Positions 1 to 64,000 of a stretch of 64,000 nt of DNA are shown one piece after another. The position numbers and the translations under genes were made by a program. The stretch's first letter is position 1; every line of letters begins with the position of its first letter. Origin of the DNA: a virus; IMG/VR virus record IMGVR_UViG_3300017967_005407, positions 1-64,000 of that record; one strand, given 5' to 3'. The notes beneath the pieces were generated by a model, which saw nothing but the letters and a program-made list of their open reading frames with translations, did no database searches and had not been told where the DNA came from.

Positions 1-973
1 CGATTTCCGCTTTCTTGTCCGCATGAAGCGTTTGACCGCAAGTGTAACAAATAGCATCGTCAAGTTCTTTGATATCCTTTTCTGCTTTGTCAACACCTTT
101 GGTTGCTCGCATTAATGCTGTTTCAAGTGTTGCTTTTTCTTTATTCAAACTAGTTATGCGATTATTCAGCTCTGTCCAGTTAGTAAGTTGGTCGTGTGCT
201 TCTAATTCTGCATCAATGTCTAGTTTTTCTAGTTCTTCTATAGCAGATTGCAGTTTTTTTACATCTTCTTTGCGTTTTGCTTCCCATGCACGTTGTCTTC
301 CTACAAGAGTTTGTATGCTTTGTTCGATTTTCTTGTTACTTGTTTCGATTGCATTGATTCTCATAGTCTCTTGTGTTATAGCATCTTTGGTTTGTTTAAC
401 TTTTTCTTTCAGCAAGTCTGCTTTTTCGGTAAGGATAGTAATGCCAAGTAACTGTTCAATGATTGCACGTTGATCATTTGCTCTCATACTCAAGAAAGGC
501 TCTGTATAAGTGTTCAATGCAAGTATATGTTTGAACATATCATGACTCATACCTAATAATTCACCAATTGACTCTTGTGTTTTACGACTATCACCTTGTG
601 ATTCGTCTATATCTTCTTTTTGTTCATGGTCATTTATGTAAAACTTAAGAACATTTGGAGATCGGCCACGTTCAATACGATATTTGTTACCGTTTTTCTC
701 AAAGTTTAGAGTAACTAACATGCCTTTGCTGTTGGTCTTGTTAATCAAGTTGTTACGCTTGATGTTTGTTAGTGCTTGACCGTACAATGCGTAAGACAGT
801 GCGTTGATTATGGTTGTTTTACCTGTACCGTTTCGTGATCCAGTGTCGTCTCCACCTTGATCAAGGTTTTCACCAAGTACTAGTGTTAGTTGTTCTTCGT
901 TAAAATCTACAGCTTGGGTAACATTACCCACACTCATAAAGTTTTTAACTGTTAAGTCTTTTACTTTTATCAT
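1..973 (-). CDS. gp46: Recombination endonuclease ATPase subunit, T4 gp46/SbcC/Rad50-like (3' end outside window)
   Basis: Not in the ORF track; translated by hand from ATG 973, which overlaps the gp47 stop. Reads MIKVKDLTVKNFMSVGN...LVLGENLDQGGDDTGSRNGTGKTT (Walker A), then coiled coil and a zinc-hook CYTCGQ at about 32-49. Confidence 0.93.
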   Translation of the reverse strand, partial: MIKVKDLTVKNFMSVGNVTQAVDFNEEQLTLVLGENLDQGGDDTGSRNGTGKTTIINALSYALYGQALTNIKRNNLINKTNSKGMLVTLNFEKNGNKYRIERGRSPNVLKFYINDHEQKEDIDESQGDSRKTQESIGELLGMSHDMFKHILALNTYTEPFLSMRANDQRAIIEQLLGITILTEKADLLKEKVKQTKDAITQETMRINAIETSNKKIEQSIQTLVGRQRAWEAKRKEDVKKLQSAIEELEKLDIDAELEAHDQLTNWTELNNRITSLNKEKATLETALMRATKGVDKAEKDIKELDDAICYTCGQTLHADKKAEI

Positions 974-1983
974 TCTAATCCATTATATATGTCTAATAGT
1001 AACGATTTGTTGAAGTTGTCACTATCGATTGCAAGTATCTCGTTGCTAACAATCTGATCTACGCTTTCAAATTGTTCAATATCCAAGTCTGTAGTAATTT
1101 CTTCTAGATGTTTTTGAGGTATAAGTGTTATTTCTCTACAATTATATTGATCCATAAAAGTTTCCTTGATGAAACTTGCCTCTTCATAGCTAATATCAAT
1201 ATCTAGGTTAACACGCAAGTACATTTTACTTTTTATAAATGTATCTTTCTCATCAATCAACTGTGATAACTTGACTGTACGGTACTTAGGACACTCTGAC
1301 CAGTTGACATATTCCGGTTCTGCATTGTTCTCACGGTCTAATATCATCATACCACGGTCATCATCCCACGCATCAGCATAGTTGTGTGGGAAAGCATTAC
1401 CAATGTAATGGATCTTGCCCTGTTTCTGACGCTTGTGGAAGTGTCCTGAGAACACATACTCTTGGTTCTTGAAGTGTTCCGACTTTAGTTCACCGTGATC
1501 TGGCATCTGCACCATAGCATTCATGTAAAACGATGGTAGTTCGAAGTGTCCAAACAAGTATTTGGCTTGTAACTTCTCAATTCGGCGCCATTCATCACCT
1601 ACTAACCAAGGAACCAGTGCTACATCTTCTATAACTTGAATACTATCTACTACTGTGATACCAGGAATGTGCTTTGCAAACTCAGTTGACTTCACATCAC
1701 GCTTGTCTTTGTAGTATAAGTCGTGATTACCGGCAAACATATAGAACTGTTCAAAGGCATTACCTAGTTTTTCCAACAACCTAATGGTTGTATCCATAGT
1801 TGTAAGGTTTAAACTGTTCCTATTATGGTGCCAGTCACCGCAAAAGATACCTGTTTCGCAGTTATTTGCTTTTGCTTGTTCAATATACCAATCGATATAG
1901 TCTTCACAATCTTGATTGTGTATTCGTGAGTTACCCTTCATACCCAAATGTATGTCAGTAAACACTGCTGCTTTTTTAAACAA
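970..1983 (-). CDS. gp47: Recombination endonuclease nuclease subunit, T4 gp47/Mre11/SbcD-like
   Basis: Metallophosphoesterase motifs DIHLG, GDWHH, GNHD and GHFH; adjacent to gp46; TTG start with an AAGGA SD. Confidence 0.93.
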   Translation of the reverse strand: MFKKAAVFTDIHLGMKGNSRIHNQDCEDYIDWYIEQAKANNCETGIFCGDWHHNRNSLNLTTMDTTIRLLEKLGNAFEQFYMFAGNHDLYYKDKRDVKSTEFAKHIPGITVVDSIQVIEDVALVPWLVGDEWRRIEKLQAKYLFGHFELPSFYMNAMVQMPDHGELKSEHFKNQEYVFSGHFHKRQKQGKIHYIGNAFPHNYADAWDDDRGMMILDRENNAEPEYVNWSECPKYRTVKLSQLIDEKDTFIKSKMYLRVNLDIDISYEEASFIKETFMDQYNCREITLIPQKHLEEITTDLDIEQFESVDQIVSNEILAIDSDNFNKSLLLDIYNGLE

Positions 1984-2010
1984 AATAATTATCCTTACAA
2001 TTGCACGTTA

Positions 2011-2039
2011 ATTGTATGATAACGATTAAACTAAGTCAA
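2011..2039 (-). promoter_or_regulatory. Sigma70-like promoter for gp47-gp46
   Basis: TTGACT-N17-TACAAT on the minus strand. Confidence 0.65.
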
Positions 2040-2857
2040 CCGTTATTTTTTTCACGTCTTAGTGCTGCTTCCCATTCTCCGGAGTGCAATCTTGTATGAC
2101 TTGGATTCATATCATTCATTTCAAGTATGTCATCACGTATGTTTTGATTGCGTTTTTCTAAATTAATGACACGCACAAAGCTATTAGTAACAGCAGCGGT
2201 ATAATAAGCAAAAGGATTGTTGGATTTAGATTCATCAAATTGTAGTCCTATTTGTGAAAGTTGTAAAATAGCCTGGCCTTTCATTTCGTCGTTGTAAGTA
2301 TAACCACGAACATTGCCTCTAGTTGCATATCTATCAACTAGTTTTAACCACATCATTGCTAATTTGTTTGTAGCCATACCGTGTGTTTTGTCAAAATGTC
2401 CATTTTCCATGCCACCTGTCCAATGACTTTTACCTACACATATTAAATTGTCTTCTTCATCAAACTTATAGTGTTGAAAAGGAGGAAAGTTTAGTTTTGT
2501 TTTAGTATCTGCTATAGTTTTAGGGTTTTTCTTTCTACCAGGCTCTTCTGGAATATGATCAAATGTCATAATTCTAAAAATTAGTTCTTGTTTTTTAATT
2601 GTTTTGTAATCAACTTCGCAATCTGCCATCTTTGTCTTTTTGTTAATAGCTTTTTGTTGTTCGTATTCACGTTGACTCATTAATTTGGCTTTATTTCTTT
2701 TGGCTTCTGCAATTGTGCGTATGTTTATTTTGTCAACACTTGGTAAAATTATATCATAATTTGCATATTCGGGACTTACATAGCTGCAAAATGTTGCTTT
2801 TGACTTATGTATCTCAGCTAACATGTCTTTGTTGTTTAAATAGTTTACTCTTTTCAT
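2036..2857 (-). CDS. gp55: Late-transcription sigma factor, T4 gp55-like
   Basis: N-terminal YLNNKDML; C-terminal RGYTYNDEM...FDESKSNNPFAYYT...F...EK; position next to gp47/gp46 as in T4-like phages. Confidence 0.85.
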   Translation of the reverse strand: MKRVNYLNNKDMLAEIHKSKATFCSYVSPEYANYDIILPSVDKINIRTIAEAKRNKAKLMSQREYEQQKAINKKTKMADCEVDYKTIKKQELIFRIMTFDHIPEEPGRKKNPKTIADTKTKLNFPPFQHYKFDEEDNLICVGKSHWTGGMENGHFDKTHGMATNKLAMMWLKLVDRYATRGNVRGYTYNDEMKGQAILQLSQIGLQFDESKSNNPFAYYTAAVTNSFVRVINLEKRNQNIRDDILEMNDMNPSHTRLHSGEWEAALRREKNNG

Positions 2858-2880
2858 ATATTTTTCCTAATCTTAACTTT

Positions 2881-2909
2881 ATTATAATACACGCACTTTA
2901 TTTTGTCAA
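2881..2909 (-). promoter_or_regulatory. Consensus sigma70 promoter for gp55
   Basis: TTGACA-N17-TATAAT on the minus strand (tgtcaa 2904-2909, attata 2881-2886). Confidence 0.8.
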
Positions 2910-2910
2910 C

Positions 2911-2916
2911 TAAATA
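2911..2916 (+). promoter_or_regulatory. Late promoter core TAAATA for the baseplate operon
   Basis: Matches the core of the T4 late promoter TATAAATA; the same hexamer recurs ahead of structural genes at 9608, 10070, 27127, 31597 and 35027. Confidence 0.7.
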
Positions 2917-2933
2917 CAATATAGGAGAATACC

Positions 2934-3743
2934 ATGACTACAAGAGTAAGTTCGCCTTCTTCGTTTGCAGGCAACCAACCAAATAATAATACACCTATAG
3001 CAGACTTTTTAGGAAATGTGAATAACCTAATGTCTAGTTTTAGGGCAAGAAACATATCACCTGGTGCAGAACCTCAAAGTGCTAATGCTGCACAGGCAAG
3101 TTTTTCCTATACAAATGATTACACAGATGATTGGAGAGTACGAGTCTCAGTTCCGTCATCTGGTGCATTTGCAAGTAGTCCTATTCTTTCTCCTTTAAGA
3201 GATACAAACAACTCCTTAGTATGGCCAACTGTGCCTACAGTATTACTTAGCCAATCTGCTAATTATAATGAACTGTCTCATGTACACAATAATTATGTTT
3301 TTCCGCAATACGAAAGCAGTAGAGTTGAAGATATACAAATTGCAGGCCAGTTTCCTGTGCAAAATGCAAATGATGGAAAATATTGGATAGCAGCAGTTCA
3401 TTTTTTACGCAGTGTAACCAAAATGTCTTACGGTCAAACCAGCAACAAAGGTGCTCCACCGCCGTTGTTAAGATTAAATGGTTATGGTGATTATGTATTA
3501 AAAAATATTCCAGTGCTTTGTACATCATTTACTGTTGATCTTCCTGCAGATGTTGATTATATACGTAGTGAATTTGCAACTGGAGCAGACATTGACGGTT
3601 TTGGTTTAAGTAACAACGGAATGGTTCCTACACTAAGCACAATTACATGTGTGTTCAAAGTTGCATACAGCAGAAACAAAGTAAATCAATTTAGTTTAGA
3701 TGATTTTGTTAATGGCAATTTAATTGATCAAGGATATTTATAA
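2934..3743 (+). CDS. Baseplate/tail-tube initiator-like protein (gp48/gp54-like)
   Basis: First gene of the baseplate operon; GAPPPLLRLNGYG...IPV..SF.VDLP.DVDY motif; GGAG SD. Confidence 0.6.
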   Translation: MTTRVSSPSSFAGNQPNNNTPIADFLGNVNNLMSSFRARNISPGAEPQSANAAQASFSYTNDYTDDWRVRVSVPSSGAFASSPILSPLRDTNNSLVWPTVPTVLLSQSANYNELSHVHNNYVFPQYESSRVEDIQIAGQFPVQNANDGKYWIAAVHFLRSVTKMSYGQTSNKGAPPPLLRLNGYGDYVLKNIPVLCTSFTVDLPADVDYIRSEFATGADIDGFGLSNNGMVPTLSTITCVFKVAYSRNKVNQFSLDDFVNGNLIDQGYL

Positions 3744-4045
3744 TGGCAGAATACAGTAATGCAAGTCCTTATGCTATAACTCCTACTGCAAAAGACGGAA
3801 CATTAGGCTATTTTAGCATTCGACCTGTTCCGGCACAGGATGATGATTTAGTTTATACTATCGAACCACAATACGAAAACCGTCCTGACCTGTTAGCTTA
3901 TGATTTATATGGAAATAGCAAGCTCTGGTGGGTGTTCACACAGAGAAATATGGATATAATAGAAGATCCTATCAATGATTTTAAGGCAGGAACTGAAATA
4001 TTTTTGCCTAAGAGTTCAAATATTAAAAGGGTATTAGGAATCTAA
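3743..4045 (+). CDS. Baseplate wedge protein, gp53-like (LysM-like)
   Basis: RPDLLAYDLYGNSKLWWVF motif; small size and operon position. Confidence 0.75.
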   Translation: MAEYSNASPYAITPTAKDGTLGYFSIRPVPAQDDDLVYTIEPQYENRPDLLAYDLYGNSKLWWVFTQRNMDIIEDPINDFKAGTEIFLPKSSNIKRVLGI

Positions 4046-6165
4046 TGTCGTTACTCAACCCTCTGCATCAGTTCAGTACATTTAACACTATCTTTACTTT
4101 GTCTGTTTTGACAGCTGGAGAAGTAAATTCTCCTAATACAACTTACAAAGTTAGAGAACCTAATCACGTACTTTTAAGATCGGGCGGTGGAGCAACAAAT
4201 AAAACAACAACGTACTATGAAGATAGACTAGGAATTAAACTTGAATATTTTATTGATAATGTAAACATTGAAAGTTTAGTCACAAATAATAGTAAAACAA
4301 GAAGTTCTAACGCTACTGCAATAAGTTTTGATGTAATTGAACCATACAGTATGGGATTGTTTTTACAAACACTTGCTATTGCTGCTAAAGAAGCATACGG
4401 AAACGAATATGTAAACTATTTAGATACTCCTTATTTGCTTACAATAGAATTTATTGGGTATGATGATGATGGAAATCCTATTGCTATACAAGATAACTTA
4501 ACTAGACACTTCCCAATCCAACTTACAGATATGCAGTTTGATGTTAGTCAAAGCGGAAGTCAATATTCAGTTGAAGCTATACCTTGGAATGAAACTGCAT
4601 TTTTTGATCAAATCGAAAGAACCAATGCAGATATCCAAATCACTGGCAGAACTGTTGCTGAAGTATTACAAGATGGGCCATATAGTTTAAGCACTGTTCT
4701 TAATGCTAATCTAGCTCGACAGGTAGCAGAAGGAAAAGAAGTAGAAGCTGATAGTGTTGCTATTATATTTCCTCAAAGTATTACATCATCTAACAATTTA
4801 GGCACATTACAAGCAACACAAATAGATGCTGCACAACAAAATTTAAATATTGATGATGCAGGAGTACCTGGTGCAGTAATTACAGGTTTTAAAACAGGAG
4901 TTCTAGACAGTGGTGTAGGTCAAAATACAGTTGATCCTTCGATTAAAAATTATGTAGACAATTTTATTAGAGAACAAAGCGATGATTTTTCAGTTGCAGA
5001 GTCAATAGGCTTAAATGATTTTGGTGCAGCTAAAATTATTGATGGATTTCAAGAACCAGGTAAAACACCTATGCCGTTTGAAAGTGATCAATACAAAAAT
5101 GATGTGTTTTATAGGAGTGATGTTACACTAGATAATGAACTACGTGTTTATAATTATGGTCAAAATACAAAAATAACTAAAATCATCGAAGATGTGATAT
5201 TAAGCAGTAAATGGGGTCAAGGATTGACTAGTGTCTCGCCGGACGCAAACGGATATGTTGATTGGTTTAGAGTACAAAGTAAGGTTTTACTCGATAGCGA
5301 TAAAACACAGCAAAGACATAGTGGTAGATTAGCAAGAACGTACATATATGAAGTGGTTCCGTATAAGGTACATATGAGCACCATTCAACTTCCAACTACC
5401 GGCGGTCCAGGATATGGTCCTATGAAATCTGCAGTAGCAAAAGAATACAATTACATCTATACCGGTGAAAACAGTGATATACTTAATTTTGATATTAGAT
5501 TAAATGCTGCTTTCTTTGTTGGTTTAAAAACAGATATCGGTAACATAAACAATGAACACGCTACAGGAGCAACACAAGATCATTCAAAGCAACAAGACGT
5601 TGAATATGTTCAAGTAGGTACAGGCAGCGGCGTAGAAAATCCAGGAGGATTAGGTAAAACTGGAAATGTGTTAAGTTCTAATACTAGTAGTGCCGGTGGC
5701 AATGGCATATCTAATAGTAAAATTAGTGCAGCACAACAATTTCATAATTTAATTATTAATAGTGATGTTGATTTATTAGAATTAGATTTAGATATATTTG
5801 GAGATCCTTATTTTATGGCAGATAGCGGAATGGGAAATTACAATAGCCCTGAAGCTACACTATTTTTAAATGGAGACGGAACTTTAGATTATCAACGGAG
5901 CGAAACAAGTGTAATAGTAAACTTTAGAACACCTATAGATTACAATGATAATGGTGGTATGTATTTTCCAGAAGATCAATCTGTAGCTGTTGATGCGTTT
6001 AGTGGATTATATAGAGTATTGTCTATTACAAATACAATCAATGGTGGTAAATTTACCCAAAGATTAAACCTTCTTAGATTAAGAAACCAAGACGAAGTAC
6101 CAGAAGAAGAAAGTACACCAATTCTACAAGATGGTGCCAGTGGACCATATTCGCCGTTTGGTTAA
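4045..6165 (+). CDS. Putative baseplate hub protein (gp27/GpD-like)
   Basis: Lies between gp53-like and gp5-like genes; C-terminal I.GDPY...FSGLYRV.....GGKFTQ.L.L.R motif. Confidence 0.6.
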   Translation: MSLLNPLHQFSTFNTIFTLSVLTAGEVNSPNTTYKVREPNHVLLRSGGGATNKTTTYYEDRLGIKLEYFIDNVNIESLVTNNSKTRSSNATAISFDVIEPYSMGLFLQTLAIAAKEAYGNEYVNYLDTPYLLTIEFIGYDDDGNPIAIQDNLTRHFPIQLTDMQFDVSQSGSQYSVEAIPWNETAFFDQIERTNADIQITGRTVAEVLQDGPYSLSTVLNANLARQVAEGKEVEADSVAIIFPQSITSSNNLGTLQATQIDAAQQNLNIDDAGVPGAVITGFKTGVLDSGVGQNTVDPSIKNYVDNFIREQSDDFSVAESIGLNDFGAAKIIDGFQEPGKTPMPFESDQYKNDVFYRSDVTLDNELRVYNYGQNTKITKIIEDVILSSKWGQGLTSVSPDANGYVDWFRVQSKVLLDSDKTQQRHSGRLARTYIYEVVPYKVHMSTIQLPTTGGPGYGPMKSAVAKEYNYIYTGENSDILNFDIRLNAAFFVGLKTDIGNINNEHATGATQDHSKQQDVEYVQVGTGSGVENPGGLGKTGNVLSSNTSSAGGNGISNSKISAAQQFHNLIINSDVDLLELDLDIFGDPYFMADSGMGNYNSPEATLFLNGDGTLDYQRSETSVIVNFRTPIDYNDNGGMYFPEDQSVAVDAFSGLYRVLSITNTINGGKFTQRLNLLRLRNQDEVPEEESTPILQDGASGPYSPFG

Positions 6166-6174
6166 GGAAAACAA

Positions 6175-8070
6175 ATGACACAAGATAACACAAAAAACAA
6201 TCAGGTTACTAGAACGCAAGAGGATCCAAATGCGGCTAAAAAATATGGATTTAAAGTTGGTAGAATTGTAAGTCATTTAGATCCTCATTATATGGGATCA
6301 TTAAAAGTAACATTAATCAATTTTGATACAGCTGGTAATGAATTAGAAGATGAAGGCGAAACTGTTGATGTTGAATATGCTCCAGTGTTTTATGGAACTA
6401 CACCTGCAGAACACCTGACTCCTGGTGATACTTATGCTGACACACAACAAAGTTATGGTTTTTGGGCTGTTCCTCCTGATGTAGGTTCTAGAGTTTTATG
6501 TGGGTTTGTTGATGGTGATATTAATAGAGGCTATTGGTTTGCATGTATACAAGATAGATACATGAACTTTATGGTACCAGGAGCGCAACCAGCAACAGAA
6601 TACTATAAAGGCAAACCACCTGAAGGAGTAAAAGGTAAAAAATTACCAACAGCTGAGTATAATAAAAAGACAGATGGCGATAAACAAAAAGATCCAACAA
6701 AAAATAAAAAAGCACTTAATCTTAAATTTATAGAAAAATTAAAAGAAAGCGGATTAGCTGAAGATGACATACGGGGTATAACCAGCACAAGTGCAAGACG
6801 TGAAATACCTAGTGCAGTTTATGGAATAAGTAGTCCAGGTCCTTTGGATAAAGCAGGTCCTAGGGCGCAACGTGGTACAAAAAATGGTAAAGCAATTGTT
6901 CCAAAAAGCAGACTAGGCGGACAAAGTATCACAATTGACGACGGTGATGATAAAAGATTACGTAAAGGTCCTGCAGACAGCGTTCCTTATGAATATATTG
7001 ATCAAGAAGCTAGTGGTGGAGGTGATAAAGCTATACCTCATAATGAAATGGTGCGTTTAAGAACACGTACCGGTCATCAAATATTACTACATAATAGTGA
7101 AGATTTAATTTATATTTCAAATGGCAGAGGTACTAGCTGGATTGAACTTACCAGTAATGGTAAAATTGATATCTATGCACAAGATAGCATAAGTGTACAC
7201 AGCGAAAATGATATAAATTTTGTTGCTGATAGAGATATTAATTTAGAAGCAGGTAGAAATATTAATACAAACGCAGTGCAAAATCAATATCACACAGTTG
7301 GTAAAAATATTGAAAACCGTGTAGGAGAAACATACAAAACTAGTGCTGCAAAAAACATTGAACTATATGCAGTTAAAGACAATTTTGTAACAGCAGGAGA
7401 AAGAAATTTATTTAACAGTTATCTGCAAACATATATTACAGCACTCCAAGATATGCACGTTTTAACAGAAAAAAATCTGTTTAGTCATTCATTTGAAAAC
7501 ACACATATCACAGCAGACAAAAGTGTATTCATTAATGCAAAAGAAGGTTTTGAAGGTATTTCTGGTAGCGGAAGTATGAAATTAAAAGTTGGCAGCAATA
7601 TGGAAATACTTGTAGCTGAAACTACTAAAATTACCAGTGGAGGAAATTTAGAAACACTTACAACTGGTAATACAAATATAACTAGTAGCGGAAATAGTAA
7701 TATAAACAGCAAAGGACATTATGAAACAGCTAATCCGATACATATGAACGGTCCTACAGCAACTAAAGCAACAGCAGCTACAGAAGCAACTGAGGCAACT
7801 GTCTCAGAAGAATCAGAAATAATTGAAGAGGTTGCATTAGCAGCACTATTTCCTGCAAGAGTTCCACAACATGAGCCGTGGAGCGGCCATGAAAATTGGG
7901 ATCCTATGGCAGTTACACCAGATAAAACAGAAGCAAAACCAGATAGCCAAGATATTCACATTCCTGTTGAAGACGAATCAAGGCTTGCAACAGATCGATC
8001 ATTGATTAGTGACGTTTGGGACAGCGGAGAAGGTATCAAATATCCTGAAATTCCAAAACGTGACAGATAA
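6175..8070 (+). CDS. Baseplate central spike, gp5/VgrG-like
   Basis: OB-fold motifs DPHYMGSLKV and SYGFWAVPPDVGSRV; RLRTRTGHQI; beta-helix-type C-terminal repeats; no recognisable lysozyme domain. Confidence 0.8.
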   Translation: MTQDNTKNNQVTRTQEDPNAAKKYGFKVGRIVSHLDPHYMGSLKVTLINFDTAGNELEDEGETVDVEYAPVFYGTTPAEHLTPGDTYADTQQSYGFWAVPPDVGSRVLCGFVDGDINRGYWFACIQDRYMNFMVPGAQPATEYYKGKPPEGVKGKKLPTAEYNKKTDGDKQKDPTKNKKALNLKFIEKLKESGLAEDDIRGITSTSARREIPSAVYGISSPGPLDKAGPRAQRGTKNGKAIVPKSRLGGQSITIDDGDDKRLRKGPADSVPYEYIDQEASGGGDKAIPHNEMVRLRTRTGHQILLHNSEDLIYISNGRGTSWIELTSNGKIDIYAQDSISVHSENDINFVADRDINLEAGRNINTNAVQNQYHTVGKNIENRVGETYKTSAAKNIELYAVKDNFVTAGERNLFNSYLQTYITALQDMHVLTEKNLFSHSFENTHITADKSVFINAKEGFEGISGSGSMKLKVGSNMEILVAETTKITSGGNLETLTTGNTNITSSGNSNINSKGHYETANPIHMNGPTATKATAATEATEATVSEESEIIEEVALAALFPARVPQHEPWSGHENWDPMAVTPDKTEAKPDSQDIHIPVEDESRLATDRSLISDVWDSGEGIKYPEIPKRDR

Positions 8071-8079
8071 GGGGGCAAT

Positions 8080-9606
8080 ATGAGTATTGTAAGAGACAGT
8101 AATGGAAATCCTGTTAGAGATAGTAGGGGCAATCCAGTAAGAAGTACACCACAAGTATTTGGTGTAAACAACGGAAGTGTAAGCACTGCTCCAATTGGCA
8201 ATCCTTTAAGAGCAATAAACAATACTCTAAACGATTTAGGTATAAATTTAGGAGGCCAAAATTTAGATTTTCGTAGTGCGCAAAATTTTAGTCGACAAGC
8301 AAGCCAAACTGTTGTGAATACTTTAGGAAATAACGGGTCTGTAAATATTAACGCAAATGGTTTATTTGCTAGAGTAACTAAAGATAATGCTAGTTTTGGG
8401 TTTGATAACGGTAATGCAGGAGTTATAATACAAGATGGTCAACTAGGAGGATTTAGAGTTGGTAGTGCTGGTGTAGGATTTCAAGATGGAAAGATACAAG
8501 GAATAACAGCAGGTCCATTAAGTTTGGGTTTTGATAGTAACGGCAATATCAGTGGAGGTAATATTACATCAGGTCCCCTTAGTTTAAGTTTAACCGAAGG
8601 CGGTATAAGTGGAGGAATAAACACAGGCCCATTAAATTTTCAATTTGGACCTCAAGGTATTACTAGCGGATCATTTAATGCAGGCGGAATAAGTGCTAGT
8701 TTTGGTCCAGGCGGTTTCGGAATAGGCGGCAGTGTAGGTGGACTAAACTTTAGTATAGGCAGCGGCGGATTTAATTTAAGTCTAGGCGGAAGTTACTTTG
8801 GCTTCGGCGGCGGAGGTCCTCATACAGTTGGCGGAAATGGCACAGGCGCAATAGATAGATATCAAAAAGAGAATCCTACCCAAGTAACCAATCCTGGAGA
8901 AAGTGCAGTTGAAATAACAATTGATACATTTTTAAAAGGTGCTGGAGGAGCATCTGGTTTAGGAGGATTAATATCAGGCTTATTAGGAACAGTAGCTGGC
9001 GGCGCTTTGCTTGCAAACTTGTCAGGTGATTTGCTAAAAGCAGTTGGAGGTGCGTCTGGAGCACTAGGTGATGCTTTAGGAAAATTAGGTGGTGCAATTG
9101 GCGATGTTGTAGGTGATTTTGCTGGAGGTTTAGGTGATGCATTAAATGGAATACCAGGCATAGGACCTTCATTATCTGCATTTGGCCAAGGAATTGGAAA
9201 TTTAGTTGGTGAAGTTGGTGATGCAATACTTGATGCGCCTACACCTGTACAAGATATTATAGCAGGTGCGTTTGCTTCAAAGCTAACAGGACAACCTATA
9301 GTTTTGACAGCAAACGAAAGAGGACAGATTACAGCAGGTTTACAGTTTGATTCACCTATAGGTTCTTTAGCATTGAATTTAGGAGAAGCAACACGAACTC
9401 TAATTAATGGTGCAACAGACAATAATATTACAAATACTGGTAGTCTTCTAACACTGACTAGTGCATCGAATAATTTATCTTTTATTGCAAATAATAACAT
9501 AACAAGCACTGGAAGAATTGGCACTAATGTATCACGCAATATTGTATTAGATCGCAATGGTAATCCTGTAACAGATAGTAGTGGAAATGCAGTAACTAGT
9601 GGATAG
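8080..9606 (+). CDS. Glycine-rich repeat protein of unknown function, probably virion-associated
   Basis: 508 aa with a GGGG SD; GPLSL/GGxS beta-type repeats, a Gly-zipper segment, and DxxGNPV repeats at both termini. Confidence 0.7.
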   Translation: MSIVRDSNGNPVRDSRGNPVRSTPQVFGVNNGSVSTAPIGNPLRAINNTLNDLGINLGGQNLDFRSAQNFSRQASQTVVNTLGNNGSVNINANGLFARVTKDNASFGFDNGNAGVIIQDGQLGGFRVGSAGVGFQDGKIQGITAGPLSLGFDSNGNISGGNITSGPLSLSLTEGGISGGINTGPLNFQFGPQGITSGSFNAGGISASFGPGGFGIGGSVGGLNFSIGSGGFNLSLGGSYFGFGGGGPHTVGGNGTGAIDRYQKENPTQVTNPGESAVEITIDTFLKGAGGASGLGGLISGLLGTVAGGALLANLSGDLLKAVGGASGALGDALGKLGGAIGDVVGDFAGGLGDALNGIPGIGPSLSAFGQGIGNLVGEVGDAILDAPTPVQDIIAGAFASKLTGQPIVLTANERGQITAGLQFDSPIGSLALNLGEATRTLINGATDNNITNTGSLLTLTSASNNLSFIANNNITSTGRIGTNVSRNIVLDRNGNPVTDSSGNAVTSG

Positions 9607-9617
9607 GTAAATACGTT

Positions 9618-10046
9618 ATGGTACAAAAAATATATAAAAATACTTCTGTAGGAACTAACACAAAACAATCACCTGTAAAAAGCAAATCTTACAGAGGAGT
9701 TAGTACTGTTAACCGTCCTAAAAAGTTTAAAATTTATGATTTAGAATTAATAAAACAAGATATATTAAATCATTTTCATATACGTCAAGGTGAAAAACTT
9801 GAAAATCCTACTTTTGGAACAATCATATGGGATATACTTTTTGAACCATTAACTGATGATTTAAAATTAGCAGTTGAAAAAAATGTTACAGATATAATCA
9901 ACTATGATCCTAGAGTAAGTGTTGATAAAGTTGCTATAGATAGTTACGAAAATGGCATACAAGTTGAAGTGCAACTTACATATCTTCCTTACAGTATAAG
10001 CGAACAACTTAAATTAAGATTTGATCAAAATGCAGGTTTAATTTAA
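9618..10046 (+). CDS. gp25: Baseplate wedge/sheath initiator, gp25-like
   Basis: IRQGEKLENPTFGTIIWDILFEP...YDPRV motif. Confidence 0.9.
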   Translation: MVQKIYKNTSVGTNTKQSPVKSKSYRGVSTVNRPKKFKIYDLELIKQDILNHFHIRQGEKLENPTFGTIIWDILFEPLTDDLKLAVEKNVTDIINYDPRVSVDKVAIDSYENGIQVEVQLTYLPYSISEQLKLRFDQNAGLI

Positions 10047-10099
10047 ACTGCGTATATTATTCAATGCGATAAATATTACTGTATTAAAGGAATATCTCT

Positions 10100-13000
10100 A
10101 TGGCTATAACTGATAGACAAAACAAATTGCTCAAAGCTGAAGATTGGAAGCGTATATATCAAACTTTCCGTAACGCTGATTTTAAGAGCTACGATTTTGA
10201 CAATCTACGCAGAACAATGATTAACTATCTGCGTGAAAACTATCCTGAAGATTTTAATGATTATATTGAAAGCAGTGAATATATTGCATTAATAGATTTG
10301 ATTGCATTTTTAGGACAAAATATCAGCTATCGTGTTGATCTTAATGCAAGAGATAACTTTATAGAACTTGCCGAACGTAGAGAAAGTGTGTTAAGACACG
10401 CACGTCTTTTAAGTTATAATCCAAAAAGAAACAAGCCTGCAAACGGTTTATTAAAAATTGTAAGCGTTAGCACAACAGAATCTATAATTGATAGTAATAA
10501 TATTAATGTTGCTAACCAAAGTATACTTTGGAATGATAATACAAACTCTAATTGGCAAGAACAATTTACAAGAATTTTAAATGCTGCACTACCGGCACAA
10601 AATGGTATTGGTAAACCACTAAAAGATGGCAGCGTTAACGGTGTATCAACACAGCTTTATAGATTTAATGGAACAAGTAATACTGTTCCTGTTTATGAAT
10701 TTTCAAAATCAATTGATAATAAAAAAGAAAGTTTTGAAGTTGTAAGCACCAATTTTGACAATAATAAAATATATGAGGAAGCGCCATTACCTGGTAATAA
10801 CTTAGCATTTTTATATAGAGATAATGGCCAAGGCCCTGGTAGTACAAACAGTGGATATTTTTTACATTTTAGACAAGGTAAACTTTTAAACAACCAATTC
10901 CGTTTAGATGTAGCTGCACCGCATGAAACCGTTGATGTAAACACAGCAAACATCAATAACGATGATGTTTGGCTTTACAAATTAAATACTGATGGCAACG
11001 AATCAGATTTATGGAATAAAGTTGATGCAGTAGAAGGCAACAACATTGTTTACAATAGTTTAGAAAAAAATATAACAAATATTTACACTGTGTTAACAAA
11101 AGTAAACGATACAGTAAGTCTTGTTTTCAGTGATGGTGTTTTTGGCACTATTCCAAAAGGTAATTTTAGAATTTATTATAGACAAAGTGCTAATCGTCCA
11201 ATTAGAATTATTCCTGCAGAATTTACTGGTGTAAATGTAGTTGTACCTTATATTAGTAAAGCAGGAAAAGTAGAAAAGATTTCTTTAGTTCTTGAACTAC
11301 AAAGCACTATTACAAATGCTACAACTAGCGAAACTAATGCTAGTATTAAACAAAATGCACCTTCAAATTATTATACACAAGATAGATTGATAACTGGTGA
11401 AGACTATAATGTTGGTCCTTTAAGTGTAAGCCAAGAAATTGTAAAAACCAAAAGTGTTAACCGAACTAGTAGTGGTGTTAGTAGATATTTTGATTTGAGA
11501 GATTCTACAGGAAAATATAGCAATACTAATTTGTATGGCAACGACGGTTTAATATATAGAAATTATTTAAATGAAAAATTAAACTTTGAATTTGTTAATC
11601 AAACTGACATTGAATTTTTTGCTAGGAATACAATTATTGAACTTATAAAAAATAGTAAAATGCGTAATTACTATTTAGATAAATTTCCTAGAAATGAAAC
11701 TATTGCAAATTTTGGATTGACCTGGAATAAAGAAACATTTGATTTAAATCGTTGTACTGGTAAATTTATTGATACTGATGGTATTACTGCTACTCTTGGT
11801 AGTTTTACAAGTGGACTTTTAACATATATTAAACCTGGTGCTTATTTGAAATTTGAAGCACCTGTAGGATATTATTTCGATAGCACTGATAATAATAAAC
11901 TTAAACAGGGCACTGCAACTGTTAAAGGTGCTATAACATATAAATGGATAAAAGTTATTAGTGTATTTGAAAATGGAACTACTAACGATCCAGATACTAA
12001 TTTAGGTCCTGTAATTATTAATGATAACATTGAAACTGGCAGTAAGCTAGTAGAAATTATCCCAGTTCTTACAAAATCATTAGATGACGATACAATTAAT
12101 TTGTTTGTAGAGCAGATGTTTGCTTTTAAACGTTTTGGATTACGTTATGATTTTGAAAAAAGCAGATGGGATATAATACTCGATAAAGATTTAAGTTCTA
12201 GCCAAGAATTTAGTTTAAGTAGTACCGGAGATATATCTGGAAGAAACTTAGATGGCAGTTGGCTAATATTGTTTGAAAACAACGGTGTATATTATACTGT
12301 TACATATAGAGGTTTAAAATACATATTCAGTAGTTTAGACGAAATACGTTTTTACTTTGATAAAGTTGATAAAATCTATGATAGCAGAACACAAAGAATT
12401 GTAAAAGATAAAATACAAATTTTAAATATTAATAATAAACCTTTTGCTCTAGATTATTTTACAACTGACATTGATTGGCAAATAGTTTCTGATTATATTA
12501 ATATTGACAATTATGTTGATAGCACTAAAATAGAAATTGACTTTTTTGATTCAGACGACGATGGTGTTGTAGATAATCCTGATATTTTTACTGATTTTGT
12601 TGCTATAGATAATAATAGTTACGTTTATGAAAAGAAAATGTCTACCGGAGATACCGAAGCGTTTTATGCGATAGATAATGCTGTCGAAGGTATTATTGAT
12701 ACGTTTGAACTAGAACAAAACATCGGTGCTTTAAGTCAATATGATGAAGGTACAGTATTCTATTTTAGATCCACTGATATTTTTAAAAGGTTAGAAAGTA
12801 ATAGACTAATTATTGATGATAGATATAGAGCGTATATCGGAAGAGATAATATTAAGTTTAGATATTATCATGCTGCTAATGAGAATCGCAGATTAGATCC
12901 AAGTGTATCAAATATGATTGATACATATCTTTTAACTAGATCTTATGATACAGAATATAGGAAATGGATAGGCAATGAAATCAGTGATAAACCGTTGCCT

Positions 13001-13525
13001 CCAAGCAGTGATGAATTGTTTATCCAATATGGACAAGAAATTAATCAACGCAAAAGTATCAGTGACGAAGTAATATATCATCCTGTAAAATACAAAGCAT
13101 TATTTGGTAGTAAAGCACCGGTTGATTTACAAGCAAAAATTAAAATTGTAAAAAACAATGAACAAGTATTAAATGACAATGATATTAAGGCACGTGTAGT
13201 TTCTGCTATTAATACATTTTTTAGTTTAGAAAATTGGGACTTTGGAGAAACTTTTTATTTTAGTGAATTATCTACTTACATAGTTTCAACATTATCTCCT
13301 GATATTGCAAGTATAGTTTTAGTTCCAGTACAAGAAAATCAAAGTTTTGGAAGTTTATATGAAATCAAAGCAGAAAGTGATGAAATATTTGTAAGTGCAG
13401 CAACAGTTAATGACATTGAAATTATTGATGCAATTACAGCAACACGCTTAAAAGCCACAGGCACAATTGTTACCGCAACTAACACACAAAACGTTAATAT
13501 TCAAAGCAGTACATTAAGTGAATAA
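10100..13525 (+). CDS. gp6: Baseplate wedge subunit, gp6-like
   Basis: DFDNLR..MI.YL, FNDY.ESS, A..RESV...A..L.Y.P, FSDGVFG.IP and QDRLITGEDY motifs; follows gp25. Confidence 0.85.
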   Translation: MAITDRQNKLLKAEDWKRIYQTFRNADFKSYDFDNLRRTMINYLRENYPEDFNDYIESSEYIALIDLIAFLGQNISYRVDLNARDNFIELAERRESVLRHARLLSYNPKRNKPANGLLKIVSVSTTESIIDSNNINVANQSILWNDNTNSNWQEQFTRILNAALPAQNGIGKPLKDGSVNGVSTQLYRFNGTSNTVPVYEFSKSIDNKKESFEVVSTNFDNNKIYEEAPLPGNNLAFLYRDNGQGPGSTNSGYFLHFRQGKLLNNQFRLDVAAPHETVDVNTANINNDDVWLYKLNTDGNESDLWNKVDAVEGNNIVYNSLEKNITNIYTVLTKVNDTVSLVFSDGVFGTIPKGNFRIYYRQSANRPIRIIPAEFTGVNVVVPYISKAGKVEKISLVLELQSTITNATTSETNASIKQNAPSNYYTQDRLITGEDYNVGPLSVSQEIVKTKSVNRTSSGVSRYFDLRDSTGKYSNTNLYGNDGLIYRNYLNEKLNFEFVNQTDIEFFARNTIIELIKNSKMRNYYLDKFPRNETIANFGLTWNKETFDLNRCTGKFIDTDGITATLGSFTSGLLTYIKPGAYLKFEAPVGYYFDSTDNNKLKQGTATVKGAITYKWIKVISVFENGTTNDPDTNLGPVIINDNIETGSKLVEIIPVLTKSLDDDTINLFVEQMFAFKRFGLRYDFEKSRWDIILDKDLSSSQEFSLSSTGDISGRNLDGSWLILFENNGVYYTVTYRGLKYIFSSLDEIRFYFDKVDKIYDSRTQRIVKDKIQILNINNKPFALDYFTTDIDWQIVSDYINIDNYVDSTKIEIDFFDSDDDGVVDNPDIFTDFVAIDNNSYVYEKKMSTGDTEAFYAIDNAVEGIIDTFELEQNIGALSQYDEGTVFYFRSTDIFKRLESNRLIIDDRYRAYIGRDNIKFRYYHAANENRRLDPSVSNMIDTYLLTRSYDTEYRKWIGNEISDKPLPPSSDELFIQYGQEINQRKSISDEVIYHPVKYKALFGSKAPVDLQAKIKIVKNNEQVLNDNDIKARVVSAINTFFSLENWDFGETFYFSELSTYIVSTLSPDIASIVLVPVQENQSFGSLYEIKAESDEIFVSAATVNDIEIIDAITATRLKATGTIVTATNTQNVNIQSSTLSE

Positions 13526-13542
13526 TAGAGGAATATCAAAGT

Positions 13543-16500
13543 ATGGCATATAACGACCAGCAACAAGAATTTCCAGTTGGTGATAACAGGAAGAAGAGTA
13601 GCAAATTTTTACCTCGTTATTTTAGAACAAGTACCAATGAAAAACTTACAGGTTCTACTATAGACCAACTTTTTTCAACAGGCGCAGTTGAAAAAATAAA
13701 TGCATTTGTAGGTAGAAAAAACGCCAAAGCTAATATTAACAACAGCACTTATCTTACAGAAATAAACTCATTAAGACAAAATTATCAGTTAGATCCTAGT
13801 ATCAATATCAAAGATGATTTGGATAATGTTGTATTTCATAAAGATTACATTGACTATATTGGTCAATTAAACAGTTTTTACAGTAATACAAAAAATCAAA
13901 GCAAATTAAATGAACAAGAAATATATTCTTGGAATCCAAATATTAACTTTGATATGTTTACAAATTTCCGTGAATACTATTGGTTACCAAATGGGCCTCA
14001 AACAGTTACAGTTACAGGTAATCAAAGAAACGTAGTAAGCACTTACAAAGTAAGTGTTGTAGATGACGGTGATAATTTTGCATATGTTTTTACTCCTGAT
14101 AAACTTACTAGAAATCCACTACTTACATTATACAAAGGACAAACATACAGATTTGAAATTAATACTCCGGGACATCCTTTTGCATTTGCAATAAGTAGAG
14201 AATTTTTACCTGGTTTAACATATGAAGACAGTGTTAGAAATGAAAGCACACTTTATACAACTGGAATTACAACTACAAATGCAGATGTTGATGGATATGT
14301 AGAAAATGGTATTATAGAATTCACAATTGCAGATAACACACCAGATAGTTTATTTTATATTAGCAAAGAAGATATTAATACAAGTGGACTTCTTAATATA
14401 GCAAGTATTGAAGAAAACACAGTATTAGATGTTGATAAAGAAATAGTAGGAAAAACAACATATACTACAGGGCAAGGCTGGAGTTTGAGCAACGGTATGA
14501 AAATTACTTTTGCAGGAAATATTACACCAGAAAAGTATTCTTCGGGTGAGTTTTATGTTGAAGGTGTTGGAAAAGAAATAGTACTTATACCACTGGAAGA
14601 TTTAACAACTGTAGATTTATTATCAGATGACGAGAATGTTCCATTTGATGTATATGGATTTGATAGATTGCCGTGGAGTACTACAGTAGGATATCCTGCG
14701 GTAAAAGATTACATTATTAGTAATAGATCAAGTAAAGATAAAAATCCTTGGGCACGTTATAACAGATGGTTCCACATTAGTGTCATCAATGAAAGTGCAA
14801 ATATTAACAAACAGGATTATATTTTACCTGAAAATAGTAGAGCAAAACGTCCTATCATTGAATTTGCTCCTGGTATTAAAATGTGGCATAATGGAACAGT
14901 ATGCAAAACACCTATTGATTTAATTGATGATTGGACAAAAGACGTATTTTCTATTATAGAGGGCAGAGAAGGTTATAATATTGATAATGTCGATGTTGTG
15001 GATGGAATGCGTATCTTGTTTACAGCTGACACAGATCCTCAAGTTAAAAATAAAATTTACAAAGTAGAATTTATAAAGTTTCAAAACAAAACACAAATTT
15101 CTTTAGTAGAAGAGCCAGATGCTTTACCAAATGAAGATGAAATAGTTTTAGTTACTAGCGGAAAAATAAATTCTGGAAAACAGTATTTTTATACAAATGG
15201 ATCGTGGAAAAAAGCACAAGAAAAAATCAGTGTAAATCAAACTCCGTTGTTTGATATGTTTGATGAAAATGGAATTTCTTATGGTGATGAATTCTATACA
15301 AGCAATGACTTTGTAGGAAACACAATCTTTTCATATAAGCAAGGGTCGGGATCAAACGATAGTGAATTAGGATTTCCAATAAGTTATAAAAATATTGATA
15401 ATGTTGGTGATATAGTTTTTGAATTTAATTTGTTAAAACAAGTTAACACTTATATTGTAGATGATGAAACAGTAAACTTACCGTCAAACAAAGGTTTCCT
15501 AAAAATCACAGACAGTTATAATGCTGAAGAAAGTTTTACAAATGCTTGGAAAAAGCACTATAAGAAAAGTTCTCAAGCAGTAATATTGGATTATCAAGGC
15601 AATGAGCAAACAAACAATTACGAAATCAACTGTTTTGAAAAAAGCGAAAGATTAAATGATTTACAATTAAAAGTATTTACAAATCGTAAATTTTTGAAAC
15701 TAGGCACAGATTATACCCTAACTGCAAATGCTAGAGAAAATGTTGTTATTAATTTAGTAGAAGATATTGCTGAAAATGACAGACTTATAATCAAGTGTTA
15801 TAGTGAATCTGAAAAAAATTCTAATGGTTATTATGAGACTGCATATAACCTTGAAAGAAATCCTAATAATTTGGATGTTACTGAATTTACTATTGGCGAA
15901 GTAAATGATCATGTTCAAACAATTGTTGAGAATATTGACAACTTTAACGGAATACATCCAGGTGTAGGAAATTTACGAGATTTAGGACCTATAGAAATTT
16001 ATGGTGATAGATTTGTTACACATTCAGGACCAATTGGATTACCGTTATATCATTTAACATCAAAAGAACACAATGTTGTAAACAGTATAAAACTGGCATT
16101 AAGAGAATATAGTAAATTCAAAAGAGAGTTTTTAAGAATTGCCACATATGATGGATATAATAATACAATTGTAAAACATGTTGATTATTTGTTAGGTCAG
16201 TTTGCAAGTAGCAAAACTCGTAGTGATGCGTTTTATGATAGTGATACTGTGCCATTTGGCGGAAAAAATATAATCGAATATACAGTTTTAGATGCAGGAA
16301 ATCCTTATTATCCATTAACTACAGCGTTCGATATAACATCACTTAGCTCTAAAGCAGTTTTGATTTACAAAAACGGTGTACAATTATTATATGGTATTGA
16401 TTATGAATTTACTACCGAAGGATTTGTATATATTTTTACAGTTCAAAATGATGATAAAATTGAAATACACGAATATGAAACAACCGATGGTTGTTTTGTT

Positions 16501-19500
16501 CCGCCTACTCCTAGTAAGTTAGGACTATATCCATTATACGAACCAAAAATTTATGTTGATACTTCTTATAGTACTCCTACCAAAGTAGTTAGAGGACACG
16601 ATGGAAGTAGAACTGTTGCATTTGATGATTTTAGAGATGAATTGCTTTTAGAATTAGAGAAAAGAATCTTTAATAATGTTAAAAATAGATATGACGCAGA
16701 AATTTTTAATATCTATGATTTTGTACCAGGACGTTACAGAAACACTGGATTAAGTCAAAAAGATATAGATTTTATTCTTATCGCAGATTTTATAAATTGG
16801 ACTAATGTTTCTCAGGTTTACGATTATCAAGAAAACAAATACAGTGATATAAATGATTCTTTTTCATACAATTATAAAGTTTCAAGCGACATTGATGGAA
16901 ATAGATTAGAAGGCTTTTGGAGAGCTGTATATAAAAATGCGTATGATACAGATACTCCTAATTTAACACCTTGGGAAATGTTAGGTTTTACTGTACAGCC
17001 AACTTGGTGGGAAAGTGTTTACGGTCCTGCGCCTTATACATTAGATAACATTCCATTATGGAAAGACTTAGAAGCAGGTATAATTAGAGAACCAAATAAA
17101 CTAATTAGAAAAAATGTAAAATTTGCTCGTCCTAATCTTACAAAACAAATACCAGTTAACGAAAATGGGCAGTTGAGAAGTCCTTTTGAAACTGGATTTG
17201 CAAAAGATTTTAGTTTTGCAAATCAAATTGGATACAGTCTTGAATTTGGTGATCAAGGACCTGCTGAAACAGCATGGCGTAGAAGTAGCGAATATCCATT
17301 TAGTTTAATTACAGCACTATTGTTACTTAGACCTGCACAAATTTTTGGTTTAACTTATGATAATAGTAAAATTAAGAAAAACTTAGCAGGAAATATAGTT
17401 TACAATGATGCCGGAATAAGAACTTCTAAAATTGATTTCGATAATCTTACTAGTGGATTAATAAATTATATCAAAGGATTAATCAATTTTAAAAGCATGT
17501 CTTTTGAAAAATATAAAGATGATGTTAAAAATATAAGTTTTAATTTAAGTTTTAGACTTGCTGGCTTTAGTGATAAAGAAAAAGTAAATCTTGTGTTAGA
17601 CAGTAAAACTCCTAACAGCAGCGGCGACATATTTACGCCTCAAGAAAATTACAATTTATTTTTAAAAACTAGCAGTCCATATGATGTAGCTACTTATAGT
17701 GGTGTTGTAATAGAAAAAGTTGCAACTGGATATAATATAAGAGGTTACGATAGATATAATCCGCAATTTACATATTATGATGTTATACCATCAAATAATG
17801 ATCCGTTTTTCACAGTAGGAGGTATAAGCGAAACATTTAGTAATTGGACAAGTGAAAAATTATATGTTGCAGGTGGAATTGTTAGATTTAGTGACGTTTA
17901 CTACAGAGTTAACGAAACACACACAAGTGGAAATGATTTTGATAATACAAAATTTAGCAAGTTAGCAGAATTGCCAACTGTTGGTGGTAGAACAGCAAGA
18001 TTTAGTAAAAGATTTTCAACTCAAAAATCTACTCTCCAATATGGTACAGTTTTAAAAACTTATCAGCAAGTTGTAGATTTTCTTTTAGGATATGATAGAT
18101 ACTTACAAGAAATTGGATTTGAATTTGACTACAATAATTCAAATTACGGAATTGTTGAAAACTTTAGACTAAGTGCAAAAGAATTCTTGTTTTGGACTAC
18201 ACAAAACTGGGGCGAAAATAGTGTAATAAGTTTATCACCTAGTGCAAACCAAATAAAATTTAAAAGAAATTTCTACTTACCCGACAGCTTGTATGATGGT
18301 ATTTTTGACTATGAAATACTAGATCAAGACGGTAAATTGCTTTCTAATGAATTTGTTAATTTGGTTAGAGATACAGACAATACTTTTAGTTTAGCAAGTA
18401 ACGATGAAAATATAGGTGTTTACTTTGTAAGACTATTCTTAGTTCAAAAAGAACATTGTATTGTTATAGATAATAACACTGTTTTTGCTGATACTATCTA
18501 TAATGAAACAAGTGGATATAGACAAGAGAGAATCAAAGTAGTTGGTTATAAAACAGCAGATTGGAGTGGTACATTAAATATTCCAGGATTTGTGTTTGAC
18601 GAACCTAAAGCAACAAAATGGAAAAGTTATGCTGATTACATAATTGGTGATGTAGTACAATATAAAGACAAATATTATACAGCTATATTAAGTCATACGA
18701 GTGCAGAATTCTTTAATGCTACAAATTGGACTATCTTAAGTGAAAAGCCAACTAATCAGCTAATACCAAACTTTGATTACCGTGCAAGTCAATTTGCTGA
18801 TTTTTATGACCTAGATACAGATAATTTTGATACAGAACAACAAAGGTTAGCACAACATCTAATTGGATATCAAAAAAGAGAATACCTAAAAAATATAATC
18901 AACGATGATATTAGTCAATACAAATTCTATCAAGGAATGATACAAGACAAAGGCACTAAAAATGTTTTAACAAAATTGTTTGACAAATTAAGTGCTGCTG
19001 ATAAAGATAGCATTGAGTTTTTTGAAGAATGGGCTATTAGAGCAGGACAATATGGTGCTACAGATAGTTTTGATGAGTTTGAAATTACTATAGATGAATC
19101 TAAATATAAGTTATCACCTCAACCCTTTGAATTAGTTAAATCTGTTGATAGAACAAGAACTGATTTTATCTATCAAGTTCCTACAACTGATATAGAAATT
19201 AAACCTTTAAATTATAATGAAACTATTTTTGAATACAAAGATTATGAAGAAATTACTAAAACAGCTGGATATGTAGCACCGGCACAAATAGACTTTATCA
19301 CATCTGGTATAGATCAACTTCTTGGTTTTGATATAAATTTAGTTACACAAGGACAGTATGTTTGGGTAACTGAAGATGGACTAGATTGGAGTGTTTACGA
19401 ATTTGTTAAAAAAGATTATCAAGTTGAACGTATTGTAAAAACTCTTACAGGTTTTAAAGTTTTCTTTGATAAACAACACGATTTATCACCTAACGATGTT

Positions 19501-22500
19501 ATAGGCTTGACAAATATTACTGATGAACTTGACGGATTTAGACAAGTAATATATACTGGATATAAAGAAGTAGAATTTTACACAGAATCAGACATTGCTG
19601 AAGATGAAATTAATTTAGAAGATAGTAGCAAAGGTATTGTACTTAAAGTTGCATCGAGAAGATTTAATGATATTGATTCTTGTAATACAAATTTAACAGT
19701 TACAGACGTATCTGATGGTAAAAAAGTATGGATTGACAATATTGGAAATAACAAATGGTCAGTATTAGAAAATAAATCTGTATTTGATGTTGAAGATATT
19801 ATTGTAAATCCGCAAACAGGATTAAAAACTAACTTTGCAGATGCTATTGCTGTAGATCAAACAAACACCAGACTTGCTATAGGTGATCCTAATAGCAATG
19901 GCAGAGTTATAGTTTATAGTCGTATTGGTGAAAACGGAGACTTTACATCTACTGAAAATTATCAAGCAGATACAGCAATAGTAGGAAACAACAGCAGATT
20001 TGGTGCAAGTTTAGCTATGTCACCAAATGGAGACTACTTGTTTGTTGCAGCGCCAAATGCTGCAAACTTAAACACTAGATTCAAAGGTAATATTTTATCA
20101 GGCACCAGTTATAGTGCAGGTGATATTGTTAATGACCGAGGTACACTCTGGAGAGCTAAAGTAGATATTGATGGTAGTGATACAAGTACAATTAATAAAC
20201 TTAGCCAAGATTGGGAAGTTGCGCCGTTAATCGAAGTTGATAATGATGGCAGTTCAACAGCATCAGTAAGTGGTGCAGTTTCAATTTATAAAAAAGCCGA
20301 AGTAGGAACAACATATGAATTACAAACCACAATTGTAAGCCCAGACCCTACAGCCGCAGAGCAATTTGGCAGAATTGTAAAGTGTAGAAAAGACTTAGAC
20401 GGTATTTTACGTTTGTATATTGCTAGTAATGTAGCTGAAGGTAGAATATATTTCTTTGATAACGATACCGAAGATGGAAGTTTTAAATTCAGCAAAGATA
20501 ACAATTATAGAGGTAGTTTTTCTGTTGCAGAAAATTATGTCGAAGGTGAAATAGTCTGGTATAATACTACTGGTGGTGCCGACGGAGATAGTAACTTATA
20601 TCGTGCTACTAAAGATTTACCGGCTCAAACATTTAATTCAGCATTTTGGGAAGTATTAGATGTTTATGTAGATTATAAAGGATATATTCCACCACAAATT
20701 AACTTGTTAAAAGAAGAAAGCGATAATCTTGGTGTTGCAGATGGATTTGACATTGCTACTGACTTTGATGTAAGTTTAGATGGCGAAGTAATTATAGTTA
20801 ACGGCGAAGATGTTCTTAATACAAATAAAGTTAGCATATACAGAAGAGTTGATAACAGATACGCTTATTACGAAACTATTGAAACAAATGATATAGGCGA
20901 AGACTTTGGAAGAAATATTGCGGTCAGTGCAAACGGAAAAGCAATAGCAATATCGGCGATAAGAAATGATGACTTAGGAACCGATTATGGTGCTGTATAT
21001 GTTTACAGATACAATGGAAACGAATATGCACTCACACAAACTCTTTATCCGCCAACTGGCAATGATGGAGAATTGTTTGGTATTGATTTAAACTTCAGCG
21101 ATGAAAACTTAATCATTGCTAGTGCAAATGGATTTAGATCTAATCCAACATTGTTTGATCAAACGTTAATCCGTGTTGAAGATACAACATTTGACAATAA
21201 CACAACCAAGTTCTTTAATAAATTTGAAAATGGCGGAACTATATACATTTTCCAAAATTTCAATAACAACTATTTGTATGCTGAAGAATTGGATTGGAAC
21301 TACAACACAAAAGGCAGTTCGACTCCAATCTTATTAAGTAATTTTAATCACATTTATATAGGGTATCCTAGATTAGAATACACAGCAGATTACGGTGTTG
21401 TTGTTAATTTAAAAAGAGATAAAACAAAATATACTTGGAACAAATTATCGGAACAAATTGACACACCAGATATTAATAAAATTAAACGTGCATTCTTGTT
21501 TGATAAAACCAACAATGATATAATTACATTCCTTGATGTTGTGGATCCGATCCAAGGAAAAATAGCAGGTCCAGCAGAAGAAGCTATTGATTTAAAACTT
21601 GCATTTGATCCTGCAAGTTATTCTGTAGATGTAACCAATAACAACAACCAAGATTTTTGGGCTAGTGAATTTGTAGGTACATATTGGTGGAATACTGGAT
21701 CTACTAAGTGGTATAATCCTTATCAAGGTAATGCAGAAAACCAAACAAGTTTTTGGAATAAATTAATTCCTAATAGTACTACAGAAGTTTACGAATGGGT
21801 AGAGTCAGATTACTTGCCAAGTGAATGGGACGAACTTGCAGATACAAACGACGGTATCATAGAAGGCATCAGCGGTATTAGTAAATATGGAGATTTTAAA
21901 TACAGTGTTGGTCGTAAATTTAATAGTGTAACAGAAACATTTGAAACAAAGTATTATTTCTGGGTGCAAAACAATAAGCTTCGTACAAGCGAAAACAAAA
22001 AAATTAGTTCTTATGATGCACAACAATTAATAGTAGATCCTCAAGGATCAGGATATAGATTCATGAGTGCCTTAAGCACTGATAAATTTGCATTGCATAA
22101 CGTAGGTTCTTTAATAAAGGATAAAGATGTTGCTTTACACATTGATGTTTACAAAGGTGAAATAAACGATAGAAATATTCACACTGAATATAAACTTTTA
22201 AGTGAAGGATTAGCAGGAAGTAATCCACCAGAAACATTTATTAATAAATGGATTGATAGCTTGGTAGGTTATGATGTTAATAACAGACCAGTACCTGATC
22301 CTGATTTAGGCGAAACTAAAAAATACGGCATTGAAAATCGTCCAAGACAAGGTTTATTTAGGAACAATTTAGAAGCACTGAAACAAACTTTAGAAAGAAC
22401 AAACTATATTTTAAGACAACAAATTATTACTGATTTTAAAGATATAGACGACTTGTTCAAAGAAGATCAAAAACCTAGATTGTTAGAAGGCTTATTTGAT

Positions 22501-25500
22501 GTTGAAGTTGATACAGTTGATGATATAACAACAATAGGGGTAGCAAATACTAAACAAGCAACACTGACTCCTGTATTAGAAAATGGTAGACTTGTAAGTG
22601 TTATTGTAGATGACAGAGGGTATGGTTACAAATCTGCACCCCAAGTAACTGTTACAGGAACAGGCACAGATGCAGAAGTACAAGTAACTATCGATAATGT
22701 TGGCAGAATTAGTTCTGTGAAAATTGTTAATCAGGGTAATAATTATTCTTCTATGAACTTGTCAGTCCGTCCATTTAGTTTATTAATAAATTCTGATGCA
22801 GAACTTAATGGTAAATGGGCAATTTATGATTATGATTATAATGGCAACTTTGAAAGAGTAAAATATCAAAGGTGGACTGTTCCAAGTTACTGGAACTACA
22901 GCGATTGGTATGAAACAGGATATGATGCAAATACAGCTATTGATTACTTAATAGATGGTAGCTATCAGTTAGACAGTATTAACGATACAATTGGCGATGT
23001 TGTTAAAATCAAAGATGTTGGAACAGGTGGATGGTTGTTGTTACAAAAAATAGATGTCCAACCAGAAGTTGACTACACTGTAAACTACAAAACTATAGGA
23101 CGTCAAAATGGTACTATACAGTTTAGTAGTAGATTGTATCAAAATACAAATTTTGGTTTTGATAAAATCGGATTTGATAATTTAGTGTACGATACTGAAC
23201 CAGTTAATGAAAGACGTATTATATTAGAAACACTAAGAGATAAAATTCTAATAGATGATTTAGAATTAAAATTCAATGAAATACTGTTTACAGGTATTAG
23301 ATATGCATTGTATGAGCAACAAACAGTGGATTGGATATTTAAAACTAGCTTCTTAACAGCAAAACACAATGTAGGCGAATTAGATCAAAGAATCAACTTT
23401 AAATCAGATAATCTTGATAGTTACAAAGATTTTATTAGTGAAGTTAAACCTTACAGTAGTAAAATTAGAGAATACATCAGCGCATATGATAAAGTAGAAA
23501 ATTCTCAAACTATGATAAGTGATTTTGATTTACCTCCTAGATATGATCAGATTCAAAACAAAATTGTTACCGAAACAGTAAAATTCTACAATGAAAGAAT
23601 TGTAGGAGATAGAGAATTTATTGATACATATCCTCAAAAGAATTGGCTTGAAAATTACAAGTTTAAAATTCAAGAACTTGTAATTTACAATCAAGGTTAC
23701 GGTTTAAACAGTCAGCCAGTAATTACCATATCTGGAGGCAACGGACCTACACTAACAGGTAAAGGATTTAGAACCGGTGACAAACTTACATCAATTGACA
23801 TTGATTTTAGCGATGCGCTGTACACAAGTCAGCCTACTGTAACAGTAAATGGCAGTTTTGAAGATGATTATGAAATGCCAAGGATTATTGCAGTGATAGG
23901 TGATAGTCCTGTAAGAAGCACACATATGATTATGAAATTTGATCGTGTGTCAGGAAATTTTGTATTCACTGATTTGAAAACTGTTGAAACTTTTACAGGC
24001 ACAGGTGCAAAAAAAGTTTATACAACAAAATGGCCGTTAGATTTACGCAAGAGCAGAATTAATGTTACTGTCGATGGTAACAAAGTGTTATATACAGACT
24101 TTACAACAAGTAACATTGATGATACTTTAAAAACCTATGATAGAACTATTGGACAAATTGAATTTGAAACTGCACCAGAAAATAATAGTGTAATTGAAAT
24201 AACCTATTATAAAGATCCTGCAATGCTAGAAGCAGCTGATAGAATTAACTTTTTCTACAACCCAACAAGCGGTATGCCTGGTATAACTAAAAACGAAGAT
24301 GGCACAAAAAATCTTGGTCAGTTAATGACTGGCGTAGACTATGAAGGTGTTAAAGTTGAAAGTGTTGATTTTGAAACAGATCAAGGATTTGACATCGGTG
24401 GCTTTGGAATAATTCCGTGGGATATTTTTAATGAAACTGAAGATGAAATATTCACACTTGATGGCAGCACACTTGTACTAACATTGAGCAAGCCTTTAGA
24501 AGATGGAGTTGCATACAACATTTACAAAAATAATGTTCGTATAGATGATCCTAATTTTGATGGTAGTAGTGCAATTACAAATAAAAATGCTTTAATGAAT
24601 ACTGTTTACGGCGATGGTGTACAAGACGAAATAGCAATTGACAACGAAGTACCAACAGCCGAAGGCGATGTTTTCATTGTACGTAAATCTACAAGTGATG
24701 GTAGCTTTAATCCTGCAGACAACGTTTTAGATACCGAATTAACTGGCGGCGGATTTAACAATACTGCAAAAGGTTTAGATAGCGGTGAAATAGTTGTAGA
24801 CGGCGACGGTTTTGTAACTCCAATAACCAGTGCAGGACCTGAAGAAGTTGTACCTGGACAAATTGTTGATACATTAGACATACAGGTAAAACATAAGCCT
24901 GCAGATGGACAAGGTATTAAAACCAGTTACATTTATAAAACAAGTAGTAGTATTTTGTCTTATGCTATAGACATGTTGCCACAAAGTCAACAAGCAATAA
25001 TAGTTAATTTAAATGGTAACAAAGTAGATGATGCTTCGTATACTGTAGATTATGAAAACAATCTTTTAACATTTGAAGATGATAGTACAATACAAGATGA
25101 TATGGATTTACATATTATTGTCATAGGAAACAATGGTACTGATATACTAGAAAGCGATACATTTATCGGCGATGGAGTTACAAATATTTTTGTAACTGGT
25201 ATTAAATTTATAGATCCTTTAAGTAGTTTTGTTACTTTAAATGGTGAAGTACAGCAATTGGGTTTGAATTATGAAATTTTTGAAACTGATAGTACTTACA
25301 AGCAAGAAAATTGTGCTGCAATTAGATTCAGTAGAACACCTGCCATCGGCGAAGTAATTGGTTTCAGTTTATACAACAATGACGCAAAATCATTCAGTGA
25401 AATTATGGTTGATAAAAGTTTTATTGGCGATGGTGTAAATTATGTATACAAATTTGATGCAGATAAATTACCGTTTACTGAAAAACCATTTACTCACAAA

Positions 25501-27129
25501 ATGCTTGTAAAACAAGGAAATAGATTCTTAAATGCAGGTTATAATATAAGACATGTATTAACTAATGATAGAGTTTATGGGATACAAACATGGCAGTTTG
25601 AACAACCTACAAAAATTTCAAACGATGATGTTGTAGTATTACTTAATAATAAAGTTATCGTTGATGCAATTGATTATAGATGGGATGCAATCAATAGTAG
25701 AATAGAATTCTTGGATCCTAACTTAGGTGCAGTAGGTGATATTTTAGAAATATATGTTTTAGGTAATGGTGAATATTATTTCATCGATACAGTTGTTGAC
25801 TTAGTTGACATGGAAGATAGCACTAGAGATGGATTGTTACACGACGAAGGCGATTTAGTTAGTTTTGTAATGGAAGACAGTACACAAATTTTTGCTACTG
25901 TAAAAAGTTCAGAAACTACAGATACTGGAGTTAGATTAACACTAAATGGTTATTTTAAAGAGCTTAAAGTCAAAGCAGCAGAAAATGATGTACCTCTTTC
26001 TATTACAGGTGTAAAAACAGAAAGTTATCCACTTGCAGTCAGAATAGATGACGTTAAATTTGTAGAAAGTGAAAATTTAACATTTAAAGATGTTCCAGGA
26101 GTAGGCGAAAAAGTTGAAATAATAACATTCAGTGAACATGATGTTAATAACTTTGATAGACTAAGTTTTGAAGTGTTATACTCTCCTGTTATTTCAGTAA
26201 GTAGTACTGAATATAGCACTGCAATACAATTAACCAATGGTAGAATAACATTAAACACACCAGCGGCAGGTGTAAACTATGTTTGGGTAATACAAAACCA
26301 CAAATTGTTACGTCCAAGTATTGATTATAATTTAATGAGTGATAACACTGTTGTAAACTTGTTTACAAAACCAGAAGATAACGAAGTAATTGAAGTTATC
26401 CAATTCGGAGCAAATGTTACAACTGAAAAATACGGATTTAGAATATTCAAAGACATGCTTAATAGAGTGCATTACAAACGTCTCAACGAAGATACTGTTT
26501 ACAAACTAGCACAACCTTTAAACTATTACGACCAATATATTACAGTTGAAGATGCTTCTGATATTCCTGTGCCAAACAGAACAAAAGGCCAACCTGGTGT
26601 CCTGTTTATTGAAGGCGAAAGAATTGAATATTATGCAGTAGAAGGCAACCTATTAAGACAAATACGTAGAGGTACTTTAGGAACTGGTGTAAAAGCACAA
26701 TATCCGGCAGGTACTAAACTACAAGATCAGGGCGAACGTGAAAGTATTCCTTACAAAGATAAGGATATACAACAGATATTTGTGTCTGACGGATCAACAA
26801 ACATATATAATTTAGACTTTGATGTAACTGACGAAAATCAAATTGAAGTTGTTGTCGGAGGTAAAAAATTAAGAAAATCAACCACTGATGATTTCACTGT
26901 TTTTGATCCTATAATTGATCAAGATAGTCCTGAAGGAGATCAAGTTGTTGCTCCAGAGTTTACAGTTGACGTAACAGAAGACACTGTTACACTTAGAGAC
27001 GATGTTCCTACTGGTGTAAGAATTGTAGTTCAACGCAAAGAAGGAAAACTCTGGACAGATGATTTGTCAACTAGTGATTCAAAAATTGCTAGATTTATAA
27101 GAGCAGGAACAATTAAGTTAAGCAAATAA
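13543..27129 (+). CDS. Giant (4528 aa) baseplate/adhesin protein in the gp7-equivalent position
   Basis: One long ORF after gp6; N-terminal FLPRYF.T; CBM5/12-like repeats, FG-GAP-like propeller repeats, GxGYxxxPxVT repeats and F.GDG repeats. Confidence 0.7.
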   Translation: MAYNDQQQEFPVGDNRKKSSKFLPRYFRTSTNEKLTGSTIDQLFSTGAVEKINAFVGRKNAKANINNSTYLTEINSLRQNYQLDPSINIKDDLDNVVFHKDYIDYIGQLNSFYSNTKNQSKLNEQEIYSWNPNINFDMFTNFREYYWLPNGPQTVTVTGNQRNVVSTYKVSVVDDGDNFAYVFTPDKLTRNPLLTLYKGQTYRFEINTPGHPFAFAISREFLPGLTYEDSVRNESTLYTTGITTTNADVDGYVENGIIEFTIADNTPDSLFYISKEDINTSGLLNIASIEENTVLDVDKEIVGKTTYTTGQGWSLSNGMKITFAGNITPEKYSSGEFYVEGVGKEIVLIPLEDLTTVDLLSDDENVPFDVYGFDRLPWSTTVGYPAVKDYIISNRSSKDKNPWARYNRWFHISVINESANINKQDYILPENSRAKRPIIEFAPGIKMWHNGTVCKTPIDLIDDWTKDVFSIIEGREGYNIDNVDVVDGMRILFTADTDPQVKNKIYKVEFIKFQNKTQISLVEEPDALPNEDEIVLVTSGKINSGKQYFYTNGSWKKAQEKISVNQTPLFDMFDENGISYGDEFYTSNDFVGNTIFSYKQGSGSNDSELGFPISYKNIDNVGDIVFEFNLLKQVNTYIVDDETVNLPSNKGFLKITDSYNAEESFTNAWKKHYKKSSQAVILDYQGNEQTNNYEINCFEKSERLNDLQLKVFTNRKFLKLGTDYTLTANARENVVINLVEDIAENDRLIIKCYSESEKNSNGYYETAYNLERNPNNLDVTEFTIGEVNDHVQTIVENIDNFNGIHPGVGNLRDLGPIEIYGDRFVTHSGPIGLPLYHLTSKEHNVVNSIKLALREYSKFKREFLRIATYDGYNNTIVKHVDYLLGQFASSKTRSDAFYDSDTVPFGGKNIIEYTVLDAGNPYYPLTTAFDITSLSSKAVLIYKNGVQLLYGIDYEFTTEGFVYIFTVQNDDKIEIHEYETTDGCFVPPTPSKLGLYPLYEPKIYVDTSYSTPTKVVRGHDGSRTVAFDDFRDELLLELEKRIFNNVKNRYDAEIFNIYDFVPGRYRNTGLSQKDIDFILIADFINWTNVSQVYDYQENKYSDINDSFSYNYKVSSDIDGNRLEGFWRAVYKNAYDTDTPNLTPWEMLGFTVQPTWWESVYGPAPYTLDNIPLWKDLEAGIIREPNKLIRKNVKFARPNLTKQIPVNENGQLRSPFETGFAKDFSFANQIGYSLEFGDQGPAETAWRRSSEYPFSLITALLLLRPAQIFGLTYDNSKIKKNLAGNIVYNDAGIRTSKIDFDNLTSGLINYIKGLINFKSMSFEKYKDDVKNISFNLSFRLAGFSDKEKVNLVLDSKTPNSSGDIFTPQENYNLFLKTSSPYDVATYSGVVIEKVATGYNIRGYDRYNPQFTYYDVIPSNNDPFFTVGGISETFSNWTSEKLYVAGGIVRFSDVYYRVNETHTSGNDFDNTKFSKLAELPTVGGRTARFSKRFSTQKSTLQYGTVLKTYQQVVDFLLGYDRYLQEIGFEFDYNNSNYGIVENFRLSAKEFLFWTTQNWGENSVISLSPSANQIKFKRNFYLPDSLYDGIFDYEILDQDGKLLSNEFVNLVRDTDNTFSLASNDENIGVYFVRLFLVQKEHCIVIDNNTVFADTIYNETSGYRQERIKVVGYKTADWSGTLNIPGFVFDEPKATKWKSYADYIIGDVVQYKDKYYTAILSHTSAEFFNATNWTILSEKPTNQLIPNFDYRASQFADFYDLDTDNFDTEQQRLAQHLIGYQKREYLKNIINDDISQYKFYQGMIQDKGTKNVLTKLFDKLSAADKDSIEFFEEWAIRAGQYGATDSFDEFEITIDESKYKLSPQPFELVKSVDRTRTDFIYQVPTTDIEIKPLNYNETIFEYKDYEEITKTAGYVAPAQIDFITSGIDQLLGFDINLVTQGQYVWVTEDGLDWSVYEFVKKDYQVERIVKTLTGFKVFFDKQHDLSPNDVIGLTNITDELDGFRQVIYTGYKEVEFYTESDIAEDEINLEDSSKGIVLKVASRRFNDIDSCNTNLTVTDVSDGKKVWIDNIGNNKWSVLENKSVFDVEDIIVNPQTGLKTNFADAIAVDQTNTRLAIGDPNSNGRVIVYSRIGENGDFTSTENYQADTAIVGNNSRFGASLAMSPNGDYLFVAAPNAANLNTRFKGNILSGTSYSAGDIVNDRGTLWRAKVDIDGSDTSTINKLSQDWEVAPLIEVDNDGSSTASVSGAVSIYKKAEVGTTYELQTTIVSPDPTAAEQFGRIVKCRKDLDGILRLYIASNVAEGRIYFFDNDTEDGSFKFSKDNNYRGSFSVAENYVEGEIVWYNTTGGADGDSNLYRATKDLPAQTFNSAFWEVLDVYVDYKGYIPPQINLLKEESDNLGVADGFDIATDFDVSLDGEVIIVNGEDVLNTNKVSIYRRVDNRYAYYETIETNDIGEDFGRNIAVSANGKAIAISAIRNDDLGTDYGAVYVYRYNGNEYALTQTLYPPTGNDGELFGIDLNFSDENLIIASANGFRSNPTLFDQTLIRVEDTTFDNNTTKFFNKFENGGTIYIFQNFNNNYLYAEELDWNYNTKGSSTPILLSNFNHIYIGYPRLEYTADYGVVVNLKRDKTKYTWNKLSEQIDTPDINKIKRAFLFDKTNNDIITFLDVVDPIQGKIAGPAEEAIDLKLAFDPASYSVDVTNNNNQDFWASEFVGTYWWNTGSTKWYNPYQGNAENQTSFWNKLIPNSTTEVYEWVESDYLPSEWDELADTNDGIIEGISGISKYGDFKYSVGRKFNSVTETFETKYYFWVQNNKLRTSENKKISSYDAQQLIVDPQGSGYRFMSALSTDKFALHNVGSLIKDKDVALHIDVYKGEINDRNIHTEYKLLSEGLAGSNPPETFINKWIDSLVGYDVNNRPVPDPDLGETKKYGIENRPRQGLFRNNLEALKQTLERTNYILRQQIITDFKDIDDLFKEDQKPRLLEGLFDVEVDTVDDITTIGVANTKQATLTPVLENGRLVSVIVDDRGYGYKSAPQVTVTGTGTDAEVQVTIDNVGRISSVKIVNQGNNYSSMNLSVRPFSLLINSDAELNGKWAIYDYDYNGNFERVKYQRWTVPSYWNYSDWYETGYDANTAIDYLIDGSYQLDSINDTIGDVVKIKDVGTGGWLLLQKIDVQPEVDYTVNYKTIGRQNGTIQFSSRLYQNTNFGFDKIGFDNLVYDTEPVNERRIILETLRDKILIDDLELKFNEILFTGIRYALYEQQTVDWIFKTSFLTAKHNVGELDQRINFKSDNLDSYKDFISEVKPYSSKIREYISAYDKVENSQTMISDFDLPPRYDQIQNKIVTETVKFYNERIVGDREFIDTYPQKNWLENYKFKIQELVIYNQGYGLNSQPVITISGGNGPTLTGKGFRTGDKLTSIDIDFSDALYTSQPTVTVNGSFEDDYEMPRIIAVIGDSPVRSTHMIMKFDRVSGNFVFTDLKTVETFTGTGAKKVYTTKWPLDLRKSRINVTVDGNKVLYTDFTTSNIDDTLKTYDRTIGQIEFETAPENNSVIEITYYKDPAMLEAADRINFFYNPTSGMPGITKNEDGTKNLGQLMTGVDYEGVKVESVDFETDQGFDIGGFGIIPWDIFNETEDEIFTLDGSTLVLTLSKPLEDGVAYNIYKNNVRIDDPNFDGSSAITNKNALMNTVYGDGVQDEIAIDNEVPTAEGDVFIVRKSTSDGSFNPADNVLDTELTGGGFNNTAKGLDSGEIVVDGDGFVTPITSAGPEEVVPGQIVDTLDIQVKHKPADGQGIKTSYIYKTSSSILSYAIDMLPQSQQAIIVNLNGNKVDDASYTVDYENNLLTFEDDSTIQDDMDLHIIVIGNNGTDILESDTFIGDGVTNIFVTGIKFIDPLSSFVTLNGEVQQLGLNYEIFETDSTYKQENCAAIRFSRTPAIGEVIGFSLYNNDAKSFSEIMVDKSFIGDGVNYVYKFDADKLPFTEKPFTHKMLVKQGNRFLNAGYNIRHVLTNDRVYGIQTWQFEQPTKISNDDVVVLLNNKVIVDAIDYRWDAINSRIEFLDPNLGAVGDILEIYVLGNGEYYFIDTVVDLVDMEDSTRDGLLHDEGDLVSFVMEDSTQIFATVKSSETTDTGVRLTLNGYFKELKVKAAENDVPLSITGVKTESYPLAVRIDDVKFVESENLTFKDVPGVGEKVEIITFSEHDVNNFDRLSFEVLYSPVISVSSTEYSTAIQLTNGRITLNTPAAGVNYVWVIQNHKLLRPSIDYNLMSDNTVVNLFTKPEDNEVIEVIQFGANVTTEKYGFRIFKDMLNRVHYKRLNEDTVYKLAQPLNYYDQYITVEDASDIPVPNRTKGQPGVLFIEGERIEYYAVEGNLLRQIRRGTLGTGVKAQYPAGTKLQDQGERESIPYKDKDIQQIFVSDGSTNIYNLDFDVTDENQIEVVVGGKKLRKSTTDDFTVFDPIIDQDSPEGDQVVAPEFTVDVTEDTVTLRDDVPTGVRIVVQRKEGKLWTDDLSTSDSKIARFIRAGTIKLSK

Positions 27130-27158
27130 ATACAGTATAAGTAAAGGTAAGCAAGCAA

Positions 27159-27764
27159 ATGCAATACAATGATTCAAATAAACTTAACATACAAGGTCAT
27201 ATAAAAATACATGATCCATTGTCTGGAGAAGTTTTTATTAATAAAAGGAATGCAATACATTATGAAAATATGAGTATTGCATTAGCAGAAAGTTTAGGCA
27301 ACCAAGGATCTGGTTTCGTTTATGAAATGAGTTTTGGTAATGGAGGTACTAGTGTTGATCCTACTGGTGTTATTACATATCTAACACCTAACAGCACAGG
27401 TACTACAGCAAGTTTATACAATCAAACATACAGCAAAGTTGTCGATGAACGCAGTGTTAACAACACAGATCCAACTCGTAATAAAATGGAAATTAGACAC
27501 GTTAGCGGTCAAAATTATACTGATTTGTTTGTTAATTGTTTGCTTGATTACAGTGAGCCTAATGGACAAGATGCATTTGATACCAGTGGCGATAGTGAAA
27601 ATCAATTTGTATTCGACGAGTTAGGTTTAAGAGGTTACAGTGATGATGGAAATGGCAGACTGCTTACCCATGTTATTTTCCATCCTGTGCAAAAATCTTT
27701 AAACAGATTGATTCAAATTGATTATACTGTAAGAATACAGAGTCTAAGCGGAGGTAACAGCTAA
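27159..27764 (+). CDS. Putative baseplate/tail-fibre attachment protein
   Basis: TAAATA at 27127; DY.EP.GQ and FDELGL...LLTHVIFHPVQK motifs; lies between the giant protein and the fibres. Confidence 0.55.
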   Translation: MQYNDSNKLNIQGHIKIHDPLSGEVFINKRNAIHYENMSIALAESLGNQGSGFVYEMSFGNGGTSVDPTGVITYLTPNSTGTTASLYNQTYSKVVDERSVNNTDPTRNKMEIRHVSGQNYTDLFVNCLLDYSEPNGQDAFDTSGDSENQFVFDELGLRGYSDDGNGRLLTHVIFHPVQKSLNRLIQIDYTVRIQSLSGGNS

Positions 27765-29761
27765 TGGCATACCAGATTAAGTTCACTGACAGTGTAAACA
27801 AAGGCGAAATTGAAGTTGTTGAAAAAGAAATTAACACAGATACAAGTTTGCGTTTGCCTGGCAGAGGCGCAACAAACTTTGGAGAAGCAGTATTAACAAA
27901 CTTTTTACATTTGCTTGAAAACTTTGCTGACAACAATCCGCCTAGTAATCCTGTTGAAGGACAACTTTGGTATGATAATACTTCTCAAAACGATACATTA
28001 AAAGTTTATGATGGTACTAATTGGGTTAGTGCAGGTGGATTAAAGAAAGGCACTGATGAGCCCGATATATCCAACAGTGTATTAGGAGATTTGTGGGTAA
28101 ACACCAGTACACAGCAACTCTACTTGTACAGCGGCAGCGGTTGGATTTTGGTAGGACCGGAAATTGCCAGCGGAACAAACACAGGTGCAAAAGCAGTTAC
28201 AATAACAGATACCGACAATGTAGATAGACAAGCAATAATCAATTATGTTGATGATGTTGCAGTTAGTATTATAGTTGGTACAACATTTACACCTAAAATA
28301 TTAATTCCTGGATTTGGACAGTTATCACCAGGCGTTAATATAAGTTCTAGTATTGATAGTACTGTTGCAAGATTTAAAGGCATAGCAGACAAAGCTGAAC
28401 AACTACTTGTAAATGGTAATCCTGTTGATGGCAATAAATTTGTTAGGAATGACGAAGCAACAATTACAACATTTCCTTTTACAGTAAGAACAAACGAAGG
28501 TATAGAAATTGGCAATACAAGAACTTTGGCATTTGAAGTAGAAGGAACTAATGCAGTTATTAGCCAAAATCAAAGCACTGGATTTTTTGATTTAAGAACA
28601 AATAATAATGGTAGCACCATTACACCTATACGAATAAAAAATAACGGAAATGTTGGTATACTTACAGCTGATCCTGTTGAAGCATTAGACGTTACCGGTA
28701 ATATTATAAACACAGGAGATATTACAACAGCAGGGGATTTAACTGTTGCAGGGATATCTAGTTTTAGTGATAACATTACAGTTACTGGTAGTGCAAATAT
28801 AAGCGGCGCACTTACAACTGATAATATTTTTCCTGAAGAAGCTGGAATAACAAATATCGGAACAAATGCAAATAGATTTAATAATATTTTTGCAAATAAA
28901 TTTACAGGAAGTTTAGTTGGCGATGTTACTGGTAATGTCACAGGTAGTTCAGGTAGTACAAATAAACTTACAAGTGCAACTACATTTAGTATGACAGGTG
29001 AAGTAAGTTCAACTAATAGCGTTGCATTTGACGGACAAACAGGCGGCTTGACCAAACAATTTACCACTCAAATTAACCAAACCTTTATTGCAGATAAAAC
29101 AGCAGTAACTACACCTGATTCTGCAGACGAAATTGTAATAAACAGACCTGGCACAGGTTTACGTAAAATTACACAATCTAATCTTGTAAGCACTATTCCT
29201 GTTATACCAATTGGTACATTAGTTCCATATGCAGGACTTACTGCCCCAACTGGATGGTTCTTGTGTGATGGATCAGAAAAAAGTTTATTAACATATGTTT
29301 TATTAGCAAATACTCTAGGTTATGATCCTGCTGATAACAACACATGGTATTGGGGAACATCTAGCAATCCTGCAACATTCTTTAATATTCCGGATCTTAG
29401 GGGTAGAATGCCAACTGGTATATCTTCGAGTTTAACTGGACCAAACAGATTAGTTAGTGATCCGGCACTTGGCCAAATGGGCGGAATCGGCGGCGAAGAA
29501 AGTGTTGTTTTAGATATAAACAATATACCAGATCACACGCATAACCTAGAAAGTGATGCAGGAGACACTTATTATGCAGTCAGTAAAGTTGACAACAGTG
29601 GCGAAACAGATGTGGATTTATATACACAAGAGGTTTCATCAAATGCTGCTAGTGGTATCACTACAACAGGAGGCGTAGATAATCCAACATTAGCTTCTAG
29701 TGTAGACATTACTCCGCCCTATGTTGCAATTAATTATATAATTTATCATGGAGTACTGTAA
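27764..29761 (+). CDS. Tail fibre with phage tail-collar domain (short-fibre-like)
   Basis: N-terminal LLENFA...GQLWYD...LKVYDG; collar PIGTLVPYAG..PTGWFLCDG...IPDLRGR; His pair HTH; C-terminal PYVAINYII. Confidence 0.8.
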   Translation: MAYQIKFTDSVNKGEIEVVEKEINTDTSLRLPGRGATNFGEAVLTNFLHLLENFADNNPPSNPVEGQLWYDNTSQNDTLKVYDGTNWVSAGGLKKGTDEPDISNSVLGDLWVNTSTQQLYLYSGSGWILVGPEIASGTNTGAKAVTITDTDNVDRQAIINYVDDVAVSIIVGTTFTPKILIPGFGQLSPGVNISSSIDSTVARFKGIADKAEQLLVNGNPVDGNKFVRNDEATITTFPFTVRTNEGIEIGNTRTLAFEVEGTNAVISQNQSTGFFDLRTNNNGSTITPIRIKNNGNVGILTADPVEALDVTGNIINTGDITTAGDLTVAGISSFSDNITVTGSANISGALTTDNIFPEEAGITNIGTNANRFNNIFANKFTGSLVGDVTGNVTGSSGSTNKLTSATTFSMTGEVSSTNSVAFDGQTGGLTKQFTTQINQTFIADKTAVTTPDSADEIVINRPGTGLRKITQSNLVSTIPVIPIGTLVPYAGLTAPTGWFLCDGSEKSLLTYVLLANTLGYDPADNNTWYWGTSSNPATFFNIPDLRGRMPTGISSSLTGPNRLVSDPALGQMGGIGGEESVVLDINNIPDHTHNLESDAGDTYYAVSKVDNSGETDVDLYTQEVSSNAASGITTTGGVDNPTLASSVDITPPYVAINYIIYHGVL

Positions 29762-31593
29762 TGGCATATCAATTAAACAAAACTGACGGATCTTTACTTA
29801 CAGAAATAATTGACGGTAAAATAGACGAAAACAGTACTAACTTAATTTTTATAGGTAGAAACTATAAAGGCTTTGGAGAATTTATAAATGAAAACTTTAT
29901 AAAACTTTTAGAAACTTTTGCTAATACTGCACCACCTAGTAAACCAATTAAAGGTCAGTTATGGTTTGATACTAGTGAAAATAGATTAAAAGTTTATGAC
30001 GGCACTACATTTAGAAGCACAGATAATAGTACATATACTTCACCTCAACCAACGAGTTTAGTCGAAGGTGATATTTGGATTGATAGCGAAAACCAACAAA
30101 TGTATTTTGCTACAGGTGAAGGAATTCAACTTGTAGGACCAAATTATACATCCAGCCAGTTGAAGTCAGGTCAGTTTATCGAAACTATACGAGATACAAC
30201 AGGTACTAACCAAACAATAACACAAGAATATATAAATGGAAGTTTGGTTTTGATTCACAGTAAAACTGCATTTACACCAGCTATTCCAATTAATGGATTT
30301 ACCAGTATAAAAGTAGGTACAAATGTAAGTTCTCTGTTTAACTTCCAGTTTTATGGTACAGCATCAAACAGTTTAAAACTTACAGATAGCACAGGTACAG
30401 AATATACTCAAAATGACTTTTTAACAACACAGTCGGGTCAAGGACAAAACACTACCAGCGCAGAAATTAATTTTTATAATAATAATGGTATTGTTATTGG
30501 ACAAAGTCCACTTGTAAGGATTGCAACTGGATCTGATATTTTATTTAAAGCTGAAACAGAAGATACTGATATTAAAATTCAAGTTCAGCATGATACAGAT
30601 TCTGATAATCAACCTGATGTGTTAGATGCTATTCATATAGATACAATTAATCAAAGAGTAGGTATTTTTAAAACAGATCCTGAATTCAATTTGGACGTTA
30701 CAGGTGACGCAAGAATTACAGGCAATTTACGTGTAGAAGGTGATACTACAAGTTTAGATGTAAGTAACTTACGTGTTGAAGATAAATTAATCGAGCTTGC
30801 TATTACAAGTGATAGTACATTATTAGAAGAAGCCGATGTAGATGGATCCGGAATAGCAATCAGAGTATCAGGTGATGACAAATATTGGACTTGGGAATTA
30901 GCTAATGATGCATGGACAAGTAGCACAAATATTGATATTCCTAAAGATTATGCTTATAAAATAAATGGTGTAAATGTATTAACGGCTACAAGTTTAGCTT
31001 CTAGTGTAGTAAATGCACCTGGTTTAACAAATATAGGTGTACTTGGAGATTTAACAGTTGATAATATTGATATAGATGGCAACAGAATAACAAGTAGAAT
31101 TAGCGGATTACAATTAGATAGTGTTAACACAATTAGTTTGGTAACACAACAAAAAATTGCCAATGTTGCAGAACCCACTACGTCAACTGATGTTGCTACC
31201 AAGGGTTATGTAGATACAAAATCAAATGCACAGCCACTTTACTTCAGTTTAGTAATAGATGGTATGGGTACAGGTGTTACATTACAAGCTAATGTTGGCA
31301 CTGTGTTAAATGAATTAGCGCCAGCAGCTGGATTAGCAGTTGGAACAATAGCTAAAGTTTATTGTGTTGCAAGTTCTTCAAGTACAGATCCAATTGATGT
31401 AAACACAGCAATCAGTAAAACATTTACAAACGTTGACAGTAACGGTGTACAAAACCAATCAGTAGTTGAAGACTTTAGTATTGCTGATGTATCAACAACT
31501 ATTACCACAAATTATACAAGAACAATTATGTCTTATAGTGTAAACGGTAGTAATGTTTGGACATATAGCTCAACAGTAACTTCGGCGGTATAA
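29761..31593 (+). CDS. Tail fibre paralogue
   Basis: Same N-terminal domain (ENF..LLETFA...GQLWFD); VEDKLIEL; adhesin-neck-like DVATKGYVD. Confidence 0.75.
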   Translation: MAYQLNKTDGSLLTEIIDGKIDENSTNLIFIGRNYKGFGEFINENFIKLLETFANTAPPSKPIKGQLWFDTSENRLKVYDGTTFRSTDNSTYTSPQPTSLVEGDIWIDSENQQMYFATGEGIQLVGPNYTSSQLKSGQFIETIRDTTGTNQTITQEYINGSLVLIHSKTAFTPAIPINGFTSIKVGTNVSSLFNFQFYGTASNSLKLTDSTGTEYTQNDFLTTQSGQGQNTTSAEINFYNNNGIVIGQSPLVRIATGSDILFKAETEDTDIKIQVQHDTDSDNQPDVLDAIHIDTINQRVGIFKTDPEFNLDVTGDARITGNLRVEGDTTSLDVSNLRVEDKLIELAITSDSTLLEEADVDGSGIAIRVSGDDKYWTWELANDAWTSSTNIDIPKDYAYKINGVNVLTATSLASSVVNAPGLTNIGVLGDLTVDNIDIDGNRITSRISGLQLDSVNTISLVTQQKIANVAEPTTSTDVATKGYVDTKSNAQPLYFSLVIDGMGTGVTLQANVGTVLNELAPAAGLAVGTIAKVYCVASSSSTDPIDVNTAISKTFTNVDSNGVQNQSVVEDFSIADVSTTITTNYTRTIMSYSVNGSNVWTYSSTVTSAV

Positions 31594-31628
31594 GCATAAA
31601 TATAGTGTAGAATGAGGAAAATCGTCAA

Positions 31629-33143
31629 ATGGCATACATAATTAACAAATTTAACGGTACACAACTTTTAACAGTTGAAGACGGTACAGTTGATAATACA
31701 ACAGATCTAAAATTTGTAGGAAAAAACTACAGTGGATATGGTGAAATACAAAACGAAAATTATTTGTTTTTACTAGAAAATTTTGCAGGAACAGCTTCGC
31801 CTACTAAGGCAATCAGTGGTCAGATTTGGTTTGATGCATCTTTGAATAAATTAAAATTTTATACAGGATCTCAATGGAAAAACACTGGAGGTTCTGAAGT
31901 AAGCAGTAGTGCTCCAACAGGTTTGACTGTAGGTGATTTTTGGTTTAATAATGCCACAAACCAATTATATGCTAGAACTTCACAAGACGATTTTGTACTA
32001 GTAGGTCCACAAGCAGCAGGTGACGGACAAACACAAATGCGCAGTATTGATGTTGTTGATACTGGTAACACTAGTAAAGCTATTATAGCAGCATTGGTAA
32101 ATGACAATGTGCAATTTGTTATAAGTGATGAAGAATTTACACTCAAATCTACACAAGATTCTAATGTTCCTGTCGGAGTAAACAGTACTAATTTTCCAAA
32201 GATCAAAAAAGGTTTAACATTAATTAATACTGATTCTATTGGTGTTACTACAAATGCAGGACAAACAAACGAACCTGTGCTTTGGGCAACAGCTAGTGAT
32301 GCACTTAGATTAGGCGGCATTCCTGCTGCTGATTATATTACTGTAAATGAAACAGATTTTACTAACCTAGTAACTTTTGACGATATTGGTTTTAGAGTAG
32401 GTGATAGTAATGATTTAGCAGTAAAAGTTGTTGACGGAAATGTTGGACAAATTGAAAATACAGTTGGCGAAGAAGTACGTTTAGGTGCAAAATTAAATAC
32501 AGATACAAACGCTAAAGTAATTGCAAAAGTAATTCATAACAATGAAAGAAAAGGTATTTTACCAGGATTAACAGAAGCTTACAACTTGGGCATTGAAACC
32601 GAAAAGTGGAATAATGTTTGGGCAAATAATTTCAGAGGTATTGCAGACAAAGCAGATACAGTAAAATTAGGTAGTAGTTATGTAAGTGCTACCGCAGCTA
32701 GTTCAGCAGACACAGTAGTAGCTAGAGATGCTGATCAAAAAATTTACGCAGTAGAATTTGTAGGTGTAGCAAGCAGAGCTAGATATGCTGACTTAGCAGA
32801 AAAGTACACAACCGGCGAAACAGAATTACCAGCAGGTACAGCAGTAGCAGTTGGCGCAGACGATTGTTGTGAAGTAGTACCGGCTAAAGCAAGTGATATT
32901 TGCATTGGTGTTGTAAGCACAGATCCAGCGTATATGATGAATAGCGAAGCAGAAGGTCAGTACATTGGTTTAAAAGGTCGTGTGCCTGTTCGTGTAAAAG
33001 GTGCTGTTAAAAAAGGACAAGCAGTATACGCTTGGGAAGACGGAGTATGTGGTACTATACAAACAACTGGTTTAGTTGGGGTTGCATTAGAGTCAAATGA
33101 TAGCGAAGAAGAAAAACTTGTAGAATGTGTTTTAAAAACATAA
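31629..33143 (+). CDS. Tail fibre paralogue with C-terminal ADLAE-type autoproteolytic chaperone-like domain
   Basis: Same N-terminal domain; C-terminal YADLAEKY...IGVVST.PAY.MN...GRVPVRV.G.V.KG. Confidence 0.75.
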   Translation: MAYIINKFNGTQLLTVEDGTVDNTTDLKFVGKNYSGYGEIQNENYLFLLENFAGTASPTKAISGQIWFDASLNKLKFYTGSQWKNTGGSEVSSSAPTGLTVGDFWFNNATNQLYARTSQDDFVLVGPQAAGDGQTQMRSIDVVDTGNTSKAIIAALVNDNVQFVISDEEFTLKSTQDSNVPVGVNSTNFPKIKKGLTLINTDSIGVTTNAGQTNEPVLWATASDALRLGGIPAADYITVNETDFTNLVTFDDIGFRVGDSNDLAVKVVDGNVGQIENTVGEEVRLGAKLNTDTNAKVIAKVIHNNERKGILPGLTEAYNLGIETEKWNNVWANNFRGIADKADTVKLGSSYVSATAASSADTVVARDADQKIYAVEFVGVASRARYADLAEKYTTGETELPAGTAVAVGADDCCEVVPAKASDICIGVVSTDPAYMMNSEAEGQYIGLKGRVPVRVKGAVKKGQAVYAWEDGVCGTIQTTGLVGVALESNDSEEEKLVECVLKT

Positions 33144-33163
33144 GTATATAAAAGGACTCTAAA

Positions 33164-34066
33164 ATGGTTAACCAAATTATTTCAGCATATAGATATAATG
33201 TTTTATTTGAAGCAATTGAAAATATATTAGGTATTCCAAGTGGAGAAGGCATTGGCTATAATCAAAATGTTGAAAGTGAACGGCTTCCTAAAACTCGTAT
33301 AGTTTATGCAGAAGACATGAATAAACTATATAATGATTATGTAGCTGTGTATGCACATCAAAATGGAACTATACCTGCAACAATTAGCACTGTATCAGAT
33401 GAAAATGAGATAACAGAGTCTTTGTATTCTGCTTATGAAACACTTTATCCTCTATTGTTTACAAATAGATTTGATGCAGATGCATCGCAAATGGATTTAG
33501 GTGTTTCTGCAGGTATTGATAGTATTAGAACAAGCACATGGGGCGGCACAGGAACACCACAAAGTATCACACACGAATGGAGTGCTACATTTAGCAGTGG
33601 TAATAACCTAAATGGTTTTTTCAATGCAGGCGGCAGTTTTGAAATGTCTTTTTCAATGGGTTCGACTGGTAGTGATGATAAATCACAAGGCTGGGAAACT
33701 ATGTTAAACAACATAGGAAATGTTACAATTGATTATACAGGCACTACTGTTAGCGGTTCTGGTAGCCCAGCAAGCAACACTGGTATATACGATTTAACAA
33801 CTTCTTACGTAAAAATCTTTGAAAAACTAGGAACAGGAATTTATACTAATAACGATTTAGAAATATATGCCAGAAAAGACGGCAATGTAATTTATTTCAA
33901 AACTGTACTTGCTGACGAAAGCATTGGATCAGATCCAGGCGGAGTAGGGCCTATTGACGAAGTTGTTACTGGTAGAATTACTAGTTTTGTAAGACAAAAC
34001 AGACCAGTTGGTAGTTATGTAGAACTGCCTTCTCCATCATATCAAAATATCACTGTTTTCCAATAA
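33164..34066 (+). CDS. Putative virion structural protein (paralogue of 35062..36117)
   Basis: Follows the fibres; shares FF..GG...MS, W.TM..N.G, IY..N and PIDE.VTG with the 35062 ORF. Confidence 0.6.
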   Translation: MVNQIISAYRYNVLFEAIENILGIPSGEGIGYNQNVESERLPKTRIVYAEDMNKLYNDYVAVYAHQNGTIPATISTVSDENEITESLYSAYETLYPLLFTNRFDADASQMDLGVSAGIDSIRTSTWGGTGTPQSITHEWSATFSSGNNLNGFFNAGGSFEMSFSMGSTGSDDKSQGWETMLNNIGNVTIDYTGTTVSGSGSPASNTGIYDLTTSYVKIFEKLGTGIYTNNDLEIYARKDGNVIYFKTVLADESIGSDPGGVGPIDEVVTGRITSFVRQNRPVGSYVELPSPSYQNITVFQ

Positions 34067-34996
34067 TTTGCCTTTGTAATCTTTTATCTTTTTAGTTGTT
34101 AAATCTGTTAAACAACTGCAAAATTCATATTGGCATTTAACTGGAACATAAGGTATGTTAAAATTCATGTCGTGTATATTTCCTAAAATAAAATTAGGAA
34201 AACATTGACTACCTATAGTAACATTGCCTTGTCTTGTTATGTTTAATGTGTCTATACCAATCCAACAAGCCCAACCTTTAAATTTATTTTTCTTTTCCAG
34301 TAAAAGTTTTTGTAAGTCTATAATATTATTGTTTTCGTCTACCATTGTAACGCCATAGTTGTCTTTTTTGATACCTGGCAATTTTATTAATGATTGCATC
34401 TGTTTTATTTGTTTAGATGTATAAGGCATAGATTCTGCTTTGTCTAAACTTACACGTAAAGGTTTGTAATCTAATCTTATGTGTTTGTTCAAGTTTTTTA
34501 AACAGTAATCATATTGTTGTAGTGCTAAATCAAAATTTTCAATATCCATACATATTTGAAAATGTATATCAAAACTTCCAGCACATGCATTAAATTTGTC
34601 TACTAAATCTACAATATTAACCTGAGCAACATGAACACTTACAACTACACTATCTATATTGTTTTGATTTTTTTGCCACCAACGTTTTGTTTTATTACCG
34701 TTTGTTAGCAACTGTACTTTGTTTTTTGGACTGATGCTTTTTACATAGGAAAAAAACTCAGGAATTTCTCGCCATATAGTTGGCTCACCACCAAATAAAT
34801 TATACACAGCAAATTTATCTGTATAAGTTGCTGCTATTTTATCAACTAAAAGTTTTGCATTTTCTAATGTAGGAAAATTGTATTTTCCGTCGTGTGCTGC
34901 TGGTTCACAATAATGGCATGCGTAATTACATCTACTACTCATATCCCAATCAATGTAAACAAAATCTCTAGATTGTGCGTAATCAAATTGATCCAT
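34037..34996 (-). CDS. Radical SAM protein with C-terminal Cys-rich (twitch/SPASM-like) domain
   Basis: CNYACHYC, GGEPT and TNG motifs; C-terminal GWAC...C...CQYEFCSC. Start moved to ATG 34996, 4 nt after a minus-strand TAAATA. Confidence 0.88.
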   Translation of the reverse strand: MDQFDYAQSRDFVYIDWDMSSRCNYACHYCEPAAHDGKYNFPTLENAKLLVDKIAATYTDKFAVYNLFGGEPTIWREIPEFFSYVKSISPKNKVQLLTNGNKTKRWWQKNQNNIDSVVVSVHVAQVNIVDLVDKFNACAGSFDIHFQICMDIENFDLALQQYDYCLKNLNKHIRLDYKPLRVSLDKAESMPYTSKQIKQMQSLIKLPGIKKDNYGVTMVDENNNIIDLQKLLLEKKNKFKGWACWIGIDTLNITRQGNVTIGSQCFPNFILGNIHDMNFNIPYVPVKCQYEFCSCLTDLTTKKIKDYKGKLLENSDILI

Positions 34997-35000
34997 GCAG

Positions 35001-35041
35001 TATTTAACCGGTTGACAAAAACTAGGTAAATAAAGTATACT
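35001..35041. promoter_or_regulatory. Divergent promoter region
   Basis: TAAATA on minus (35001-35006), TAAATA on plus (35027-35032), and TTGACA-N18-TATACT on plus (35012-35041). Confidence 0.6.
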
Positions 35042-35061
35042 ATTAAGAAACTGGAGTGTAC

Positions 35062-36117
35062 ATGAGCGGTCAAGGTACAGCAATATTAGCTACTGACTTT
35101 AACAATATAAAAAGTATTTTAGAAAATAATTTTGGTATAGGTAATTATGGATTTAGCACCGGAACTGGTGCTAATGATATTCCTAATGATGTTGTAGGCG
35201 GTAGTGACCCAGCTACAAGTGATACTGTTTTGTCTGCTGATGTTGAAAGACTGTATAGCGTAGGACAACTAATACACTATCATCAAAATGGTGCAGTTAA
35301 AAGTTTATCAAGTGCCACGGGTTATGCAGATTTGCAAGTTGGAGAATTAATAGAATTTGCAGATTGGGGAGATGCTGCTAGTGTACAAGGGTTATATGAT
35401 CTTGCAAATTCTTGTGCTGCATTTAATAGGTATACTACAGAATTCAGCGGCGACTTTAGTGTTGCAAATAATAGATCGCTTCGTTTTTTGTCTGACTGGC
35501 AATCATTAAACATAATCTACATACATACATGGAACAGTGCAAACGAAATGACACACTTTTTCATGACCGGTGGAGAAGTTCGTATGAGTGTAGATATGAT
35601 TAATATAGGCACAGCGGGCGATGCTAGTTACGATAAAAACCTTAATTGGCAAACTATGATGAGTAATATGGGTACAGTCAGGTTATTCTTGCGTCCTAAT
35701 AGTGCCGGAACTGGCTACGAATGGGTTACTGAAAGTTTAAGCGGCGGTGGCACAGGAAGCATAATAGCTGATACTAACAATGCTGGACCTGCTAACAGTG
35801 GCAATGCGTATCTAGCTTATCAAAGAAACGGAGCCGGCTCAATTTATAATGACAATGAAATACGTATTACTGCAACCATATCTGCATCATCAGTGCGTTT
35901 AGAGCTTGATCTAATTGATGGAGATACAGGTACAGGTAATCCAGCAGATGGTCCATCTAGCACACCTATTGATGAACCTGTAACTGGAGATGTAAGAGCA
36001 AATAGTCAAATATCTTATGCAGATAGTACTATTACCTTAAATGATGGTACTGCTGATACAGACTTTACATTACTTGGACCTCAACCTACAACAACTACAG
36101 GTCTTTGGGCAACCTAA
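35062..36117 (+). CDS. Putative virion structural protein (paralogue of 33164..34066)
   Basis: GGAG SD before ATG 35062; S/T/G/D-rich; motifs shared with the 33164 ORF. Confidence 0.6.
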   Translation: MSGQGTAILATDFNNIKSILENNFGIGNYGFSTGTGANDIPNDVVGGSDPATSDTVLSADVERLYSVGQLIHYHQNGAVKSLSSATGYADLQVGELIEFADWGDAASVQGLYDLANSCAAFNRYTTEFSGDFSVANNRSLRFLSDWQSLNIIYIHTWNSANEMTHFFMTGGEVRMSVDMINIGTAGDASYDKNLNWQTMMSNMGTVRLFLRPNSAGTGYEWVTESLSGGGTGSIIADTNNAGPANSGNAYLAYQRNGAGSIYNDNEIRITATISASSVRLELDLIDGDTGTGNPADGPSSTPIDEPVTGDVRANSQISYADSTITLNDGTADTDFTLLGPQPTTTTGLWAT

Positions 36118-36129
36118 ATCATATATCCG

Positions 36130-36158
36130 TTGACAATCACTTAAAAATAATATATACT
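36130..36158 (+). promoter_or_regulatory. Sigma70-like promoter
   Basis: TTGACA-N17-TATACT. Confidence 0.75.
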
Positions 36159-36180
36159 GTAACCACAATTGGAGGTTTCT

Positions 36181-36528
36181 ATGGACGAGCGTCTTGAAAA
36201 AGCATTAGACATCAGTAACTACATGGTTACATTAAACAATCAAACACGTATTTTAAAAGAAAAGTATTACGAAAATCTTGTGTATTATTTCAATGGTGCT
36301 ACTTTTACTGTTACAAGAGAGTTAATTAACTTTATCAAAGGTTTAATAGATAGTGATCAGCAATCTGTAATTATAAGCGATGATAATGATATTCCTATTG
36401 AGATTGAAAACTTAGAAGAATTTCATCAAAATATTTTGAATACATATTTTACAGCATCAAATGAATACTTTGTTGAATACAACAAAATGAAAAGTAATAG
36501 AAACGTTGAAGGTATTTTAGATATATGA
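36181..36528 (+). CDS. Hypothetical protein
   Basis: GGAGG SD before ATG 36181; overlaps the next gene's start. Confidence 0.7.
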   Translation: MDERLEKALDISNYMVTLNNQTRILKEKYYENLVYYFNGATFTVTRELINFIKGLIDSDQQSVIISDDNDIPIEIENLEEFHQNILNTYFTASNEYFVEYNKMKSNRNVEGILDI

Positions 36529-37349
36529 GCAAAGGTGTTTTACTGTTTGCCAAAAGAAACAATGCATTAGATTATATTAAACAAGCTATATTTTGTGCTA
36601 AACGTGTAAAAAAATATTTAGACGTTCCAGTATCAATTGCTACTGATATGGTAGATGATGATAGACTTGATTTTTTTGATCATGTAATTAAATTACAGCC
36701 AAGCAATAATGATAACTCTAGAAAATTTAGAGATGGAAATCTTGCAACTAAGTTGGCAAACTTTAATAATGCAGATAGATATTTTGCATACGAATTAAGT
36801 CCTTATGACGAAACTATCGTAATGGATACAGATTACATACTTGCTAATGATAAACTTAAAAATTGTTTTGGTTCTAAACAAGATTTGATGATGTATAGCA
36901 GTGCTGTAGATTTATGTCATTGGCGTAATTTGACTGAATTTGATAGAGTAACTGATACAAGTATAAAGTTTTATTGGGCTACAGTTGTATATTTTAAAAA
37001 AACAGAAAAAACTAAATGCTTTTTTGATCTTGTGCAACACGTAAAAGAAAATTATACTCATTACAAAAGTTTGTATCAAATAATTAATCCGCTGTATAGA
37101 AATGATTTTGCCTTTAGTATTGCTGCTCATATACTAAATGGATTTACAGAAGATTTAACAATTGCAAGTTTACCAGGTAAAAAATACTTTACTACTGATA
37201 GAGATATATTGCAGAGTATTGACAATGATAAAATGATAATGTTGTTAGAAAAACAAAATCATGTTGGAGAATATACTGCAATAAAAACCAATAAACAAAG
37301 CATACATGTAATGAATAAAATTAGTTTAGAAAGAGTGATTGATGGATAA
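36525..37349 (+). CDS. Putative GT-A fold glycosyltransferase (GT8/nucleotide-diphospho-sugar transferase-like)
   Basis: SPYDETIVMDTD (DxD), FYWATVVYF, RNDFAFSIA and HVMNK motifs. Confidence 0.65.
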   Translation: MSKGVLLFAKRNNALDYIKQAIFCAKRVKKYLDVPVSIATDMVDDDRLDFFDHVIKLQPSNNDNSRKFRDGNLATKLANFNNADRYFAYELSPYDETIVMDTDYILANDKLKNCFGSKQDLMMYSSAVDLCHWRNLTEFDRVTDTSIKFYWATVVYFKKTEKTKCFFDLVQHVKENYTHYKSLYQIINPLYRNDFAFSIAAHILNGFTEDLTIASLPGKKYFTTDRDILQSIDNDKMIMLLEKQNHVGEYTAIKTNKQSIHVMNKISLERVIDG

Positions 37350-38181
37350 AAACTTTACTCTCCTAGCTCAAAATAGTGACCAAGATTACGTTAAGCAAGC
37401 GTGTTTATGTGCAATGAGTATACATGCTACAAATCCTGAAAGCAATGTTTCTTTAATTACTAATGACACTGTGCCTGAGAAGTATAAACAACTTTTTGAT
37501 CACATAGTAGAAATACCGTGGGGCGATCACGCAGCAGAAGAAGATTGGAAAATAAGTAATCGTTGGAAAATATATCATGCAACACCGTATGATAATACTA
37601 TGGTGCTTGACACTGATATGTTAATATTACAAAATTTAGATAGATGGTTTACTTATTTAGATAATTATGATCTATATTACACTAGCAATGTGTTAACATA
37701 TAGAGGAGAAACGGTAACAAGTGATTACTATAGAAAAGCATTTACACAATTTGACTTGCCTAATTTATATAGTGGAGTGCATTGGTTTAAAGAACGTCCT
37801 CTAGCAAAAGAATTTTATGCTTGGTTAGAAATGATTACTAATAATTGGCAATTGTTTTACAAACATCATGCAGGAGGCAAAACGTTTCAAAAAAAATGTA
37901 GTATGGATTTAAGTGCAGCTATCGCAGCAAAGATAATGAACTGCGAAAATCAAATCACAAGTAATACTAGTTTTCCAACTTTTGTTCATATGAAACCAAA
38001 GTTACAAAAATGGAATGCTTATGATAGTTTATCATGGCAATCACGTATTAGTGTTTACTTGAACGATGATTTAGATTTGTATGTTGGTAATTTTAAACAA
38101 AGTGGTATATTTCATTATACAGAAAAAGATTTTGCAAAAGACGAAATAATAAACACATACGAAAAGCACTTGGGGATATAA
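37342..38181 (+). CDS. Putative GT-A fold glycosyltransferase (paralogue of 36525)
   Basis: TPYDNTMVLDTD (DxD), NLYSGVHWF and FVHMK motifs. Confidence 0.65.
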   Translation: MDKNFTLLAQNSDQDYVKQACLCAMSIHATNPESNVSLITNDTVPEKYKQLFDHIVEIPWGDHAAEEDWKISNRWKIYHATPYDNTMVLDTDMLILQNLDRWFTYLDNYDLYYTSNVLTYRGETVTSDYYRKAFTQFDLPNLYSGVHWFKERPLAKEFYAWLEMITNNWQLFYKHHAGGKTFQKKCSMDLSAAIAAKIMNCENQITSNTSFPTFVHMKPKLQKWNAYDSLSWQSRISVYLNDDLDLYVGNFKQSGIFHYTEKDFAKDEIINTYEKHLGI

Positions 38182-38742
38182 ATGCCAATAGTAGTAAAAA
38201 GTAATACAAAAAAATATATTGAATTTGACGACGAAGGTAATATACAGGCTATAGTGAATACACCAAGCAGTGATCAATACATTCAAGTAGATAGCAAGGA
38301 TATAATAGATTTAATTAAAGGTATTGTACCTACACATCAATATCGAGTAGAGTTTGATATTGTAAAAAAAGATTATGTGTTGAATAAAACTGATTATTGG
38401 GAAGAAGCAAGAAGCTCTGATAGTTTTTTACATAAAATAGAATACAATGAAGATGCTGATGCTACATTAATCCAAAATAACATAAAAAAACAATGGGAAT
38501 TAAAATTAGGTAAAAAAGTTTTACAAAATATGGATAAAATAAATGTCAATATGAAAAACTTGATTACCGGATTTAGTATTACTGATAAAAATAATCCTTA
38601 TAATTTACATTATATTTTAAACTTTGAAACTGATAAATTTACAATTCCTTTTCCTGATAATTTTCAGTTTGACAAATCTCTAGTAAGTGTTTATACTGTA
38701 AGGAGATTAGAGTCTTATTCTCACGAGGTAATCAATGACTGA
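38182..38742 (+). CDS. Hypothetical protein
   Basis: Tightly packed ORF in the operon; no motif recognised. Confidence 0.65.
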   Translation: MPIVVKSNTKKYIEFDDEGNIQAIVNTPSSDQYIQVDSKDIIDLIKGIVPTHQYRVEFDIVKKDYVLNKTDYWEEARSSDSFLHKIEYNEDADATLIQNNIKKQWELKLGKKVLQNMDKINVNMKNLITGFSITDKNNPYNLHYILNFETDKFTIPFPDNFQFDKSLVSVYTVRRLESYSHEVIND

Positions 38743-39652
38743 TATTTTTAGAGTAGTTGATCATGACATAATTTATCTTAGTTATGATGAGCCCAATGCC
38801 GAACAAAACTATGCAGATTTGCTTACAAAAGTTCCTTGGGCTAAACGTGTACACGGTGTAAAAGGAAGTGATGCTGCACACAAAGCTGCTGCAAATGCAA
38901 GTGATACAGAAAGATTTATTACTATCGATGGTGATAATCGAATACGTGAAACTTTTTTAAGCCAAGAAGCAGATTTAAGTGAATATGACTTAACTGATAA
39001 AGTCATAAGTTGGACTGCTTATAATCAAATAAACGGACTTGCATATGGCAACGGCGGTATTAAGTGTTGGCCTAAACATAAAGTTTTAAGTATGAAAACG
39101 CATGAAAACGCAGATCCAGACAATGCACATGCACAAGTAGATTTTTGTTGGGACTTGCAATATATTCAAATGAATGGAACATTCAGTGACATTTACAATA
39201 ATGCAACACCTCAACAAGCATGGAGAGCAGGATTCCGTGAAGGTGTTAAAATGGCACTAGATCAAGGTATAAAACCAGATATTGAAGATTTTAAACGCAA
39301 TCATTGGAAAAATTTGCATAGACTTTGGATATGGTTAATGGTAGGTGCAGATGCTGATAACGGACGTTGGGCAATTTATGGAGCAAGAGAAGGTTTGTAC
39401 AAAACTATGTGTACAGATTGGAACTTTATCAACGTGCGTGATTTTGAATGGTTAAACGATTATTGGAATAATATCGAGGTTAATGAAGAAACATTAGAAG
39501 ATGAAACTCAAAGACTCGGTGATGAACTTATGAATGAATTACAGGCTCCAATTGCATTACAGCCGTTAGATGCAAATCAAAGTAAGTTTTTTAAAACAGT
39601 GTATCAAAATCCTGTACGTAATCCTAAGTTTATCGATAAGGAACTTGGATGA
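38735..39652 (+). CDS. Putative GT-A (GT2-like) glycosyltransferase
   Basis: SYDEPNA..NY, RVHGVKG..AAH, IDGD (DxD), YGNGGIK and AWRAGFREGVK; paralogue of 43039. Confidence 0.6.
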   Translation: MTDIFRVVDHDIIYLSYDEPNAEQNYADLLTKVPWAKRVHGVKGSDAAHKAAANASDTERFITIDGDNRIRETFLSQEADLSEYDLTDKVISWTAYNQINGLAYGNGGIKCWPKHKVLSMKTHENADPDNAHAQVDFCWDLQYIQMNGTFSDIYNNATPQQAWRAGFREGVKMALDQGIKPDIEDFKRNHWKNLHRLWIWLMVGADADNGRWAIYGAREGLYKTMCTDWNFINVRDFEWLNDYWNNIEVNEETLEDETQRLGDELMNELQAPIALQPLDANQSKFFKTVYQNPVRNPKFIDKELG

Positions 39653-41022
39653 GCGAAAGAGACGAAGCAGTTCGTATAACAAAATACACAGACGAACAGA
39701 TTTCTCCTACATTTTGTTTTGCTAAATGGTATCATGCAAACATTTATTTTCAGACAGGTGAAACACACAGTTGTTATCATCCTGCTCCTCATACAATTGA
39801 TACACAAGCTATTTTAAAAAATCCTAGTGCTATTCATAATACAAAACAAAAAATTGAAGAACGTGCTGCAATGTTGCGTGGTGAACAACCTAAAGGCTGT
39901 CAATACTGTTGGAACATTGAGAATATGGGTCCTGATTATATCAGCGATCGTAAAACCCGTAGCAGTAGTATTTACAACGAGGAAAGATTAAATGCTGTAA
40001 AACAAGGTGGCGCAGAATTTAATGTTAATCCGGAATATTTAGAAGTTAGCTTTGGTAATGAATGTAACTTCCGTTGTGGTTATTGTCATCCAAAAGCCAG
40101 CAGCAGATACTATCAAGAAATTAAGCAACACGGTCCATATGATATGGTGCGCAATCACCGATGTGATGTTGATTGGTTTAAAATTTATGAAGAAGACAAT
40201 AATCCGTACCTAGATGCATTTTGGAAATGGTGGCCTGATTTAAGCAACGACTTAACTATTTTACGCATCACAGGTGGAGAACCAACAATACAAAAGAGCA
40301 CATATAAACTTTTTGATTTGTTGGAGCAGGATCCAAAGCCTCATTTAGAATTGAATGTTAACAGTAATTTAGGAGGCAAACCAAAGCAATTAGAAAAATT
40401 TACCGATGCAGTAAATAGTTTGCTTAGTCAAAATAAAATTCGTAGATTCAAACTGTTTACAAGTATTGACACTTGGGGTAAACGTGCTGAGTACATACGT
40501 AACGGATTAGATATTGATGTATTTGAGCGTAATTTAGATTATTTTATGCGTAATACAAATGCACCTGTAACTATAATGATTACATTTAATATTTTCAGTG
40601 TTACAACTTTTCAAACATTACTTGAAAAAATATTAGAATGGCGCCGAAAGTATAATGATGTTGAAACATTTCGGTGGAATCGTTTAAGTTTTGATACACC
40701 TTATCTAAAAGAACCATTACAATACGATATTAATATTTTGCCTCAGGAATATATGAAGTATATGCACAGTCATTTACAGTTTATAAAAGACAACTTAGAT
40801 GATGAACGTAAAGATGCATTTACTACAATGGAATATGAACGTTTTAGGCGTGTAGTTGATTACATGGATTCAACACAGTATGATCCTGCAAAAGTTATGC
40901 AAGGTCGTATTGACTTTTGGCGTTTTTTCAATGAGCAAGATAAAAGAAGAAATACAAATTTTAAAGAAGCATTTCCTGAAATGGCTGACTTTTTTGAAAC
41001 TTGTAAAGATACTGCTAGTTAA
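39649..41022 (+). CDS. Radical SAM protein with N-terminal twitch-like Cys domain
   Basis: FC.AKW...SCYH...GCQYCW, then CNFRCGYC, GGEPT and C-terminal QDKRR...FPE. Confidence 0.9.
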   Translation: MSERDEAVRITKYTDEQISPTFCFAKWYHANIYFQTGETHSCYHPAPHTIDTQAILKNPSAIHNTKQKIEERAAMLRGEQPKGCQYCWNIENMGPDYISDRKTRSSSIYNEERLNAVKQGGAEFNVNPEYLEVSFGNECNFRCGYCHPKASSRYYQEIKQHGPYDMVRNHRCDVDWFKIYEEDNNPYLDAFWKWWPDLSNDLTILRITGGEPTIQKSTYKLFDLLEQDPKPHLELNVNSNLGGKPKQLEKFTDAVNSLLSQNKIRRFKLFTSIDTWGKRAEYIRNGLDIDVFERNLDYFMRNTNAPVTIMITFNIFSVTTFQTLLEKILEWRRKYNDVETFRWNRLSFDTPYLKEPLQYDINILPQEYMKYMHSHLQFIKDNLDDERKDAFTTMEYERFRRVVDYMDSTQYDPAKVMQGRIDFWRFFNEQDKRRNTNFKEAFPEMADFFETCKDTAS

Positions 41023-41621
41023 AACAAAGGCAAAATTTCTTCAGCTTCTGGCCAACGTTCGTCTTCCATTTCTTTGTAGTAATTATCTACCTTAAACTTC
41101 CAAAAACTTTGTATAGTTCCTCTATATTCTAGTTCAATCGGTTCTTCTAAAAATCCTTGCTTACGCCATTCTGGAGCCCAACGTGTGTGTACAGCTCGTT
41201 GTTTTGCAATTGGGCTAGGGTGAGTGCTTATGTACAAAGGATTATCTCTGCCGCAATGCTCAATACATGCAGGAATTAAAAATTGCGCACTTGGGTGATC
41301 ATGTGGCCGCGGCGCACCTCTTAAGTTTCTTAAAGTGTTATGATTGCGTACACCTTGTACTAGATGTCCTAGCATACAAATTCTAGCACCTATGCGATAA
41401 GCGTTTCGTCCTAATATTTCTAAGCCTGTTAACTTATGGCTTACAACACAGCCTACAATATTTTCATAGTTGTATAATAAGAATAAAGTTGAATCTTTTT
41501 CTTTTTCAAGAGATGATAAAAGCATATCGGCGTTACTATTGTTGTAGTAACGCTTTTTTTCTGCTTCAATAAAAAAGTTTGTTAAATTTTGTGAACCATC
41601 ATAGGTTTCAATTTTCCACAT
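41019..41621 (-). CDS. Hypothetical protein, possibly a GNAT-like acyltransferase
   Basis: 200 aa with its own promoter; the pattern FLLYNYENIVGCVV...YRIGAR only weakly suggests GNAT. Confidence 0.45.
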   Translation of the reverse strand: MWKIETYDGSQNLTNFFIEAEKKRYYNNSNADMLLSSLEKEKDSTLFLLYNYENIVGCVVSHKLTGLEILGRNAYRIGARICMLGHLVQGVRNHNTLRNLRGAPRPHDHPSAQFLIPACIEHCGRDNPLYISTHPSPIAKQRAVHTRWAPEWRKQGFLEEPIELEYRGTIQSFWKFKVDNYYKEMEDERWPEAEEILPLF

Positions 41622-41627
41622 ACTTGC

Positions 41628-41656
41628 ATTATAGTATAAAAATTATCCTAAGTCAA
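41628..41656 (-). promoter_or_regulatory. Sigma70-like promoter with leaderless geometry
   Basis: TTGACT-N17-TATAAT-N6-ATG. Confidence 0.75.
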
Positions 41657-42968
41657 CCCAAGAATTGCCGTTATATCCTTGGAATTTATTTGTGCTGCTA
41701 TTAAAGATAATCATGCCTGCTGTTGCCGAAAGTGCATTACGTTCTGTGCTGTTTATAGGATGCGCTTTAAATGCATAACCGCCGACTGTACCTTGTCCGT
41801 CTACACTCAATTTTTTAGGACCGAGAACATCTGGCTGATTAGTGCCATCTGCTACACTTACGCCAAAAATTGTTTTGATGCTATTTGCGTTATCAGGAAC
41901 AGTCCAATTTGGATCAACTGCATATCCCCAATGTCCGGCAGTTTTATATTCTGTTCCGTTATAAGCTAATATAGCTCTTAGGTCTAGTAAATCTCCTGGT
42001 ATAACTTTTGCTTTACCGTCTGCGTTTACTCTATTGTAATGCATACGTCTTTGAGCAAATGGTCCACTTGGGTGTGGAATAACAACAAAATCATTGTATT
42101 CTCTATAATTTGCGTTAATTGTAAGTGTATCATCCACTGCCCCAAAAGACAAAGATCCGTTGTTATTTGTTGCAAGAGAAACATTGCCTTCTGCTGTAAC
42201 ACTCAAACCGATATGTGTGCCTGCTGCATTCAATAAATCGCCTTGTATATTGCCTGTAACGTTACCTGTTATATCCCCAGTGATGTTACCTACAACATCT
42301 CCTACAACATTACCATTTACATTACCTACAACATCGCCATTTAAATTTCCGTAAAATTCCGCAATATCTTGACTTGTGTCTACAACAGTTTGAGCACCTC
42401 TACCAATTACATCACCAGTATGATCACCGATTGTGTCTCCCACTAAACTACCTTCTACGTCACCGTAAACATTACCAAAGTGTTGACCAGATACATCTCC
42501 TAATAATGGACCGTTAAATGTTCCTGCTGTAATGTCGGATACACTCAGACTTGAAACTTCTAAATTACCTAAATTAATAGTTTGAGTATTAATTCTATCA
42601 ACTGTAAGAGTTCTATTTGTAGCATCTAACATTACATTTTCTTGTTCGTCTAATATATCGCCTTGTACATTTCCAGTAACGTCACCAAACAAGTCTCCTA
42701 CAACATCTCCGGTCACATCGCCGATAAACACAGCATCAGTACCATTAGTTCCGCTGTTGAGAACTACACTTCCGTTGGTTGCTGTTACATTACCAGCTAA
42801 TTCACCTTCGTGCTTTCCAAGTAAAACATTATTCACAGTATCAACTAGTGTGGTATTGTCACTACCTACCACCGGCCCTTTTAAAGCACTATTCCAGCTA
42901 TCTACCAAAATTGTGCTATCACTGCCCGTAATATTTAATCTAATTGTATCCCCAGGTAATATGCTCAT
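41643..42968 (-). CDS. Fibre-like virion protein with G-[D/N]-x-x tetrapeptide repeats
   Basis: Blocks such as GDVTGDVVGDLFGDVTGNVQGD; C-terminal GMIIFNSSTNKFQGYNGNSW resembles phage fibre domains; TAAATA and AGGAG upstream. Confidence 0.7.
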   Translation of the reverse strand: MSILPGDTIRLNITGSDSTILVDSWNSALKGPVVGSDNTTLVDTVNNVLLGKHEGELAGNVTATNGSVVLNSGTNGTDAVFIGDVTGDVVGDLFGDVTGNVQGDILDEQENVMLDATNRTLTVDRINTQTINLGNLEVSSLSVSDITAGTFNGPLLGDVSGQHFGNVYGDVEGSLVGDTIGDHTGDVIGRGAQTVVDTSQDIAEFYGNLNGDVVGNVNGNVVGDVVGNITGDITGNVTGNIQGDLLNAAGTHIGLSVTAEGNVSLATNNNGSLSFGAVDDTLTINANYREYNDFVVIPHPSGPFAQRRMHYNRVNADGKAKVIPGDLLDLRAILAYNGTEYKTAGHWGYAVDPNWTVPDNANSIKTIFGVSVADGTNQPDVLGPKKLSVDGQGTVGGYAFKAHPINSTERNALSATAGMIIFNSSTNKFQGYNGNSWVDLG

Positions 42969-42986
42969 GTTTCTTCTCCTACTTTT

Positions 42987-43032
42987 TATTTATCAGTAAA
43001 TAGTTGACAAAACAATTTTACTATGCTAAGTT
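42987..43032. promoter_or_regulatory. Back-to-back late promoters plus a sigma70-like promoter
   Basis: TATTTA-TCAG-TAAATA (42987-43002), then TTGACA-N17-TAAGTT with a TG extension. Confidence 0.6.
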
Positions 43033-43038
43033 ATTATT

Positions 43039-44070
43039 ATGTATGATATCTATTTTATCGGATCAAACTCTCATCCACAATTTACTAAACTTAAAAACAG
43101 ATTTATAACTGCAAAAGCAGTAGATTCTGTAATTACAGCCAAAACTCAATCTAATACTAAAATGCTGTGGGTTGTATATCCTGAACTTGAAATAAATGAA
43201 GATTGGGATTTTATGTACAAGTCTAAACCTGATGATTTAAAATATACTCATGTTTTCCTTAATGGAAAAAATTATGATGGTATATGCTTGATGCCTAAAG
43301 ATAGTCATCATGGACCAGGTGAATTAGCTGCACGTTTTTATATCAACAAAAAATTTACAGATATTTCTGCTAGTACACCAATAGCTGAAACAAGCGATAT
43401 AGTTTTTATAAGTTACAAAGAACCAAATGCAGATGAAAATTATCAACGTCTGCTAGATAGATTCCCAAGAGCAAAACGTATACATGGAGTAAAAGGCATA
43501 CACCAAGCACACATTGAAGCTGCAAAGTTATGCGATACAGAACGTATATGGATCGTAGACGGTGATGCACAAATAGTAGATAATTTTAATTTTGACTATA
43601 TACCCGAATGGTGGAATAAACGTGCTGTGCATGTATGGCGTAGTATAAATCCTGTAAATGGATTAGAATATGGATACGGCGGTATAAAATTATTTCCAAG
43701 AGAAGAAACTATTAACATGGATACAAGTAAGCCTGATATGACTACAAGTATTAGTAACAAATTTGTACCAATGATGCAGGTTAGTAACTATACTTGTTTT
43801 GATACTGATCCTTTTAACACTTGGAAAAGTGCATTTAGAGAGTGTGTTAAATTAAGTAGTAGAGTAATTGATAGACAGAAAAACAATGAAACACAAACTA
43901 GATTAGTTGCTTGGTGTACTAAAAGCTCAGGCGAGTACAAAGAATATGCACTCATAGGTGCCAAATCTGGTGCTGCATATGGCGCAAGAAATAAAACTAA
44001 TAAAGAAGCATTATCCAAAATAAACGACTTTGATTGGCTAGAAGAAAGGTTCAACGATGAATGTAAATAA
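43039..44070 (+). CDS. Putative GT-A (GT2-like) glycosyltransferase with degenerate N-terminal duplicate domain
   Basis: SYKEPNA, IHGVKG..AH, VDGD, YGYGGIKL and WKSAFRECVK motifs. Confidence 0.65.
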   Translation: MYDIYFIGSNSHPQFTKLKNRFITAKAVDSVITAKTQSNTKMLWVVYPELEINEDWDFMYKSKPDDLKYTHVFLNGKNYDGICLMPKDSHHGPGELAARFYINKKFTDISASTPIAETSDIVFISYKEPNADENYQRLLDRFPRAKRIHGVKGIHQAHIEAAKLCDTERIWIVDGDAQIVDNFNFDYIPEWWNKRAVHVWRSINPVNGLEYGYGGIKLFPREETINMDTSKPDMTTSISNKFVPMMQVSNYTCFDTDPFNTWKSAFRECVKLSSRVIDRQKNNETQTRLVAWCTKSSGEYKEYALIGAKSGAAYGARNKTNKEALSKINDFDWLEERFNDECK

Positions 44071-44944
44071 CGAAATTGCAGTTGATAATATTAGCTGGTT
44101 ACATGGACTTCAAGAGTATTTTGATTTTGTAAATGATAAAGAATCAAAAATGCTTGTAGATTTCTTTTTGAGTATGATGTATTCTAAAGACGATATGATA
44201 CAATTATCATTGGATTTTAATATTGCAGAATTTTTACATTTTTTAAGAAAACAAACTACTAATGAAATATTTGATATTTTTGACAAGTATTACAGAAATA
44301 ATTACAACCCTATTTTTTTGCAAGATGCATTTAGTAGAGGACAAGTAAACAGTAAAATTTGGGCAATGGAAGAATTGTCTAAAATACAAAAAGAATTTGA
44401 TACTGTTTATGTATTAGGAGGTTGGTACGGACAAGTTAGACTGTTCCTTGAACAAGTTATAAAATACAATAAAATAAGAGTCTTTGATGTTGATTCTGAA
44501 GCATGTTACATCAGTGACAAGATTTTTAATTTTTCACGTATACAAGATTACAAGGTAAAATCTGTAGAAATGAAGTTGCCAATGGCAAGTAGTAGTGATG
44601 ATGAAAAAAACATGGGCTGGGTAAGCAGAACTGGATGTACTTATAATGTAAAAAATTATACAAACGACAAAGAAATTTTTGAAAAAACACAGCCTGATTT
44701 AATTTTAAACACAAGTGCAGAGCATATGCCTAGTATTTGGTATCAAAAGTTTATACATAGACCAATGGAAAGTGATCCGTTGTTTATAATACAAAGCAAT
44801 AACTTATTTGATGTAGAAGAACATGTAAATTGTGTACACAGTATTGATCATATGTGCAAAAAATTTCCAATGGAGCGTCTTGAATATGCAGGCGAACAAG
44901 AATTATATGGTTACAAAAGATTTATGGTAATAGGACGTCCATGA
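44057..44944 (+). CDS. Putative class I SAM-dependent methyltransferase
   Basis: VYVLGGWYG (motif I-like), acidic FDVD, and DLILNTSAEHM. Confidence 0.7.
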   Translation: MNVNNEIAVDNISWLHGLQEYFDFVNDKESKMLVDFFLSMMYSKDDMIQLSLDFNIAEFLHFLRKQTTNEIFDIFDKYYRNNYNPIFLQDAFSRGQVNSKIWAMEELSKIQKEFDTVYVLGGWYGQVRLFLEQVIKYNKIRVFDVDSEACYISDKIFNFSRIQDYKVKSVEMKLPMASSSDDEKNMGWVSRTGCTYNVKNYTNDKEIFEKTQPDLILNTSAEHMPSIWYQKFIHRPMESDPLFIIQSNNLFDVEEHVNCVHSIDHMCKKFPMERLEYAGEQELYGYKRFMVIGRP

Positions 44945-45165
44945 TAGATTTAGATATTTTAAGTTTAAGACAATTGCAAAAAGAAAGTGCTAGAGCATTG
45001 AGTACTATGCAAGCAACTAATAACAATATTTGGCAGTTTAACAAACAAGCACATCACAATAGTCAGCAATGGTACAAAGCAGTAATACAATGGTATATCG
45101 ATGAGTATGGAGATTTGCCTAGTCAAACTGGACCTGGTAAAAAAGTAAAGTTAGTTATGGAATGA
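44941..45165 (+). CDS. Hypothetical protein
   Basis: 74 aa with ATGA overlaps on both sides. Confidence 0.65.
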   Translation: MIDLDILSLRQLQKESARALSTMQATNNNIWQFNKQAHHNSQQWYKAVIQWYIDEYGDLPSQTGPGKKVKLVME

Positions 45166-45515
45166 AATATACAAAACCTATTAAAATATACTTGTTTAAA
45201 GATCAAAACAGAGTAGATGTTAGTGTAAAAGTTACAGACGATCTTGTTAATGGTTACAGATTTACAATTGATGAATTTGAAAAAATAATCGATAACTGGA
45301 AACATGGTGTTGAATTTCAATTCGAAGGTGGTTATGCAGTTGTGGAGTATAAAAAACACGGACCGAGACCTGAACGTAAAATAGATCCTTATGTGCGTTT
45401 TAGCATAAGTATTGGGTATGGTACATTTCATCATAGATTAACATATGATGATATGATTACAATAGAAAAAGAATATTTCTATCAAAAAAATAATAAAATG
45501 TATTGGGACGAATAA
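45162..45515 (+). CDS. Hypothetical protein
   Basis: 117 aa; translationally coupled to both neighbours. Confidence 0.65.
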   Translation: MKYTKPIKIYLFKDQNRVDVSVKVTDDLVNGYRFTIDEFEKIIDNWKHGVEFQFEGGYAVVEYKKHGPRPERKIDPYVRFSISIGYGTFHHRLTYDDMITIEKEYFYQKNNKMYWDE

Positions 45516-46600
45516 TGTATAGATATGAAGATGTAAAAGTTGTGCATTTAGAAGTAACACAACGATGCCAAGCAGCATGTCCTATGTGTGATCGTAATAT
45601 GAACGGTGGTGCCGATAATCCTCATATAACAAACGCAGAGCTTAGTTTAGAAGATTGTAAACGTATATTCAAACCTGAATTTATCCAACAACTCAAAACA
45701 ATGTTTATGTGTGGCAATTTGGGCGATCCTATTGTTGCACGAGATACATTAGAAATATTCAAATATTTTAGAGAACACAACCCTAATATGTGGTTGAGTA
45801 TGAACACAAACGCAGGAGCAAAAGATGAAACGTGGTGGCGTGAACTTGCCAAAGTCTTTGGTAGAATGGGCGCTGTTATTTTCAGCGTGGATGGTCTTAG
45901 TGACACTAATCATTTATACAGGCAGAATGTTGTCTGGGATAATGTAGAACGTAATATGAGAGCATTTATAGATGCCGGCGGTAGAGCTCGTTGGGATTAT
46001 ATTATTTTTGCACACAACGAACATCAAGTAGAAGAAGCAGAAGCACTTGCTAATTCTTGGGGATGTGAAAAATTTATTAAAAAGAAAACTGGAAGATTTT
46101 ACAGTACTGCTAAGTTAACAGGAAAAGAAACACACCAAGCAAAAAATCGCAAAGGTGAAGATACACAAAACTTAGCTAAACCTAAGAAAAAAGAAAATAT
46201 TAACATTGCGTTGTTAAAAGAAAAACAACTTACCAAAGAATACGGTAGTATGAAAGATTACTACGATACTTGTAAAATTAAATGTAAAGTAGCAGAAGAA
46301 GGTAACATCTTTATCACTGCCGAAGGACTAATGATGCCTTGTTGTTGGACTGCTGGACGCATGTATAAATGGTGGCATCCTGATCCTCGTGTAGAACAAG
46401 TATGGGACTTTATTGATCGTGCTGGGGGTAAAGAAGGCATAGATGTTATAGAAAATAATTTACAGGATGTAATGAATGGAACATTATTATCTGATATTGA
46501 AAATAGTTGGCATCTACCAAGCGTAAATGAAGGAAAATTAGGAGTATGTGCTCAAAAATGTGGCACAGAGTTCGATCCTTTTGCGGAGCAATTTAAATGA
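45515..46600 (+). CDS. Radical SAM protein with C-terminal twitch-like domain
   Basis: CQAACPMC, CGNLGDP and FSVDGL; C-terminal C...PCCW...CAQKC; start at the TAATG overlap. Confidence 0.9.
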   Translation: MYRYEDVKVVHLEVTQRCQAACPMCDRNMNGGADNPHITNAELSLEDCKRIFKPEFIQQLKTMFMCGNLGDPIVARDTLEIFKYFREHNPNMWLSMNTNAGAKDETWWRELAKVFGRMGAVIFSVDGLSDTNHLYRQNVVWDNVERNMRAFIDAGGRARWDYIIFAHNEHQVEEAEALANSWGCEKFIKKKTGRFYSTAKLTGKETHQAKNRKGEDTQNLAKPKKKENINIALLKEKQLTKEYGSMKDYYDTCKIKCKVAEEGNIFITAEGLMMPCCWTAGRMYKWWHPDPRVEQVWDFIDRAGGKEGIDVIENNLQDVMNGTLLSDIENSWHLPSVNEGKLGVCAQKCGTEFDPFAEQFK

Positions 46601-47322
46601 ATTGGAAAGGTAGAGAAATTGAATCTTTACATTTTGGACTTACATATAAATGCACATTAGGATGCTTAGAATGTGCAAGGACCTACGCTACAAAAAACAA
46701 AATTGCCGATATATCAAATACTGTTCATGTTGATTATAAAAATTATACAAAATTAATTAATAAAATTAATCCTTCGTCGATTGAGTTTTGTGGAAATTGG
46801 GGAGATCCGATTTACTATCCTGATTTAATACCTCTTGTGCAATTTATTAGGGAAAAAGAAAAAGACCTAGGCTTTCCAATAAAGATAAAGATGCATACAA
46901 ATGGAAGTTATAGAGATAAAACGTTTTGGAATGAATTGGGCAATGTAATGACTTCAAATGATTGTATATTTTTTTCAATTGATGGTACAAGAGAAAATTT
47001 TACCAAATACAGAGTTAACGGAGATATTCAAAGCATAGACGTAGGTATTCAATCATTATTAGAAGTTGAAAATAAACCTACTTTGTATCAAAAAACTATT
47101 TGTTTTTCTTATAACAAGTGGAAGTTAGTTGATATAGTAAAAGAAGCTATTAATGCTAAGTTTGATTATATAAGGTTTGACTGGCCGCATGTGAGTGAGC
47201 ACGAATGGCTTCGTCCTGATTTTTCAGCACGTTGGGCTTGGAAAGTTTTAAAATTAGCTGGATATGATTTTAATTATCCAAAAAACAATACAGATATATT
47301 AGTAAAGTCGTTAAATGTTTAA
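46597..47322 (+). CDS. Radical SAM core lacking its C-terminal Cys domain
   Basis: CTLGCLEC, CGNWGDP, HTNGS and FSIDG; no PCC motif. Confidence 0.85.
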   Translation: MNWKGREIESLHFGLTYKCTLGCLECARTYATKNKIADISNTVHVDYKNYTKLINKINPSSIEFCGNWGDPIYYPDLIPLVQFIREKEKDLGFPIKIKMHTNGSYRDKTFWNELGNVMTSNDCIFFSIDGTRENFTKYRVNGDIQSIDVGIQSLLEVENKPTLYQKTICFSYNKWKLVDIVKEAINAKFDYIRFDWPHVSEHEWLRPDFSARWAWKVLKLAGYDFNYPKNNTDILVKSLNV

Positions 47323-47605
47323 AAAAATTAAACCTATGTGTATGGAAAATTTACACCCCTTTGTAGAAATAAATGGTTTATTTTTACCGTGTTGTTATTT
47401 AACAACTCATTCTAATCATGAGCAGGAGTTAAGAAGTTTATTTGGTGACGATTACGAAATGTTAAAATTACAAAACAATCACCCAAAAAAAATTATGAAA
47501 CTTTGGAATAAAATTTATATGACTTGGAGAACAAAAAATCCTTATGTAGGATGCCTTAGGCATTGTCCTAAAAATGGCTCTTTAAAAATTAAGGAAAATG
47601 ATTAA
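47315..47605 (+). CDS. Stand-alone twitch/SPASM-like Cys domain
   Basis: C...G.FLPCCY...CLRHC matches the C-terminal domain of the neighbouring rSAM paralogues. Confidence 0.7.
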   Translation: MFKKIKPMCMENLHPFVEINGLFLPCCYLTTHSNHEQELRSLFGDDYEMLKLQNNHPKKIMKLWNKIYMTWRTKNPYVGCLRHCPKNGSLKIKEND

Positions 47606-48627
47606 TGTTTGGTAATGCTAAAATATTACAATTAGAATTAAGTAGTATGTGTAATGCATTGTGTTTAGGTTGTCATAGGACCGAAACAATAAATTTTAAT
47701 GAAACAAAAAAAGTAATACCAAAAAAACAATTAGTAAAATTAGAAACATTTGAAAAACTTTTGAAATCAAAAACTATGTCTACACTTACTGATTTAGAAT
47801 TTTGTGGAACAATTGATGATCCGTTAATGCATCCAGATTTTGATAAATTTTTGTCAACAGCTAGTAAAATTAATAAAGATTTTGTTACTAGTGTGCATAC
47901 AAATGGAAGTTTACGTTCTCCTGAATATTTTAAAAAAATAGGCAAAGAATTACTAAAGTTTCCTAATCACAGTTTGCATTTTAGTATTGATGGATTGAGA
48001 AATACAAATCATATATATAGACAAAAGACCGATTTTGATAAAATCATAGAAAATGCCAAAGCAGCAATTGATAGCGGTGCTAGAGTTATTTGGCAATACT
48101 TGATATTTCCTTGGAATGAACATCAAGTTGATCAAGCAGAAGAATTAGCTTATAAAATGGGGTTTAAAAGTTTTCATAAAAGATACGATTTGTCTCATAT
48201 AAGCGAAACCGAAACACCTGAAAGTGTAGTGGTAAAAAAGGCAAAAAATAAGCCGTTACCGGATGATGATTTTGAGCCAAAAGATTATACAGAAAAAGAA
48301 AAACTTGAAATAAGTTGTCATAGTTTAGAACGTAAAATGTATTTTATGGGTTATGATAGTAAAATTTGGCCCTGTTGTTTTTTACATAATGGTTATTTTA
48401 TGAATCACGGAATGTACAATCATATGACCGACCGTATCAATAAAAATTATGGAGATAACTTTAACAACTTAGAATATTATACAATGGATGAAATCGTCAA
48501 ACACGAATTTTTTCAAAATGATTTAATAAAAAGTTTTGAAGCAAAAGTAGGCGAAGGCAAATGTGATAAAATAAAAAGATGTGCAGATACTTGCACAGTT
48601 AAAAGGAAAACAAAGCATGATGCGTAA
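47605..48627 (+). CDS. Radical SAM protein with C-terminal twitch-like domain
   Basis: CNALCLGC, CGTIDDP, FSIDGL and PCCF...CADTC. Confidence 0.9.
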   Translation: MFGNAKILQLELSSMCNALCLGCHRTETINFNETKKVIPKKQLVKLETFEKLLKSKTMSTLTDLEFCGTIDDPLMHPDFDKFLSTASKINKDFVTSVHTNGSLRSPEYFKKIGKELLKFPNHSLHFSIDGLRNTNHIYRQKTDFDKIIENAKAAIDSGARVIWQYLIFPWNEHQVDQAEELAYKMGFKSFHKRYDLSHISETETPESVVVKKAKNKPLPDDDFEPKDYTEKEKLEISCHSLERKMYFMGYDSKIWPCCFLHNGYFMNHGMYNHMTDRINKNYGDNFNNLEYYTMDEIVKHEFFQNDLIKSFEAKVGEGKCDKIKRCADTCTVKRKTKHDA

Positions 48628-49981
48628 TTATACAGTAGCATTTATAGATAATACCGAATTAGCAAACAATGATATAGCCAGAGGAGTTAGTAAAAATTTA
48701 ACTGAATTTTGGTGGGTAGAATTAGGAGCTCAAATAGGATTAAAAAATATTAAAAAGTTTTTGAGCCATCAGCAAGCTATTAAATATGCCGTTAAAAATA
48801 ATGTAGAACACTTAGTATGTATTAATATGGGTAATGATTTAGAAGTACAAGGAAGATTCCTAGAAACCTTGGATAGCTTTTTAGTTGAAGATGATATATT
48901 AGTAGGGCACATACTAGATAGAAAAGAACGTTATATTGAAATACATGATCAAGCATTTTATCTAAATACAAAAAAATTAAAAGAAATTAGCGATTGTGAT
49001 TTCACAAGACACGAAGATAGTATAGAATTGATTGAGCCAACAAGAAGTGAAGAAAATCATCACGATGAATACACTCCATTTTGGATTGCGCCAAGTTTAT
49101 TTACAAATACATATAAAAATTGTAAGCGTGGTTATAAAATTGTAAATGATATTTTAAAAGCTGGATATACGATTAGAAGTTTTGATAATTATGTTAGAAA
49201 AAGCAAGTTTTATTTGTATCCAGACACTGATGATACTAGTGATAAATTAGCACAGCTTACAGAAAAACAGTTAATAAGTAAATTTTATGTATACAATACT
49301 GATACAAACAATACTAATTCTAGGTTTGTTAAATCCTGTACTAATGCGCAACCTCTAAGTAGAATGGTTACAGTTGCAGCAGGATTAAATCATTTAAAAA
49401 TTATAAAAGAAATAGGATACACAAAGGATTTTGAATTAATGTTTGCAGACTATGATAGATTTAGTTTGTATGTAATGCGTAAAATGTATGAAACATGGGA
49501 TGGTAGAGATTACAAAAAATTTATTCAAAGTATAGATACACGTACATACAATGGAAACTTTGTAGCAGAAAACTTTGGCGATTTTGATAATGATTTTATA
49601 GAACACTGGGGAGGGTTTGAGGAGTGGTGTACTTGGTGGACCGAATTTAGAGATAATATCAAAGTTAAATTTGAAAGAGTAAACTATTTACTTGTTAGAC
49701 AGCATACAGATCAAGTGAATAAAATACATGATTTTTTAAATGTTGAAGGAAATAAAATACTTTGGTTGAGTAATGTTTATCATTATAAACCTACAAGTAT
49801 TTTCCATAGTCTGATAGATAGGGCTAGAGCACAAGATTATTTAATTAGTCGAATACCAAATACTGTTCATATATTTGGTGATTTTGCTATGCCTTATGGA
49901 TCTCCTGGACTTACTAGTGACAAATATATAAAAATTGAAAAAATTGCACATCAATTTTTAAATCAAATAGAAAATAATTAA
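48617..49981 (+). CDS. Hypothetical enzyme (paralogue of 57680..58969)
   Basis: AAGGA SD before ATG 48617; shares F..YNT[D/E] and WDG blocks with the 57680 ORF. Confidence 0.6.
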   Translation: MMRNYTVAFIDNTELANNDIARGVSKNLTEFWWVELGAQIGLKNIKKFLSHQQAIKYAVKNNVEHLVCINMGNDLEVQGRFLETLDSFLVEDDILVGHILDRKERYIEIHDQAFYLNTKKLKEISDCDFTRHEDSIELIEPTRSEENHHDEYTPFWIAPSLFTNTYKNCKRGYKIVNDILKAGYTIRSFDNYVRKSKFYLYPDTDDTSDKLAQLTEKQLISKFYVYNTDTNNTNSRFVKSCTNAQPLSRMVTVAAGLNHLKIIKEIGYTKDFELMFADYDRFSLYVMRKMYETWDGRDYKKFIQSIDTRTYNGNFVAENFGDFDNDFIEHWGGFEEWCTWWTEFRDNIKVKFERVNYLLVRQHTDQVNKIHDFLNVEGNKILWLSNVYHYKPTSIFHSLIDRARAQDYLISRIPNTVHIFGDFAMPYGSPGLTSDKYIKIEKIAHQFLNQIENN

Positions 49982-49998
49982 GTGCGCAGTTAATGGAA

Positions 49999-50004
49999 TA
50001 AATA
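49999..50004 (+). promoter_or_regulatory. Late promoter core TAAATA ahead of a radical SAM operon
   Basis: TAAATA-CAGT-ATG(50009) in a 27-bp intergenic gap. Confidence 0.65.
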
Positions 50005-50008
50005 CAGT

Positions 50009-51409
50009 ATGAGTAAAGTATCAGATACATTTTGCATCCTTCCATGGGTGCATCTAAGCACAAGACCAGACGGAAGTATGCGTGTTTGTTGTACAGCAAA
50101 CGCTAGTAGCGTTGGACCAACAAACGATAAAGAGCATGGTGGCCAAGTTGGTATCTTAAAAACGGATGATGGTAAACCAAACAATTTAAACGTAACAGAT
50201 TTCCAAACTGCTTGGAACAGCAAATACATGAAAAATGTGCGTAAGCAAATGATGAATGGCGAAAAGCCGCCTAGTTGTTTAAAATGTTATAAAGAAGAAG
50301 CAGCAGGACACAATTCAAAACGCATGTGGGAAACAGCGTATTGGAGTCAACGTGTAAATGTAGATGATTTGATTGCTAACACAACTGATGATGGCGAAGT
50401 GCCTCCTCAGCTTGCATACATTGATTTGCGTTTTGGAACCAAATGTCAGTTAGCTTGTGTAATGTGTAGTCCCCACGATAGTTCGGGTTGGATAAAAGAT
50501 TATAAAAAGATCTTTCCAGATGTAAAAAATGAATCTCTAAAAGAAACAATGCAATGGCAAGACAAAGGCAGTTATAATGGTAGTAGTTATAACTGGCATA
50601 AACAGAATGATACGTTTTGGGAACAGTTTTATGAGCAAATGCCTAATATGCAGCAAATATATTTTGCTGGCGGCGAAAGTTTAATTATTGAGGAGCATTA
50701 TGAGATACTTGAAGAAGCAATTCGACAAGGTATTGCAAAAGATCTTGAACTACGTTATAACTCAAATGGAGTTGAATGGAGAGAGGATTTATTTGATTTA
50801 TGGAAAGAATTCAAACTGGTGCGTTTTCACTATTCGGTAGATAGTATACACGAAATGAATAGCTATATTCGTTATCCTAGTGAATGGAAACGCACAGAAG
50901 AAGTATTCCACATATTAGATAAAGAAACTAGCAATAATGTTGAAGTTACTATTGCTTGTGCAGTACAAGCGTTAAATGTGTATTACTTACCAGACTTTAT
51001 TAAATGGAAACTTGAACAAGGGTTTAGTAAAATTAATATGTGGCCATTTGGCGCAGGCGGTATTAACTATCACTTTGTATATCATCCCCCACATCTTAAT
51101 GTAAAAGTGTTACCTAAATGGTTTAAAGAAGAAGTGCGTAAAAAGTACGAAGAGTTTTATCCTTGGTGGAAAGAAAACTGGGAACTAGGTGTTCCTAGTT
51201 GGCACAAGGGCAAAGTTAATGAAAGCATGTTTGAAGCAGCACCGTACGGATTAAAACGTCTCGAAGGTATGTTAAGTTTTATGGAAAGTGAAGACTGGAG
51301 TGTTCGCTTACCAGAAATGAAAGAATTTATTGAGTTGTGCGACAAACAACGTGGATTAAACTGGCAGGAAATATTTCCTGAAATGAAGGATATATTTAAA
51401 GATGTCTGA
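50009..51409 (+). CDS. Radical SAM protein with N-terminal twitch-like domain
   Basis: FCILPW...VCC...CLKC; CQLACVMC; FAGGE. Confidence 0.92.
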   Translation: MSKVSDTFCILPWVHLSTRPDGSMRVCCTANASSVGPTNDKEHGGQVGILKTDDGKPNNLNVTDFQTAWNSKYMKNVRKQMMNGEKPPSCLKCYKEEAAGHNSKRMWETAYWSQRVNVDDLIANTTDDGEVPPQLAYIDLRFGTKCQLACVMCSPHDSSGWIKDYKKIFPDVKNESLKETMQWQDKGSYNGSSYNWHKQNDTFWEQFYEQMPNMQQIYFAGGESLIIEEHYEILEEAIRQGIAKDLELRYNSNGVEWREDLFDLWKEFKLVRFHYSVDSIHEMNSYIRYPSEWKRTEEVFHILDKETSNNVEVTIACAVQALNVYYLPDFIKWKLEQGFSKINMWPFGAGGINYHFVYHPPHLNVKVLPKWFKEEVRKKYEEFYPWWKENWELGVPSWHKGKVNESMFEAAPYGLKRLEGMLSFMESEDWSVRLPEMKEFIELCDKQRGLNWQEIFPEMKDIFKDV

Positions 51410-52715
51410 TACATTTTGTCCAATACCTTGGATTTTTCAAGCAGTGCGAGCAAACGGAGACATACGTGTTTGTTGTCAAGCAAACGTGACAAAAAACAAA
51501 GGTGTTATACGTAAAGAGGACGGAACTGCTTATAACGCTGGAGTTGATGTATTACAAGATGCACGTAACGCAGATTTTATGAAAACTATACGAAGTAATA
51601 TGTTAATAGGCAAGTGGAGTGAAGAGTGCGGTCGTTGTCGTAGTGAAGAAGAAAATGGTTTGAATAGTAGACGCAAATACGAACAACAGAATTGGCCTCA
51701 ATTTACATTAGAGAAAGCACAAGCTCAAACTGAATTAGATGGTAGTATTGATATAGAAGAAACACCTATTGAATATTATGATTTGCGTTTTGGTAACTTT
51801 TGTAATCTAAAATGTCGTATGTGCGGACCTACGGACAGTGACGCCTGGTATGATGACTGGATAAAACTTACAGGAAAAAATACATTTAAAGATACTAGTG
51901 GCGAAGTTGAAATCAAAATAGTTGGTAATAAGTTGTGTGCAACTGAATTTGATTGGCCAACATACGAGCCATTTTGGGAACAATTAGAAGCAAATGCACA
52001 CAACATAAAACATGTTTATTTTGCAGGTGGAGAACCGATGCTAATTGAAAGGCATTATGATTTTTTAGAGCGCTGTATTGAAAACGGCAGTGCAAAAAAT
52101 ATGATTGTAGAATACAATACCAACATGAGTACATTGCCTTCTAGAGTTTTGAAATTGTGGGAAAGTTTTAAACAAGTACGAGTAGGTGCTAGTGTTGATG
52201 GAATGAATGCAGTTTTAGAATATCAACGTCATCCTGCAAAATGGAATAAAATACTTAAAAATTTACATTTATTAGATAACACGCCATCTAATATAATGGG
52301 TTGGTTAGCTTTTACAGTTACAGCATATAACGTAAATCATATGATAGATTTTATGAAATGGAAATTAACTGAAAGCAAATTTAAAAAAATTAACAGCACT
52401 AAAAGAAGACCTATTATTACTCATCACGTAGCACACCATCCTAAGCATTTGAATATACGTGTGTTACCAGACGAAATGAAAAGCGAAATAATCAAAAGAT
52501 TTGAAGGTTTTATGTATTGGGCAATGGAGCAAGATTTAGATGACAATACTTTTAACAAAGCACAAGATATAAAAAATAGTGTAATAAAATACATGACAAG
52601 TGAAAGTTATTATGATACGCATTGGGAAGAGTTTTTAAAGTATACACAAGATCTTGATCGTATACGAGGAGAAAGTCTTTTAGATGTTGAACCAATGTTT
52701 TCGGAGTACATATGA
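51402..52715 (+). CDS. Radical SAM protein with N-terminal twitch-like domain
   Basis: FCPIPW...VCC...CGRC; CNLKCRMC; FAGGEP. Confidence 0.92.
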   Translation: MSDTFCPIPWIFQAVRANGDIRVCCQANVTKNKGVIRKEDGTAYNAGVDVLQDARNADFMKTIRSNMLIGKWSEECGRCRSEEENGLNSRRKYEQQNWPQFTLEKAQAQTELDGSIDIEETPIEYYDLRFGNFCNLKCRMCGPTDSDAWYDDWIKLTGKNTFKDTSGEVEIKIVGNKLCATEFDWPTYEPFWEQLEANAHNIKHVYFAGGEPMLIERHYDFLERCIENGSAKNMIVEYNTNMSTLPSRVLKLWESFKQVRVGASVDGMNAVLEYQRHPAKWNKILKNLHLLDNTPSNIMGWLAFTVTAYNVNHMIDFMKWKLTESKFKKINSTKRRPIITHHVAHHPKHLNIRVLPDEMKSEIIKRFEGFMYWAMEQDLDDNTFNKAQDIKNSVIKYMTSESYYDTHWEEFLKYTQDLDRIRGESLLDVEPMFSEYI

Positions 52716-53269
52716 TCATTACAGGAAATTTAGAAGAAAATTTAGCAAACGCATTGCATAAAATATACCCATATGCTCAATATTGCAGTCGTACAACAGG
52801 ATTTGATTTAAGTTTACGTGAAGATCAAGTACGTGTAGCACAACTAGTTTTAGAACATGATGTTTTTATAAATTGTGCAGCATTATTTAAATTCCATCAA
52901 ACAAATTTGTTAGATGAAGTATATCGTGTGTGTACTGAAAATAATCATCGTCCTCATATTATTAATATAGGCAGTACAACCGATCGTGTAAAAAACGGAA
53001 AAGCATGGAGATACAATGCCGAAAAGAAGGCGTTGCGTGATTACAGTAACACACTTGGTATAAGCGGAGTATGGGGTAAAACGCCAAAAATTACATACAT
53101 AAGTTTTGGTACGCTAAGTAATAATAGTAAAAAACATCCAGAAAGAGTTTGCTTAGATATTAACCGAGCAGCAGAATATATTAAATGGATTGTAGATCAA
53201 CCTAAAGACATAGGTATAAATGAAATAAGTATTGATCCTATGCAAGACAAATATTGGAACGAAGAATGA
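52712..53269 (+). CDS. Short-chain dehydrogenase/reductase-like protein (compact)
   Basis: IITG, DVFINCA, IINIGS and catalytic YxxxK (YNAEK); the Gly-rich loop is degenerate. Confidence 0.7.
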   Translation: MIITGNLEENLANALHKIYPYAQYCSRTTGFDLSLREDQVRVAQLVLEHDVFINCAALFKFHQTNLLDEVYRVCTENNHRPHIINIGSTTDRVKNGKAWRYNAEKKALRDYSNTLGISGVWGKTPKITYISFGTLSNNSKKHPERVCLDINRAAEYIKWIVDQPKDIGINEISIDPMQDKYWNEE

Positions 53270-54090
53270 GTATAGCTAAACTAGATACAGATCCAGATAC
53301 AAAAATAGATTTTGAAGTTGCAGAAGAATATCACGAAGCATGGAAAGCTACATGGACTGATAGTTTTCAAGTACATGATGTAATGGATGAAGATGAACTT
53401 GAATGGCTCAAAGAACACATGCTCAAACGCTATGACAAGATGCGTGTAAAAGAAACAGGTACACTACATTTTTTCAGTGATAACGCTGCTATTGAAGACA
53501 AGTTTTTTGATAAGTGGAAAAAATATATACCAGAACTAGAACAAACAGGCATGTGGGAAGGTAATTTTGTTATGACTGCAAGTCCATACAACTTGCATAT
53601 TGATACAGGTCGTCCAGAATATCTTATGGATCGCGGGCTAGTACCAGGTAGACAAATTATTATTCCGTTGTGGGTTGGACATACAAATAAAACATACAAA
53701 GGTACAGATAAAATACCCCCTGCAGGTACCTGTTTGTTTGACAATAGATTTATCAAGTTTGGAACTAACTTTGCAAAAAGTGATAACAAATATGACACAG
53801 ATGTTTTTTATACAGTGCGTAACTATGACAATTTGACTTGTTATAACAAAGATGGAAGCATTAAAGAAGTAGATTGGGATAAACCGTTTGACCCAGAAGT
53901 GCGAGAAAAATATTTAAGCCATTTTCCAGCACGTTGGTTAGATGGCTTTGACTTTGAAGCAATGTATAACTGGGACAGAGGCAGTATAATTGCATTTGAT
54001 AGATGTCAAGCACACAGTGGTATGGATTTTCCAAAATACAAAGTTACAATGAAAGCTGGATTAAGTTTAATGACTACAAGGAAACTTTAA
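53266..54090 (+). CDS. Putative 2OG-Fe(II) oxygenase-like protein
   Basis: HxD (LHIDTG), IIIPL and a distal His (FDRCQAHSG) followed by Lys. Confidence 0.5.
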   Translation: MSIAKLDTDPDTKIDFEVAEEYHEAWKATWTDSFQVHDVMDEDELEWLKEHMLKRYDKMRVKETGTLHFFSDNAAIEDKFFDKWKKYIPELEQTGMWEGNFVMTASPYNLHIDTGRPEYLMDRGLVPGRQIIIPLWVGHTNKTYKGTDKIPPAGTCLFDNRFIKFGTNFAKSDNKYDTDVFYTVRNYDNLTCYNKDGSIKEVDWDKPFDPEVREKYLSHFPARWLDGFDFEAMYNWDRGSIIAFDRCQAHSGMDFPKYKVTMKAGLSLMTTRKL

Positions 54091-55130
54091 TGGTTCCTAA
54101 TTTAAAACGTGTACATATAGAAGCAAGCGGACGTTGTAATAGCAAATGTCCTATGTGCAGTAGATTTACTACAGATGGATATTTACAACCTGGTTTAAAC
54201 ACAATGGATTTAGAGGATGAAATGTTCTTTAAATTTTTTACTGAAGAAAGAACAAACAATTTAGATCATGTTTACTTTAGTGGTGTATATGGAGATCCTT
54301 GTCTTAACAAAAGTCTTGTAGATTATGTAAAATGGTTTAAAAAACATGATGTAGATGTCGCTATTGATACAAATGCAGGGTATCGAAGCACAAAATGGTG
54401 GGCTGAATTAGGTGCTATGAACACAAGAGTGCATTTTGCAATAGATGGACTTGAAGATACAAATCATCTGTATCGACGTGGCGTTGTGTGGGATAAAGTT
54501 TGGAAAAATGTAAATGCATTCCAAGAAGCAGGCGGTAATGGTGCTTGGACATTTATAGTTTTTAAACATAATGAACATCAAGTAGAAGAAGCTAAAGAAC
54601 TTGCTGCAAAACTTGGTATGGATTTTAGATTAAAAGTTACTCAAAAATTTAGAGGACACAAAAACTGGGCAGTAATGGAAGATGGTGAACGTCTATATGA
54701 TTTAGAACCTCCTGAAACACCAGAATATAGACATCCAAATGTTGGCGAACAGCACCATTATCCTGGTCCTGCGACTTTTGAGTTTAAGTTAGATAAGCCG
54801 TCGCCTTTTGATAATGTAGAAATACAATGTCAAATACAAGATTGGAAAGAATTATTTTTAGCACATACTGGTCATGTGATGCCTTGTTGTTTTTTAGGAA
54901 CATTACATCACGACAGTCCTGGCGCTTATCAGTTTAACAAAGAGTTTGATATGAACAGTGTAGACTTGCATAAAGTTACACCAGAAGAAGCAATAGAAAA
55001 CTTATATGATATCGAAAGACGTTTCAAATTAAAAAGTATTGCAGAAGGTAAATTGCTTACTTGTGCTAGAACATGCGGAAAGCAATTTCAAAACAAAACG
55101 GTTTATGTAAATGACAGTAGTAAAAAATAG
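54090..55130 (+). CDS. Radical SAM protein with C-terminal twitch-like domain
   Basis: CNSKCPMC, GVYGDP, FAIDGL and PCCF...CARTC; start at the TAATG overlap. Confidence 0.9.
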   Translation: MVPNLKRVHIEASGRCNSKCPMCSRFTTDGYLQPGLNTMDLEDEMFFKFFTEERTNNLDHVYFSGVYGDPCLNKSLVDYVKWFKKHDVDVAIDTNAGYRSTKWWAELGAMNTRVHFAIDGLEDTNHLYRRGVVWDKVWKNVNAFQEAGGNGAWTFIVFKHNEHQVEEAKELAAKLGMDFRLKVTQKFRGHKNWAVMEDGERLYDLEPPETPEYRHPNVGEQHHYPGPATFEFKLDKPSPFDNVEIQCQIQDWKELFLAHTGHVMPCCFLGTLHHDSPGAYQFNKEFDMNSVDLHKVTPEEAIENLYDIERRFKLKSIAEGKLLTCARTCGKQFQNKTVYVNDSSKK

Positions 55131-56472
55131 TTTTTGTATATATCCTTGGATACACATGCAACTCAAACCAAACGGACAAGCAAAACCTTGTTGTAGATTT
55201 GACCATATGAACGCAGCATATAGAGACGAAAAAGGCAATCCTACAATGTCTCAGTATAATGTAAAAGAAAAATCATTTAAAGAAATTATGGAAAGTGATT
55301 TTTGGAACGAATTACGCACAGATATGCTCAAAGGAAACACTATACCAGGATGCTACAAGTGCGACAGAGAAGATGCTGGCGATAAATTTAGTATGCGATT
55401 TAATGCTAATAATGCATGGAATGAACAAAACGAATTTCGTCCAATAGATGTTAATCAAGAACTAAGTTTTAAATACTTAGAATTAACAACTGGTAGATAC
55501 TGCAATCTAGCTTGTAGAATGTGTAGTAGTGATTTAAGTACAACTTGGGATGCTGATGATAAAGTTTTAGCAGAAAAATATGAAGATAGATTTGATTTTA
55601 GTAAGCGTCCGCAAATATTAAACTTAAATTTTACTGCTGATGATTTCAAAGAAACGCAATTAATTAAAATGACAGGTGGCGAACCTATGATTGTTCCTAC
55701 CTTTATACCATTTATAGATAAAGTAATAGAAAGCGGATACACAGATAATATAATGCTGCAAATTTATACAAATTGTAGTTGGGTGCCAAAAGCAAAAATT
55801 ATTGATAGGTTAAAAAAGTTTGGATTAGTACAAATATATTTGAGCGTGGACGGATTAGATGAAGTTAATGATTACATAAGATATCCTAGTAAATGGTCAA
55901 CAGTTGAAGAAAGTGCAAAAAAGTGGTTAAGTATTGCTAAAGATCACAGTAATTTTGATATAGTGTTTTCTCCAACTATTAGTTTGTACAATATACTTCA
56001 ACTTCCGAAAATGTGGAATTGGTGGGAAAATTTACAAGAAGAAATATACGGAGAAAAGTTTATCGTTGACAATAACTTGTATTCAAAATATACTAGAAAA
56101 AATAAACACGGAACTGACGTAAGTTACATATACGAAATTGCAAGATTTAGTCCTACTATGTTACAAACTCCGTCCTATTTAAGTAGCACTATGTTACCGC
56201 AAAAAGAAAAAGTGATTGAACAATTAGATGAAATAATTAAAAAACATTCTAAACGTGTAGAAAATTTAGATGAATATGAAATATTTGTACGGTTTAGATA
56301 TATGATAAAACATATTATTAGTAGCTTCAATAAAAATACAAATACTAGTTTACAAGATTTTGTTGAGTATAGTGCAGATTTAGATAAACTTAGAAATCAA
56401 AAGTTGCAAGATTCATTGCCAGAGTTATGGGAACAAATTAAAACAAGTGTTGAATATAAAGGAAAACTATGA
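55111..56472 (+). CDS. Radical SAM protein with N-terminal twitch-like domain
   Basis: FCIYPW...PCC...CYKC; CNLACRMC; TGGEP. Confidence 0.92.
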   Translation: MTVVKNSFCIYPWIHMQLKPNGQAKPCCRFDHMNAAYRDEKGNPTMSQYNVKEKSFKEIMESDFWNELRTDMLKGNTIPGCYKCDREDAGDKFSMRFNANNAWNEQNEFRPIDVNQELSFKYLELTTGRYCNLACRMCSSDLSTTWDADDKVLAEKYEDRFDFSKRPQILNLNFTADDFKETQLIKMTGGEPMIVPTFIPFIDKVIESGYTDNIMLQIYTNCSWVPKAKIIDRLKKFGLVQIYLSVDGLDEVNDYIRYPSKWSTVEESAKKWLSIAKDHSNFDIVFSPTISLYNILQLPKMWNWWENLQEEIYGEKFIVDNNLYSKYTRKNKHGTDVSYIYEIARFSPTMLQTPSYLSSTMLPQKEKVIEQLDEIIKKHSKRVENLDEYEIFVRFRYMIKHIISSFNKNTNTSLQDFVEYSADLDKLRNQKLQDSLPELWEQIKTSVEYKGKL

Positions 56473-57716
56473 GTAAAACATTTTGTCCTATGCCATTTAC
56501 TCATTTGAATATTAAACAAGAAGGCAAAGTTAGTGCCTGTTGGCGTTTTCCTGATAAATTAGGCGATTATAGAACTCAAACATTACAAGAAATTTGGAAC
56601 GATGACGCATTGCAAAAACTAAGACACGACAGTTTAAATGATGTGCAAAATATTGGATGTAGAAGCTGTTGGGATATGGAGAAAAGTGAAAGTATTAGCA
56701 CACGTATGCAGTGCAGTCAAACTTTTCCTTATGTCAACCAACCGTTTGTAGAAGAACATATTCAAGAAGATTATAGCTTTCCAACAAAATATATACGCAG
56801 TGTTGAAATACGTTTCGATAATATTTGCAATTTAATGTGTAGGCATTGTAGTCCTGATTATAGTAGTGTTTGGGAACAAGCAGTCAAGCGTGATCCTACA
56901 CTAATGGACAAGATGCAAGAATATGGAACTTATAGAAAAGATGTTAACCATGTAAGTCTTACACAAGAAATGGTAGACGAAATAGCAAATGAGCTGGCAC
57001 CTAACTTAGAAGAAATAATGATTGCCGGCGGCGAACCATTGTATCATGACAAGCACTACAAATTTCTTGAAGACATGCAACCATATGCAAGTAACATACG
57101 CTTGAGTTACAACACTAACCTAAACATATTAGAATACAAAGGTAAAAGTGTGTTAGACTTGTGGAAAAATTTCAAAGAAATTTGGTTGCGTATTAGTATA
57201 GATGGCGATCCTAGTTGTTATGAATATGTACGTGCAGCAGGTAATCTACACAAAGTTGAAGAAAACATAAAAAAACTAAACGAAACACTAATTAATACAG
57301 ATATAAGTGCTACTTGTACTGTGAGTTTGTACAACATAACAAGATTTACTAACATTGTAAAATATTTTTGCGGATTAGATGTTTATTTTCACACAAGTTT
57401 GGTGCAATATCCAGAAGCTCTAAACATAAAATTGCTTCCACAAGAATTAAAAGATTCTATTACACAAGAATTTTGGCATTGGTATGAAAATGAAGCTGAA
57501 GATTATGTTAAAAGTGTTAGTAAAAAAGTAAAAGTACAAAAACAACTAGACAGAATTAAAAAATTTGCTACAAATACACTCAATTACATGAACAGCGAAG
57601 ATAGACATGACAAATGGCATTTGTTTTTAGATTACAGTGCCGCTTTAGATAGCTATCACGGCACTGATTTGTTCGAGAGTTACTCCGAATATTCTTCAAA
57701 ATTAAATAAATCGTAA
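56469..57716 (+). CDS. Radical SAM protein with N-terminal twitch-like domain
   Basis: FCPMPF...ACW...CRSC; CNLMCRHC; AGGEP. Confidence 0.92.
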   Translation: MSKTFCPMPFTHLNIKQEGKVSACWRFPDKLGDYRTQTLQEIWNDDALQKLRHDSLNDVQNIGCRSCWDMEKSESISTRMQCSQTFPYVNQPFVEEHIQEDYSFPTKYIRSVEIRFDNICNLMCRHCSPDYSSVWEQAVKRDPTLMDKMQEYGTYRKDVNHVSLTQEMVDEIANELAPNLEEIMIAGGEPLYHDKHYKFLEDMQPYASNIRLSYNTNLNILEYKGKSVLDLWKNFKEIWLRISIDGDPSCYEYVRAAGNLHKVEENIKKLNETLINTDISATCTVSLYNITRFTNIVKYFCGLDVYFHTSLVQYPEALNIKLLPQELKDSITQEFWHWYENEAEDYVKSVSKKVKVQKQLDRIKKFATNTLNYMNSEDRHDKWHLFLDYSAALDSYHGTDLFESYSEYSSKLNKS

Positions 57717-58969
57717 TCTTTTTGCAAATCATCTAATATATCATTATATTTTTTGAACTTTTGTAAATCGCTTGCTGGAACTTTGATATCACAATATAAG
57801 TTTGAGTTTATTTTTGCAACACGTTTAATATGACTTGCTGTAAGTGTGTTTATTTGTTGTAATCCAAACTGTAATGCATTGCTTCTAAACCCTGGAATGT
57901 CACCAATTGCATGATATATACCAGTAATATTGAATTTTTCTAATTCGTTAATAATTGCAGCATCATCAAACAACATATTTGCAAGTGCATATGAATGATT
58001 TTTTGTTTTGTATATTTGCCATGCATCGTATATAGCATCTTTGCTACCAAATTCTTGTAACAGCACATTCCATTGTTTCTCTATAATGTTATCTGAGCTA
58101 TTATTCCAAAAATCAAAATCTCCATCACCTGCGTCATTGCACAAAGAAAGAGTTTTAACTAATCCTTTTTTTGTACCATCCCAATTTTTTGTAATTAGCT
58201 TTTTCCAAAGTAGATTTCGATCAAAAATATCAAAGTGTAAATAGTTTTCTACATTGTCTATATACTTACTACCTAGTATAAATGCTTTAAACATGCTACA
58301 AGGGCCTACAACAGTGTTTATAGCGCCCTGTACGGTACTCAAATGTGTTTTATCAGTGCATATAGCTTCTGTATTATAAAGAAAAAACACCCCTTTATCC
58401 TGATCATTTGCGTGCCTTGGATTACGTGTTGTAAGAAGTTTAATAAACAAATCAGTAAGGTTTGTATTAATAATAGGAAGTTTAGTAAAATGATTTAACT
58501 CGTCATTCCATGCCTGTGGATTTTGTGTTGCTTTAGAATCTAATAACTGTTTAATTATTACGTTATTGATTTTTTTACTATCTGATTTTATGTAATCAGC
58601 AATCTTGGGTTTTCCTTTTTGTCGCCAATGTTTTAAATTTATTATCTGTATAGTTGGAGATTTTTTGTCGTGTATTACACTCCACTCTGTTTTATGACTT
58701 TCTATATCATATATACACATTTTATGAATATGCCAAAAATCGTGATGATACATTCCAAACCAAGTCACAATTAGATATTCAGTTTTTTTGTCAGCAATTA
58801 TATCTAATATGTCATCTACTGATTCTGCCCATACAAATGGATGCTGCTCAACACTTTGTTTTACATAATGTCCACGTTGATAATACAACATCCAGCTTTG
58901 ATAAAGGTCTCGATCAATATTGTTTTTTATATTTTTAGGTACAACAACGGCATGTTGTATATTAAGCAT
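57680..58969 (-). CDS. Hypothetical enzyme (paralogue of 48617..49981)
   Basis: Start set at ATG 58969, overlapping the end of the upstream gene; FFLYNTE and NWDG blocks. Confidence 0.6.
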   Translation of the reverse strand: MLNIQHAVVVPKNIKNNIDRDLYQSWMLYYQRGHYVKQSVEQHPFVWAESVDDILDIIADKKTEYLIVTWFGMYHHDFWHIHKMCIYDIESHKTEWSVIHDKKSPTIQIINLKHWRQKGKPKIADYIKSDSKKINNVIIKQLLDSKATQNPQAWNDELNHFTKLPIINTNLTDLFIKLLTTRNPRHANDQDKGVFFLYNTEAICTDKTHLSTVQGAINTVVGPCSMFKAFILGSKYIDNVENYLHFDIFDRNLLWKKLITKNWDGTKKGLVKTLSLCNDAGDGDFDFWNNSSDNIIEKQWNVLLQEFGSKDAIYDAWQIYKTKNHSYALANMLFDDAAIINELEKFNITGIYHAIGDIPGFRSNALQFGLQQINTLTASHIKRVAKINSNLYCDIKVPASDLQKFKKYNDILDDLQKDYDLFNFEEYSE

Positions 58970-59696
58970 AAATTTTTCTCCAGTGATGGTAACTTTCTTC
59001 AATACGTTTGTTCCAACCGTCACCTAACCTGCCGTGTGCAATAATATGATATCTATCCTCATTGCTCCAATTATATACACAATGTATATTATAGAGATTT
59101 AACTTGATAATACGTCCTTGTTCCCAAGGCAAATAGCCTATTTCGTCCATGTAGAAATGGCATTCTTCTGGATTGTTTAATGCTATATTAGTAGGACCGA
59201 TATGATTTTCGTCTAGTGTAATACTATCTCTATGTGGAATAATCCAGCCTCCTGGAGATAATTTCATAATACGTATTCTGTCATACTGTTTGTAATCAAA
59301 TCTGTTTTCAAAAAAATCTCTAATAGTAGGACACCAGTCTGCTACGTCGGTCCACCTGTATGGTGCGTCTTTTCTGTCATTGTATCCGTAAGTATGATGA
59401 GATTCTGTGTGTACACTACTCAAGCCATGGATGCACAAACTACTCCAACCGCTGTGACTTTCATGATGTCTATGAGGAACATAGTGTTTTTCTAATCTTT
59501 TAGCTTCCCAAAGCATTTTCTCCCAATCAGCATCTTCAAAACCTGTAATAGGTAAAAAGTCTAGTTGATCACTCATGTGTATTTCACGAGATGTTTTTAA
59601 GTTTTGTGGATATTTTGGTTTAGCTGGAAATTTATTACGTTCTGCAAATATCTCTGGCGGTTCGTTGCTTACTCCCCATTCTGTAATTGTATACAT
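58962..59696 (-). CDS. Aspartyl/asparaginyl beta-hydroxylase-family 2OG-Fe(II) oxygenase
   Basis: WSSLCIHG, RIRIMKLSPGGWIIPHRD (HxD) and HCVYN...RYHII. Confidence 0.8.
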   Translation of the reverse strand: MYTITEWGVSNEPPEIFAERNKFPAKPKYPQNLKTSREIHMSDQLDFLPITGFEDADWEKMLWEAKRLEKHYVPHRHHESHSGWSSLCIHGLSSVHTESHHTYGYNDRKDAPYRWTDVADWCPTIRDFFENRFDYKQYDRIRIMKLSPGGWIIPHRDSITLDENHIGPTNIALNNPEECHFYMDEIGYLPWEQGRIIKLNLYNIHCVYNWSNEDRYHIIAHGRLGDGWNKRIEESYHHWRKIYA

Positions 59697-59725
59697 GTCG
59701 AATCCTTTTCTTCATTATATACGTA

Positions 59726-59741
59726 TATTTAGTGCTAAATA
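59726..59741. promoter_or_regulatory. Back-to-back late promoters
   Basis: TATTTAG-TG-CTAAATA inverted repeat between two divergent genes, each with an SD. Confidence 0.65.
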
Positions 59742-59759
59742 CTGCGGAGAATAGAAAAT

Positions 59760-60743
59760 ATGAGCCTTGTTGCATATCATAAATTACACAAAAAAATAGA
59801 TGACTTATCCGAATGGGGAATGTTTTTTAGAAAAGTAAACTTTCCAAAAAGAACAACAGACAATTGTAGATGTAAAAGAGATTTGAAATATATTTTGTGG
59901 GGCATAGCTAGATGTATTTTGCATCAAGATCCAAAATTAATTAACGAGATTTCTCATAAATTTGTAAAAAATAAAAAACTTGTCCTAACTGATCATAGAG
60001 TAGAATTAGCTGTTTATGCTTATATAGAAGGTGAGTTATACAAACTACTTAAACACCATAGAGATGATGTTGAAATTATGATAGAAGCAATGCAGTTGCT
60101 AAAAGATAATTTTAAAAAACTAGAAGAAGCAAACTACACTAGAGAATTTAGTGATTTGATTAAAGAAAGAAAAACTACATTTACATGGTTAGATAAAAAA
60201 GTTACGCAAGAAACAGTTGAAGATATATTGTTAGACTTACACATGTACGCACCTAGTAAACAAAATAGAATGCCTTACTATCTTGATGTTTTAGATTGGA
60301 AGGACCCTGAGTTGAGACATAATATTTTTGAATGGTGCTGGAGAGACCTTAAACATGATGCACAAACAGATAAAGGAAATCCTCAAACATTAGCACCTTA
60401 TCTATTTTGTTTTACTCCACGGATATCTAATAATCCTGACGATAATGCTTTGGAAGAAGCAATGATTGAAATAGGTATAGCCAGTAGCTTTATTATTTGG
60501 AATGCACAAAGTAGAGGATTAAGTACAGGTTATTGTGCATGTATTCAAGATCCTACAATGATAAGTAATGCATTAGGACGTCCGAATAATCAGGTTAAAT
60601 TGTTATTAGGTATGGGCTACAAAGATGAGAACGCTAACAGTTATTTTGATCCAAGAATACAGGCCGATAAATTGCTACCAAGTGATAATTCATTCCATAA
60701 ATCTAATCAGGAAAATATAGGATCTTATATCGTATGGCATTAA
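59760..60743 (+). CDS. Nitroreductase-family flavoprotein with N-terminal extension
   Basis: LIKERKT, APSKQNRMPY, EIGIA......AQSRGLSTGY and LLLGMGY motifs. Confidence 0.75.
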   Translation: MSLVAYHKLHKKIDDLSEWGMFFRKVNFPKRTTDNCRCKRDLKYILWGIARCILHQDPKLINEISHKFVKNKKLVLTDHRVELAVYAYIEGELYKLLKHHRDDVEIMIEAMQLLKDNFKKLEEANYTREFSDLIKERKTTFTWLDKKVTQETVEDILLDLHMYAPSKQNRMPYYLDVLDWKDPELRHNIFEWCWRDLKHDAQTDKGNPQTLAPYLFCFTPRISNNPDDNALEEAMIEIGIASSFIIWNAQSRGLSTGYCACIQDPTMISNALGRPNNQVKLLLGMGYKDENANSYFDPRIQADKLLPSDNSFHKSNQENIGSYIVWH

Positions 60744-61900
60744 CAAAAACATTGTGCAGTGCAGCATGGTATGATATAAATGTTGACTTTGGAGCAAAAA
60801 CATTAAGCCATTGTTGTAAAAGTCAACGTGAATCTTTTCCTGAGGTTGTTACAGAAGACTTTTTTAACAATAGTTTACACATACAAAAATTACGTGATGA
60901 TTTAGTAAATGGTATAGAAAATCCTGCATGTAATTTTTGTTGGAATAGTTATAAAGAAACTGGAACTGCATACAGAGATTTTAAAAACAAATGGATAGAT
61001 AATTCTAGTGTTAACTACAATGTAAATAATATAGAAATTACACTTGATAATATTTGTGATATGGCATGTATATATTGTGATGCTACTAGTAGCAGTAGGA
61101 TTGCACAAGAATTAGGACATGAGCATGTTATGAATATTCCTAATGATGCTCATATGCAAACTTTCATAAATTGGTTTGAGCATGTAGCATTAAAACAAAA
61201 GTTTATACCTTTGAGTTTTTTAGGTGGCGAAATTAGTTACAGTAAAAACTTTTATAAATTTATGAATATGATTTTGCAAAAAAAGTCTATTTACAATAGC
61301 AGAATAAATTTTAGTGTATTAACCAATGGCAATGCAACTGAAAAAAATCAAAAAAAACTTTTAGCATTATTTGATAGTTTGCCTGAAAAATGGGGAATTA
61401 GTTTAGGCATCAGTAACGAATCTACTGGAGTTGTTGCTGAGTCAGTAAGATATGGACTGAATTGGAATCGTTTTCAAAACAACTTCATTGATTATATTAA
61501 TCATCCTAGATTGGTAAATGTAACACTTGCTCCTACTCCTAATATTTTTACTGTAAAGCATATGTATGAGTATTTTGATTGGGTCATAAACGAATTGCGG
61601 AAAACAGATACCAAACTTGCAATTTTTGGAAATTGGGTAAACTGGCCAAACGAACTAGATCCAAGTAAATTAGATGATGCATATAAGATACATGTGGATA
61701 AATGCTTGCAATTAATCAAAACAAATAAAGATTTATTTTTAGATGCGGGACAATATAATCATACGTACAAATGGTTAGAACAATTAAAAGCACGTATAGG
61801 TACACAACAGCAAAATGATGTTGAATTAGATAATTGGATACGTAAAACTGCAATACAAAAGAAAGATAACAGTCTTTTGAATTTAAGAGAGTATATATGA
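60734..61900 (+). CDS. Radical SAM protein with N-terminal twitch-like domain
   Basis: LCSAAW...HCC...CNFCW; CDMACIYC; LGGE. Confidence 0.88.
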   Translation: MALTKTLCSAAWYDINVDFGAKTLSHCCKSQRESFPEVVTEDFFNNSLHIQKLRDDLVNGIENPACNFCWNSYKETGTAYRDFKNKWIDNSSVNYNVNNIEITLDNICDMACIYCDATSSSRIAQELGHEHVMNIPNDAHMQTFINWFEHVALKQKFIPLSFLGGEISYSKNFYKFMNMILQKKSIYNSRINFSVLTNGNATEKNQKKLLALFDSLPEKWGISLGISNESTGVVAESVRYGLNWNRFQNNFIDYINHPRLVNVTLAPTPNIFTVKHMYEYFDWVINELRKTDTKLAIFGNWVNWPNELDPSKLDDAYKIHVDKCLQLIKTNKDLFLDAGQYNHTYKWLEQLKARIGTQQQNDVELDNWIRKTAIQKKDNSLLNLREYI

Positions 61901-63162
61901 CAAAGGAATGGAAAAACCCAGATTGGTTCCCTGCAAAAGGCAATAGAGCGTGTTTGCTTAAATGGAGTCAAGTTACATTAAGTTTATGGGATAACACTAG
62001 TAGTAGTTGTCACAGAAATGGAATGCATCAAATAGGTGAGGATTTTGATTTTCATAATGAACCAAAATGGGTAGAACATAGAGAAAAAATGTTAAATGGC
62101 GATTGGCCTAGTGATGGATGGGGTTGCGAACATTGTCGAGATCAAGAAGCTATAGGCGGAACTAGCGATAGGATGCAATGGCTTAGTAATAACAATAACA
62201 AAAGATATGTTCCAAAAGAACTTTTTAATAATCCAACTGCCACTCGTATAAAACCTACACAAGTAAGTATGCATTTTAATAATAAATGTAATTTAAAGTG
62301 TGTTTATTGTGGGCCTCAGTATAGCAGTGCTTGGGTGAAAGAAATGCAAAAATATGAACCTAAACATAGTTTTATACAAGATGTAGATATAAAAGAAAAA
62401 ACGTACGAACAAAGACTGGAAAAATTCTACAAATGGATGGAAAACAATTATAGCAGTCTTAAAGCGTTTGATTTATTAGGCGGTGAACCTTTTATACAAC
62501 AAGAAACATGGGACTGTGTTGATTGGATGATAAAGCATCCTAATCCGGAATGTGATATAGAAATATACAGCAATATGGAAGTAAAACCTAAACTTTTTAA
62601 AAGAGGATGCGAAAAATTAAAAGAACTTAGCAAAACAGTCAAAGAAGTTGTATTTGTAATTAGTGTAGATACTTTTGGACCAGAAAGTGAGTATATAAGA
62701 TTTCCACATAATTGGGAAGTTATGGAAGATAATATAAATTATTTAATTTATGAATGCCCAGAAATTATTCCAACTATGAATTGGACTGTTACTAATCTTA
62801 GTCTAAAAACTACTCCGGCATTAGTCCGTAAAGTTATTGAATGGAATAAACATCGGTATGTAAGTGTAAATTATAATAGATGTCACGATCCACATTTTTT
62901 TGATCCAAAAATTATGCCAGAAGGGTTTTACGATGATGTAATTGATGAACTAAAAGAATTAAATCAAATAATGTATCAAGGAAACAACAGTCCATATATG
63001 GATTATGTAAACACTATTTTCAAAGAAATAAACGAAACACCTGCAGATTACGAAGCTATAAAAATGCTTAAATGGCGCCTAACAGAACTTGATAAACGTA
63101 GAGGCACAAATTGGCAAGAAACATTTCCTTGGTTAACAACTGTTGGACATAATAGAATTTGA
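61897..63162 (+). CDS. Radical SAM protein with N-terminal twitch-like domain
   Basis: ACLLKW...SCH...CEHC; CNLKCVYC; LGGEP; C-terminal LDKRRGTNW..FP. Confidence 0.9.
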   Translation: MTKEWKNPDWFPAKGNRACLLKWSQVTLSLWDNTSSSCHRNGMHQIGEDFDFHNEPKWVEHREKMLNGDWPSDGWGCEHCRDQEAIGGTSDRMQWLSNNNNKRYVPKELFNNPTATRIKPTQVSMHFNNKCNLKCVYCGPQYSSAWVKEMQKYEPKHSFIQDVDIKEKTYEQRLEKFYKWMENNYSSLKAFDLLGGEPFIQQETWDCVDWMIKHPNPECDIEIYSNMEVKPKLFKRGCEKLKELSKTVKEVVFVISVDTFGPESEYIRFPHNWEVMEDNINYLIYECPEIIPTMNWTVTNLSLKTTPALVRKVIEWNKHRYVSVNYNRCHDPHFFDPKIMPEGFYDDVIDELKELNQIMYQGNNSPYMDYVNTIFKEINETPADYEAIKMLKWRLTELDKRRGTNWQETFPWLTTVGHNRI

Positions 63163-63192
63163 TTGACAAAATAATTAAAGATAGTATACTAT
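63163..63192 (+). promoter_or_regulatory. Sigma70-like promoter with leaderless geometry
   Basis: TTGACA-N16-TATACT-N6-ATG(63197); no SD. Confidence 0.65.
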
Positions 63193-63196
63193 AGAT

Positions 63197-64000
63197 ATGA
63201 CTGAAGATTTAAAATGGTCTAATTATGACTTTACTAAAATACCTTTTAATGACATTATCCAAGTGGGACAACGAACGCTCCTCTACCGAGATATCTTTAC
63301 GGTATCTTGGTTACTAGGAAGATTTTGTAACTATAGGTGTAGTTACTGTTGGCCTTATGCAAGAAGTGACAGAAAAGATCATAGACCAACTGAGTTGTGT
63401 CTAGCAACTATAGATGAGATAAAGAAGCAAGCACGTGATAACGGTTTTAACAGTTTCCATTTTAGTCTGTCTGGCGGCGAGCCTACCTTTCATCCAGGGT
63501 ACTTGGACATACTTGGTCACTTGGCTAATGATGTGCCTAATACTAATTATACTTCCATACATATGACATCAAACTGCTCACGCCCAATGAAGTGGTTTGA
63601 AGATTATGTAGAAAAAGCAAAACCTTTCCATAGAGCAAGTATAACGGCTAGTTTGCACACAGAACACTTAAATACAAAGGAGAAGATGCAGGACTTTGCA
63701 GATAAATTAATCCTGTGTCAAGAACACGATGTACAAGTTACAATTAATATGGTCATGGTTCCGGAATGGTTTGAAAGAGATTGGGAAAACGCCCTCTTCT
63801 TCCACGAGCAAGGAATCAACGTTACACTTAAACCCCAATCGGATCCGACTGCGTCAAAAGTGGTTGATGGATACACTGGGGATATGCTTAAAAGACTCTG
63901 GAACGGAATGCCACAAAGAGCCTACACAGAAACAAAACGCAAGTGGGAAGGTAGACCCAAACCAAACTTCAAAATTCCTGTAGGTATTATGGGCAAACCT
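63197..64000 (+). CDS. Radical SAM protein (runs off window end), same type as 34037..34996
   Basis: Not in the ORF track; hand translation gives MTEDLKWSNYDFTKIPF...SWLLGRFCNYRCSYCW...SGGEPT...TSN. Confidence 0.88.
   Translation, partial: MTEDLKWSNYDFTKIPFNDIIQVGQRTLLYRDIFTVSWLLGRFCNYRCSYCWPYARSDRKDHRPTELCLATIDEIKKQARDNGFNSFHFSLSGGEPTFHPGYLDILGHLANDVPNTNYTSIHMTSNCSRPMKWFEDYVEKAKPFHRASITASLHTEHLNTKEKMQDFADKLILCQEHDVQVTINMVMVPEWFERDWENALFFHEQGINVTLKPQSDPTASKVVDGYTGDMLKRLWNGMPQRAYTETKRKWEGRPKPNFKIPVGIMGKP

Follow-up and report, generated by a model that had tools for sequence, protein, structure and literature searches.

A tail-fibre-linked island of glycosyltransferase-like and radical SAM genes in a giant phage, possibly a pathway that builds and tailors a glycan

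The window analysed here is a stretch of 64,000 nucleotides from a 76,597 bp contig of an uncultured giant phage of salt-marsh origin. Just 3' of its tail-fibre genes lies a block of about 33 kb with four glycosyltransferase-like genes and 14 radical SAM (rSAM) genes. The first-pass annotation had suggested that this island continues past the window, and it does: the 14th rSAM gene is found at 65101-66234, and contig position 67464 marks the island's end. Identity as a T4-size pelagiphage was considered and rejected in favour of a jumbo phage; the baseplate gene is closest to those of SCTP-2, Atu_ph07 and PA5oct, and relatives are found on contigs as long as 278 kb.

Genes of the island and its borders

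Three tail-fibre genes form the left border, and further fibre-like genes are interleaved with the enzyme genes, as the first-pass annotation had claimed. The late-type promoter motif ATAAATA stands upstream of fibre gene 31629 and 18 nt upstream of 41643(-), where it is present in 60% of homologues. The genes at 41643(-) and 67482(-) have a common C-terminus, and PHROG and other family searches gave no match for the protein at 33164.

27764-29761, 29761-31593 and 31629-33143, +: tail-fibre genes with a common N-terminal domain (PHROG tail and tail-fibre matches)
33164-34066, +: fibre-like protein, 27% identical to its paralogue at 35056; fibre-like composition (K+R 0.05, S+T 0.20)
35056-36117, +: fibre-like protein, paralogue of 33164, similar in composition to fibres
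41643-42968, -: tail-fibre-like gene (PHROG tail-fibre C-terminus, E 2.6e-5; fibre-like composition)
67482-68963, -, past the window: Mtd_N fibre gene

The next entries cover the core of the island.

36118-36168, +: sigma-70-type promoter TTGACA-N17-TATACT at the head of the core operon
36169-36528, +: p119, small acidic protein, first gene of the core operon; no family match
36525-37349 and 37339-38181, +: GT8-like pair (family profile matches glycogenin, E ~1e-3; invariant D101-x-D103)
38182-38742, +: p186, conserved; no family match
38735-39652, +: GT-A-fold glycosyltransferase-like protein, 31% identical to its paralogue at 43039; invariant D-G-D in the alignment
39649-41022, +: core N_Twi rSAM, slightly under the PF04055 gathering score yet 318 bits on NF033640; 36% identical to RsoM2USA ORF349; model pLDDT 92
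41019-41621, -: p200, conserved; no family match
43039-44070, +: GT-A-fold glycosyltransferase-like protein with an extra N-terminal domain; model pLDDT 89; sigma-70-type promoter upstream
44057-44944, +: methyltransferase-fold-like protein, a weak call (motifs in the alignment)
44941-45165 and 45162-45515, +: two small ORFs (74 and 117 aa), ATGA-coupled to their neighbours; no Cys, no family match

The four genes first described as DxD glycosyltransferases held up as two GT8-like and two GT-A-fold proteins. The GT8 assignment of 36525 and 37339 is weak; the pair is 37-40% identical to ORF353/352 of the cultured Ralstonia phage RsoM2USA, and 38735 is 44% identical to its ORF350. Both 38735 and 43039 show a GT-A fold in Foldseek (E 1e-5) and carry the invariant D-G-D. 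The predicted structure of 43039 matched RmlT, K4CP, WrtF, SunS and ppGalNAcT in Foldseek at E 1e-5, and its BFVD fold matches are viral GT-A enzymes, among them the Che8 glycosyltransferase. For the claimed methyltransferase at 44057 there are weak leads: an atlas score of 0.95 to a viral cluster, 21% of which carries Methyltransf_31, and Spermine_synth at E 0.008-0.03. Its homologue comes after the GT-A gene in RsoM2USA as well. Family and profile searches gave no support to the suggestion that 41019 is a GNAT.

The rSAM array and its companions occupy most of the remaining sequence.

34037-35083, -: group C rSAM, with 63197 (CNYACHYC at residue 52; PF04055 E 4e-10; paralogy)
45503-46600, +: group B rSAM, a conserved anchor kept in 76 of 80 loci
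46597-47322 and 47315-47605, +: split group B rSAM and its detached twitch piece
47605-48627, +: group B rSAM
48581-49981, +: p466, enzyme-like, virus-only family
50009-51409 (conserved anchor) and 51402-52715, +: N_Twi rSAM pair (NF033640 427 and 372 bits; N-terminal SPASM match)
52712-53269, +: short SDR-like protein (invariant S88, Y101, K105; PDB SDR profile matches, E 1e-3)
53254-54090, +: HxD...H protein, candidate Fe(II) oxygenase, paralogue of 64266 (invariant H115, D117, H254)
54003-55130, +: group B rSAM; true start may be near 54090
55111-56472 and 56469-57716, +: N_Twi rSAMs
57680-59023, -: p447, enzyme-like
58962-59696, -: Asp/Asn beta-hydroxylase-family Fe/2OG oxygenase (PF05118, E 1.3e-8)
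59760-60743, +: nitroreductase-family flavoprotein with an N-terminal extension (PF00881, E 2e-7)
60734-61900, +: N_Twi-type rSAM (NF033640 159 bits, under the cut-off)
61897-63162, +: N_Twi-type rSAM (NF033640 248 bits)
63197-64000, running to contig position 64330, +: group C rSAM; sigma-70-type promoter upstream
64266-65129, past the window: HxD...H protein
65101-66234, past the window: rSAM number 14
66227-66796, past the window: Asp_Arg_Hydrox
66814-67464, past the window: nitroreductase

The CxxxCxxC motif occurs in exactly the 13 window ORFs first listed as rSAMs, all of which match PF04055, 11 of them above its gathering score. The ORF at 46597 encodes a truncated core; its twitch piece lies in an ORF of its own (96 aa), in which the Cys spacing is that of the paralogues' C-termini. 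Eight of the 14 rSAMs are NF033640 or NF033640-like with an N-terminal twitch, in four (group B, one of them split) the twitch-like cluster is C-terminal, and the last two represent another type. Against the 170-bit cut-off of NF033640 (N_Twi_rSAM, NCBIfam), six island ORFs score 248-427 bits over the full model length and carry an N-terminal four-Cys auxiliary motif, CX3CX2C and GGE; two further paralogues score 159 and 145 bits. The eight are 18-35% identical to each other. None of the rSAMs belongs to NrdG, QueE or MoaA, with each equivalog score far below cut-off. The literature search found no paper on the N_Twi family and no characterised NF033640 member.

A structure search placed the rSAM fold equally close to twitch enzymes acting on peptides (SkfB, anSME, SuiB), nucleotides (viperin, MoaA) and sugars (BlsE, AprD4, DesII). 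The Z scores against sugar and nucleoside tailoring enzymes were 12.9 for BlsE, 11.1 for DesII and 7.5 for AprD4; BtrN was absent among the matches listed.

Among the companions, the PF00881 match bears out the nitroreductase-like flavoprotein at 59760, for which NCBIfam gave only a weak malonic semialdehyde reductase match. The SDR proposed at 52712 has a weak profile match and an S-Y-K motif. Of the two proposed HxD..H oxygenases, 58962(-) is an Asp_Arg_Hydrox protein, while 53254 has just the invariant HxD...H motif and matched nothing in Pfam or PDB.

Conservation, promoters and cellular relatives

A widespread jumbo-phage lineage has a conserved module linked to fibre genes, and of the forms of it seen here this island is the most expanded. 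The core order (fibres, p119, GT8, GT8, p186, GT-A, N_Twi rSAM, GT-A, methyltransferase-like) recurs in hundreds of viral contigs, straight behind three or four tail-fibre genes. Fibre genes matching the set at 27764-33143 precede the module in these relatives and in the cultured phage RsoM2USA, where the core is present at 36-45% identity right after a fibre gene with the common N-terminal domain. p119 is conserved in relatives too (36% identity in RsoM2USA). The position behind fibre genes is constant across very different hosts, from salt marsh to Ralstonia. In 37 diverse IMG/VR loci, each 15 kb or longer and with a GT-A relative, an N_Twi rSAM was found in 35, a GT8 in 28 and a fibre-like gene in 24. 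Gene order in such loci is stereotyped; the array of twitch-type rSAMs 3' of the core varies from 2 to 14 genes and is accompanied by Fe/2OG-type oxygenases, an SDR-like gene and nitroreductase-like genes. The N_Twi rSAM entry at 50009-52715 has 382 IMG/VR relatives, the best 80 of which are 82-93% identical.

The enzyme operons of this phage have sigma-70-type promoters resembling those of the early genes gp55 and exonuclease, and its interleaved fibre genes have late-type promoters. The core-operon promoter is kept in closer relatives (19 distinct upstream regions); in more distant ones the late-type ATAAATA takes its place (21 regions). Roughly half of the distinct relatives have, ahead of the core operon, a late-type promoter like those of the fibre genes.

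The core rSAM has cellular homologues at 35-38% identity. In Bacteriovorax-family chromosomes (Bacteriovorax, L086, L089) they adjoin a GT4 and an ABC-2 exporter; a Flavobacteriaceae-binned contig has a GT2 and two GT7 genes beside the homologue, and a gammaproteobacterium has a carbamoyltransferase there. The transferases are of families other than those of the phage module, and the Bacteriovorax neighbourhood is RiPP-like in that an rSAM/SPASM gene and an M16 peptidase are present too.

What the island may make

The best explanation, with a probability of roughly 45%, is that the island's enzymes put together a glycan in the cytoplasm and modify it by radical chemistry, with the virion fibres as its probable site. 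The four transferases would use nucleotide sugars of the host to make a short cytoplasmic glycan, which the methyltransferase-like protein would cap. The rSAMs, each predicted to hold a SAM-cleaving cluster and one auxiliary four-Cys cluster, would abstract hydrogen from sugar C-H bonds, giving epimerised, oxidised, deoxygenated or cross-linked residues, and redox partners would complete the chemistry. Swapping of rSAM cassettes between phages would then diversify the product. The acceptor would most likely be one of the virion proteins in the neighbouring fibre set; we infer the virion as target solely from gene position.

This explanation draws on the identity and grouping of the rSAMs, the glycosyltransferase assignments, the conserved order in RsoM2USA, the co-occurrence in IMG/VR, the cellular glycosyltransferase neighbours, the late promoters in relatives, the apparently soluble proteins (no hydrophobic segment in any island ORF reached the membrane-helix threshold) and the lack of a visible peptide substrate. 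Against it stand a fold equally near peptide and nucleotide enzymes, the sigma-70-type promoters, the RiPP-like Bacteriovorax neighbourhood, the weak GT8 and methyltransferase calls, the absence of nucleotide-sugar synthesis genes from the island and the Asp/Asn hydroxylase genes. Enzymes of the Asp/Asn hydroxylase family usually act on proteins or lipid A. The tail-linked glycan pathway proposed in the first-pass annotation is partly supported: the rSAMs fall outside NrdG, QueE and MoaA, the linkage to fibre genes is conserved in relatives, and the core rSAM type adjoins glycosyltransferases in cellular genomes as well. The fold does not single out sugars as rSAM substrates.

The early-like promoters heading the enzyme operons would fit a host-directed or DNA-directed role as well. 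One unlikely host-directed alternative is that the soluble enzymes, working from the cytoplasmic side, alter lipid-linked polysaccharide of the host (O-antigen or capsule of the ABC-transporter type) or lipid A, and the host's exporter moves the altered glycan to the surface, which might block superinfection or keep progeny from adsorbing to debris. A GT4 and an ABC-2 exporter, as found beside the Bacteriovorax homologue, typically occur in loci for surface polysaccharides; the peripheral transferases of these pathways require no membrane helix, and LpxO, a lipid A hydroxylase, belongs to the PF05118 family. Envelope remodelling was also put forward for the glycosyltransferases of the pelagimyophage host recognition cluster (PMC7029224). 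However, the island has no initiating transferase, flippase, polymerase, exporter or any membrane protein, a late-type promoter drives the operon in half of relatives, and a constant place behind fibres across very different hosts is hard to square with one host's glycan pathway.

Somewhat more doubtful still is a RiPP-like maturation of side chains, where rSAMs, hydroxylases and flavoproteins would epimerise, cross-link or hydroxylate a phage protein (fibres, or p119/p186), with glycosylation as one further step. The peptide maturases among the top structural neighbours (SkfB, anSME, SuiB, CteB, ChlB), the two Asp/Asn beta-hydroxylase-family genes and the peptidase and rSAM/SPASM gene in Bacteriovorax point this way. 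But no Cys-His-repeat or other Cys-rich small protein was found in the whole 76.6-kb contig, no leader-type ORF was seen, the sole unannotated small ORF has no Cys, p119 showed no core-peptide-like conservation, and the nitroreductases match no SagB-type model. The core rSAM is tightly accompanied by the four transferases, not by a protease or leader-binding protein.

In its mix of transferases, twitch rSAMs, SDR, methyltransferase-like protein and oxygenases the island is reminiscent of clusters for aminoglycoside and nucleoside antibiotics, and BlsE, AprD4 and DesII are structural neighbours; even so, a diffusible aminoglycoside-like or nucleoside-sugar compound made during infection is improbable, given an island that lacks genes for an aminotransferase, a cyclitol synthase, resistance or export and is fixed inside a fibre module. 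Decoration of phage bases against restriction would suit the early-type promoters and has a precedent in the DNA glycosylation of T-even phages, but it is very improbable, with the 76.6 kb available showing no gene for a base-hydroxymethylase, a kinase, DpdA or a TGT-type enzyme within the island or next to it, with linkage to fibres and late promoters in relatives, and with neither GT8 nor this GT-A family known to include a DNA transferase.

Comparison with known systems

The pelagimyophage host recognition cluster described by Zaragoza-Solas et al. (mSystems 2020, PMC7029224) is a large hypervariable island behind a giant VrlC-type gene, with tail fibres, GT8-type glycosyltransferases, an Asp/Asn beta-hydroxylase and "cassettes related to radical SAM proteins". 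Theirs was the only paper found that mentions such genes; it does so in passing, gives them no function, does not describe the core module, and concerns a different, T4-size lineage.

The island rSAMs have in common with the BtrN, AprD4, DesII, BlsE and HygY type a partial TIM-barrel rSAM core and one auxiliary-cluster domain, but in the phage enzymes this domain is N-terminal, which looks like a permutation, and the likeness is no greater than to SkfB, anSME, SuiB, viperin or MoaA. NF033640 is a sequence-defined subfamily, present in this phage as an eight-paralogue array.

The capsid glycosylation protein A064R of chlorovirus PBCV-1 reportedly has two transferase domains and a methyltransferase domain. 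Unlike the island, this system and the virion glycosylation systems of mycobacteriophages, with Che8-type glycosyltransferases, have no radical SAM enzymes. Like the island, they have virus-encoded, soluble, cytoplasmic GT-A-type transferases adjoining structural genes; this is a likeness of architecture and fold. By analogy, the GT-A gene followed by a methyltransferase-like gene may correspond to the arrangement in A064R.

The source contig and its radical SAM genes

The window covers the opening 64 kb of a contig of 76,597 bp, with a GC content of about 32%. In its first 34 kb are genes for SbcCD-like nucleases, a gp55-type late sigma factor, and the baseplate hub and wedge, as well as three tail-fibre genes that have an N-terminal domain in common. 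One giant gene separates the baseplate wedge from the fibre genes:

13543-27129, ORF of 4,528 amino acids

Its counterpart in Ralstonia phage RsoM2USA, ORF361, was detected in virions by mass spectrometry (PMC8504454). The T4-like genes, read together with PMC7029224, had pointed to a pelagimyophage. This reading was rejected, because the gp6-like baseplate wedge is nearest to those of the jumbo phages Salicola SCTP-2, Agrobacterium Atu_ph07 and Pseudomonas PA5oct (34-37% identity), CheckV places the completeness of the contig at 15%, and contigs of 271-278 kb carry near protein relatives. The phage is no pelagiphage of T4 size. Identical DNA was found in salt-marsh metagenomes. In four salt-marsh RNA runs, contigs match stretches of the fibre and enzyme genes at 99% identity or more; these contig-level data may include DNA and indicate neither the timing nor the level of transcription.

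The first-pass annotation had counted 13 radical SAM (rSAM) ORFs with a CxxxCxxC motif in an island behind the tail-fibre genes, and had the island continuing past the window. Both claims hold. The motif occurs in exactly those 13 ORFs, all of which match PF04055; the gene at 63197 stops at 64330, and a fourteenth rSAM gene lies at 65101-66234. The island ends at 67464; the fibre gene that comes next is on the minus strand and has an Mtd_N domain. All 14 rSAM ORFs carry the CX3CX2C motif, and PF04055 E-values range from 1e-3 to 3e-15, with the gathering score exceeded by 12 of the 14. Scanning the contig with NCBIfam NF033640 (N_Twi, radical SAM with an N-terminal twitch domain) picked out the 14 rSAM places only. 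Enzymes of this superfamily are costly and sensitive to oxygen, and about 33 kb of phage DNA is devoted to this island of 14. The rSAM genes split into three old paralogue groups, named here by ORF start position with (-) for the minus strand:

Group A, eight genes: 39649, 50009, 51402, 55111, 56469, 60734, 61897, 65101
Group B, four genes: 45503, 46597, 47605, 54003; rSAM motif N-terminal, followed by a C-terminal cysteine pattern (C, CC, CxxxC)
Group C, two genes: 34037(-), 63197

Six of the group A proteins (39649, 50009, 51402, 55111, 56469 and 61897) match NF033640 over the full length of the model at 248-427 bits. The other two, 60734 at 159 bits and 65101 at 145 bits, fall under the 170-bit cut-off and are relatives of the family, not certified members. 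Across 31 sequences, a four-cysteine auxiliary motif before CX3CX2C and a GGE after it are invariant or nearly so (C23, C84 and C87 invariant, C42 almost), and in three members Pfam SPASM matches at residues 6-94. In group B, 46597 (46597-47322) is only 241 amino acids long. The next ORF (47315-47605, 96 amino acids) overlaps it by 8 nt and has exactly the cysteine spacing of the C-termini of the group B paralogues. The short length and the matching spacing mark this as a gene that is split or frameshifted: the pair either makes up an enzyme in two pieces or results from a frameshift. The NrdG, QueE, MoaA and viperin equivalog models give best scores of 15-45 bits against cut-offs of 126-284, so the objection that these are housekeeping rSAMs fails.

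Partner enzymes of the island

The first-pass annotation had placed a set of glycosyltransferases and tailoring enzymes beside the rSAM genes. The four DxD glycosyltransferase-like genes were borne out, as two paralogue pairs, and so was the nitroreductase-like flavoprotein; the gene families and their paralogue structure are established. The partner genes are:

36525 and 37339, putative GT8-like pair
38735 and 43039, GT-A-like pair
44057, methyltransferase-like
52712, SDR-like, 185 amino acids
53254, candidate oxygenase with HxD...H
58962(-), Asp_Arg_Hydrox (Asp/Asn hydroxylase family)
59760, nitroreductase family
66227, second Asp_Arg_Hydrox, beyond the window
66814, second nitroreductase, beyond the window

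As single sequences, 36525 and 37339 have no Pfam or NCBIfam match. Their family profile matches glycogenin-1 and -2 (E 1e-3 over 100 residues), with D101-x-D103 invariant. D174-G-D176 is invariant in the GT-A family, and the predicted structure of 43039 (pLDDT 89) has a GT-A fold (Foldseek probability 1.0, E 1e-5). It matches RmlT, the chondroitin polymerase K4CP, WrtF, SunS and ppGalNAcT, as well as many GT-A proteins of viruses, the Che8 glycosyltransferase among them, with TM-scores that are low (0.27-0.34) because of extra domains.

Other assignments stood in part. The methyltransferase 44057 has the motifs, but its database matches are weak leads: an atlas score of 0.95 to a cluster with Methyltransf_31 in 21%, and Spermine_synth at E 0.008-0.03. 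The SDR assignment of 52712 is backed by invariant S88, Y101 and K105 and by PDB SDR matches at E 1e-3, but the protein is short and its glycine motif degenerate. Two HxD..H oxygenases had been proposed, and 58962(-) has a named family, but 53254 has only its invariant HxD...H, common to gene 64266, and neither 53254 nor 64266 has a family match. The nitroreductases 59760 and 66814 match no SagB-type model. The possible GNAT, presumably 41019(-), was not recovered in profile or Pfam searches. PDB profile searches with the 43039, 44057, 41019 and 53254 families returned nothing, and 48581, 57680(-), 33164, 35056, 41019(-) and 45162 have no Pfam match at E up to 5. Both 48581 and 57680(-) have an enzyme-like composition and no known family, and the atlas matches of 48581 are only unnamed virus-only clusters.

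A conserved core beside the fibre genes, and its promoters

With rSAM 50009 as anchor, IMG/VR contains 382 relatives. The best 80 of the 382 are 82-93% identical, and their loci of about 21 kb each carry a median of 8 rSAM genes and a maximum of 14. At 50% identity or more, homologues of 43039 were found in 62 of these 80 loci, of 45503 in 76, of 52712 in 37 and of 63197 in 31; most remaining island genes were found in fewer than 10. Conserved anchor genes thus seem to be spaced by cassettes that can be swapped.

More distant relatives were reached through the GT-A protein, which has at least 584 viral relatives (IMG/VR contigs). The core rSAM, 39649, has 5,883 related protein clusters. A diverse set of 37 loci of at least 15 kb was taken from the GT-A relatives. 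An N_Twi rSAM is present in 35 of the 37, GT8 in 28 and the conserved protein p119 in 25, and 24 have fibre-like genes. The gene order follows one stereotyped pattern: three or four fibre genes, p119, GT8, GT8, p186, GT-A, (rSAM), GT-A, (methyltransferase-like), then an array of 2 to 14 rSAM genes, then a conserved minus-strand block. In the window, p119 and p186 are encoded at:

36169-36528, p119
38182-38742, p186

In the cultured Ralstonia jumbo phage RsoM2USA the core recurs with its gene order unchanged, at 36-45% identity and right behind a gene with the common fibre N-terminal domain, and all of it is annotated as hypothetical. The paper describing the phage does not discuss the core genes, and its virion mass spectrometry covered major bands for identification only (PMC8504454). 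Since the linkage to fibre genes is conserved both in viral relatives and in RsoM2USA, the suggestion that relatives lack it fails; a fibre-linked core and a variable rSAM array are established features of the lineage.

On the contig itself, 33164, 35056, 41643(-) and 67482(-) are fibre-like in composition, and 41643(-) matches a tail-fibre PHROG. The genes 41643-42968(-) and 67482-68963(-), otherwise unrelated, have a C-terminal stretch of about 37 residues in common at 46% identity. Just past the island, on the minus strand at 70503-72990 of the contig, a DUF2201 metallopeptidase/VWA-like gene sits beside a MoxR-type AAA ATPase, with a sigma-70-type promoter in front of the pair.

Two classes of predicted promoter are present. 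Sigma-70-type sites (TTGACA-N16-18-TAnnnT) stand directly upstream of 35056, 36169, 38735, 43039 and 63197, and also upstream of early-type genes (gp55, the DUF2201 gene and a 5'-3' exonuclease). A late-type motif, [A/C]TAAATA, lies 17-42 nt upstream of the structural genes 2934, 10100, 27159 and 31629, and also ahead of fibre-like 41643(-) and 67482(-) and of 58962(-), 59760 and 66814. It is the probable working late motif here; the canonical T4 late octamer TATAAATA was rejected, having one site in the window against 14.9 expected, and that one not at a gene start. In relatives, sigma-70-type sites recur at operon leaders and almost never at internal genes, and 60-66% of fibre homologues have the late motif in front. 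The core operon leader (window 36118-36168) is sigma-70-type in 19 distinct closer relatives, whose p119 is 57-61% identical, and late-type (ATAAATA) in 21 more distant upstream regions, whose p119 is 43-48% identical. The two classes never occurred together at one core leader among these 19 and 21 regions (loci L139-L217 and L002-L081). This established pattern shows what appears to be real regulation, with predicted co-expression with the fibres in part of the lineage. With a sigma-70-type leader in this sub-lineage and a late-type one in its sister, promoter timing favours neither a virion nor a host target.

What the island may build

The predicted structure of the core rSAM 39649 (pLDDT 92) is about equally similar to twitch/SPASM enzymes of every substrate class (Z scores: SkfB 13.0, BlsE 12.9, MoaA 12.0, viperin 12.0, anSME 11.8, SuiB 11.8). 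As modelled, the fold does not settle whether the substrate is a sugar, a nucleotide or a peptide. A literature search on NF033640 or N-terminal twitch rSAMs found no paper, and no characterised NF033640 member.

Full-length homologues of the core rSAM, at 35-38% identity, occur in Bacteriovoracaceae, Bdellovibrio, Oligoflexia, a gammaproteobacterium and a Flavobacteriaceae-binned contig. In Bacteriovorax (L086:5415-16210, a contig of 1.8 Mb), an M16 peptidase, an rSAM/SPASM protein, the N_Twi rSAM and a 774-aa GT4 are followed by an unclassified gene and then an ABC-2 exporter on the opposite strand. ORF sizes and order are the same in a second Bacteriovoracaceae chromosome (L089), and this cluster is a possible cellular model for N_Twi function. 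The gammaproteobacterial neighbour is a carbamoyltransferase. On the Flavobacteriaceae contig, which may be viral, two N_Twi genes come after a GT2-like and two GT7-plus-lectin genes. These glycosyltransferase neighbourhoods are established, and the families that N_Twi adjoins are unrelated: GT8 and novel GT-A, GT4, GT2/GT7. Their recurrence in independent contexts is the best available evidence that the N_Twi family would act on a glycoconjugate.

Our preferred reading is that the transferases would assemble a glycan in the cytoplasm, the rSAMs would tailor it, and a virion fibre protein would be the acceptor. We put the probability of this whole chain at roughly 45%. A host-envelope glycan is an unlikely target: the Bacteriovorax locus does have its ABC-2 exporter, but the island has no membrane or export genes. 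Looking for surface-polysaccharide locus features in the island gave no initiating transferase, no membrane exporter and no match to a transporter family, and a search of its ORFs for a 19-residue hydrophobic segment above 1.6 gave no candidate membrane helix. Maturation of a protein or peptide side chain, kept alive by the M16 peptidase and rSAM/SPASM pair beside the Bacteriovorax homologue, is less likely still, since a six-frame scan of the whole contig for a RiPP precursor found no Cys-His repeats, the island has no Cys-rich small ORF and p119 has no core-like region. The island is gene-dense, and its sole large gap holds a 74-aa ORF without cysteine (44941-45165), whose ATGA overlaps with both neighbours suggest translational coupling. 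A small molecule as the product has a slim chance, and DNA as the target is very improbable.

Taken further, the fibre-glycan reading becomes speculative and, on balance, doubtful: this jumbo-phage lineage would edit an assembled glycan on its receptor-binding fibres by radical chemistry, using a permuted N_Twi family, and cassette shuffling would diversify the fibre surface. If true, epimerising, oxidising or cross-linking in place would give rare sugars without a nucleotide-sugar pathway, and the shuffling of rSAM cassettes (2 to 14 per genome) would lead to diverse fibre surfaces. Such enzymology would be new, and so would this way for phages to vary their host range or immune evasion. If the product is a radically edited glycan on tail fibres, phage host recognition would gain a new layer, and sugar-modifying radical chemistry a new source. 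Related phages abound in environmental data, where the partner transferase occurs on at least 584 IMG/VR contigs, and the presence of the core eight-gene module in cultured RsoM2USA opens the question to direct testing.

Among known systems, the proposed fibre modification would resemble virus-encoded virion glycosylation of the PBCV-1/mycobacteriophage type, whose defining feature is a glycan on a virion protein. The hypervariable host recognition cluster of pelagimyophages belongs to another lineage, and the paper describing it assigns no function to its rSAM cassettes, but it too brings together GT8 transferases, an Asp/Asn hydroxylase and "cassettes related to radical SAM proteins" (PMC7029224).

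Follow-up and report, generated by a model that had tools for sequence, protein, structure and literature searches.

TAAATA as the probable core of gp55-type late promoters before virion genes and part of a radical-SAM enzyme island in a jumbo phage

Late sigma factor and TAAATA sites before virion genes

The window analysed here comprises 64 kb of a 76,597-bp contig from an uncultured jumbo myovirus. The nearest cultured relatives of its baseplate gene include vB_PcaM_CBB and GAP32 (32–37% identity), and by nearest relatives the phage is not a cyanomyovirus. The window contains a gene for a gp55-type late sigma factor and TAAATA hexamers upstream of virion genes:

2036..2857, minus strand: gene for a gp55-type late sigma factor of 273 residues, with PHROG and T4 gp55 chain matches
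2911..2916, plus strand: TAAATA, 17 nt 5' of the ATG of virion structural gene 2934–3743 (phrog_12050)
9608..9613, plus strand: TAAATA-N4-ATG, before the gp25-like baseplate gene 9618–10046
10070..10075, plus strand: ATAAATA, 24 nt 5' of the gp6-like wedge gene of the baseplate, 10100–13525
27127..27132, plus strand: ATAAATA, 26 nt before gene 27159–27764, followed by TAAGTA at 27138
31597..31602, plus strand: ATAAATA, 26 nt before the fibre-like gene 31629–33143
33141..33146, plus strand: variant box TAAGTA, 17 nt 5' of the virion-module gene 33164–34066

The sigma factor matches phrog_12791, "sigma factor for late transcription", with an E-value of 7.6e-79 and phrog_234 with an E-value of 5.6e-20, and its residues 171–236 align to residues 48–115 of the T4 gp55 chain 7d7c_F (E 1.7e-4). 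Its gene is preceded by a sigma70-type promoter, TTGACA-17-TATAAT, at approximately 2909–2881. The seven pocket residues described for T4 gp55 are N13, L54, R57, F86, H95, Y97, and T99 (PMC7892883). Five of them (N13, R57, F86, Y97, and T99) are identical in the phage protein, the N13 identity lying in a stretch of the alignment that is not significant alone; L54 is replaced by Y and H95 by F. No homologues of gp33 or gp45 were detected among the Pfam and PHROG matches of the contig. A PF02916 search of four large relatives gave no matches, and neither did the controls in the same search.

The sites that the first-pass annotation placed before structural genes, on the plus strand at 2911, 9608, 10070, 27127, 31597, and 35027, are all present. 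Their conservation was counted in related contigs as unique upstream sequences. Over hundreds of such contigs, the hexamer varies little or not at all before orthologous virion genes. The gp25-like gene is preceded by TAAATA-N4-ATG in 28 of 35 sequences, with an N5 spacing in three more, and the gp6-like gene has TAAATA upstream in all 31. The TAA of the box at 27127 is the stop codon of a gene encoding 4528 residues, and TAAATA occurs in 66/66 sequences upstream of homologues of gene 27159 (78 related loci). The hexamer is located 19–34 nt upstream of homologues of gene 31629 in 60 of 66 sequences. At the place orthologous to that before gene 33164, 35 sequences contain TAAATA (17), TAAGTA (8), both (2), or neither (8), and this interchange of A and G identifies TAAGTA as a variant of the TAAATA element. 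Across a pooled set of related loci, TAAATA is found upstream in 159 of 381 sequences.

Distribution of TAAATA in the contig and in a distant relative

The window contains 58 copies of TAAATA on both strands, compared with 154.8 ± 12.8 expected from 100 dinucleotide shuffles; the hexamer is therefore depleted overall. Over the complete contig, 77 copies stand against 158.9 expected (z −8.95), the strongest under-representation among 4082 scored hexamers, and TAAATA is also the rarest of the 64 composed only of A and T. Inside genes there are 27 sense and 33 antisense copies, compared with approximately 60–150 for similar hexamers, and this avoidance on both strands fits a signal acting at the level of DNA. 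By contrast, 15 copies are wholly intergenic, in 1,328 nt that represent 1.7% of the contig, whereas composition-preserving shuffles of the gaps contain 4.6 ± 2.1 copies and none of 2000 reaches 15. The genome-wide comparison of intergenic with coding DNA, proposed as a check of the late-promoter reading, thus shows enrichment.

Upstream regions were compared in 60-nt sense windows of 28 genes with a preceding gap of at least 9 nt and 38 genes without a gap. TAAATA is the top hexamer upstream of the gap-preceded genes, with 17 occurrences and a 22-fold enrichment. It precedes 17 of these 28 genes but none of the 38 others, and its one-letter variants occur at 0–7 upstream sites each, compared with 16 for TAAATA. 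In co-directional gaps, 10 of 11 copies are oriented toward the downstream gene (binomial p 0.006). TAAATA thus behaves like a selected promoter-like signal, retained ahead of virion genes and counterselected on either strand everywhere else. Matches in the enzyme island could still be chance hexamers in A/T-rich spacers, the caveat raised in the first-pass annotation: intergenic DNA is 71% A+T, 60 of the 77 copies in the contig lie inside genes, and the island site at 42997 is lost in distant relatives. However, the intergenic excess over shuffled gaps, the rarity of the hexamer, the low counts of its one-letter variants, and the retention of island sites in relatives despite varying flanks leave this explanation with almost no probability. 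For the sites taken together it is refuted; it retains some plausibility only for individual ones, for example, 42997, 59731, and 59736.

The pattern recurs in a more distant relative of 256,558 bp (G001). There, TAAATA heads the list of upstream hexamers once more, with 34 occurrences (11-fold), and is strongly avoided (z −10.3). Of 25 virion genes, 13 have it upstream, among them those of the tail sheath, tail tube, and head–tail adaptor, compared with 10 of 72 other genes that are annotated or small (Fisher p 2.9e-4). The homologue of gene 2934–3743 has TAAATA 18 nt upstream. None of the five gap-preceded rSAM genes of this relative has TAAATA within 60 nt. The association with virion genes, together with the encoded gp55 homologue, supports the late-promoter reading of the first-pass annotation. 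A few non-virion genes are also located behind TAAATA, for example, the HNH-like gene 71810 (minus strand) of the contig.

Form of the element and its distance from start codons

Alignment of 17 sites gives a fuller form of the motif, R-A-TAAATA, with an invariant 6-bp core that corresponds to the last six letters of the T4 box. Information in the flanks is limited to positions −2 (R, 15/17) and −1 (A, 8/17) of TAAATA, and there is no conserved −35 element: no position between −40 and −3 carries more than 0.56 bit. The late promoters of T4 consist of TATAAATA at −13 to −6, recognised by gp55 in concert with gp33 and the gp45 clamp. They, too, are described as having no −35 element (PMC2988020). 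The element described here resembles them in being an A/T box, in a presumed −10-like role, that lacks a −35 element and stands before virion genes on either strand, and in the presence of a phage-encoded gp55 homologue in which the pocket residues Y97 and T99 are kept. Unlike the 8-bp box of T4, the core is 6–7 bp, (A)TAAATA: the first T-A of the T4 box is not kept, the −12 adenine read by T4 gp55 is A in only 8/17 sites, and of the full 8-mer TATAAATA the contig has two copies, neither of them upstream of a gene. Further differences from T4 are that no gp33 or gp45 is seen in the 76.6-kb piece and that certain boxes directly adjoin a start codon. In this phage, TAAATA very probably forms the core of gp55-type late promoters, which would probably be read by the host RNA polymerase together with the phage sigma factor encoded by 2036–2857 (minus strand), as TATAAATA is in T4.

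ATAAATA late promoters have already been predicted in related jumbo phages. For the Rak2-like phages CBB and GAP32, 35 such sites before structural genes are predicted (PMC5259590), and for CBB, too, that paper reports no gp33 or gp45 homologue. The two systems share the consensus before structural genes and are both found in jumbo myoviruses with a gp55-like factor. According to the same text, the CBB and GAP32 motif was obtained by MEME from regions upstream of structural genes only; genome-wide avoidance, the class of boxes at N4 from ATG, the TAAGTA variant, and use by rSAM operons do not figure in the passages compared. Late boxes shorter than that of T4 have also been described as NATAAATA in the T4-like cyanophages S-PM2 and Syn9 and in RB49 (PMC2984593).

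TAAATA could instead be a variant −10 element for a host sigma70-type holoenzyme, as in −10-only promoters, and would then be silent on timing. Two boxes are positioned within sigma70-type spacers (35027, and 71853 on the minus strand), and around the starts mapped for phage PA5oct, only TATAATA and TTGAC motifs are reported (PMC7318152). The clear sigma70-type promoters of the contig are, however, near-consensus (TTGACA-16/18-TATAAT or TATACT), whereas the TAAATA sites have no −35 element and end in A. The sigma70 −10 element requires an invariant last T. Since the phage gp55 homologue also retains most T4 pocket residues and the box is tied to virion genes, the host sigma explanation is improbable.

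TAAATA-N4-ATG is found before genes 9618, 34996 (minus strand), and 50009, and all three of its occurrences in the contig are gene starts, compared with none of 12 occurrences at other spacings from N0 to N11. In G001, gene starts account for 6 of 13 occurrences at N4, 2 of 6 at N5, and 0 of 49 at other spacings, while seven control hexamers give 0–1 gene starts per spacing. The T4 box would end at −6, as indicated by the wording "A(−13) in place of T" (PMC2988020) and by adenines at −12, −9, and −8 (PMC7892883). A box ending at −6 in this manner would place the A of ATG at −1, at most 1 nt from the expected start. The N4 spacing suggests leaderless late mRNAs, predicted from this geometry: transcripts from the boxes of 9618, 34996 (minus strand), and 50009 would have their 5' ends at, or directly beside, the A of the ATG. 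AGG or GGA immediately 5' of the boxes at 9608 and 49999 could serve as a distant Shine–Dalgarno sequence on read-through transcripts, and genes 9618 and 50009 would therefore not necessarily need a leaderless mRNA. The cI gene of lambda is expressed from PRM as a leaderless mRNA starting at the A of AUG. In spacing, the contig resembles such leaderless systems: the TAAATA boxes 4 nt from ATG and the sigma70-type −10 elements 6 nt from ATG at 41621 (minus strand), 43039, and 63197 stand at a distance that would let transcripts begin with AUG. Unlike for lambda cI, the sequence-predicted geometry occurs in two promoter classes and is kept over hundreds of phage contigs.

An A/U-rich ribosome landing or processing site in RNA would also be expected to lie at a fixed distance from ATG, as the box does with its 4 nt in three genes of the contig and in 28 of 35 gp25-like genes of relatives, and to share the orientation of the gene that follows, as is the case for 10 of 11 boxes in co-directional gaps. 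However, the other 14 sites are 17–42 nt from ATG with a separate AGGAG-type site in between, the antisense avoidance (33 copies) is as strong as the sense avoidance (27), which an RNA signal would not need, and the exact hexamer is kept where a mere A/U-rich stretch would suffice. An action on RNA or translation is thus very improbable.

Predicted promoters of the radical-SAM enzyme island

The island of 36 genes (34037 to 67464) contains TAAATA sites and sigma70-type promoters:

35001..35006, minus strand: TAAATA-N4-ATG, before the radical SAM gene 34037–34996 (Radical_SAM E 3.4e-10)
35012..35041, plus strand: sigma70-type TTGACA-18-TATACT of gene 35062–36117, with TAAATA in its spacer
35027..35032, plus strand: TAAATA within this sigma70-type spacer, gene 35062–36117
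36130..36158, plus strand: sigma70-type TTGACA-17-TATACT, no TAAATA, operon 36181–41022
41628..41656, minus strand: sigma70-type TTGACT-17-TATAAT, then 6 nt and ATG, gene 41019–41621
42987..42992, minus strand: ATAAATA, 18 nt 5' of the start codon of fibre-like gene 41643–42968, AGGAG in between
42997..43002, plus strand: TAAATA immediately 5' of the −35 element of the 43039 operon promoter
43004..43032, plus strand: sigma70-type TTGACA-17-TAAGTT, then 6 nt and ATG, operon 43039–49981
49999..50004, plus strand: ATAAATA-N4-ATG, before the seven-gene rSAM/SPASM operon 50009–57716
59726..59731, minus strand: CTAAATA, 29 nt 5' of the first start codon of the hydroxylase operon 57680–59696
59736..59741, plus strand: CTAAATA, 18 nt 5' of the first start codon of the nitroreductase/rSAM operon 59760–63162, GGAG in between
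63163..63190, plus strand: sigma70-type TTGACA-16-TATACT, then 6 nt and ATG, rSAM operon from 63197

The five island sites named previously (35001–35006 and 59726–59731 on the minus strand; 42997–43002, 49999–50004, and 59736–59741 on the plus strand) were all recovered, as were the sigma70-type promoters before 36181, 41621, 43039, and 63197; the site at 42987–42992 (minus strand), before gene 42968, was missing from the earlier list. The promoter at 43004–43032 was read directly from the sequence, its TAAGTT −10 element being below the threshold of the promoter scan.

Candidate promoter sites at 35001–35006 (minus strand), 35027–35032 (plus strand), 42987–42992 (minus strand), and 49999–50004 (plus strand) are well supported by conservation. 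The hexamer and its 4-nt spacing are kept before homologues of gene 34996 in 7/7 related loci (four distinct sequences), although the letters of the 4-nt spacer and of the 5' flank differ among them. The −35, −10, and embedded TAAATA of the 35062 promoter are all present in 7/7 related loci, whereas other letters of the spacer vary. The box of gene 42968 is found in 12/12 full-length related loci (four distinct sequences), some with quite different upstream context. Among 52 unique upstream sequences of 50009 homologues (80 loci), 38 contain TAA[A/G]TA: TAAGTA 4–8 nt from ATG in 34, TAAATA-N4 in three, and TAAATA-N12 in one; 14 have neither. The sites at 59726–59731 (minus strand) and 59736–59741 (plus strand) are plausible but weakly tested: both are kept in 2/2 relatives, whose whole gap is nearly identical, and no further relatives of the site at 59736–59741 were found among viral or metagenome contigs. 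The site at 42997–43002 is doubtful as a promoter; it is present in four close relatives and absent from four more distant ones that keep the sigma70-type promoter. The arrangement of a −10 hexamer, 6 nt, and ATG is found in all eight relatives' sequences that show the 43039 promoter, four of them with TATAAT.

The back-to-back pairs TATTTA-N4-TAAATA at 42987–43002 and 59726–59741 might be operators for a dimeric DNA-binding regulator. Both share the 4-nt spacing, and relatives whose flanks differ contain the pair as TATTTAtcatTAAATA. Nevertheless, the majority of sites stand alone and are directional (in co-directional gaps, 10 of 11), and in 11 of 12 relatives the 42992 half persists without its partner, which makes an operator function extremely unlikely.

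From the motif statistics, conservation, geometry, and gp55 homology, we consider it likely that TAAATA is the −10-like core of phage late promoters that head part of the enzyme island. Late units would include the rSAM gene 34996 (minus strand), the fibre-like gene 42968 (minus strand), and the operon 50009–57716, and probably also the divergent pair 59696 (minus strand)/59760 (plus strand). Gene 35062 would be driven by TAAATA together with its sigma70-type promoter, a predicted dual early/late promoter. Early sigma70-type and late promoters on the same genes, including overlapping ones in S-PM2, Syn9, and RB49, are described for phages without MotA/AsiA (PMC2984593). Genes 35062 and HNH-like 71810 (minus strand) resemble these; unlike in the cyanophages and RB49 as described there, the late box lies inside the spacer of the early promoter. 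RNA-library data consist of assembled contigs with a depth of 2–7 that may contain DNA, and transcript starts, strand, and level are not readable from them.

Fifteen of the 36 island genes are located behind TAAATA only, 11 behind sigma70-type promoters only, and 10 behind both, nine of the latter hinging on the doubtful 42997 site. Other units are behind near-consensus sigma70-type promoters, and the island is therefore a mosaic. It appears from its promoter sequences to be split between early and late expression, with approximately half behind TAAATA; the operons 36181–41022, 41621 (minus strand), 43039–49981, and 63197 onward are presumably early. The proposal that much of the island is late thus finds support for several units with conserved TAAATA, but extends to only about half of it.

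It had been further argued that late expression favours action on virions over action on replicating DNA. Lateness alone does not separate the two: late transcription of T4 is described as coupled to replicating DNA (PMC2988020), so late expression is compatible with action on DNA. At least one TAAATA-headed unit of the island, 41643–42968 (minus strand), encodes a fibre-like protein and not an enzyme. Its C-terminus matches phrog_30742 (E 2.6e-5), and it contains Gly-Asp-Val repeats and a C-terminal motif in common with L001:4482–5963. A second fibre-like gene with TAAATA, 67482–68963 (minus strand), is located just past the end of the island. Together, the fibre-like genes within and at the edge of the island provide a new and independent pointer, if only a hint, to the decoration of virions.

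TAAATA hexamers in the contig

The window represents bases 1–64,000 of a single 76,597-bp contig with a G+C content of 29–37%; 67 genes were mapped on the contig, and its intergenic DNA amounts to 1,328 nt (1.7%). The first-pass annotation had placed TAAATA before several island operons, and all the sites that it named exist. The window is depleted of TAAATA overall, with 58 copies versus 154.8 ± 12.8 in shuffles. It is the most under-represented hexamer of the contig (77 versus 158.9 expected from a maximal-order Markov model of the contig, z −8.95, rank 1 of 4082) and the rarest of the 64 A/T-only hexamers, which have a median of 170 copies. The depletion within genes affects both strands (27 sense and 33 antisense copies). 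By contrast, the intergenic DNA contains 15 complete copies, and two more overlap a gene end; shuffled versions of these gaps contained 4.6 ± 2.1, and none of 2000 reached 15.

TAAATA outnumbers every other hexamer (17 occurrences, enriched 22-fold) in 60-nt sense-strand windows upstream of the 28 genes with a preceding gap of at least 9 nt. It occurs before 17 of these genes versus none of the 38 genes without a gap. One-letter variants of the hexamer are found at 0–7 upstream sites, compared with 16, and have two to four times more copies within genes. The next specific upstream signal is GTTGAC/TTGACA, the −35 element of sigma70-type promoters. The TAAATA box is almost certainly a functional, oriented signal that acts at the DNA level before genes.

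The signal recurs in a 256,558-bp relative (G001), where TAAATA likewise ranks first upstream of genes (34 occurrences, 11-fold) and belongs to the four hexamers that the genome avoids most strongly (z −10.3). The box precedes 13 of 25 gap-preceded virion genes of G001 (tail sheath, tail tube, adaptor and baseplate), compared with 10 of 72 comparison genes encoding small unknown, replication, enzyme, radical SAM, lysis and sigma proteins (odds ratio 6.7, p 2.9e-4; unknown genes of at least 120 codons were left out of the test). None of the five gap-preceded radical SAM genes of this more distant relative has the box.

Several 6-bp palindromes are strongly avoided in the contig: GTGCAC (2 versus 21.4), AAGCTT (4 versus 21.5), GCTAGC (0 versus 13.2) and CTGCAG (24 versus 49.0). 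GTGCAC and CTGCAG are avoided in G001 too, and the pattern looks like restriction-site avoidance.

The late sigma factor and known late promoters

The window encodes a candidate reader of the box together with virion components:
2036–2857 (−): gene of a gp55-family late sigma factor (phrog_12791, E 7.6e-79)
13543–27129 (+): single open reading frame of a 4528-residue virion structural protein (phrog_10938, E 1.1e-291)
In the window: baseplate module with gp53-, VgrG-, gp25- and gp6-like proteins
In the window: tail-fibre-like proteins
In the window: SbcC/SbcD-like nucleases

The stop codon of the 4528-residue frame forms part of the box that follows it. The sigma factor aligns with the T4 gp55 chain of the late-transcription complex structure (7d7c_F, E 1.7e-4). 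Five of the seven T4 base-pocket residues listed in PMC7892883 are identical (N13, R57, F86, Y97 and T99), with the N13 match located in an N-terminal stretch that has no significance by itself, and two are changed (L54 to Y and H95 to F). T4 late promoters are described in PMC2988020 as a TATA box of 8 bp located roughly one helical turn before the start, with no −35 element. A conserved −35 was likewise not found in 17 aligned TAAATA sites, in which the second letter before the box is a purine in 15 and the letter next to it is A in eight. The motif is not new. Predictions exist for two related jumbo phages, CBB and GAP32 (an ATAAATA consensus before structural genes; PMC5259590), and for T4-like cyanophages (a NATAAATA late promoter; PMC2984593); together with TATAAATA, such late promoters have been published for related phages, and PMC2988020 covers the same motif class. 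The motifs named in the PA5oct paper are TATAATA and TTGAC. Judged by sequence, the TAAATA box is very probably a gp55-type late promoter, and late timing of the units behind it is inferred from this homology and from the association of the box with virion genes. A search for the sliding clamp (PF02916) gave no match in four large relatives and none in control genomes either.

Conservation and distance to the start codon

The contig is a piece of a jumbo phage from an abundant uncultured lineage. The closest cultured relatives of its gp6-like protein are the jumbo myoviruses Salicola SCTP-2, Agrobacterium Atu_ph07, Pseudomonas PA5oct and Klebsiella RaK2/K64-1, at 32–37% identity, and all 95 matching records have less than 60% identity. 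Relatives in IMG/VR were confirmed for 382 of 386 candidate stretches with radical SAM gene 50009 (genes are named by their start coordinates) and for at least 599 among the 600 candidates listed for gene 27159; their records reach 257 kb at 72% estimated completeness, and those of 158–257 kb are 45–72% complete.

Counted as unique upstream sequences of relatives, TAAATA precedes the homologue of gene 27159 in 66 of 66 (78 loci, after two of 80 fetched were dropped for having no upstream DNA), the gp6-like gene in 31 of 31, and the homologue of gene 31629 in 60 of 66. The 35 sequences before the gp25-like gene comprise 28 with TAAATA four nucleotides from ATG (TAAATA-N4-ATG), three with TAAATA-N5, one with TAAGTA-N5 and three with no box. 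When loci are pooled, the box occurs in 159 of 381 unique upstream 50-mers (18.7-fold), a set biased towards the genes used for fetching. The same place before the homologue of gene 33164 (n = 35) holds TAAATA in 17 sequences, TAAGTA in eight, both in two and neither in eight; therefore, A and G interchange at this orthologous site. TAAGTA was rejected as a general second promoter, because only two of its 59 occurrences in the contig are upstream of genes; none of the spacings N0–N11 after TAAGTA marks gene starts in G001. TAAGTA is instead a variant form seen at certain orthologous sites.

A G+C-rich box (TGCGCAG, GCGCAC or GCGTAT, often followed by WTAAT) lies near some TAAATA boxes; two copies are numbered in L001, a stretch of the same contig:
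2892–2896: G+C-rich box
10050–10055: G+C-rich box
49983–49991 (+): G+C-rich box
L001:7222–7230 (−): G+C-rich box
L001:10951–10959 (−): G+C-rich box

Its distance ahead of TAAATA is 14 nt at 2911 and 10070 and 9 nt at 49999; at two small genes between 70 and 74 kb it closely follows TAAATA. Of the 31 unique sequences that precede gp6-like genes in relatives, 26 contain a loosely defined version 11–17 nt before TAAATA. The G+C-rich box could be a regulator site or an upstream element for one subclass of promoters.

Each of the three TAAATA-N4-ATG occurrences in the contig marks a gene start (9618, 34996(−) and 50009), compared with none of 12 at spacings N0–N3 or N5–N11. In G001, with genes called independently of the box, gene starts account for six of 13 occurrences at N4, two of six at N5 and none of 49 at other spacings; seven control hexamers gave 0–1 gene starts per spacing. 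If the box ends at −6, as deduced for T4 from PMC2988020 and PMC7892883, the A of the ATG lies at −1, and an mRNA of the N4 class starting at this A would be leaderless. Upstream of gp25 and 50009 homologues, the box is often directly preceded by AGG or GGA, which could serve read-through transcripts. No description of leaderless gp55-type late mRNAs was found among the papers searched, which is not proof of their absence from print; the AR9 paper goes no further than remarking that phage transcripts are often leaderless.

Three sigma70-type promoters have the −10 element 6 nt before ATG and no Shine-Dalgarno sequence (41622–41656(−), 43004–43038(+) and 63163–63196(+)). This is the textbook distance that places +1 on the A of the ATG. 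The primase gene of G001 has the same spacing. The transcripts of 41621(−), 43039 and 63197 are likely leaderless early mRNAs.

Predicted promoters of the enzyme island

A dense enzyme island begins at about 34 kb. Radical_SAM matches were found in 13 of the 47 window proteins scanned, all in the island, several with a SPASM domain in front; Asp/Asn hydroxylase-like and nitroreductase-like proteins are also encoded there. The usual domain order is the Radical_SAM core first and SPASM after. It is reversed in the products of 50009–51409, 55156–56472 and 56469–57716, where the SPASM match is N-terminal to the core (in one example, residues 9–94 precede Radical_SAM residues 142–310). Twelve radical SAM genes have been noted in a T4-like viral genome of marine origin (PMC5332604). 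The units are as follows:
35001–35006 (−): TAAATA-N4-ATG before radical SAM gene 34996
35027–35032 (+): TAAATA inside the 18-nt spacer of TTGACA...TATACT, before gene 35062
36181–41022: operon with a sigma70-type promoter only
41621 (−): gene with a sigma70-type promoter, −10 exactly 6 nt before ATG
42987–42992 (−): ATAAATA and AGGAG before gene 42968
42997–43002 (+): TAAATA immediately 5′ of the −35 of the 43039 operon
49999–50004 (+): ATAAATA-N4-ATG before the seven-gene radical SAM/SPASM operon
59726–59731 (−) and 59736–59741 (+): TAAATA boxes of the divergent pair 59696(−)/59760(+)
63197 onward: radical SAM operon with a sigma70-type promoter, −10 exactly 6 nt before ATG
66790, outside the window: ATAAATA before a nitroreductase-like gene
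67482–68963 (−), L001:4482–5963: fibre-like gene with Gly-Asp-Val-type repeats and ATAAATA upstream

The box of gene 34996 and its 4-nt spacing are kept in seven of seven related loci (four distinct sequences), in which the four spacer letters and the 5′ flank differ. Gene 35062 has a dual promoter: −35, −10 and box are kept in seven of seven relatives while other spacer letters vary, and the arrangement resembles those described for RB49 and S-PM2 (PMC2984593). Its product has no Pfam or PHROG match, and the protein atlas gives only viral hypothetical clusters. The box of gene 42968 is kept in 12 of 12 full-length relatives, with a different upstream context in 11; seven further loci matching only the C-terminal 30–70 residues were not used. 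The product of 41643–42968(−) is fibre-like, with Gly-Asp-Val-type repeats and a C-terminal motif that matches a tail-fibre PHROG and is shared with 67482–68963(−) (17 of 37 residues identical, E 3e-7). The former gene is inside the island and the latter at its right-hand edge.

The box at 42997 is doubtful: it is present in four close relatives and absent from four more distant ones that retain the promoter, and the −10 hexamer, 6 nt and ATG are kept in all eight. The real promoter of the 43039 operon is probably the sigma70-type one. Among 52 unique sequences upstream of 50009 homologues (80 loci), 34 have TAAGTA 4–8 nt before ATG, three TAAATA-N4, one TAAATA-N12 and 14 neither. Two related contigs (L087 and L025) each have TAAATA before a virion gene and TAAGTA before the radical SAM operon. 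The boxes of the 59696(−)/59760(+) pair are kept in two relatives, in which the whole gap is nearly unchanged; the viral and metagenome collections yielded only these two contigs for the 59760 unit. The back-to-back divergent boxes at 42987–43002 and 59726–59741 share one geometry, TATTTA-N4-TAAATA, and the pair is also found between other flanks in relatives. There is hardly room in such a pair for two polymerases at once.

The sigma70-type scan totals are at chance level (103 versus 104.6 and 64 versus 70.6), and only 11-of-12 matches located before genes were used. Terminator totals are at chance level too (9 versus 8.1 and 2 versus 6.2), with no convincing terminators between island units; therefore, read-through may blur the early/late picture. 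The strongest terminator-like hairpin of the island (41529–41554(+), 11 pairs and then a T run) is about 500 nt beyond the end of operon 36181–41022, within the convergent gene 41019–41621.

Parts of 31001–41000 were matched in twelve RNA-library runs, four of which were compared over 31001–51000. These data are assembled contigs of depth 2–7 that may include DNA and from which starts, strand and level are not readable. They cover, among others, 41659–42969, 35056–35421 and much of 31–34 kb, and gaps in this cover carry no meaning. Two contigs from different studies, which may include DNA, end at 42964 and 42969, beside the start codon at 42968; no conclusion is based on these ends. Four salt-marsh-labelled metatranscriptome libraries match parts of the fibre genes, 35062 and 41643–42968 at 99% or more, which indicates that the lineage or its RNA is present in such samples.

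The gene map assigns 15 island genes to the box alone, 11 to sigma70-type promoters alone and ten to both, nine of the ten hinging on the doubtful 42997 site. The earlier proposal that the island is expressed late with morphogenesis genes thus holds for roughly half of it, and this half includes a fibre-like gene in addition to enzyme genes. Such timing would be consistent with action on virion proteins, as the first-pass annotation favoured, and leaves room for action on DNA before packaging. The fibre-like genes within the island and at its edge hint at virion action. In a wider reading, which we regard as tentative and rather unlikely as a whole, promoters of this lineage may be set against start codons as a rule (sigma70-type −10 at 6 nt, TAAATA at 4 nt), with gp25 and whole radical SAM operons translated from leaderless mRNAs of two temporal classes. 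In the same reading, the late box may exist in two forms, a strong TAAATA and a tuned-down TAAGTA, the second preferred before the radical SAM/SPASM operon; the island may have two stages, with early operons followed by late ones co-expressed with fibre-like genes; and the fibre-like genes in and beside it may be the likely substrates of the late operons.

The TAAATA signal is newly demonstrated in this lineage from its avoidance, enrichment and conservation; also new are the mosaic of early and late units in the radical SAM island, the TAAGTA variant and the conserved N4-ATG class. The promoter grammar of an uncultured phage can be read with confidence from its genome when extreme genome-wide avoidance, upstream enrichment and orthologous conservation coincide. 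With the conserved box-N4-ATG class, the idea of leaderless late mRNAs in T4-type phages can be tested directly. The result is a regulatory map of a 30-kb radical SAM island; it separates operons likely made with virion fibres from earlier ones, which narrows the search for substrates, and tells the experimenter which genes to co-express.
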